Assembly: GCA_023231475.1 (NCBI GenBank)
Contig: JALJEE010002080.1
Span: 1 to 46,874 of the forward strand
Direction: 5' to 3'
From: Seison nebaliae
Lineage: Eukaryota
Length of the DNA: 46,874 nucleotides
Of the stretch, positions 1-46,874 are shown in pieces. Each line of letters begins with the position of its first letter. The stretch's first letter is position 1. Position numbers and translations under genes: made by a program. Below the pieces are notes generated by a model. It was not told where the DNA came from. It did no database searches and saw nothing but the letters and a program-made list of their open reading frames with translations.

Positions 1-284
1 GGATCTTGAGAACTAAAGACATTCCGTACAACTGTTTCGACGATGTTTTAGTAATTATCATATTCATTTTCACTGATCTAATAGTCATATATTTGTTGAA
101 TTTAATCTTATCGAATGTATTCCTTTCGTTATGCATATTTAATCTATATTTGTCTACAAACTCCTCCCTATTCGTGATATAATTTAAATCAAATAACAAT
201 TATAATTATCGGAGAGTTCACAATTAACAATTTTGACAATTATTTCTAATCGATTCTTTCTAATCGATATTAGAATGAGTTGAA

Positions 285-704
285 TCAAAGTTTTGAATCA
301 GTTTTATATACAAAATTCATTATATCATATGATTTGAAATATATGAGTTTTCCTCCAATATAGACACTAATAGAAAAAAATGCTATCATAATAAGCATTA
401 TTTTTTCATCCCATATTTTTTTTTTCGTTTCCCGCATATCGGATACTTCCATTGTCAGTTCCGTTTTGTTTTGGTCGATTATACAATACATGTGGTTCAT
501 TGCCTTTTTTAATTGATTAATTTCTGATGATAACGAATCCATTTTATCGTATGTTGCATGAAGTTGTTTGCCGATCTCAGCATTTTCATTTTCAATCGTT
601 TTTGATTTCTGGAGCAGAGAAGAACTTGTGTTCATTCCGGATCCATATTTTTCCTTTTTCTTGAGGAAGGAACGACAGTGTGAAAGTTTAATACTGACCC
701 TCAA
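285..704 (-). CDS. Hypothetical protein with coiled-coil region and C-terminal hydrophobic segment, possibly a partial or TE-associated ORF
   Basis: 139-codon ORF with a TTG start (first ATG further in), a heptad-like middle and a hydrophobic stretch IMLIMIAFFSISVYIGG. No family recognised. Confidence 0.3.
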   Translation of the reverse strand: MRVSIKLSHCRSFLKKKEKYGSGMNTSSSLLQKSKTIENENAEIGKQLHATYDKMDSLSSEINQLKKAMNHMYCIIDQNKTELTMEVSDMRETKKKIWDEKIMLIMIAFFSISVYIGGKLIYFKSYDIMNFVYKTDSKL

Positions 705-1865
705 TCCTTAAACTCTTTCGGGAGAGAATGCTCCAACTTTCTCACCGTGCAGTAAATACTATACCACATCAGGTTTTATTGTAGACGTAGATTCCAAATT
801 TGGAACAGTAACGTCGTTCTGTTTATGTTTAATAGAATTATAATATAAGGGGAACTTTTTTTGAATAAAATTGAATATTTTTTGTTTTTTTTATTATAGA
901 GTCAAATCCCCTCGGGGTAAATTAAAAAGAAACTAACAAGGGAACTATTTGGTTTTACAATTTTTTTTTTCGCTGAAAATTTGTACAGTTGTAGATAAGG
1001 TCATTCTGACCGTTAGTTTATTAATTTTGTTTCCTAAATTTCATTTAGCGCAAAGTTATCTGCTAAGCCTGTGCACGTATTCCTTAGCAACCAAACATTT
1101 ACCGGCATTAAAAGCGCTACATATTCCTCAATTTTGTTTAACTTTTTAGCTTAATGTAATAATATTTAAATAAAGTTACTCGTAGTGGGAGAGAATTGAG
1201 TGAGACAAATTGAGAGAATCTAGGAAAATTCCCCCAATGGAAAATTTCCCACAAAAATTTTAAAAAATTCTTTATTGCCCTTTTTTCAGTGAATTTTTTT
1301 CTTAACCACAAAAAATTTAATATTTTAAGAAAGAGCAATCCATGCTCTTTCGAATGTGCTATAAATAAGTGAAAACGGATTGGTATTAGATATAGAATTT
1401 TCAAAAAAAGTAAACTCAATTAGTGAAAAATTTTTCTCTCTCTTTTTGATAACTTTAAGCCACTGCACTTGCTAGTTAGCAGTTATAAATTTGAATTTTG
1501 ATGATATTTTTGAGTTCTCTAGAGTAAGTAGATATGATTTAAACAAAAAATTATTAAAATCGGTTCAGTATAACATGATTAATTAATGATTAAACCTAAA
1601 TTTAAAAGTAAAAGTTAATAAAAAAATTAAATTATCAATTAATTAAGAATTAAAATTAAAAATAAGAGGAGGTATTTAATTAAATATAGAATACTGAAAC
1701 AAAGAAAACAAATATTAATAATATTAAAATGCTAATCGTACTTTTCAGTCAAATAAATTTCGTATTTAAAGCTAAACATTTAATCATAATACGCGATAAT
1801 CATGAGTTACTCTCTTTCTACGAAAGTCTTTGAAATTTAAATTCAAGCTTTGAATACTTCGTAAA

Positions 1866-1915
1866 CGGGAGAGAAAGTCTCGCCAGCGGGAGAGAAAGAC
1901 TCGTCAGCGGGATAG
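1866..1915. repeat. GC-rich 21-bp tandem repeat, about 2.4 copies
   Basis: cgggagagaaagtctcgccag / cgggagagaaagactcgtcag / cgggatag. Confidence 0.8.
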
Positions 1916-1988
1916 TATGCTCCCGCTATATACAACAAAAATACATTGCTCCCCGGGACAGAATGGGGTCATGTTGGATAGAAAAGTC

Positions 1989-2245
1989 GGTAAAAGTCTC
2001 TTTGGTGTGTCATGGAACTTTTTTTTTTTTTCTCCTGAAAATTAACATATATATTAAAGCGATAATTTTAAACACCGTAGTGTTTTCAGATTTTTAATTT
2101 ATCAATTTTTTCTTAAGATATTTTTAAAAAAAAATTTAAAAATTTTAAGCTTTATAAATTGCGATAATGTAAAATTGATAATGTTTTGTTAAATAAAATA
2201 CATATTCAGAAATTATCGCCATGACACACCAAAGAGACTTTTACC
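1989..2245. mobile_element. Non-autonomous DNA transposon (MITE), Merlin-like
   Basis: Perfect 27-bp terminal inverted repeats GGTAAAAGTCTCTTTGGTGTGTCATGG (1989-2015 and 2219-2245), flanked by the 8-bp direct repeat GAAAAGTC (1981-1988 and 2246-2253). GG termini with an 8-bp TSD match the Merlin/IS1016 superfamily. The interior is AT-rich and non-coding. Confidence 0.85.
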
Positions 2246-2377
2246 GAAAAGTCATATATTACAAATCAATGGGTTCATGATGGCAAATGTGATTTTTGTA
2301 TATAAAACTGATTCAAAAATTATACAGAAATCGCAAATGTCATCATAAACCCATTGGTTTGTAATATATGACTTTTC
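2246..2377. repeat. Long imperfect palindrome (foldback element or hairpin)
   Basis: Arms of about 57 bp (gaaaagtcatatattacaaa...tgtata and tataca...tttgtaatatatgacttttc) with a loop of about 18 nt. Confidence 0.85.
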
Positions 2378-2382
2378 CTCCA

Positions 2383-3360
2383 TTATAGACAGATTATTGT
2401 CAGATTATTGGAACAAATCAGAATATCGTCAGCATATGCGAAGACCGATGGGAAAAACTCATCACCCATTTTAAAAGAGAACATATTATTTGCATCCAGA
2501 AGAACGTCATCAATAATTTTTCCAAAAATCCAAGGAGCAAGTATCGAACCTTGTCTAACTCCTTTATTAATATTGAACATCGACGATGATAATGAATTAT
2601 GTTTAACAACACCTAAAAAATTAGTAAAAATTTCACTTATAAAAAGTAAAGAATACGCATCCATTCCTGATTGACGTAAAATTCTTATCCCGTGGTCCAT
2701 TGAGACCGAATCAAACGCTTTGGAGGCATCCAAAAAATAAAAGAGAAACTTCGTTTTTTTGGTTCGGCATGAAGAAATGAAGAATTTAAGAAGAATGAGT
2801 AGAGGTAACGTTCCTCTGCAACTTTTGCGGTATGCGAATTGAAACATGGAAGAATACAATTCCGATGAGTAACGATTTTTAATAACTTGTTCGATAATCT
2901 TAATCAAACCATTAGCAATGCAAATTGGTCTAAAAGATGATACATCTGAGAGATTTCCTATGACCTTTGTAGATCGGAGTTATTGAAAAGATTCTCAAAT
3001 AACTAAAATCCACGTTTCCAAGAAGGATATCATTGATGTAATCAACTCAATGAACAATCTCTTGAATTCGAGATTAAATAAATGAACATACATCATCAAC
3101 TCCATGCGACTTATAAACGTTCATATAAGATAATGCCGTACGTAATTCCGCCACCGAAACCAACAGAAGAGGAAATAACGAAGTTGTAATATCAATTCGA
3201 GAACGAGTTAATTCGGGATCGAACATAGTCGCTTCGAAAAAACGCTTAAATTCATTGATATCGATTTGAGATGAACTAACAGAACTTTTCCTCATTAGAG
3301 ACCAGAATTTCGACGAATCATTTCTGGAGATAATATCATGATACTTTTGCTGTTCACCTT
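2383..3360 (-). mobile_element. Degenerate non-LTR retrotransposon (LINE) reverse transcriptase fragment
   Basis: RT motifs KSHGVDD, RPICIAN, QFAYRK, FLDASKAFDSV, KGVRQGSILAP and FAYADD. Stops and frameshifts separate the ORF pieces, and the fragment is truncated next to the hairpin. Confidence 0.9.
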
Positions 3361-3565
3361 CCTAACGAGATCTCTAATCTAATATAAAAAGAAAAAATCG
3401 TTTTGAAAAATAATTGAAAATTTAAATTCGTAATGTAAATAATCGTAAATAAATTTAATGAAAATTCAATAGAAAAGAATGTTGTTCAAATTGAAATTAT
3501 TGTGGAATGAAAAATACTTATATATGATATAATACTTATAAAAGAAACATTGATAAGTGTTAAGA

Positions 3566-3981
3566 ATGGATACAATTTCTCTCCAATGTGAGTTTTATTC
3601 CGCCAGATGATGTGGATGAAGTATTTGCAACTGCAGATCTCATGGCACCCGAAATATTAAGACCATTATTATGACTCGTATTTCGGGAAAAACTATGTCA
3701 CAGGCAGATTTAAGATCGATTTATGGTCCAATTATGATAGATTGCCGTTGACGAATAATTTATCAGAAGCAAATCACAACAGATTTGCTTCAACATTCGG
3801 AGAAACCTCTCCAGATATTTTTCGTTTCATTGAATCTATCAAACAACAAATAACAATAAATAGAAATAAACTGGCACAAAATTATCGTGCAAAATCTTCA
3901 ATTCTTTCCTCACACTCACAGGAGAGTTTAGAGAAATATAAGAAAGACAACGCCATTGAATTTATACTAGATTTTGCTTGA
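3566..3981 (+). mobile_element. Degenerate MULE/Mutator-like transposase C-terminal fragment
   Basis: Translates to SFIPPDDVDEVF...YFGKNYV...DLWSNYDRLPLTNNLSEANHNRF...SPDIFRFIESIK, resembling the W-x-TNN-x-E-x-H-x-PNIW motif string of animal MULE transposases. Interrupted near 3673. Confidence 0.65.
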
Positions 3982-4422
3982 TTTTAGCACAATAAATTTT
4001 TTTACAACTTTCTACATTTTATTTGTCCATTAACGAGATTTTTTTTTGTCCTTTTCAAAAAAGAAGAAAAAAATTTGTGCAATTTTTTATATTGTCCGCC
4101 TTTTCTAACTTCTTTAATAATAACTTTTTTTCAAAATTTTTTTTGCAGCATGTTTGGACTGCTGTGCTCTATGCGAGAATGTTTTGGGAAAAATTGAAGA
4201 AAAATTAGGAGTATTTATTTAGGTCCAAATTTTGGTCAAATCTATGTTTTTTTTAATTTTTTAAAATTGAAATTCAATTTTTATAACGAAATTTTTTTCC
4301 AGCTTGAAAAATTTTTATACTATCTTGCAGTATTCAAGCTCTTTCTAAATATGGCTAAATTATGTGTCTACGATTAATATTACCTTAAGAAAAGCTTTGT
4401 TGAAAAAAAATTGCAAAAAAAA

Positions 4423-4459
4423 CAACTGCCAATTTACACAACTGCCAAATTTCACACAA
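4423..4459. repeat. Short direct repeat, possibly the subterminal repeat of the MULE-like element
   Basis: caactgccaatttaca / caactgccaaatttcaca / caa, lying at the boundary with the Gypsy fragment. Confidence 0.5.
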
Positions 4460-4499
4460 TCGACGAAATTATTTTTATCTCACTCTCATGAAAAATCGG

Positions 4500-5286
4500 A
4501 TCAAAATTGCTGAAAAAATATTACGCCAACCACCTGATTGGGCAAATGCCGTCTATAGCGACGAAAAAAAATTTTCGATGAATGAACCGGATGGAAACCT
4601 TCACTTTTGGACGGTTCAAGGACGTATAATTTCATATGCCTGAAAAATCTTGACGGATACTGAATCAAGATGGCACATAAACGAAATTGAAGCATTCGCC
4701 ATATATCATTTCATAATGCACTAACGATACAATCTACTCCATCATAAATTTTTGGTCAAAACAGATAACAAAGCTGCATGTCAAATTCTTTTGAAGACAA
4801 ACAAAATTAACAGTAAAATTTGGCGTCGGAGAATGCAACTATTGGATTTTACTTTTGAAACCGAATACATATCCGAAACAGAAAATTTTATCCCAGACAA
4901 ACTATCGCGAATCGTAGTAAATACCAATAATATCGACGAATTGGATTGGCATGAAGAACAATCGTTGGAGGGAATGGATAAATCGCTATGTAATGATGAG
5001 GGATTCGTAAAGAAGAATAACGTGTGGTATAAACGCCAGAAACATATTGATCGTTCAACAAAAGGAAATTTTTATTTATATTATTTCTCGGGAGTTTATA
5101 TTCGGAACCATATATCGTGGAAAAGGTTTTCGAGAGCAGTAATATTGAGATTTCACTAAAAGAAGACAAGACTGGAGGAAAGGAAGTGGTTGATAGATCT
5201 ACTGTGATAAAAGATCTACAAGAGACTCCGACCCGTCGATCTAGTAGAAAGACTGTTAGAAATTACAAAGGATAAAAAGGGGTGTA
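4500..5286 (+). mobile_element. Degenerate Ty3/Gypsy LTR-retrotransposon pol fragment (RNase H region), internally deleted
   Basis: VKTDNKA...KIWRRRMQLLDFTFETEYISETENFIPDKLSR matches the TDH...RW...L.EF.F.I.Y..G.EN..AD.LSR end of Gypsy RNase H. It ends in a polypurine tract (aaaggataaaaagggg, about 5267-5282). Confidence 0.75.
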
Positions 5287-5379
5287 TGTTGTGATACTTT
5301 TTTAATAAAATACTAAATCTTTATATCTTGTCATCGTAATGAGATCTAACGAACTGGACCAAACTATCCAGCCACAACA
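5287..5379 (+). repeat. Putative short 3' LTR
   Basis: Starts TGTTGTG just after the polypurine tract, ends CACAACA (7-bp inverted termini, TG...CA) and contains AATAAA. An alternative end is 5397. Confidence 0.55.
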
Positions 5380-5680
5380 TGGCCACCAACCACAACAAAG
5401 AAGCTTGGGGTTTTCAGGATTAAACAACAACATTATCTTCTTGTTCTTACCTATTAATTAAACAAAATATCTTTTACTTATTTCTCGTATATCATATACA
5501 AGAAAAGGATGTCAAATAACGAACCTAAAGAGTTTTAATCGAAATGTGTGCCGATGAGCTAAAACTTCGAACGAAGTCAAGAAAGGATCATTACATTTGA
5601 ATTGATTATTTGAATTAAAATTGTTGGCCTTTCTCCATACACGTGTCATCCATAATATCAATTTGCTTTCAAATAACACA

Positions 5681-8044
5681 ATGGATGAACTTTTTGAACA
5701 AGTTAATCTTGACTCCAATGATGTTTCCTTTTCTCCTCAAAATAACACCTCAGAAAGTGGGAATAACGATGAAATTGCAGCACATAAAAAAGTACTTAAA
5801 GGTTTGAAAGAGAAAGATGTCGAATTTTACAAATTTCTTGAGAATGAAGAATCGAATTTATTAGATTTTGATCTTAAATCTTTGACCTCGGAAGAAGAGA
5901 ATGAGGATGGTTTTGGTGTAGAAGATGATATTGAAATTATACAGTCAGTTGATTTAACGAAGACGAAGAAAAAGATTGAAGAATTACTTTTTGTTTTTCG
6001 GGATGGATCCAATGAAAAGAGGAGATTGCTAAAGAATGAGTTTTTGAAGAAAATCCAATATTTAATTAATGGTTTTCGAGCAGCACTTAACAGAATAGAA
6101 TACGTGACATCTATCGCTCTACAAACGGATAATAACGTCGTTTCCAAATATTCAACTAAATATTTATGTGATTCGTCGGAAGTGCTAGATGAAATCATCC
6201 AGTTGACAATACAATATTTGTCATATCTTCTCATAGCTTTCATTAATGGTGAATCATTGAATGATTATTTGAAAGTGAAGAATGTGAATAATTGGAAGCC
6301 AATCTCCTCACTCATTTTCAACAAGCATTTGACGGACGTGTTAATTTTTATGAAAAAAACGACCAATGCTGATACGTTGCATATATTTATCCGATACGTA
6401 TATAATATTATCGATTTATTTGTAATTCCTTATCAGCAACATTGTGGCAAAGGAAGAAATCGTCGTTTTATGAAGTTAACGGAGAAACTCATAAAGTTTT
6501 TAATTGATATCTGGTCGGAACAACGTACCTTAATCCATCGAAGTGAGAATTTGCGAGTTATTGCTTATCTTGCAATTTATTCCTTGTTCTATCGGTTGAC
6601 GAAGGAAGGACGATGTTATGCTCCAGCAAAAAATTTATGTGAAATTTCATTAAAAAGAATGTATGTATGTTATGTGAAATCTTCTACACAAATAAATAAA
6701 GAATCGTTGATTTCCATCAATTTCATGAGAATAACATTAGCCCAATTATATGAGATGAATTCAAATATATTTTACGTACATGCATTCCTCTTCATTAGGC
6801 AAATGGCATTGCAATTAAGGCGAACAATTCGAGGAAGTGATACAGCTATCGAGTCAGCAACAAGCAATAGTAAGAAGAAGCGATTGGAAACTATGAATTT
6901 GTATGACAATGTCTATAATGGTTGTTTCATAAAATCACTCCAATTCTGGCATACTACTCTTTCAACCATTCTCCAAAACATTAAGATAAATCACTCAAAC
7001 AATGATGAATTGATGAAACGTTTAAGTTCGTTAACATATCCATTAATTCAACTATCATTTGGAACGATCAGATTGACACCGATTGAAAAATATTATCCGA
7101 TTCGCTTTCAAATAATACGATATTCCTTAATCGAATTCAATAAGAAACAATCGGATATCTTCATTCCAATTTTACCGTTGATTATGGAAATTCTTGATCA
7201 GACTGATTTCAATAAATATGAAAAATCGTCCGAGTCCAACAAGGATAAATTGGCCAATACAAAATGGGAGAATTTGAATGAACATCAGAAAATCGATTTT
7301 GATGTCGTCCTTAAACTGAACAAACAACAACTTTCTTCTTTTGCTCTCCGTCAAATTCTAATTGAGGAAATTTGTGACGTTCTTATTAATTATCTCGATA
7401 TTTATTCAAACGATATTAGTTTCCCCGAACTAGCTGCACCAATATTGACACGTCTTCGACGTTTCATTAAATTAGTGAAAGTTGCCAACTTCCGAAAACT
7501 TTTTAAGGAAATCATCGACAAATTGGAAGCAAATTCAAATTTTATTGAGGTTCGACGTCGAGATTCGCAGATATATTTAGCTGATAATCATGCTGTACTG
7601 AAATGGAAAAGGGAAACGGAAGAAACGACGAATTCTCCATTAAGACAATTTGCTAATGATTTTCGAAAGAAGAGAGAAGATGCATTACTGCATAAACGTA
7701 GCAATAAAGAAAAAATTAGTATGAATCGATTGACGCATTTGATGAACATTTCTTCTTTCCAGAAGCAATTGAAGAAATCTCCAATTGATAAGTTGAGTGA
7801 AGAGAATCGACAGCAACGTGATCAATTAAAGAAAGAATTATCATCGTTGTTTGTGACATCAGATGCTGAATCATCAGACAGTTCCGATGAATTTGAAGAT
7901 AATGGAAAGACTGAAGTAGAAACTGACACTAAAATGGAGGAAGTCATAGAACATACAAGACCAACGGAAAAGAAACGAATAAAAAATATTTCAGAGAAGG
8001 AAGATGTTGTTACATTATTTGACATGAAGAATTTTATCGATTAA
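5681..8044 (+). CDS. NOC2L: Nucleolar complex protein 2 homolog
   Basis: HKKVLKGLKEKDVEFYKFLENEESNLLDF, FLFIRQMALQLR, LTYPLIQL, YYPIRFQ, FIPILPLIMEIL and ISFPELA are Noc2 family motifs. One long exon; first ATG at 5681. Confidence 0.93.
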   Translation: MDELFEQVNLDSNDVSFSPQNNTSESGNNDEIAAHKKVLKGLKEKDVEFYKFLENEESNLLDFDLKSLTSEEENEDGFGVEDDIEIIQSVDLTKTKKKIEELLFVFRDGSNEKRRLLKNEFLKKIQYLINGFRAALNRIEYVTSIALQTDNNVVSKYSTKYLCDSSEVLDEIIQLTIQYLSYLLIAFINGESLNDYLKVKNVNNWKPISSLIFNKHLTDVLIFMKKTTNADTLHIFIRYVYNIIDLFVIPYQQHCGKGRNRRFMKLTEKLIKFLIDIWSEQRTLIHRSENLRVIAYLAIYSLFYRLTKEGRCYAPAKNLCEISLKRMYVCYVKSSTQINKESLISINFMRITLAQLYEMNSNIFYVHAFLFIRQMALQLRRTIRGSDTAIESATSNSKKKRLETMNLYDNVYNGCFIKSLQFWHTTLSTILQNIKINHSNNDELMKRLSSLTYPLIQLSFGTIRLTPIEKYYPIRFQIIRYSLIEFNKKQSDIFIPILPLIMEILDQTDFNKYEKSSESNKDKLANTKWENLNEHQKIDFDVVLKLNKQQLSSFALRQILIEEICDVLINYLDIYSNDISFPELAAPILTRLRRFIKLVKVANFRKLFKEIIDKLEANSNFIEVRRRDSQIYLADNHAVLKWKRETEETTNSPLRQFANDFRKKREDALLHKRSNKEKISMNRLTHLMNISSFQKQLKKSPIDKLSEENRQQRDQLKKELSSLFVTSDAESSDSSDEFEDNGKTEVETDTKMEEVIEHTRPTEKKRIKNISEKEDVVTLFDMKNFID

Positions 8045-8240
8045 TTTTTTCTCATATTTGATTTTTGAAAGTTGTTGTCTTCTGTTACTTCTGTTTCAAA
8101 TAATTTTCCTTATGTTCTTTCATTTTTGATCAAATTGTTGTTATTTTTTTATGTTACTTACAAGTTATGTTGATGATTGAAAAATATTCCATAGAAGTTA
8201 AGTAATATAAAATTTTCTTTGTTTCGTTTTAAATAGATTT

Positions 8241-9578
8241 ATGCAAATGCATAACGAATTGCAAATAGGCTTTTTAGAAAATAGTGAAGAATTTGTTGAT
8301 TTGAACCGAATTTATTTTCCGACGAAATTCGGAGGTTTTCCTTCTTGGCTTCATCCTGAATATGTCCCACAATTCGGATGTGAGTCGTTGAAGTGCAATA
8401 ATTGTGGGAAGGTACGTCGTTTTCTTCTTCAAATTAATTGTTGTATGGAAACAAGAGAAGCGTATTATATGATGTATTATGTCTTCATTTGTTTGACCGC
8501 TTCATGTTGGAGAGATGAAAATGTGCGAAATAATGATCAAGACAACGGATCATCTTTAATAGTTTGTCTTCGAGGAATTCTTCCACAAGTCAATGAATTT
8601 TATAAGTTTACCGTTTTCCTTCTAACAAATTGATAATAGTCGTTTGAAGATATGATGAGAATCAACCAGAAATGATCGATGAAGAACTTATAGATGATAT
8701 TGAGGGAAGATTTTTTCACGAACTCTCATCCAGCGAGCAGGAAAAAATTCCAGCAGTATTGAAAAGAGTACCAAGAAAGAGAATGTGTGTTTTATGTGGA
8801 GTGTTCGAACAGACGACGGAACTATTCTGTTCGACAGAACACAAGTCTTATTATAGACGTTTCCATCCACATCGAAGTTTATTTCACACATCGAATTGAC
8901 ATTCTCTCATTTATTCATTCTCTTCTTACAATGTTAGATGAGGAACAAATGAATCAAACGTATTATGATGAAACTATCAACGAAATGTTATCAAAATTCA
9001 CATTTCCACCAACGGCCATCTCATTAACTGACGAAAATGGGAATAATATAAAATCTGATTTCGTCGATGAAGCGGCAAAAGGAGACGACGAAGAATCGTC
9101 GGATGAGGATGAAAATGTTTTCCTCCAGGAACAAATAGATAGACATAATAATGATCCGTCGGATGATGAAGAAGATGACAATGAAGATCAAACTGAATTG
9201 GTAGAAGATAACGAACTTTATTCTAATGATTTTACATTCAATTCGTTCATGCTTCAAATACGTAATACTCCGAACCAAATATTGAGGATTGGTGGGGATG
9301 AACCAATTTGGGTGTTCGATTCAAATAAATTGGAAAATATACCGAATTGTGTACGTTGTGGAGGTAGTCGCCATTATATATTTCAAATTTTACCTCAATT
9401 AATTAATTCGATTAATTTCGAAGAGAATGCTTCGATCGTAGGTGTTGATTGGGGAACAGTTGTCATATGTGTTTGTACAAATAGAACTTGTCCAATGAGA
9501 GAAAAAAATTCGTTCTCTTCATTTTATTCACACGAATATGTTTTCATACAATATCCACCTTCGCCAATTCAACAATAA
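8241..9578 (+). CDS. PDCD2: Programmed cell death protein 2 (PDCD2/TSR4 family uS5 chaperone)
   Basis: KFGGFPSWL, CNNCGK...FLLQ, a degenerate MYND-like region (CVLCG...FCSTEH) and the PDCD2_C domain (PNQILR...PIWV...IPNCVRCGGSRHYIFQILPQL...DWGTVVI). Inferred introns 8606-8649 and 8877-8937, both GTT...AG. Confidence 0.9.
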
Positions 9579-9814
9579 ATTTAAGTTTTCACTTCTCAAA
9601 ATTAGAAAGATTAGAATTATTTGAATTTTTTTTTATTTGTTTGTTGTGAAAATCTGAAAATGTTTTCATCAAATTGAAAAATGATAAGTGAACAAAATTA
9701 TGTTAATGTGTTAAAACGCTCCAACTGAAATTCTATAAAGAAAAAATGAATTTAAGAAATTATTTAAAATTTAAATTATTCTTTTTGTTATATTAATCTA
9801 ATAAGAAAATAATA

Positions 9815-10348
9815 TCACTTTTCTAATTGTTTATCTAAACTTCCATATTGATGAACAGTTAATGGATTCGCTTGAGTTTGAATGCCACCTAATGGAGTAT
9901 AACTGATGTGGGCGCCCGCCGCTATATTGAGTACTTCCATTTCTAAGGGAATCTTTATTAAGTGGAATGCCTTCAACTTACTCTCTTGCGAGACAAAAAC
10001 ACTTAAAATGTAATCGACTCCTTGACGTGATGTGAGGTCGACGATCAATTGTTTTATTAGATTGAGAGCAGATAATTGATCATTAGCGAATGGAAATGAC
10101 GAAATAATATGTCTCGCTTCTTGACATGTGATCATATTGAGTTTTCCTTTAATAATTTCCAAAGCATTTAATTGGTCATCAGTATGTTTGAACGTACTGA
10201 GCACATGAGAAGTTTGTTCAGCAGAAAATTTAAATTGACAATCATTTAATATTTGCATCTTATCGTTGGTATGAAGCATGTTTGTAAAAATCAAATTTTC
10301 CAGGATCCCATATTGGAAGATATTTTGATGGCTATTCAATTGTTTCAT
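9815..10348 (-). CDS. DUF4476-like repeat protein
   Basis: Two repeats of the type FSAEQTSHVLSTFKHTDDQLNALEII / ITCQEARHIISSFPFANDQLSALNLI, similar to DUF4476 (as in the PROSER1 N-terminus). Confidence 0.7.
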   Translation of the reverse strand: MKQLNSHQNIFQYGILENLIFTNMLHTNDKMQILNDCQFKFSAEQTSHVLSTFKHTDDQLNALEIIKGKLNMITCQEARHIISSFPFANDQLSALNLIKQLIVDLTSRQGVDYILSVFVSQESKLKAFHLIKIPLEMEVLNIAAGAHISYTPLGGIQTQANPLTVHQYGSLDKQLEK

Positions 10349-10453
10349 CCTTTATATTGTTTGAAACAAAAACTTATATGGTTGCTATGGTAATTAAATA
10401 AATAATGTGAGAAGAATTAAAATTCGAATATCGATTTAATGAATTTGCAATTC

Positions 10454-12646
10454 ATGCAATTCCTCTTCTTCTTTTTTTGTTCTTCAATCTATTCCGACGG
10501 TTTTTTTTATTTGTAATAGACTTTTTTTTTTGTATTTTCTATAAATTTATCAGAATGCTTCGAAAATACTAGTCCATCGGCCATCAAAAATGGAAAATGC
10601 GAACGAATTCGATTAAGAATCAAATTAACTTTTAAAAATGATAAAGTTTTTCGTTGTTAATTCTTGAAGTATACGTTTCTCACTTATTTTTTCTTAGAAA
10701 TATGATTTACTGAAAATTAGAGCAGAATTAACTAAAGTGATTGATGATGAATATGATACGAATTTTATTAAACCGATGAATATAATGAAAAACAAAAGTT
10801 TTCCACGAGAATATAATGGTGAAAGAATGATGAACATTCAATCTCATTATATGTTGAACGACATATTCGTATTAAGATTCGATGGGTCAATCGCTTTACC
10901 GAAAACTTTAAAATTAATGGTTAATTTTTGAGAAGGAGTTTAATTAAAAGAAATTTATGAATAGATTATAATAAAATCATTTGTTAGAGGATTACAATAT
11001 TTTTGGTGCAAATGGATGGAACCAAAAGCGACGAATTATTTCTTCTTCAATTCAACTTCTTGCGATAATCAAGGTACGAAAATAGATTCTTATCACAACA
11101 CAAGAAGTTTTCCATTCAAATTGGAAAGGATCATTATCAATAATCGCCTTAGAAATCAGTGATCAATATATCCGTACGAATATTTCAATAAAATTTCGTA
11201 AAAATGACATCCACGACAAATCGTTCAGTTTCAAAGAATTTTTTGATGTTCACCAAATTCCTAAAAAATGGATTAATGATAATTTATGGCAAATTAATTT
11301 CGCCGATACCTGCTTATTGTTTTGTTCGTCTTATAACAAAGTTCAATTGATTTGTTAATAATTTAACATAAATCTTAGAAAAAATTTTGCAGATCCGTCC
11401 GATATGAAGTACATTGTCAGTTGTTTGATGAGCATCCGTATGTGAAAACTAAAGAAGGTCATTATATTCTTCCGGAATTTGATGAGCAATCATTTCTTTA
11501 TATGAAGTGTGTGAAAAGTTATGAACAATATATATTTTATTCAAATTCTATGGGAATTCCTATTAGACAGGAACATGTATGATAAGATAATCTCATTTAA
11601 GAATAAGGAAGAGTATTGCGCTTATTCATTTCATGGGGATTATCATAGTAATTATCGATTGAAGCCGTTACGTCAATTTTTTACTTCACATATCGGAACT
11701 TGCGCTCGACATTGTACATTGAATAAGAAAGTTTCATTCTCTTTAACCTCTCTCATTTTCGAAAATCGAATTATTATCTTTGGTTGTTTTTGGTGAAAAG
11801 TGCCAAAGTTTTTCTGTAAGGCAAACTTGTGTTCTTCAAACAATTTTCACTTCGATGATTGAAGTGAAACATTATGAGAATGATAAAGATGATTGTCCAT
11901 GTTTGTTCTATCGAACAATCAACTCACCGTTACTAGATTCTACGACCGAAATAACTGGGCTATATTTGAATAAGAATGAAATAAGTTGGTTGTTTTTATT
12001 GCGTGAAATTTATTAATTAATTCAGATAATCATCAATATTGTGTGTCTTTGAACCGATTTTGTGATTATGTGCTGATCGATTTGATTCTCAAATTTAAAG
12101 TCATTCCCAAATTGAGTGCTCTTTATATGAGAGAAATTACGAATGGAAGTAGAAGTTTATTTTTCTTCAATTTCATCTCATCTTTCTCCTACAAAGCCAA
12201 TACCGTTTTCTTTTCGTATATTCCGAAAAATTATTCTCGATATTATGAAAGGACAAAAGTGTTGAGATATGAAGGACTTCTTCATAAACTTTGGACACCT
12301 AATAATACAGCTTTCGGAATTTATGTTACCAGTACTGGGAAAAAAGATCCTATTATCAAGCAAGTTCGTTTAAATTAAATTTTTTATTATCTACGAGATA
12401 ATTTAATGACTAGTTGAAGTATGCGAATATTATAACGAATCTTAACTTTACGTTTGATTGTAAGAAGCATTGCAACTTGAAAAATGAAAATGTATTGGTC
12501 ATTGAAAAAAAACATGGTAAATTTCAAGTGAGAAAAAGACTGTCGAGAGTTATTCATCCACTCTTATTCCCATTGACAACTCTCACGATCATTTTTTTTA
12601 GTATTCAAACACACTTAGAACGATTTTCGGTTTGGAAGGATATTAA
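10454..12646 (+). CDS. Unknown secreted Cys-containing protein with two PAN/apple-like modules, 11-12 exons
   Basis: One open frame results after removing GTT...AG introns 10500-10553, 10646-10697, 10920-10964, 11107-11152, 11341-11378, 11518-11566, 11731-11800, 11985-12025, 12155-12196, 12364-12413 and probably 12549-12601 (otherwise the stop is at 12677). It has a hydrophobic N-terminus MQFLFFFFCSSIYS and the motifs CLLFC...FCRSVRYEVHCQLF and CARHC...CQSFSVRQTCVLQ. Confidence 0.7.
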
Positions 12647-12711
12647 TCGAGAAAAAAATTTTTATAACTTACAATAATAAATTGTTAATTAAAAAATGAC
12701 AATTGAAGTTG

Positions 12712-15151
12712 TTATTCAATCTCGTCCGATGATGAATCGATGGAGACGATGTCATTCATATCAATATTCGCCATCATTTCGGTTATACCCGAAATACATT
12801 CGAGTTCTAAAGGATTCTCTAAAATTTTCAAAATGAATTCTTCACTTTCGCTCGCTAATTCCACAATTGACTTGGAACAAGCGATGCATTTATCATATGC
12901 CATGAGAACGGGATACCAGAATTCGTTGGAATAGAGTTGCCCTCGAATCTGATGAGGAATGGACAACGAGAGACAAGTTTCCGTATCCGTCCTTATCATT
13001 TCGCGATGGTCATGTTGAAGTTGACATAATGAAACTAATAATTCAACAGCCATCGAACTGGATATGGTACTTAATCCGGGTCTAGTCACAGTACATTGTT
13101 GATCTAGAGTTCGATCTTTTTGACTATTACTTGGTGCAACGACATCGTTACAAAAGTAACATCCTAATCGTTCACTTTCATTCTCCATTAGAACCGAATG
13201 TCCATGTCGAAGTATAAGAAATGTGTCGAATCCTAATGCAACTGTTATTGCTAACTGAAAATGAGATGGATTGATAACTGGAATGATTTGAAGGGAACTT
13301 TTTTTAGCATACTACAAAGTAGCGTGGGTAAATATCTTCCTTCACGACTATCCGTCAATAGAAAGATGACATCATGTCCTTCAATCAATTCTCTCAATTC
13401 ACGAATATTATTTAAAATTTCGGCTTGTTCAATCTGGGAATAATGTCCTGGCATTGGTATCTTCAATTGTCGCCCATTTATTGTATCGGAAGCAAATGGA
13501 ATAATTTTCTTGATGGCATCAGCTGCTGCCACTGATTTCTCTCGACGTTTCTCCGCGTCATCGAAAGTGAAAAGAGACTGTCTCGTTGGATTGGAATATG
13601 AGACGGTAGAATTGTCTACAAATGTGATATGTGTAACGCCCCAACCCTAATCCAATTAATGAATTTTCATAGAAAAAGAAAAGTCCAACTATCAAGTTTC
13701 TGGCGACGGAACAGCCTAATGTTCCCGATCCTAATAATAAGCATTTCAATGATTTGATCGATTCCAAGTTAAGAGTGGGAACCAATCGCCATTTCATTAA
13801 TTCCAAATTCAAATTAGTCGATGTCTTCGCCATTCTGGACGTAGAAGATTTAGAGAAATTAAAAGAAAATAAGGAACTGCAAAGGATCTAGTGATTTACT
13901 CATGTCTACCATTGTGCCAGCTAATTTTCCCTGAGAATTCCTTTCCCATCCGAAATATTTCGGTTCTTCAATAAACATCATGAAAATAGAAAGAAAATTG
14001 AAAGTTTTGGAATAATCCAAATAACGTGTGGGATATCTCCAATACCGTTAACGGATGGAAATATCTTATTGTTAGTATGGAAAAGTTAAACCTTTCTCCA
14101 AATCGATCAAGTCCAAATTGATTTGAATGTGGAAAATGGAAGAAGGAGAAGCGTCATTCGTTCCATTTTGTCTCAGAGCGAATAATTTCAACGAAATTTT
14201 ACCAGATAAACGTCTTGTCATTTTCCTATCAAATTAATTTCTTCTATTAATGAAGATGTCGATGGAAAGAATAACAAATATGAAATAATATTCATTAGCA
14301 AATTATTGGCAACCACACCAAAATAATTAGCGTGTGAACTTGTATCAACGAAACCGAAATATATCTCTGAAACTCGAATATTTTTTAAACTAGAAAAAAA
14401 ATGAGAAATTAGTCAAAAGAGAAACTTGACAAATTCTTGTTATGGAATGATGTGAATTGAAATAAATTGAATGATTTTTTGTCTATCAAAAAATATGATT
14501 GTCGTCGTTCGTATCGTTCTTCCCAATCGAAGAATTGTTTGTTGAATAAACTCATCTCCTTCTTACTCCATTTCTCTAATACATTGTATCGATTCAACAA
14601 AATTGCTTCATATCCATCCCAAACAAATGAGCAATAAGAAAACCAATAAAGAAATTGAAATTTCTTAATATTCTTCAAACATTTATTAGACAAATTAAAA
14701 AATGAAAATAAGAGAATTATGAAACTGAATAAAGTAGCAAAACGAAATTCTCCAAATCATTCGAAAGAATTCCTCTTCTCGATTTGTCAATTAACTAAGA
14801 AAAATTTAAAAATTAAAAATAAGTTAATTTAACCATCTCCAATTGTTGTTTTATCAGATGAATTTTATTTAATTTTTTGAAATTTTCCTTTAGGGAAAAT
14901 GGAATCAATTCTCCTTTACAAATATAGTCATGTTTCTGAATTGAATTACCCAAATCCTGAGTGAAACATTCGTCATCGATAAAAGCGAATGCTGGTAAAT
15001 TATCTCGTTGATCATTCACGTATTTCATGAATAGACGATGTCTCTCATCCTTCAACTTCAGTTCTTTCAGTTGCCAATCTCCAATTGTCAACCAAAAAGT
15101 CATATCGATACTCGATCGAAAAGGAATCATTTTGACCAATGACGGTTCCAT
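12712..15151 (-). CDS. ATG7: Ubiquitin-like modifier-activating enzyme ATG7
   Basis: [78 protein letters not shown] and the catalytic [10 protein letters not shown]. Inferred introns (donor-acceptor): 14833-14795, 14725-14673, 14425-14367, 14275-14226, 14091-13966, 13877-13835, 13689-13647, 13298-13255. Confidence 0.95.
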
Positions 15152-15595
15152 CCTAAATCTTCACAACTTGATAAGAAGACTAACAATTGCGAATCTAACG
15201 TAAGAACGAGAGTTTATTGTATTTGGGAAGAACATAAATTTTAGAGGTAAAAATATTTTTAAACTAAAAATTTGAAATTTCCAATTTCCCTATCATCTTT
15301 TATTCATTCAAATCAATTCCTAATTTCGAATTATTTGATCACTAGACAAATTGTTTACAGAATAAGGAGTTACTTTGGCATAACATAGTAACATGTTTTA
15401 ATAAGGAAATGATGAATATTGATATGGATATACAAATAAAAAAAAATAATGAGAATAATGAAAAATTGGATGGCGAAGTATTTTATTTAGTATAATACAA
15501 ATCGAAAATAGTTCTTGTTAGATGTGATTGAACCAAAATAATTTGTCAGTTTGAATTGTTAGATGTCACGGAGTAGTTATTGAATTATAATTAGC

Positions 15596-16407
15596 TTAAC
15601 TAAAATTTTTTGTCGATTGTTTCTTCAAAATTGAATTTTGATAATGTTTCATATGATTTCGATGTAATTTTGATTTTATGATTCTATCTTTCGCTTTAGG
15701 ATGTGAAGCGGAACGGGGTAAGAATGATACGGAGCTGGTTATTGGAGATAAGAAAACGGATTGACACGAACTTGATTGATCAGTATTGGTTGGTGAAGAT
15801 GGAAGGAGACGTGGTAGACAACCATAGTTTTTTACATCACTCGATGTGATTGAATGATAATAATGAATATAAGAAAAAAATTGATGTGGTGGAATTGTGG
15901 AAAGGAAAAAATTGGATGTAGTCTTGGGAGGATTTTCAATAAAGTCACTGGTAGTCAACGAAGGATTAGTAAGAACATTTAGTCGAATCATAGAAATGGC
16001 ATTTCTCATTAGAGTTGGCTGACAAAAATTAACTGAGCGTTTTGGAAAAGTTTTATGGAAGATTTTATGATTAATCGATGAGAAGGGATGATCCAAATTA
16101 AAATTTTTGGAAGTTTTTTTAAATTTATTAATGGAAATTGAATTGCCATTCAACACTTTAATTGAAGTCATCGGTTTTGCATGAGAGAATGAATTATTTA
16201 AATTTTTTGAGAGTGGCCACTTCTTGTTAACAAGGTTCTTAATCGAAGCGAAAAATTCGAGATTAGGTGCTGGTAATGATGTTGAATGAATTATGTTGCG
16301 AAAAGAATTGGAGAAGATTCTTGACAAATTTGGTCGTTTCGGTTCATCAGGAAACTTTTGGGGCGACTTATTGACATAAAGATGATCATCAATAATTTTA
16401 CATTCTC
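15596..16407 (-). CDS. Low-complexity S/N/P/K-rich terminal exon of about 270 codons, possibly an alternative last exon of RALGAPA
   Basis: The frame is open from a TAG acceptor at 16408 to the stop at 15596, with no ATG at its start. Its phase 1 matches the GTT donor at 17259. Confidence 0.45.
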
Positions 16408-17254
16408 CTAATCCACAAAATGTGGAAGAAACAAAATAATTATTAGAAATGTTTATTATTCATAAGTTCTTCCTTTTAATTATTAAACGATTTTGAATTT
16501 GGCAGTTAGTGTTTTAATTGGGATTTTTAGAAATAAGAAGTTAATAGGATGTCAAGAATAAAATGGAATGTTGGAAAAGGAGTAAAATTTTCAAACTTTG
16601 TGTAAAAACACTTGTTCTTTTTAATAAAAAGGAATGGGTTATCTAATGGATTATTTATATAATGACCATTAAGAAGGGAATGTAAACGGATGTTGAGTTG
16701 ACCTTGTTAAATTGAAGAAGAGTTTTTTTGGGGAATGTATGTTGTTTAAATGAGTGAAACGGAAATAAATTGAGGGGTGGACAAAGAGTAAACGAATACA
16801 AAATGAATGAATGATGAATAATATTTATAAGATCAATTAAAGGAAGTGATCGGTTGGAATGTAAATAGTAAAATTAATCGAAATAAATTATTAGTTGTGA
16901 ACTGATTCATAATCGGATTGTATAGATTGAATCAGTTCATCCATTAACTGAGGGTAAAAACAAAAAATATAAATTTCTCGTAAATTTTTAAAAAAAGGAC
17001 TTCTGTTCAAACATTTGATAAAGAATTTTAGTTTAAATGGTTATTTTCAATCATAATCAATGATTATACACATTCATTTTCCGAGTATATCTGACGATGA
17101 GAAATATTTCTTTTTCATTCATCCAATATCGTTGTTGTTGTTGTTATGGCTGAAAGTTGTTATAATGAAAGAAGTATAACGACCAAACAAATTATTGGTT
17201 AAAAAGAAACAAACCGAAATAAAAATAAGAGGGGAATGATGAATGAAAAGAGAA

Positions 17255-20200
17255 TTAACTTTTGAATGAAATTTGACTATTATCATTGGAAGTCATTATT
17301 TCTTCCTGCGCTACAAACCGACTAGATGTAGTCATGTGAGATCTGACTGATTCATTCTTCTCATTCATGATCGGTTGGAGAAGAGACGAGTCATCCGTAT
17401 GGAATTCTTCGTTATTTGCAATGAAAGGAAATTTCATTTGATATCGTTCGAACAAATGAATGAAATCGTTGTATCGTTTCTCATAAGATATGGTATAGTC
17501 TTGCAATTCGTCGAAGATGCACGAATAATAAATATCAGATGGTTTCCCACCACCATTCGAACTACCGGGATCATATGTTGTAATATCTGGATATTCTTTA
17601 AAAAGACGAAGTATTCTCGAATAATTAGTGGCCGTTTCTCGAACTAATTTAGCGAGAGTTCGACCACTCACTAAACATCCGTCATGTAATGGACCGACAT
17701 ACGAGTAAGCACTATTCTTACTTGATGTACTGACAAATGATCGATCATGATTATTATTATCGAATAATTGATTTGGTCGATTGGTGATAGTAGAGTCTAA
17801 TATGTTATTTTTAGCAGTACTTATACATCCATTCATATTCAATTCATTAGGTAATTGATCGAGAGAGAATAGACCTTTATTCGTCGATCTATCAAATGAT
17901 GTATTAAATATTCGAACGATATCTTCTCGATCATAACGATGAATTCTTTTATTGACATGTTCACGAATATCGATCTTGATAAGATAGAGCTGTTCTGAAT
18001 ATTTCAAATAATCTTCCGATAATTTTTTCTGTTTCTCATTCTCATCGATTACTGTTCCACTATCTTCATAATTGGACTCTGGTGAATAATATTGATATAA
18101 TTCATAAATTGCCTCTCTCAAATTTCTCGACATCTTCCACCGATTCATATCGACTGAACAATCAATTAAATTGAGAGCATTCTCTTTCATAGGATGATTG
18201 ACCATTTCCATAATTTGCTCTAATTCACTCAATTCAATGTCAGTGCCATTTTCCTCATTTAAGGCATTCATAAAATATTCATGTAAATTGGACGTTCTCT
18301 TCATCGGATAAATACAAATGATCACGTCCGCCAATTCGGTGGGGAAAGACAATCGTTTAAACGTCAAATCATCTGGATATTCACACCAAACGATATGAAT
18401 GTCATCATTTCCTAAATGACTCAACTTCTTATTAAAGTATTCGGGTAATGTGGGCATTCGAGTAGATATATGAAATGCAGTCTCATTCATTTCATCCTCA
18501 AAAATGAGAATTCGTCGAAATTCTTCAACATCTTTGATGAAATGATTCATCGAAATTTCATCTTGATCTGTACGACGTCGATCATATCGACCGATATATC
18601 CATCATATTCCATCGCATCCACCCACCATCCTAAACCATAAAGGAAAAATTGGAAATCGGTCGATTCTTTTTCATTCTTCAGAATCTCGTTCTTCTCAAA
18701 GTCCTTTACAAACAGACAAGCAATTTTATGTTCTTCTTTCGTTGGTCGTTTCAAATAATTAATGAATTTCTGAGTGAAATCTTTCCACGAATCATTGGAA
18801 TATGTTGCGTCAACACTTCCATCGATCATATTCCATCCTGAATGATTACTGTTGGTCATCAATCGTAAATCATCGATTAATAATCGACGTAGTGATAGAG
18901 AGTCTCGACATAATTCTTCTCGTTTTTGAATGGAAGATAATTGATTCTCTTTCTCATACGTATTCTTCACTTCGAACGACATTGATCGAACAACATTCCC
19001 AGAGAGATCGAATGAATATAAAAGAAATGTATTTATGAATTCATCTAATTTCTCCATCGACTTCTCCACATTTAACCACGCGACTAAATGTTTTAGGAGT
19101 AAATTCATCAATCGTTCAGCTGAAGTATCTCCTTCGATATCGAATGGAAGAACTGTGGACGCTTCTATCCTTTCTTTTTCTTCTTCATTCTCTCCAATTC
19201 TCTCGTCATCATTTTTAAATTGAAACGATTCATTCGTTTTCAAACGGATCTGTTTGAGAATCGTATTCAAATCAATGAATGTCAATGACAAAGAAGAAAA
19301 ATTTTCTCGTGAAATTTTACTCTTCTCATTCTCTACTAACGAATGGTCGGAGGACGATGGAGGAGTGAGAACGAGATCATTAAAAATAGATCGGAAAATA
19401 TTTCCTTGTCTTTCTGTCGATTGTTGATTAGTGAAGGGTAATGAGAGATTGAACAGATTTCCAATATTTAACGATCGATCCTTTAACGACGATTCGAACA
19501 AATTATCGATAATCGTCGATGAGTATTTCCGTCTAATTTCGTCAGATAAAACTTTCATGTTATTCACTGAATTTTCCGTTAGGAAATGTGTGGTCCATTC
19601 AGTAGACAATGAATTGTAGAGTTGATTGAGATACAAAAGGAGAATTGTTGAAAATAATCGATTGAGAAATTCGCTCATTAATAATTTATCGGATTTGATG
19701 GATCTATCCATATTCTTCGATGTTTTCGATTTCCATCGATTGATGAACATTTGAAGATTATCGTTATTTTTCTCGTTATTAATCGAATAAAGTTTAACGT
19801 CGTTCGCTAAAATGATGAGAAGTAGAGTTCTTTGTTGGAAAGTTTTCTCTTTAATAATGTGGAAGAATGCGAAGATTATATTCGATTCAAATGAAATAAA
19901 TTGACGTTTCGAAATCGTTTCATCTGATGATAATTGCAAGTATTCCATTAAACGATTACTACTTCGTCGAGCGACTAATGAGGATTTTCTTAAAATTATT
20001 TCCTTCAATTTCCCATTTTGAACATTTTCGTAAATTCTCTTCAAGATCGAAACGGTTTCGTGGAAGATTGGTTTGATATCGTCGTTGTCGATTTGAGAAA
20101 TGAGTTGCATAAATTTCTCGTTGTCGATAGTAGAAATTGTGTTATCGAAGAAACGGTAAAAGGTATAATGGAGAAATGGATGGAAGCGAATCGGTTTATT

Positions 20201-21276
20201 ATTCTTTGTAGTCGATTCTTCGATTTGAATGATGGCATTTGTGATATCGATCAGATATTTCTCGTTAAACAAATATGAATGTTCATATCGATAGATAAAG
20301 AGGATGGTATCTATCAATTGATTGGAAATGAAAATGATATGTTTCTGAGATGTTTTAATAATGAGGAGAAGTTGAGTAATAATGAATCGGAAAAGTAAAT
20401 TGAGAATCTCTTTAATTTGAATCTCACCAAACATCGATCGAATACTCGACAAAGAGAATTGTTGTTGATGTTGTTCAGAAACGGTTATGGTTTGAACTCG
20501 TCGATGAATATCGATCCATTGTCGTAAGAGGAATAAGAGTGAATGACAACAGATCATAGTCGATGTTTCATCGTCGACGAAGATGGTATGATAAATGTTG
20601 ACGAACGAATCGATAATAGAAGTGAAATGTTTCAGTTTCTCTTGTACTCGAACTGTGAACGATTTGAAAGATAATTGATAATAAAACGATTGTTGAATTA
20701 ATAATAATTCTTCCATAGCCACAATAACTAGACAATTCATTAAACGACATTTTCCTTCGATCAATTGTGATTGACATCGATCGATATGTTCAATAAAGAA
20801 ACTCTCTCGATCACTTTTCAAATATTTCGTTTTAGTTGACGAATTTGTCTGATAAGAGATGAATAATTGAACGAATCTTATAAATTGATCAATTCCACTA
20901 AAGGCCAATAATGTATCGAATGATAATGAGTTGAGAGATCGAGTTAAATTTAACGAATCGGCTGATCGACGTTCCTCATATTCCTCTTTGACTTCATCGG
21001 CTAAAGTCTGAATATTTCCTCCATCCAAATCTTTAATATAACATTCTTCTGGTTTTGGCAAATTCGGTAAAATTGTCTGATTGTCAATTCGAATGGAATT
21101 GTTCAACGAATTCACCATTAAATGTTCATAAATATCGATTGAAATGAACAGATTTTGGGGAATTAACAACTTGTTGACATCTCGTAATTTATTAATTAAT
21201 TCACTTAATTCTCTCTTGGTATTCTGATGGGAAATGGGAGAATTAACGATAATTTGTTGACTCGCTTTTATCGTCG

Positions 21277-21307
<31 letters not shown>

Positions 21308-23304
21308 ATGTTGATGGTGAGAATGTAATTGATCAACTAAATCGAGAGCAGCTATATTGATTTCTGATACAGTCTCCTCATTCCATGATTTGCCTTGTTC
21401 GTTAAATGAGAAATAATTCCAGAGTAACATTTCCAAACGATTTGGAATATAATTGGGGAAATGGAAATTTGATGATTTGAATAAAGTGGCACAACCATCT
21501 CGAACAATCTTTAAAAATTCATCTGAACATTTCATATATTCGTATAAATATTTTATCAAACAATTTATCAATGACTCGTCATTCTTGTAGATGTTAAGGA
21601 AAGTGATGGATTGAAGTTCGTCTAACATGTTCAATTTACTCAACAAACGACCAGGACAACGAAATGAATGGAGAAGAATGTTGAGTGTCAACAAATCATC
21701 TAAACTCGACCCATTCCTCATTAATAATCTTTCTTCATTATTGTTCTGATTGGTAAACAAATGGAATGGAACTATCGATTTGGAAACGGTGACGATAAAT
21801 TGAAATAGATCATAAAAATTCATCATAAATTCTTTACATTTCTCAATCACATCGATTGCTTGATCGATAATATCTTCACTCTTATTCGCTCCTTCTCCAA
21901 AAACATAGATACATCGTCTTTCCTCACAACCATCATCATAATCATTGTCGTCGTGTAAAAGATGGAAATCAATATCATCATTATGATCACTTAATCGATT
22001 AATTAATTGAATATAATCATGACTTAAAATATCTCGAATTGGAATGAATCTTAAAATATTCATCAACATATGAATCGCAGTCCATCTGGTATAGATGATG
22101 GTCGAATAGAATGAAGACGATTCCATCGACGCTGTTTTTATTTCTCGATTAGAATAGATCGATTGAAATGACGACACCTTCTCACAAATATGACTAATCA
22201 ATTTCTTTTTCATCGATGTCAATGTTGTTGCGTTTTCTGCATTTTGACCAAAGGCAAAACTTTCACCAACATCACAAAGGAAATTGCCAATATCGAAAAT
22301 ATCGGGAATTATTTCGATTTCATATAATTCAGTCATCGATATTTTCAAATAGAATTTCGATACATTTTCACCATCTGACGACATGAAAGAATATGGTAAA
22401 TTCTGACGAGTAAATAAGAGATAGATGACAACTTCTGAGATACTGTGAACGACGGAAGAATATAAGGAGAAATCTGAATTATAGAATCGATCCATTACCG
22501 TTAACTTGAAATTGTTCAATGATAAAGTGCTACTCTTTCTTTCACTATTATTCGTCTTCGAACCATATTCTTCTTCCAACAAATTATTTATGGGATTGTT
22601 AATGAAAGCGAGTGATTTCGTTCGGAATTGTCGAAACGTTTGTCTGTTATTTTCACTTATCGTTTGACGTCGATGTTGTAATTTTACTTCAGTTGTCGCT
22701 GATAATAAAGGTTGATGGAAATGATCCGAACTCGACACATCTTTCCTCTCTGAACAAAACATTCGTTCAACGTCGAATGGTTGGAATTTCTTCCATTTGT
22801 GCACCATCACTCCCAGCAGATGTTTCCAAATCGTATAATATGATAACCGTTGATGATCGTTCCATTTAATCCAAACGACATTTGTCAATTTCTCCTTCTC
22901 AGTCAATGTGGTCGATTGATTATTCGTTTCTTCCACAATTGATGAATCTGCTAATTCAAAAGAAATAACGAATAGAGTAATGAAAAAAATATTAGATTTA
23001 ATATTATTGTGCTGATTATTGCTAATGGAAACAATACGATTCTATAAATTGAACTAGAATAAATTGAAGCAAATGTGAGGAGAAAATATAGTCTAATCGA
23101 TGTTGACGACGAATTAATAGGATGAAGAACAATTTCAACTAAAGTGCGAGCAAAGCAAAAATTTGAGAAGTACAAACGAGTATCTTGAAGTGATGGTTTA
23201 ATTCCATCAAAATTCAATAATATATCCATTGAATTAGAAAGAGAATTATTATTATTATTAGTGGTAGTAGTAGGAAGAGGATTAGAAAGAGAAGATTTTG
23301 AAAT

Positions 23305-23336
<32 letters not shown>

Positions 23337-26300
23337 TATCGTCATCGTTAATATGATAATGATGATTGAATGAGTATTTCATCGAATCAAAACCAAGAGG
23401 TAAAAGTCGATATTTATCAGAAAATTGAAACGAACTTTTCAATAACGATACATCACATTTTGGTGAGAAATCGATGGATGTATCATCGAACGATGTTTGT
23501 TGCTGGAAAGATTCGGGAGTATCTTCCATTTTCTGATTTTTCGATTTGAGTCGATTTTGAACTGTATTCGAATTGATATTAATAGATTTGGCATTCATCT
23601 TTTGAATAAAATGGTTCATATTCCATTGTCTTGATGTATGACGTTTCTCTTTTGACGATTTCTGTTGTTGATCGAACGACTTTCCCGATGATATCGAATC
23701 AACGGTAGGTGAAACTAATGGAGTGGAATCGTTATTGAATGAATTAGTATTGAAGACGGTTGATGATCGATTTCTTTTAGCTGTTGGAGCTTGAACGCTT
23801 AAATTTTCTAGTTGTTGTTGTTGTTGTTGTTGATTGGAATGATTATAAATTGATTTATTTGATCTCAAACGTTTTAATTTGTTATCGGTTGGAAGAAGTA
23901 AAACTAATTCGCCATTACCCCAAGTTCGTACAATATAATGTCGATTATATCGATCCATAAATTCTAACCACTTCTTGACCACTTCCGGCCAATGTAAAAG
24001 AGATGCTAATAATTCCATCAATGGATTGAGTAGTCTTGTATCATAACATTCCAATCGAGTCTGGAGATAATAGAACCAATTAAAAATTTTTATGTTACAA
24101 AAACATAATTCGTTCGCTCTAGTCCGTTGAGAAATGACGTGATGGGAATTCAATTGATAAGGATGAGTAATCAATAAATTATGACGAACTGTATCTATGA
24201 TTATGAGTAACGCATAATTATAAACGTCGTTGCACAACCAAATCTTCCTCAGAATTTTATTGAGACAAGTCAAAGATAAATTTTGAATATCTCGAATTGC
24301 ATTATTCTCTTGACGATTCGTCAACTGATAATAAAAAGGAGTCATTGAATGACATAAGAAAATATGTAGACAATTCTGAGATAATTGAAAAGAAATGATT
24401 GCATCTGATTCTAATTTTAAACGATTCCTCCTCGAACCACATGATGGAGATGACGATTGAGAAAATGAGACGGATGACGTCGACAGAGAAGATAATGAAC
24501 ATCCCAAATTTACTTGTTTGTTATCATGATCATTGGAACGACTTAATTGTTCGTCGATCGCATGTGTCGATGTTGACAGACTTTTTAATTTATTTTCAAT
24601 TCGATTGAATATCATTCGAATTTCATTTGGTCCTGGTAGATTTTGAAAGAAGACTGGTCGAATTGAATTCGTATGAACAATACATTGTCCCGTCTGTCCA
24701 TGAATGATTGAGTTACTATGACGATTCTCCAATCCATTAATTAATGTATCTGTAAATGCACGGAGTACATATGTAGCTAATTGACGTACTGGAGGGAAAT
24801 TCATAGGAAATTGATGAAATAAAACGAATTGGAGGAGATACATCATCTCACAAATATCTCGATGAGTTCGACAGAAGATTGTTCTTAATAATTCTAAAGC
24901 ATTTCTATTAGATTGGGTGGTGGAATAGTTGCTTGTTATCATCCCACCAGAACTACTCGTCGACGAAGAAAGAAATGATGTTGATGAAGTTGATGAGACA
25001 CATCCATCTCGATAAAGGAAGGAATTCATCATAAATGTGTCGTTATTAAATCCTAATCGTGCTTTGAATTCCTTATACAAGAAAATGATTTTCTGTTCCA
25101 TTTTTATAGAATGATTATTCTGTTTCTGATTTTGTGTCGTTTTCATTCTTCGACTCTCATCTAACGGTATTCCATTTACGTACGTTTGTGCATACGTCGT
25201 CACAAGAGACGTAGCTTGATTGAGTGAAGAAGATAAAGATTTCGATGGTCTCGTTTGAGGAGGTAATGGTGGAGAACGATGTCTTTTAATTCGATTCGAT
25301 TGTGTCGACGATTCGAGATCTTTTATGATAAATTCTGTTGATGAGCCAAATTGATCAGACAAACTCTTTTCTTCTAACTCAACTTGTCTTAGAGTTTGAT
25401 GATTATCACCATTTAAATTTTCTTCATTCGTAAACTCCAATTCAGTGTCACTAATCTTCGTCACTTGTAACATCGGTGATGGTTTTCTATCATGTTGTTT
25501 CGATTTTATCGATCGATGTCTAGCGCTATGACCTTGACTGTTTTTCGCAAATAAATGAACGGAACTATTCTCGTCGCTGGACGATGGATGTTCCTCCATA
25601 TTCGATTCCACTTCTTCCACTTCCTGAAATTTGAGAGAATCAGGAAATATTTTCATTTGTCTCTAAAAATTAAATTTAATTGAGAAATTCAATTTGAAAT
25701 TAGAAGAAAACTTTTAAATAATCTTCTTCCACATTTATTGCAATTGAACATGAGAAATTCTTTTGAACATTTGAATCAAATCCACTTTCACTATCATCAG
25801 TCGTTCGATTTGTCGTTGTTGACGATGATGAGATTGTCGTATCTCCAATTAGTAACGGTTTCTCAGCAAACAAATTCGGCGCGAATATAATTTGAGTTAT
25901 CCAAGCTACCACTAACATCTGGTTAGCTAATCGACAAATATTCAAAATTGACATATTTCCAACACCTTCCGATTGAAGCATTGCAGCGAATAATTGACGA
26001 TCACTATGTTGGAGATCGAGAGGATCTTTCGAACCTTCTTCCAGAAAATTAATCAGATTCACTTTCAGTTCTTCATGAACATTAATAATTTTTGGTAGAT
26101 CTAACGAAGTAGATGAATATAATAGAAAGGAGATAGATGGAATTCTAACAGATTTCTGGATGACAAACATTCACATTTGATGGTAATGTGGCCGATCGGT
26201 GATTATGAAAAATTTTGATTAAATAATATTCTCGAAATCTCGACCATAATAAACAAAATTTATTGAGACGAATTCTTCTCAAATCGTTTGAGGATTGACT

Positions 26301-27217
26301 TCTCCATTGAATTCTCAAGAACTTTATAGATATAAAAGTTGAAACAATTGAAATTCAAAAAAACAATAACGTCACGATGAATATTCGTTAGAATTAATTT
26401 GACTGTCAATACACATTCAATTGCTTGAATATCATTTATACTGGAATTGGATTCCTTCCGATCTTCCGGAATGAAGCATTGAGTAGAATTAAAAAATTCA
26501 TCTTCAGAAAAATAATTGGAAATTGAAATGAATAAAAGAGAAAGAGAAACGTTTGTAAAGATTTCCGAATAGTTTATGTTCTAAATCATGTGCTTCATCT
26601 CCCAGAATCAGATACCAAATAAGAAATAATCGAATCGCATTCTCTCGAATCTACAAATCGACAATAATCTTCGAACGAATTTGAAATTTATCTAACACTT
26701 TTCTGGTTAGAGAAGGAGAGCATCATATGGAAACATTCTCTCAATTGTGTCTCCAATTTCCTCTCATAAAAATAATCTGGATTGTTCACGAATAATAACT
26801 TAAATGAAAATAAGTTTTTTTTTTTTCAAATTAAGAATTGAAAGAAAACTTCCAATAAATCAAAAAGATTTTTCGCTTCATCCTCGTTATCTTTTGAAGG
26901 TATTAAAAGAGAAAATAAACAAAATAGTTGAATAATCAAAACTTTTACTCGGTTTATTTGTCTGTAATCGTTCGAAGATATGTCTGAAAATTCCAATTAG
27001 ATCAATAATTTCCGATTCAATCTGAACTCGCCGTTGACTTTTAGATAGAAGTTCTGGGAAATTAGAAATTTAATTTATTTTTTGGGTAATTAAATGAACT
27101 TAAAAATCGTACATAATGTTTGAGACGATAAGAATTGTCTCGTTTGGATAAGGCTTTATTCTTCTCGCTTTCCACTTCCTTCAACTTCCCCGTTTTCTTT
27201 AATCGATTACTCTTCAT
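17255..27217 (-). CDS. RALGAPA: Ral GTPase-activating protein catalytic alpha subunit, about 3100 aa
   Basis: N-terminal RLKH and IRENAIRLFLIW motifs. C-terminal Rap/Ran-GAP domain HKIACLFV...GLGWWVD...FHISTRMP...KKLSHLGNDDIHIVW...PTELADVIICIYPMK...GPLHDGCLV. Inferred introns: 27099-27054, 26942-26891, 26849-26799, 26696-26651, 26550-26502, 26370-26322, 26149-26101, 25711-25663, and about 23177-22951. The 3' end may extend further by splicing. Confidence 0.9.
21278..21313 (-). repeat. (CAA)n coding microsatellite encoding poly-Gln
   Basis: Run of ttg repeats on the + strand, translating to HQHQQQQQQQQQQ in RALGAPA. Confidence 0.9.
23304..23348 (-). repeat. (GAT)n coding microsatellite encoding poly-Asp
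   Basis: Run of atc repeats on the + strand, translating to DDDNDDDDDDDDDD in RALGAPA. Confidence 0.9.
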
Positions 27218-29685
27218 TCTCCGTAGAAAGTGTTGAAGGAAATTTGTGACTTGTCTCTCACGTCGTTCTCTTCATTCGAATAATCATCTGCACATGCAAA
27301 AACAAGAAAATAAATATCGTATGTCATTATATAATTTCTTTTTGCCAAAAAAATTCCAGAGAGAAACATGAAAATTTGGAAGAATAATTTCATTAAAAAA
27401 CAAAGGTAGAGAACTTAAAATGAATGGATAAGAAATAGATTTAATTCATTCGTCCTCCCATTAAAGATGACGGTAATAAAATGAATATATTTTTTTAAAC
27501 GAACAGAAATGAAATCATCTTCGACATCATCATGAATATGATCGTCATGATCAGGAGAATTAATAGACTCGCTCAATCAACAAACAATACGTAATGTTTA
27601 GCTTATGTGGGGAGAATGATTCTCGTATATTTCTCCCTACTGATAAGGCCAATTGGATGAGAGAGTGAGAGAAGGAAAGAGAAAAAGTTAAGCCTGTGTG
27701 GAAAGGTGAAAGAAGATGTTGAGGTGTAGGGGAGGGCAGAAACGATAATAAATATTAAATTTCTTTCTCAATTTGAATAAAAAAAAAAAAAAGAAGAAAG
27801 ATTGAAAACGAATTCTTCCTCCAACAAATAGAGAGAGACAGACGTTAAAAGAGAGAAAGTTCAATCCAACACTTTTCTAGAAAGACGTAATGAAAATATT
27901 AAAGTTTATCATGAACAGAGAACCATAGCACATACCGACCTTTCCCTATAGTAGTAGAAGTTAATAAAATGATTCTCTCTCTTACGTCCTACCTCTCTTT
28001 CTCTCTCTTACATTTGCACATCGAATGAATAATTAATTAAATTGAGAGTTCATCTTCTGTTCACGTAACAAGATCCTCCTGTTCAATTCACTTATTTACA
28101 TTTTTTATTCGTCCAATTCTCTTATATCACTAAAGGCACATAGTTGGGGCGATTATTGAATGGTCATTAAAAAAAATAATTTTCAAATTTTCGAAATGAA
28201 ATTCATGTTATATTTTTTAGTTACCTCTCGATTTTTCGTTGAACATATCGTATTTCATATAATGTATTTTTTTTACTGTGTATGTGAAGTGTTCTCTCCT
28301 CTCTGAGACGAATGTTTCTTTTATTATTACGAATACTTTCTTGTGGTAGTATATATCGATGTGTCATGTCGAAATAGACGTACAGTACGGATTTATATAC
28401 GTTTAACTATTCGGAAGGGAAGGAAAAAAGGAAATAGAACGAATTACATATTTGACCCCGCTATGTATACATGAACGCATGTCAGTATGTTGATGTGTGA
28501 GTGTATGTGTGTATGTGAATGTGTAAGGGAATTGATCGATTGAGGTCCTTATCTCCGTCAAACAAACTTCTCCCCAACTGTCATTGAAACGAAGAATTCC
28601 TGAGTTAAGAGTAAACAAAAAATATTTTATTTTTTAGATAAATTTATGAAAGAATCTCCAGGAAAAATGATAATAGATAGAATGAAGAGAAAATGAAGAC
28701 AAATTAAAATCACCTTATTCGAAATTTTTTAAAGAATATTTCAAGAAACAAATTGATGCACATTGAACTTTTGATTAGTTCAGATGATAATCATGAAATT
28801 TGTTAGAGTGGAATAAGTGGACGGATGATTCATTCCCACAATCGTTTATTAGGGAAAAGTTGTTATTATTGAATGATGAATAATAATGTGAGGAAAATCT
28901 CCTTGTCTGAACGACAATAACGAAAACAATAGAAAGAATAGGAAAAAGAAAGATGAAAGAGGATTACAAAAATTGAATTCTCTCATCAACTTCACCAACA
29001 CCAACAAAAAACTATTAGAAAGTAAAATAATAAGAATTTCATAGAATTAAATTTGTTGAGAGTTTCATCAGGATGAGGCTTGTAAAGAAGAAATTTGAAG
29101 AAAAAATTGTTTTTTTTTTTTTCTCCCCTTAAAAATGACACATTCTCCGAACTATCATAAAGTTGATGACGACGGAAAATGATTTAAATAAATTCATTAC
29201 TAATGAAGCGCAACATAATACATCTGTGTACAGGTAAATGGTTTCCGTCGAGAATATCAAGTAAGAAGAAATTTTCTCAAAATTTTCATTCTCCGAAAAT
29301 AAACCTCAAGAAGATACACTCCAGAAAAGGAAAGACATTTGAAAAAATAATAAAAGTTTAAGATGATGAAGAGAATGTCAAATATGTTTGAAGAGAATCG
29401 TTTGGTCGAGTTTCTGTGAGGAATGAGAAGATGAATAGTTTACTGTCCATCCATTAGTTTTTATTGAATAAATGATAAATTTTCATACTGATAATGATGA
29501 TGAAGTGGAGGTGTTGGTAAATGAAATAAATTTGAGTCGTTAGTCTGAAATTCATGGAAAAGAAAACGGAGAATGTTGCATGAGAAATTGATGAAAATAA
29601 TGTGATTTATTTGTCATCATCACTGTGTCTCATTGATGAGATATCGAATGTCATTGATGGAAATTCCTTTGGATTCCCTTTCACT

Positions 29686-32113
29686 TTAGTCAACTTTAAC
29701 GACCGAATAAATATATCGTAGGAAAAGGAAACATGCAAAGAATCCGAGAGTACCTGAATGAAAAAAAGAGAAATTGTTAGAAAAAGAAGATTAAAAGAAT
29801 GAGAACGTTCTTTATAATGAGAAAGAAAGTAAGAGAAAAACTAACCAGAGAAAACGAAGAGGATGAAACAAATCATTGTACAATATCCGAAATAAAGGAA
29901 CATAGATGTCGCTCCCACCATTTCACTCTTTGCTATGTAGTAATGGATCGAATATAAGAAGAGATAGAAAGCGATGCTTCCACCAGTGAAGAAGCTTCGC
30001 CACCACCATCGATAATCTTCAGCACATAATTGGAAATAACATAAGAGAATGCTCGTTTCGATGATGGTGATGATGAGGAAGATATAGACGAAAAATAAGA
30101 GACCGAACATATAATAAAATTGATGAGCCCTAAATGAATGACGTGAATGAAGAGGAGAAAGAAAGGAGGAACCAGATACTGTTGAAGATGAAGAACAATT
30201 GAATGAAAATACATCCGAACGGTAAGAGACCACCGATGATGATTGACGGTGTCGTTCTCAAGAATGTGGTAATATCTGGAATTTGTCTTGGAATCTGATT
30301 GGTGTGTACCGGAACTGAAATTACTGCTTGTCGATTTCCGAAATATGCGCCGAACATCACCAGTGGTACACTGATACCAAACCAGAGAGCTAGTAGTGCA
30401 CAAAGAATGCCAAAGGAGATGGTGGACGAACTTTTTGCAAAATACAAAATAACGTTCAAAATAAAGAACATTCCGTATAAGATTCTATCAACAATTCTTA
30501 TTAGTAAATGGAAAAGACAATAAAATGAAACGCTGGACATAATATTGATGTGAATATGGCATTTCGTTTCCATTGTTTGCCACCGAAGAATTTGAATAAT
30601 CTCGACGATGTATATCCAGCTAATGATCCGAGTAGAACAAACACAACAATTCCACATGTGGTCAATGCACCTCGTGATGCAGGTGAAAGGAAACCAAGAC
30701 AAGCGAGAAATAGTGTGATGAATAACATGGTAGATAATTGGATTCCAGTTCCAGAAAGAGCCGAAAGAATATGATAATAATATGGAGCACGGAAGATATC
30801 GGCGTGAACGAGTTTCCATCCAAATTCCTCTTGAATCGGATCATCCGGATTATCGATGGGTAACGAGTTGTCAAATTTATTATATCGAGCGACATCTTTG
30901 TAGACGGTGCGCAAGAGAACCATCGCCACCATTCCTGATAGAACGAACATCGTTACCATCGAGTTGCCAATGGAGAACCATTGAATTTGTGGATTTGGTG
31001 GTTTCTCCAAAATATAATCCCATCTCGATGACCATTTAATTGAATTATTTTGCTATTTGAAAAATTAATTAATTAATTAAAATTAATTTTAAAAAATATT
31101 TTGAAAACTTTAAAATCGACAGAATATGTATATCTAATATCGATTTCTTTCACATCTTTCTTGAAGAATAATTGAGAACTGGCACTTCCACATGCCTTTT
31201 CTGATTTATAGTCGAAACTAGAAATTATTAATAAATCATTAAATGAGAAGAAAAAGAAGATGAACCTTTTTAATTCAACTTCCACTCGAACTATTCGACC
31301 ACCATTGTCACCCAAATTCATGTCCCAAGCAGCTCCATCTGCTGAATGATAATAGAAAGTGAATTCGAAATGATTGAACACCATAAATTCCCCGCCATGA
31401 TTATAGAAAGCAGAGAATTTACAATGTGGCATTCTAGGCATTTCTCGTTTTTCCGGGAAATAACATCCGATTGGTATTCCTCGATAACATACACGACGAT
31501 CTTTCGCTTCTTTCGTATTCCGATTCATTATACTTTCCGTATAACAGAAGAGAATGGGCAAATTATCACTGATCCAATGATTAACATAATTCTCATGAAT
31601 GATTCTCTTCAATAATTGAAAATCAGAAATTAATTTCTTCGTCTCTCCTCGCTTCTTCACACCAAATGTCTTCGTACACAAAATTTTACATTTGCGTTCA
31701 CTCAAAAATTCCACATTAAACGGCGACAACAATAATCGTTCACCCAATAAAATTTGTCCCAAATTCTCTTTCGGTTTATGTTTCGTAATTTGTGGTGTCT
31801 CTGCTTGACAAAATCCAACTCTGCAAAATACTCAATTTCAATAATTCCTCTAAAACGAAAATTTGCTAACGATTTATAATCATATTGAATGACACTCTCG
31901 TCACTATCAAGTCGATTGATATAAATCGGAACGTTGTTCTTTGAATGAATTATATAAATATTTAAATTGTATATTTAATTAAGAAGAAACTTCACATTTC
32001 TCGTTCGTCACACCTTTCTTACAATAGAGAATTGGAGATATTCCTGGAAGATAAAAACCATTCATCCATCGGATGGAAAGGAGAATGATAAAAAATAATG
32101 ATAACTGATTCAT
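29686..32113 (-). CDS. TM9SF2: Transmembrane 9 superfamily member 2
   Basis: Signal peptide followed by FYLPGISP, INRLDSDESV, ENLGQILLGER, WSSRWDYIL, IQWFSI, EEFGWKLVHAD, TNQIPRQIP, EDYRWWWRSF and the C-terminus YSVVKVD*. Inferred introns: 31990-31939, 31870-31821, 31265-31218, 31108-31053, 30531-30485, 30172-30130, 29845-29754. Confidence 0.93.
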
Positions 32114-33208
32114 CTGAACAAATTAAATAAGAAGGAGAGAATTTAATTTGAAGAAATATCAAATCGTTTTAATTTCTAAGAATTATTCTATTTGAAAGAA
32201 ATGGAAAAGGAAGAATATCAAATGAACATACGTCATATTAAATTGAACCAATTTCATGAACACAAGCAGAAAGTAGAGATATTTCTCATAAATAAATCAT
32301 CGGAAGTAATGAAAATAACAACAATGAGCAACGAGAAGAGAAACCATAATAATAATTGGATGAAGGTCTTAATACAACAGAAATAAAGGAGAGGACAAAT
32401 TATTAATTAATAGAATAAAAATTATTTTATGTCGATTTCCTATGAAAGATTGTTGGAAATGACATCGAGTTATTGATTGAAAATTTAGCCAAATTATGAA
32501 GTTCTATAATCATTCATCTCAAAAGTTTCACGAATTATTTCATTATTCACATTTATTATTTGTATGTATTAACAAGACAACTTACAATATGGTACGTAAC
32601 CAATATTTCTTTTTTAATACACTAAACCTTTCCAGTCGTTCGTTTTTATGAATGTTCAGTTTTTAAAAGTTCGTTTAAATTTCATAAGAATTGACAAAAA
32701 CGAATAATCAATAAAATAAACTTCAATACTTATACTAATGTCCAAACGATGACGAAAAAATAGTTTCTTATGGATTTTGATTTGAGAGAGGAAAAAATCC
32801 AGACTTTCCATTTCTTTTCATATACTTATCGTTGCTTTTTTTGTAAATACCAAAAATGATGAATAAGAGAAAAACAAAACGATATCACACTTATTTCCAA
32901 CATGCATTCTATTTATGTTGTATGATATACGAACTCTTATGTGTAAACATACAACTTTTCTTCTTGTTTATCATTCGGTTTTAACAAGTTTATGCATAAA
33001 AAAGGATGATATTTATTCTTTATTTTAACTTCTATTTTATTTACTAATTTCATAATTTTGTAAAATAAATTCGAGCACAAAGGAATAAACGAAACATTAC
33101 GGAAGGAAGTCGATAGGAAAGTTTTTATTATAAACTTAATATTAAATATATTAGCTCAAATGGTCACTAGTTGATCAGTTCGATATCGAAAGAAACGATT
33201 TTCAAAAT

Positions 33209-36200
33209 TCAAAATTTAAATTCTTCAAACTTTTTACATATCAATGAAATTTCATCTTCTGCGACGAATTGAAATTTTTCTGATAAATCAGAACTTCTTC
33301 GACTATTCCCTTCGCTGTATGTGTTCATATTATTAACAACACTACGATATTGAGAAAAATTTTCATTATTGAAATTGGTATCGATCGTTTTTCCAGTATC
33401 ATCATAATTGATAGGTGGTTTTGAGGTATTCGTCAAATTCGACACATCTATTTCATCGACATCATTTTCCTTGTCTTTTAACTTTCTCATTTGTTGTAAC
33501 GGAGTAATTGAAGATGATTCTTTTCCATCATCGTTGGAAATTTCGTCAATTGATTCTTTTCTTGAATCTGTCGAATGATTAGAATTTGACTCATCAATTT
33601 TTCTTGAATTGTCATCGGTTTTTCCATCCGCATTACTACTATTCGAATTTTCTGATCTTCTTCGATTTAACAAATTTTCATTCAATAATGATTTTGTGCA
33701 AGAATCTGTTAATTTCATTATAAATTGTTGCATCATTTCTTTTATTGAGCTGTCAGAAATATCATTATTCGAATGATCATCGATTGACGTTTTTCTTGAA
33801 CTTTCCACAATTGAATATTCACTAATTGATCCACTTCTGGAAGTGTTCGAAGTTCCTTTAATCGACTGGTCATCATTCAATACATTATCAATAATTTCTT
33901 GATCTTCTGATTCTCCTCTTGAGTTTATTGAAGTTCCTTCATTCGAATCTTTATCATTTTCTGATTCGTTTCTTTCATTTTCCCAATTTTCATTAATTTT
34001 TCCATTTTTTAAAGTTTCTTTGTTGAAATTCTTTTCACTAGATTCTTCTCTAATATGTTCCTCAATTTCTAAATTTGATTCATTTCCAGAAATGGAATGG
34101 TTCTCATCCATTGATGATTTTCTTGAACTTTTTGAAGTTCCATTATTTGAATATTTTTCTTCTGATTCGTCGTTCGAAATATTTTTATTAGAATTCTCCT
34201 TAATAGATTCTTTTCTTGAATCGTTTTTCACGTTTTCCTCATTTGCTTGTTTTGTTGAAATTTCTTCGTTTATGTTCTCGTTAATTGATTGTTTTCTTGA
34301 ACTTCTCAAAAGTTCATTAATCAGATGTTCTGAATTTGAATTAACTTCATTTGATTTTTCTTCGTTTTCATCATCTGTCATCAATACTGATTGATCATAA
34401 GGAGATAGTTGAAAGTTGAGAGAGTCATCATCAACATATTCTTGTTGAGGTCGTCTAGCGAAGATGATCTGCATAGCATAGATTGAATCTTTCATTCGAA
34501 TATCATTCATCAATTTATCTTTGTATTTATCTTCCTCTGATTTGTGAACTTCGCAGAGAACTTCACTAATTCTTTCGAAAACGAAACTTCTGTCGATCTG
34601 ATATTGAAGAAAATACTTTTGGTGTTTAATTGGGAACCATTCGGGAATATCAGAACAATAATTTTGCATATTCTCAATTCCAATCAAATGTGTAACATTG
34701 AGGAATTCATAGAGAACGATTGATGAGAATGATATATCGTTTTTGTCAATATCTTCATCAGAATGATTATCATCAACAGAAACATTCAATTGAAATTGAT
34801 AATAATCATCACTTCTAATTCTTTGGATGATTATTCTCAATTGACGATATTCCTTTTCACTCATCGTAAATTCTTCCATAGTTTTCCCAATGTCACTTGC
34901 GATTATTTTACAAATATTTCCAATAATTTCACAATATCTTCTAGGCAATTTTCGTTCCTTACACAAATGATATATATATCGAATATAACAAAACTTATTA
35001 ATCGCTTCCATTCCAAATAAATGACGTTGGAGATATTTGATGGAAGTTATTTGCATATCTGACATTTCCTCGTCTCTTCTGATGATCTGGTGGAACAATT
35101 CCACTCCAATCGTCTCCATAAGTAAGATGTTGATGAAAGTTTCATCTAATATTAAAAAATAAATTTTAAAATTTTTTTCAAAAACCAACTAACAATGTTC
35201 ATAATCGATTGGTGATGTGATGAAGGATGGGCAGAAATGATAAATTTTTATATTCTCATTCTTCAATAAACGAATTAAGAAGGCGAATAAATCAGTTCGT
35301 TCTCGCAAAAAATTTAATGGATGCATATCATAAAACCAGTCATCATGTTGATTGACTGTTCTTATATCCAAAAATTCTTTCACAACTTTTTCCATTTTCT
35401 TCATAAAACGTAACTGTTGCCTTTGGTAAGAGAAGGGTCCGATAATGAACTTTAAAGACGAAGGCCAATACGTTGCTTTGGTTACGGCAATTTGATACGA
35501 GAATATGCAACTATTAATTATACACTCCTCTATGTAATGTCGTGTGGTGTCCTCTCGTGCAGAATTCTTTCTTTTCCATCCATTCACTCGTATCGATTCT
35601 AAATGAAATTTTGTAAATCCTTCATTTCCAAAGGCTAAAATATAAAGATCGTCCGTAGTACTATTATTTGTCGCGAGTAGATCATACGTTAATTGTACGT
35701 GTGGACACCTTTGTCTAATAATCTTTTGACGACTTTCTCTTTCCGAATGCAAACATACTTTGACGATATCACATTTCTTTCCCAACTTCCCATGAGCGAG
35801 AGAATAATCGAAGTAATTTTGAATTGATTTTGATCGATTCATTGAATCCGTTGTAGTTTTTATTTCATTCTTCTTATACAACAAATTCCGCACCATAAAC
35901 CATGCTTGATTATCGATGGCGATATGAAGAGGTAATTGTAACGACTGGAAAGAGACATATAAATAATAAAAATGCAAAACTTCTAGAAATATTTTAACGA
36001 AAAAATTGGAGAAAATTTTTTGAAAAAAAATCAATAAAATTGAAGAGGATACGTGAAAGAGTCTTGTGACAAATATACGTGAATGGTTAAGAGAAAGGAA
36101 ATGAAAAAAAATCAAACTTTCGATGGTAAATTGAAATAATGATCGATGAGATGGTCAATGGCATTTTCGATGGAATCATCTGTCATAATTGGATGGATTT

Positions 36201-36753
36201 TCTTCAGAATTTGTTTCATCTGTTCACGATTGGAAAGAAGATTCATATAAAATTTGAAGCATTTCTTTGAGGAATATTTCACCATAAAATGCATTGCATT
36301 CCATCGAACCATTTCATGGAGATGTGGTGGTGAATCTGATTCACTATTGTACAAATATTTTGGATTTTCTCTCACTAACCATTTAATTTTCTCACAATTA
36401 TCATCAATAATATATCCACGAAAATTTAAGAAATGAGACAATTTTAAATTGGGATAAATTATTGGATTATCTATTCGAATTCTGTTATGGTGTTTTGACG
36501 ATGGTTTCGCTGGAGATGAAATGATATTTGATAAGAATCCAGAATCTTCATTTGACACTGGATTACTTTCATATGTTTTCAACGATTCTTCCGCTTCTTC
36601 TTTATTGGCATGAACTGTGAATGTTACATTTTTTGGATAAGTTTTCAAATCTTTTAAATTCTCAACAATATGAGGAAGATTCTTATTAATATTCTCATTA
36701 TTTCCATGGTCATTATTCCAATGAATAGAATAATACTTCTTATTCATCGTCAT
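33209..36753 (-). CDS. ANKLE2: ANKLE2/LEM-4-like protein with caulimovirus-VI-like domain and ankyrin region, and a long acidic low-complexity C-terminus
   Basis: YYSIH...FTVHANKEEAEESL; LVRENPKYL...DSPPHLHEMVRWNAMH; IDHYFNLPSK|SLQLPLHIA; IIGPFS. Inferred introns 36117-35945 and 35193-35146. Confidence 0.75.
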
Positions 36754-37053
36754 CTTTAAACTATCCGTTTTAGATTATTCAAGCCATAAATTCAATTTGT
36801 TCAATTGATATTAATTTAAATTTGGAAGAATGATAAATTATCACATTCATTATCTCTCCCGTTAATCATATTAATTATTAATTATTACAATTATTAGGCA
36901 TTATCAACAAATTAATCATTCATAATATCTAAAAATTAAAAAAAATTTTAATTTGATTTTCATTTACGATAATTGGGAAAAATAAGAATAAAACAAAATA
37001 ATATTCGAAATGAAATCATTAAAAATAGAGAAAAGTTTAAAATGCATTTTAAT

Positions 37054-39296
37054 TTATCGACGATAATCACGTGATCTAGAGTGTTCATATGTTGAATCTC
37101 GACGATTGTCTCCATGACGACGAGAACGATCTCGTCGATTTTTATGAGATTCAGGTGAATCATTTCGATGTCGATGTCTATTATGAGATTTTTCTTTTGG
37201 ATGAAGATTTTTCTTGTATCTTCGACTTCTCCTCTCATCTTCACTGTCGAAATCGTCATTCTCATTGAAACTTTCTTGATAATTAAATTTATCACTTCTG
37301 AAAACAATTGAAATAAAATATATTCATATAAATGATAAAATTTTTATGAAAAATTTGAAACTTTTTCGATTGTTGTACTGAAGATTTTTTCACTTCATTC
37401 AAAAACGTTATCATTCCTGTTGGATCGTCTACTTTCTTCTTTTTATTATCATCCAACTCTTTCTTTTCTATTTTCCGTTTCTCTCTATGAACATTATCTT
37501 CGTCATCTGATGATTTGTTTTTACTTTTCATCCTTAAATCATTTGCTGATCTCTCAAATTGTACAGGTCCATTTCTTGTTAAATCAGCGTCTGCTCCACT
37601 AAAATGAGTTTCACTCACAAATCTAATAGAATAATTTATAATAATAATTTATTTGAAAAAATAACTTTTTCTCATTTTCGATTCTTTCGATTTCATCAAC
37701 AATCTTGTCAACATTCGATTGTTTCGTTGGACGATAAATGACATTCGCTGCATTCGTCTCCTTCCTCCATGGTTCATCATAGACATTATAGGCGTCTTCA
37801 TCACCAAAACCAGTTGATATTCCTTCGTTCATTGCAATTAATCTTGTATCGAAATCATCTTCTTTCTTCTTTTGGACATGTGGTAGGCCAAGTGCAATCT
37901 GTTCACTAATATCTCTCGTTTTATTTATGGCATCGAATTTCTTCCCATATTTTGGATTATTTCTCTCTAATGCCAATTGTTGTTTCCTTTCACGTTGTTT
38001 TTGTTTTCGGAGTAGATTTCTTCTTTTTTCATCTTCCTCTAATTGATTCTTATCTTTCACTTCCTCATTATCTGACGATGAGAGATCACTTGATATTTTC
38101 TTCTTTTTCTTCTTCTCATAATTAATATCATCATCATCCATTTCGTTTCGTTTCTTCTTTCGAATATCATCATCATCATCATTATCATCATCATCAGATG
38201 AAGAGGACGAAGATGAAGATGAATCGCCATAATCTGTAATTTTCCCCCGATTCGATTCATCATAATTCGATGTTAATTGTGCTCGTTGATTTCGTGCATT
38301 CTTCGCTAATCGTCTCAATTGATCTTCTTGAATATCTTTCTTCTTCTGATCCAACATCTCTTGTCTCTTCATTCGATATTCTACTTCTTCTCTCACCTTC
38401 TTATCCGCTATATCTAACGCATTCGTCATTTGAAATAATTTCTCAGAACATTTACTCGAAATTAATCGACGACCATCAGCAGCAATACGTTTATCCAATG
38501 GAATAGTGTAACCACGAGCATTCTTCCAATTAGAGATACATGGCGGAATCTTCCAATCCTGTTGTTCTTTCGCTGTAATTTTACGAGGTGGCGAATGGAG
38601 AACTGGAGCAGGTGGTGATGGTGGTGCTGCAGGAATTTTATCTGTTAATTTAAATCGTGGTGGAGAAAGAGGATCACGTTGCACGTTCGAAATTCGAACA
38701 ATTCGTTGACTACAATTTGAATTGAAATTTACACCGTTCTGAATTGGAGTATATCGATAATATGAAGCATCTGTTCGTTTATCTGCCAATTTTGTTGGGA
38801 GGACGTTCGATCGTTTCTCTTCGACAATACTGTCCAATTTCTCTTTCGTTTTCTGAGTAATATCTTCTACTACATCTTCCGATGGTCTCAACAATTCACT
38901 TTCATACAATTCATCATCATCAATCAAATCGTTCTTTGTTGCCATATCAGAATATTTCGAATAAATTATCTTATTCTTATTCGAAGATGATCCTTGTCGT
39001 AATAACGTGTCATATTTAATATCACCTGAAGCATCCATCTGCAATGATAGTGCATTGGATGATGCTCCTCTTTTCGTTTCACCCATTCTCAATGGATATT
39101 GTAATTCATCAATCTCTGGAAATGCTCCTCCATCTCCAAAATCTTCCATACATTTCGGTTTCCAATTCTTCCGATAACCATATGGTGGAATCTTCGAATG
39201 TTTCGGTTCGTCAACATCTTCCTCATCTAAAGTCAGAATATATTTGTTCTTCTTACTACTGTACACCGGATTAGGCAAACGTTCAGTTAACGACAT
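37054..39296 (-). CDS. SNW1: SNW domain-containing protein 1 (SKIP/Prp45), a spliceosome component
   Basis: PPYGYRKNWKP, DFGDGGAFPEI, DPLSPPRFK, PPSPPAPVLHSPPRK, WKIPPCISNWKNARGYTIPLDKR, RDISEQIALG, YNVYDEPWR and GPVQFE. Inferred introns 37665-37623 and 37361-37298; the last exon is R/S/D-rich. Confidence 0.95.
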
Positions 39297-39811
39297 TACT
39301 TCCAATAATTTAAAAGGAACAACAAAATATTTTATTTTTTAAGCTAACAAATTAAATTTATATTTTAATAAATATTTCGTTCACCAGTTAAATCACAATA
39401 TATAATATGTGTATTATTAATTTTTTATAACTTGATGTCTATCTTTCATTTATTTTAATAGATTATCTATTATTTTATAAATTAATTAATTGGAATTATT
39501 TTTATTAATATTAAATTAATATTTAATTTTATGAATTATTGGCCCTAAAAAATAGAAACTGGTTAGCTTCACCCGATATTTCAACAGAATTACGGAATTA
39601 CAATTCTCAAATACGTATACTCCCTGAAAGATTAGTTACTTTTAATTAACCTGAGAATGAAACTATTTTTCTCACAAACTCAATTAAAGTTTCAATCATA
39701 ATTATCATTTGAATATTTGAGAAATGAATATAATAAAATAAGTATAATAGTGCTAATAATATTTTCATTCAAAAATTCACTATATTAGATTGTTATTATG
39801 ATAGTGAGTGA

Positions 39812-40044
39812 ATGGATAATAGGATATATATCTCATTTCATATTAATTCTCGAATATTTCCTTTGTACGATATTCTCAATTTGTTCTTTGGCAATAGAAC
39901 AATGGAGCAACTTTACGGTAGAAAATGGATTGAAAAGAAGTTATTGATTAATTTTATGATTCAATAACTGTTTCTTTTAGATATTCGAATATTCATTCTC
40001 GAAATATATCAACTTCCATCCTTACAAGAGTTTATACTGAATAA
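39812..40044 (+). CDS. Possible small two-exon gene of about 63 aa, or the 3' part of a longer gene
   Basis: ATG at 39812 and a 41-nt GTT...TAG intron at 39940-39980 keep the frame open to TAA. No homology recognised. Confidence 0.3.
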
Positions 40045-40098
40045 GATGGAAATATTCTAGAATTTTTTATTTAAAAATTTATTTCGCTTTAAATTAAA

Positions 40099-42837
40099 TT
40101 AATTTTTCAATCCAGAGAAATTTTGAGCATTTGACAATTTCATTATTTGATCTATCGAATGTGCCACTGCTTCTTCTGAAAAAAAAGAGGAATTATTGAA
40201 TAGATGTTGAATAGAAAATGAACCTAATAATGTCAATCGATATTGGAAGAGGAGTGATTTCAATCCACCATCATTCAATACATTCTTATGGAATAAACTC
40301 TTATACGCATTCGACAATGTATCAATCGATAAACATTCAGGACTCAAGAATAGATGTGTTTCCTTCGTCATTTCCAAACGAGATCGCTGAGTAGTAATTG
40401 GAGCGATTTGATAGAAGAATACTATTTCATTCTCATTTAATAAAATTCCGTCCTGTATGAGTAAATCTTGCAATTCTAATGCGAAAAGTTTAGCGTCCTT
40501 CTTTCCGTTATTTAACATTTCCATAAATTTCTTTCGTTTCTCTTTTCTGAGAAGAGATTCTCTTCCATTTTTCAAAGTCATTTCTACGATCTTATAAACA
40601 AACTATAATTCGCAGAAGAATTCGAATGGAGAAAGTGAAATAGACGAACTTTATACGACATGAGATAAGAGAAGAAAAATTGGAGGAAATTTGGTAAATT
40701 TTTCTTCTCGTAAACTTTCGATAACTTTTCAAATTTCTTATAATTCAATTGATAATTTCGAAGTTTCTCTCAAAAAATTTAACTTTCTTTTGTAATTCTA
40801 CACTTCCTGAGATGAAATCGTTTTCAAATAAATTTAATAATTCTCCATAATTTCGGAACAAGTCGCCACCCATTAATAACGACGCTTCTAAAAAAGCGGC
40901 ATCGACCAATAGATGAAGAATTTGATTTCTTTAATGGTGAAATTGAAGAAATTTTGAGATTTGAATGAGAACTTGTAATGAAGAATTTTGATGAAACTCT
41001 CACAATATGGAAATGCGTCTTCTTTCGTGATACGACATTCTTTCAACAAATTCACAATTTTTGGAATTTTATTCAAATTTCTATTGGCTGCTCGAATAGT
41101 AGTAATATTTTCATTCATTAACAAGAAAAGATCATTATTCATCTTTATAAGTTGATGAAATGATTTATCGATATCGTCGATATTTTTCACTTCACAATCA
41201 GACAGAATTGTCGACAATTTTGGGAATTTGACGGAATTATTGGAATTGTTGAGAGGAGAAAGTAGTTGAATGAAATTAATGAAGATTTCTCGGAATTGAA
41301 GTGTTTGTTGAAGGAATTGGGAATAATTGATAGAGTTCAATTGATTGTTAATTTTAATATGATAATGGAAATTTTGATGTGTTTCTATTAATAATTTATT
41401 CTTTTTATGAATATGAATTAAATCATTTTCAACATCATCATCATCATCAACTTCATTCGGTAATAAACATTGATGAGAAAGAATAAGATGTTCATTAATC
41501 TCGTTAGAATTGTGAAGATGTTGAAGGATTTTGTGATGGAATAAAAGAAGGAATGATAAAGAGAAAATGGTCGTTCCACTAATTCGAGTACCGATTTGTT
41601 GTTGCCAAATGATTGTTTGGGAGACATCATTAAGAATGGGAGCGAGTAACGGACATTTATCCAAACGACACTGGACATGTCTAGAGATGATTAAAATGGA
41701 ATAATTGATAATGGAGAAAATTTGAACTTTGGACGGAAATTAAAAGGAATTTTCGAACATGTGATTATATCTTTCAAATGGATAGGAGAATTGAAATTAA
41801 AATGAATATTCCCATAATCGTTGAATAATAATGAGAAGATAGATAATAAAGCAGAAATCGTTTCTTTCGGTTTCTTATTTCCCAACATTTCATTTGCATA
41901 AAGATTCTGTTCGAAGATTCGATCGAAACTAATAGAGATTGGAACGAGTGCAATATCATAACATTCATTTTGTAAAAACAAATCGATACAAGTCGATAAT
42001 AAACCGATTTTTGGGGACAATGATTTGCCCGTTCGACTTCGAGTGCCTTCGATAAAGAAACAAAATGGAGCGAGATTTTTCTTCATAATTTGTCTTGTCA
42101 CACACTCCAATAACGTTAAATAGAGACTACCACAGTAAATGGACATCGTCTCATTTTGTATCAGATGTAAATTTTGAGATTGTTGACGATAATCGAGAAA
42201 ATTCGAAAAATGTTCTTCTTTCATCTCAGGGAATTGTTTATCGAATCCTCTTTTAATAAAGAATGCTCCACATTGTTGCATTAGAGTGGAGAGGAATCCT
42301 AATGATAAGAAATCATTCGCTGCTGCTATTAATGGCATTGGTAATCGTAATCGATATAGAACGAGAGTTAACAACAAAAAATCTAAATAAGATCGATGTG
42401 TTGGTAAGTAGATGATGGGACAATTGCGTCGTTGCAATTCACGAATCTATGAGGAAATTTATGAAGTTTGTCCACATAGAAATTTCGAACTTTAAATAAA
42501 TTCTCTTCATCGATCTCTATACGTTGAAACCAGCAACGACAGAATAGTTGAAAAGAAGAAATGAAAGTTCGGAGGACAAATGGTGAAAATGGCAGGAACA
42601 TTTCTTTAACTAGTTCGTCGATCTTCCTCCAATTCTCCTTCGCTTTCTTCTCATCTCCATAGAAAGAAATCTTTTTAATTCATTGAAAATTGGAGGAAAG
42701 TTAATGGAAACTAATTTAATCAATGCTTTCATTCGATCATCAGTCTTCACTGCTGATATGATTTCCATCACTCCAAATCGAGAAATTGTCGTCATTTCTC
42801 CACTATCTCGATTTTCATATCGCAAGAGATCGATCAT
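40099..42837 (-). CDS. GNPAT: Dihydroxyacetone-phosphate acyltransferase (GNPAT-like, GPAT/DHAPAT family)
   Basis: Acyltransferase motifs PTHRSYLDF, GAFFIKR, FFIEGTRSRTGK, VPISISFDRIFE...LGNKKPKET and YKNQILHL. Inferred introns: 42711-42671, 42490-42447, 41727-41681, 40972-40929, 40783-40737, 40649-40603. The 3' end is uncertain. Confidence 0.85.
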
Positions 42838-43682
42838 ACTTAATTTAAATAAACACTATTATTATAAAGTTATTATAAGCTATTATTCAAATTTAGCGTT
42901 CATAATAGGAAAAATTCAAATTTTAATTTTTTTTAATCAGAAAAATTTTAATTTTTTTTTTTTAAATTAATAATAGTTTTAATATTTTAGTTAATAGTAA
43001 TTAATAACTATAGAAAAAAAAATTTTTTTTTTTCGATCGAGTATCCATTGATTAAGATTGATTGTCAGTTAGATTCATTTAATTTGGATATGGTGTATAT
43101 ATTCATTCCTATGTTGTTTATATATGATGAAGTTTGTTAACTGATGAAAAGAACATGCGAATATTATCGCAGGATATAATTGACTTGTCATGAAAAAATG
43201 GGGATATGAAATATTTTCCAAAGGAAATCAAGTTAAACTGTCAAAAGATTCGGAGAATTTGCAATTTTCAATAACATCGGCATCTTTTTTCTCTGAAAGA
43301 GAGACATGGTGAAGCATGTGTTTTGTATGTTTTTGATGGTACAAACTCATGATAATATTACGAGTATGAAAAAATGAAATATTTTATTTGATGAGAAACA
43401 AATTTAATAGTTTCAGCTTAGAATATGAGCTCGATCTCTCGATGATGGTAATTGAAATCGACTGGTCGTTTTCTATAACTGTTTTGTTTTATCACCAATT
43501 ACTTTGTGATTCAAAGTTCTGATTAATAATTGTCTGATCTTTTCATTAGTTTTTTTTTGCTTTGTTTTTCTTTGAATTTTCTGTATAAGCGAAAGTGGTG
43601 AAAGGTAGAAGATATGCAATTGTAAAAACGAAAGACAAGTCCGATAAATTTTATTGAAGTTTTCTTCTCTCCTATCTATAGT

Positions 43683-44606
43683 ATGGGTTGTGATAATCGA
43701 GAAGATTTCCATTTCGTACCACGTATTGTCAACGCTGGAATTGCCGGAGTTATTGGTGTTGCTTGTACATTTCCTTTAGATTTAGTGAAGACTCGATGGC
43801 AAAACCAGGAGATTGGTGGGGGAAAAAAGATTTATTCTTCGTTGAGAGACGCATTAAAGAAAACGATTAGTAATGAAGGAATACGTGGATGTTATCGTGG
43901 CAGTGGAGTGAACATGCTCCTCATTACACCAGAGAAAGCGATCAAACTTGTCGCTAATGATTATTTCCGATATTTCTTAACTACTCCCGACGGTTGCTTA
44001 CCATTTTATCGGGAAGTGATGGCTGGTGCTGGTGCCGGTACCTGTCAAATTATTGTCACTACACCAATGGAATTGTTGAAGATTCAATTACAGGATGCTG
44101 GTCGTGGAGGAACGATGAATCGATCACAACAAAGTGCTTCGAAAGTTGCACTGAAATTAATTCGGGAGAGAGGTCTCACCGGTTTATATAAAGGAACTGG
44201 TGCCACTTTCCTTAGAGATTGCACTTTCTCTATGATCTACTTCCCTTTATTCGCCAATTTGAATGCATTAGGAAGACGACGACCTGAAGCACCAGATGAA
44301 ACGATTTTCGTCGATTCATTCTTTGCCGGTTTAGCTGCTGCTACTTGTGGCAGTTTCTGTGTCACACCGTTGGATGTGGTGAAGACACAATTGCAAAGTC
44401 TCAATCGATTAAAAGGTGAAAAAACGTTTAATGGAGTGTGGGACACGATCAAACATATTTGGCACCATCAAGGTTTCCGAGGTTATTTCAAAGGCGGTGC
44501 AGCAAGATGTATGGTAGTTGCACCGTTGTTTGGAATAGCTCAATCAATTTACTATATTGGTATTGCAGAAAAGATTTTTGACTTCTTTACACCACAACCG
44601 TCATGA
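43683..44606 (+). CDS. SLC25A22: Mitochondrial glutamate carrier (SLC25A22/SLC25A18-like)
   Basis: Three carrier signatures (PLDLVKTR, PMELLKIQ, PLDVVKTQ), plus LITPEKAIKLVANDYFR and APLFGIAQ, which are typical of glutamate carriers. The CDS has no intron. Confidence 0.92.
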   Translation: MGCDNREDFHFVPRIVNAGIAGVIGVACTFPLDLVKTRWQNQEIGGGKKIYSSLRDALKKTISNEGIRGCYRGSGVNMLLITPEKAIKLVANDYFRYFLTTPDGCLPFYREVMAGAGAGTCQIIVTTPMELLKIQLQDAGRGGTMNRSQQSASKVALKLIRERGLTGLYKGTGATFLRDCTFSMIYFPLFANLNALGRRRPEAPDETIFVDSFFAGLAAATCGSFCVTPLDVVKTQLQSLNRLKGEKTFNGVWDTIKHIWHHQGFRGYFKGGAARCMVVAPLFGIAQSIYYIGIAEKIFDFFTPQPS

Positions 44607-44921
44607 CGAACATTTTCACTTTAGTTTCACTCTTTCATATCTCCCAATTAATTATAGTTTTTTTATAGGAATTTATTTATTTCTCTCAAATACATTTTAT
44701 GGAAATTGTTCTTTTCGCAGAATGTTAACTTTTTATGAATCTAATCTCCGATTTCTTTTAATTATTGTAACATTTTTAAGATTCAAAGTAATTTCTTCTT
44801 CTTGCGATAGTGTCAGCTAAAAGATTCATTAAGCATTTCTTGGGTTTTCTAATGAAATTATTTGTCTAATAAAAGTATTTATTTTATTCGATTAGATTAA
44901 TTTTCTGATTTTCCGAAGAGA

Positions 44922-45548
44922 ATGACTAGTAACTTCTTGACAAACATCTACTCAATTGCCATTTATTCAAAAGAGAATGCCCTTGTTCATTTGGCAGTTG
45001 GAGAGAACCAAAATGAAGAAATGGCCTACGAATTCGCATATGCCGCATTAGATATGCTAATCTCCCATGAAATTAATGAAAGATCCATTTTAACGGCCCA
45101 ACTTAAGAAAGCTTCAGTCTTATCACCTAAATTCCTTGGTCTTCTTTTCCCTGTGTTTCCCAAGAAAATGTTATTCTATTTTTATGATTTTAATTCACTT
45201 CAAATTTCTTTTATTAGATATGGATATCTGTCACAGAACGGTGGGAAGGTTGTAATTGTTTTTGATGAATATGAAATTCAAGGCGATCGGATATTATCTG
45301 CTTCGCAACTAACTGAACGTGAAGCTCAATTAAGTATGAAAGCGAAAGATTATCTTGAGAAGATTTCGGATAGTTATCAAAAATACATTGTTAATCCTAA
45401 CATCAATCGAACACAAACCATTGAATCGTCACAATTCTTAAAAAATGCTTTAGGTCAAAATTTTAAGTATAAAGATATTATGACAAACCATATTGAAAAT
45501 TATTCCATATCTCCCTCACTCTCTAACTTGTTGAAAGAAAGAATTTAA
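44922..45548 (+). CDS. TRAPPC2L: Sedlin-family TRAPP subunit (TRAPPC2L-like)
   Basis: IAIYSKEN, AALDML, FLGLLFP...K-I|YGYL...KVVIV and YQKYIVNP. One in-frame 48-nt intron at 45170-45217. Confidence 0.75.
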   Translation: MTSNFLTNIYSIAIYSKENALVHLAVGENQNEEMAYEFAYAALDMLISHEINERSILTAQLKKASVLSPKFLGLLFPVFPKKMLFYFYDFNSLQISFIRYGYLSQNGGKVVIVFDEYEIQGDRILSASQLTEREAQLSMKAKDYLEKISDSYQKYIVNPNINRTQTIESSQFLKNALGQNFKYKDIMTNHIENYSISPSLSNLLKERI

Positions 45549-46359
45549 TATATATATATTCATTTTATATTGCAATGTCTAAGAAAATTCTGAATTTGAT
45601 AAAATGCTGTGGCACAAATAGTCAATTTGATATTTCTTCAACATTTTCTTTCGAAGTTAAACATCGTGCTTCACCTTTTTAAAAGTTTATGGAGGAATTT
45701 TAAAATTTTATAGGGAGAAAAATTCGAGTTTTAAGACTGAAAACTATTTTTTACTTTTATTCAACTTCAAATCAAATATCGAACTTAAGTACAAAGAGCA
45801 TCAACTACTTACGTTAGTAGAATTATTTTAGTAAGAAATTCGTAAGTCGGAAATCCTCTTAAGAAAAAATTAAATATGTTTAATAAAAAAATAAAAGATA
45901 TATTAAGAGATGAAAGATTGAACGATTTCGAATATTCTCAACTTCGGACTTTGATTTAACTCAATTTTTAAATTGAATTCGGTAATTAAATGGTAATTCT
46001 TTTTTGAATTATATGAATATTTTCCAAACATTTTTCATTGTGTAAATGTAATGGTATGTTTAATTAACTAGGACTTTTATTCATCAAATATGGATTTCTA
46101 TTCATTCAATAAAGACAACATCCTTTCTGGATATCTTTATATTCAATCTCTAACGACTAATATTCAACATTAATAAAGACAACAAAATTCATAATTTTAA
46201 TTCATCTCATGTGGACGATTATTTTGTCATCCGAACTTTTTAACTTTATGATATTTATATTTCTATATAAAAATGAATTAAAGTTCTTAAAGTCCAAATA
46301 ACTCTATAATCTCTATAAATGAAAATAATAGTTAATAAATTTGGTAAACGGAAGATAAC

Positions 46360-46874
46360 CCCGAAGTTCTTTCTCTCCTCATTATTTATCTTTTTAACAA
46401 AGGTGTAAGACAAGGCTCTATTTTGGCTCCTTGGTTATTCGGAAAAATCATACATGAGGTTATTGATTTAATTAACCATCCATTTTCTTTCTTTATTGAT
46501 GGAAAGCGTTATCCGGCTCTCTATGCATAAGCGGATGAACTGGTGTTATGTAGTAATAGTAAGGAAACTTTACATGTTATGTTACGGGTAATTCAGGATT
46601 GTGCACTTGTGAGATGTGGTATAAAGTGTAATAATTCGAAATCCAAATTGTTGACGAATATTAAACTGAATGCGAGAGATACTCCTCTTAATGAATATAA
46701 ATGTAATGACAGCAAATTTCTTGGTTGATTGTAATATTTAGACTGTAAGAAAAAGAGTTCTGCAACTGTCGATCATATTAGATGCAAGTTCATTAGAGCT
46801 TTTCATTCTATAAATCATCGGTGTAAATACTTTCCAATTTCTCTAAAAATGAAGTTGTTTCATACTTTCTGCTG
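46360..46874 (+). mobile_element. Degenerate LINE RT fragment, same family as the 2383-3360 copy, running off the window end
   Basis: FNKGVRQGSILAPWLFGKII...PALYA*ADELVLCSN...GIKCNNSKSK...KFLG. The YADD motif is destroyed (TAA-A-D-E). Confidence 0.88.

Follow-up and report, generated by a model that had tools for sequence, protein, structure and literature searches.

Gene content and intron positions

The window, a 46,874-nt stretch of contig JALJEE010002080.1 from the minute marine animal Seison nebaliae, carries multi-exon genes with approximately five introns each, most of them 38-64 nt long. Nearly all introns inferred from homology or gene models open with GTT, and not with GTA or GTG. 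On the plus strand, a PDCD2-like gene (8241..9578; Pfam PDCD2_C and a composition-based predictor) contains two GTT..AG introns at 8606-8649 and 8877-8937. In a comparison covering 8150-14700, divergent contigs match this gene up to 8608 and 8881, just past the GTT. A gene of unknown family encoding approximately 550 aa (10454..12627, plus strand) may contain up to 11 introns, all with GTT donors, at 10500, 10646, 10920, 11107, 11341, 11518, 11731, 11985, 12155, 12364 and 12549, the last of which was picked by eye. The divergent contigs break here at 11738 and 12158. Dynamic programming (DP) blind to position +3 called GTT at 9/9 donors of this gene; a second predictor shared only 4 of those nine and called four non-GTT donors. 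One of its exons, used in an Atlas search, gave low recognition (1300) with bacterial matches, and this result was left unused.

ATG7 (12712..15151, minus strand) was modeled using an HMM of 66 homologs, which places eight introns with donors at 14833, 14725, 14425, 14275, 14091, 13877, 13689 and 13298. At all eight junctions, GTT was the best of 49 GT/GC..AG variants. The frame-compatible GTC alternative noted in the initial annotation for intron 3 (14430) proved to be a real near tie, GTT scoring only 0.7 bit better. Reading the 126-nt ATG7 intron as a pair of 27 nt and 60 nt was set aside by eye because these would be too short, and database searches found no Seison model for this gene. RALGAPA (17115..27217, minus strand) has ten introns, placed by letter-for-letter mapping of the NCBI SNEBB_000616 isoforms P0262-P0264, with donors at 27099, 26942, 26849, 26696, 26550, 26370, 26149, 25711, 23177 (alternative 23435) and 17259. 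Its identity is indicated by a Rap_GAP domain and a match to RALGAPA2 chain 9qwp_A (E 3.8e-20), and it includes a tandem TAG/CAG acceptor at 22951/22948. The tenth intron (17259-17150) and the alternative donor at 23435, both GTT, had previously been overlooked.

The TM9SF2-like gene (29686..32113, minus strand) has seven introns according to the mapped NCBI protein P0121, with donors at 31990, 31870, 31265, 31108, 30531, 30172 and 29845. Its spliced model matches EMP70 in a single stretch (1-516 of 517, 612 bits), and no solved structure was found for P0121. The neighboring gene (33209..36753, minus strand), with introns at 36117-35945 and 35193-35146 in P0121 and in the composition-based prediction, had been named ANKLE2; this name is unconfirmed, as no Pfam family was found at E 0.01. 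SNW1/SKIP (37054..39296, minus strand; SKIP_SNW) has two introns, with donors at 37665 and 37361 in a profile-guided alignment blind to +3. The intron at 37665 coincides in profile position with a GTT intron of two control loci, which we take to be bdelloid-like; in the SNW1 tree the control loci are unplaced and long branches meet. A GNPAT/GPAT-type acyltransferase gene (40099..42837, minus strand; Pfam Acyltransferase and GPAT_C, blind predictors) has six or seven introns, with donors at 42711, 42490, 41727, 40972, 40783, 40649 and possibly 40223; five of the six donors listed earlier were called by both blind predictors and the sixth by one. Finally, a Sedlin-family, TRAPPC2L-like gene (44922..45548, plus strand; Sedlin_N, 27.4 bits) has one possible in-frame GTT intron (45170-45217), the weakest of the 37 listed earlier, which is in frame and free of stops and was called only by the composition-based predictor (1/2).

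Support for GTT at intron starts

The initial annotation had listed 37 donor hexamers, all beginning with GTT, and each lies at a GT..AG, frame-compatible junction in the named genes; its counts of G at +5 (10/37) and at exonic -1 (5/37) are correct. NCBI proteins SNEBB_000616/617 of S. nebaliae, a member of the rotifer-acanthocephalan clade, map onto the window. The 21 distinct donors that these models define all read GTT, and 18 of them are among the 37 (nine in RALGAPA, seven in the TM9SF2-like gene and two in the gene named ANKLE2), although a predictor trained on GTT, had one made the models, would reproduce GTT. The models also include one likely false fusion intron of 1251 nt, likewise GTT. 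Homology supports a further set of the 37: eight donors by the ATG7 HMM, two by the SNW1 profile, and the two PDCD2 donors by the match ends of divergent contigs. Two gene predictors, both blind to +3 and the second one composition-based, called GTT at 39/45 donors (six non-GTT) and 36/48 donors (12 non-GTT), respectively, and 25 of the 27 donors common to both were GTT.

Few features of animal donors are as constant as a purine at +3. The U2-type purine (GURAG) is absent from the NCBI donors, and within the window the NCBI models, the ATG7 HMM and the blind predictors support the proposal that U has taken its place. Since GTT donors are near-universal here, it is likely that a changed code guides the Seison splicing machinery to intron starts; the genome-wide reach of the rule is extrapolated from one contig. 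No report of GTT donors in an animal was found in the literature consulted. A search of the published S. nebaliae GMAP transcript table (PMC8351084, file 2) by exon/intron length patterns and window coordinates returned no matching contig among the matches listed from 19,906 rows, which for one pattern were 14 of 26 places; the row listed from the supplement of a lamin paper contained no intron sequence from Seison, and three single-exon proteins of the window had no exact-sequence match in the protein collection.

Sequence context of the donors

Base counts around the donors were taken from a hand-built set of 50 junctions. The exon end before GTT is A-rich (A in 32/50 at -1, 33/50 at -2 and 29/50 at -3) and often reads AA: this dinucleotide directly precedes 27/50 donors compared with 24/200 exonic GTTs (p 1.5e-9), and 12/29 donors in the tier supported by homology or NCBI models (p 3e-4 against the same exonic set). 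GT..AG ends restore the conserved reading frame, as in U2-type introns. Taken together, the inferred introns of this contig suggest that the donor signal is likely (A)AA|GUU in place of AG|GURAGU. The earlier suggestion that all positions other than +3 are relaxed holds for +4 to +6 and fails on the exon side, where the A-rich signal lies, while G at +5 (12/50) marks a minor class above the 6.8% G background. T at +4 occurs in 21/50 donors, and the strict GUUUGU hexamer typical of Entamoeba is not the rule, GTTTG starting 2/50 introns. Approximately 30/50 donors have G at neither -1 nor +5. Two associations were noted post hoc: none of the five GTTAG donors (5/50) has A at -1 (p 0.004), and a pyrimidine at -1 is found in 5/12 donors with G at +5 versus 5/38 without it (p 0.046).

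In exons, GTA is depleted to 0.65 of expectation, compared with 0.87 for TA overall and 0.92 for GTT, and no avoidance of AAGTT was seen (25 vs 28). GTAAGT does not occur on the sense strand of the 27.6-kb gene span. The branch-point motif YTRAY is present in 16/50 introns compared with 20.2 in shuffles; the 3' intron ends are T-rich, with T 23, A 14, C 12 and G 1 at acceptor position -3. The following exon begins with A in 33/50 cases; this apparent excess was dropped, the proportion after exonic AG being 431/721. U12-type donors follow the strict consensus RTATCCTT. The donors here do not fit it, with T instead of A at +3 in 50/50 and free positions +4 to +8.

Possible readers of the changed donor

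The reading that we favor, at a probability of about one half, is that these are ordinary introns of the major spliceosome whose donor has moved to (A)AA|GUU and is read by a U1 snRNA with a matching changed 5' end; altered U1 RNA is probably the reader of the changed donors. In such a U1, nucleotide 6, which faces +3, would be A instead of U, and nucleotide 9, which faces -1, might be U instead of C, the latter proposal resting on the hand-built junctions. Pairs at -2, -1, +1, +2 and +3 would thereby be restored without constraining +4 to +6. Against this reading, Seison donors are loose at those three positions, unlike the strict donors of Entamoeba, so that a duplex of five pairs would be weak. 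Once U1 has handed over the donor, U5 loop 1 would take hold of the A-rich exon end, and U6, its ACAGA box unchanged, would tolerate U at +3; donors of the minor NN|GUUAG class, none of which follows A, may lean on U6 instead. A changed U1 is favored by analogy, because the GUUUGU donors of Entamoeba accompany U1 with ACAAAC instead of ACUUAC, its U6 ACAGA being unchanged; U1 is likewise changed in Mastigamoeba (10.1101/2022.06.08.495308). No snRNA was found in those parts of the window that were scanned. The depletion of exonic GTA could mean that GTA is still functional as a donor.

It is quite conceivable, if the less expected case, that the GTT code is real and U1 has remained standard but contributes little through pairing, short introns being recognized over their whole extent and the donor being picked at hand-over by U5 loop 1, through the A-rich exon end, and by U6, through the G facing U at +3, one or more of U1-C, LUC7, SNRNP27K, METTL16 and PRP8 being changed or lost. 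Yeasts, Thecamonas and Micromonas are described as retaining standard U1 despite atypical donors (10.1101/2022.06.08.495308), as is the tunicate Fritillaria borealis despite atypical splice signals (PMC13326754). A at -3, -2 and -1 would suit U5 loop 1, which pairs with exon-end As in a system of two donor classes (PMC8283771, PMC11732430), and the missing A before GTTAG donors fits such a division of labor. Roy and Bowser also suggest that U at +3 might pair better with unchanged U6 (10.1101/2022.06.08.495308). However, Entamoeba, the sole published lineage with fixed +3U met in the literature consulted, changed its U1.

It seems improbable that the pattern is in part an artefact, a moderate bias made to look stronger by the T-richness of the introns and by selection of GTT where several donors keep the frame, with GTA or GTG the true donor in many cases or the contig itself atypical. 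T follows GT in 34/56 cases inside introns and hand-picked donors are non-independent; the chance figure of 7e-12 given earlier for the 37 donors was therefore overstated, 0.6^37 being 6e-9. Further points on this side are an in-frame GTA or GTG rival donor within 30 nt, not eliminated, at 7/50 junctions, the 12/48 non-GTT calls of the composition-based predictor, and the restriction of the evidence to DNA of one contig. The seven junctions with such rivals have their GTT donors at 11518, 12155, 12549, 26942, 25711, 31990 and 40783. On the other hand, false-donor controls are GTT in only 17/46 and 34/90 cases (37-38%), compared with 39/45 blind calls (Fisher p 1.2e-6, against 17/46). Control SNW1 loci of similar AT content and intron length gave GTT at 3/44 donors in profile-guided alignment, and AT-rich control loci at 10/42 by crude DP. 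ATG7 homology puts the strongest GTA rival 14 bits behind, and GTRAG shows no sense-strand enrichment in the gene span (19 sense vs 17 antisense).

A shifted register, with standard U1 pairing one base downstream on GUU-N-N-GU donors, is very unlikely: the five GTTAG donors would suit it, but it needs G at +6, which is found in 2/50 donors, at background level (p 0.87), and the mean standard-U1 pairing score is 4.98 in register versus 5.06 shifted by one. With +6G rare and +5G a minor class, the donor is therefore not a shifted GTAAGT. Least credible of all is a recent transposon-like introner family with GTT at its end, since behind the common start triplet and narrow length range there is no common sequence (pairwise similarity at shuffle level, maximum 34 vs 30-39), inverted ends span <=6 nt, direct repeats as target duplications are absent at 40/50 junctions, and one SNW1 intron position is common to distant control loci.

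Significance and comparison with known systems

Should the changed-U1 reading apply, Seison could tentatively be regarded as the first animal with a recoded donor reader, in which a two-position change in U1 reads AA|GUU in tens of thousands of introns and GTAAG is disused, the switch having occurred in an intron-rich genome. The best-documented donor-U1 coevolution met in the literature consulted is that of Entamoeba, an intron-poor amoeba, and current models tie such switches only to intron-poor genomes. If true, the case of an animal that has many introns, U fixed at +3 and exons A-rich at their ends would indicate that a whole splice code can change while most introns are retained. The U1, U5 and U6 snRNAs of the public 44-Mb genome would separate U1-first from U5/U6 hand-over models of donor choice, and software for gene finding or alignment that was trained on standard donors will probably make errors on S. 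nebaliae.

The Entamoeba precedent for changed donors and U1 was unnamed in the initial annotation. Entamoeba and Seison both have +3U in almost every intron (in Seison, on one contig), GT..AG ends and introns that are short and AT-rich. Entamoeba is an amoeba poor in introns, in which 88-90% of donors are strictly GUUUGU and the U1 change is seen in sequence, whereas Seison is an animal with approximately five introns per multi-exon gene, free positions +4 to +6 and an A-rich exon end. Animals and plants are described as having two donor classes, AG|GUNNN (U5 type) and NN|GURAG (U6 type) (PMC11732430). Seison resembles this scheme in its majority of donors with exon-side information and its minor +5G class without it, and departs from it in having A instead of G at -1, U at +3 in both classes, and a large share of donors lacking G at both -1 and +5. 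Fritillaria borealis, like Seison, is an animal whose splice signals lie off the standard consensus, genome-wide in the tunicate and on one contig in Seison (PMC13326754). Fritillaria has broken the GT/AG rule and kept its U1 and U6 motifs, with U2AF and m6A marks changed (PMC13326754); Seison, in contrast, has kept GT..AG and appears to have fixed a new base at +3.

Support for GTT donors in gene models and by homology

The initial annotation had reported 37 introns in eight conserved genes, all beginning with GTT; each of its hexamers is present at a frame-compatible GT..AG junction, and its counts of G at +5 and -1 are correct on recount. Four lines of support are independent of that annotation, namely NCBI models, homology, predictors blind to the third intron base (+3) and divergent contigs. 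Mapped on the window, the TM9SF2-like plus ANKLE2-like protein SNEBB_000617 shows GTT at 10/10 donors, including one 1251-nt junction, and the three NCBI isoforms of RALGAPA (SNEBB_000616) show GTT at 10/10 donors each, all 11 distinct donors being GTT. These isoforms include alternative GTT donors 258 nt apart (23435/23177, minus strand), and two are separated by a one-codon tandem TAG/CAG acceptor (22951/22948, minus strand), which hints at transcript evidence behind the NCBI models. The Seison RALGAPA protein has 3037-3123 aa, versus 1899 for the solved RALGAPA2 chain. The 1251-nt ANKLE2-like/TM9SF2 fusion intron of SNEBB_000617 (33294-32044, minus strand) bypasses one stop plus the N-terminus of TM9SF2, and this junction is likely a false one, an annotation error.

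With an HMM built from 66 ATG7 proteins and 49 GT/GC..AG variants scored, the top-scoring variant carries GTT at 8/8 ATG7 junctions: GTT lies 6-23 bits above non-GTT rivals at four, a non-GTT rival is absent at three, and at junction 3 GTT beats GTC by just 0.7 bit. An SNW1 profile called five gaps in the Seison gene: both GTT introns, plus three gaps lacking GTT, which sit within open, low-complexity frames where no intron is needed.

A longest-frame predictor blind to +3 returned GTT in 39/45 donors and an equally blind composition model in 36/48, with 25 GTT among the 27 donors common to both. The two shared non-GTT calls are both in ATG7: a GTC (a near tie) and a GTA, the latter rejected on homology with a 14-bit margin. 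Low-depth contigs (~83-86% identity) from two sequencing runs have matches that end 0-5 bases past a GTT, namely at 8608 (in both runs), 8881, 11738 and 12158, and one ends at 11986, one base before +3; such break points mark intron boundaries, but by themselves tell little about +3. Over 8150-14700 these contigs match exons only, with many differences three bases apart. They represent a divergent second lineage, and two strains of S. nebaliae are known.

Donor signal and intron size

Within a set of 50 introns assembled by hand, GTT being taken wherever evidence tied, A occupies -3, -2 and -1 in 29, 33 and 32 cases and G occupies -1 in 8; +4 is T in 21, A in 15, C in 12 and G in 2, while G at +5 reaches 12/50 (background 6.8%, p 1e-4). 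AA directly precedes 27/50 donors, and 12/29 in the NCBI/homology tier, versus 24/200 exonic GTTs; none of the five GTTAG donors is preceded by A (p 0.004, post hoc). Because of this A-rich exon end, the AA excess and the GTTAG donors lacking a preceding A, the donor code, as read from sequence, is (A)AA|GUU, accompanied by NN|GUUAG as a minor class. No branch motif is conspicuous (16 in introns, 20.2 in shuffles). At intron 3' ends, AAG acceptors are frequent (14/50) and C at -3 is in the minority (12/50).

A standard U1 would mispair with AA|GUU at -1 and +3. U1 has nevertheless stayed standard in yeasts, Thecamonas, Micromonas and Fritillaria, all with atypical donors, so the same may hold in Seison, with donor selection falling to the U5/U6 step, a possibility that we consider real if less probable than a changed U1.

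S. nebaliae is epizoic, belongs to the rotifer-acanthocephalan clade and has a 44-46 Mb genome with compact genes; two strains are described (PMC8351084). The window has 31% G+C, and 44/50 of its introns measure 38-64 nt, the same size as the gaps of ~42-90 nt abundant in published transcript mappings (PMC8351084, file 2, parts 1 and 400). In those parts, gaps of 40-90 nt are mostly noted as deletions rather than introns; the aligner may perhaps have scored Seison donors as poor splice sites.

Chance expectation and controls

That the GTT pattern is an artefact appears improbable. The base after GT is T in 41-42% of instances across the window and in 34/56 inside introns. With true donors knocked out, the longest-frame predictor chose GTT 17/46 times, versus 39/45 for true donors (p 1.2e-6), and on antisense strands 34/90 times. 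Six metagenomic SNW1 control loci (32-34% G+C, 47-62-nt introns; near copies) gave GTT at 3/44 donors spanning 11 positions by the profile method and at 10/42 by the crude longest-frame predictor; two further control loci gave 3/11 by profile. The sole position with GTT in both covering control loci is that of Seison's first SNW1 intron. GTRAG shows no sense-strand enrichment in 27.6 kb (19 sense, 17 antisense). Against the GTT code, an in-frame GTA/GTG rival remains at 7/50 junctions, the two predictors disagree on donors of the gene at 10454-12627, and exonic GTA (0.65, versus 0.87 for TA in general) is depleted beyond TA avoidance.

A shifted GTAAGT register is very unlikely, being ruled out by +6, where G occurs in 2/50. 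Least credible of all is an introner origin, as the introns share no sequence, inverted ends or duplications.

Other features of the window

The 550-aa product of the gene at 10454-12627 (plus strand) contains 21 cysteines, has a hydrophobic N-terminus and is possibly secreted; the scanned exons contain no above-cut-off Pfam family. Between RALGAPA and ATG7, an 861-nt open frame (15599-16459, minus strand) lacks a Pfam match and could represent an exon from a gene missing in the annotation. NOC2 (5681-8041, plus), a DUF4476 gene (9818-10348, minus) and a mitochondrial-carrier gene (43683-44603, plus) are intron-free. Broken frames seen by eye at 2386-3361 (minus), 4404-5156 (plus) and 46348-46872 (plus) resemble mobile-element fragments encoding parts of reverse transcriptase, transposase and RNase H. 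A hairpin at 2259-2364, within repeat-like DNA, scores 43.5 bits to Rfam MIR9408, well below the gathering score of 90, and is probably a transposon end.

Novelty and proposed mechanism

Judged from these junctions, the donor shift is real at the DNA level and probably genome-wide, and Seison is apparently the first animal with such a shift, which can be checked immediately using public data. Among titles and abstract openings, with subscription papers mostly outside the search, no report of a fixed +3U in an animal was found. In the genome paper (PMC8351084), 'splice site' comes up solely in a passage on how homeodomains were recovered; 'GTT' is absent from the text of the Seison lamin paper, and Seison is named in the supplement of a minor-intron survey (PMC10639083).

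Because the scanned parts of the window contain no snRNA gene, we infer all steps beyond the sequence pattern. At a probability of about 0.5, Seison U1 would have changed as in Entamoeba, with A opposite +3 and perhaps U opposite -1, and U5 loop 1 would grip the A-rich exon end (PMC8283771, PMC11732430). In Entamoeba, GUUUGN constitutes 97-98% of donors, the U1 pairing region reads ACAAAC in place of ACUUAC, U6 retains ACAGA and U1-C is strongly diverged (10.1101/2022.06.08.495308).
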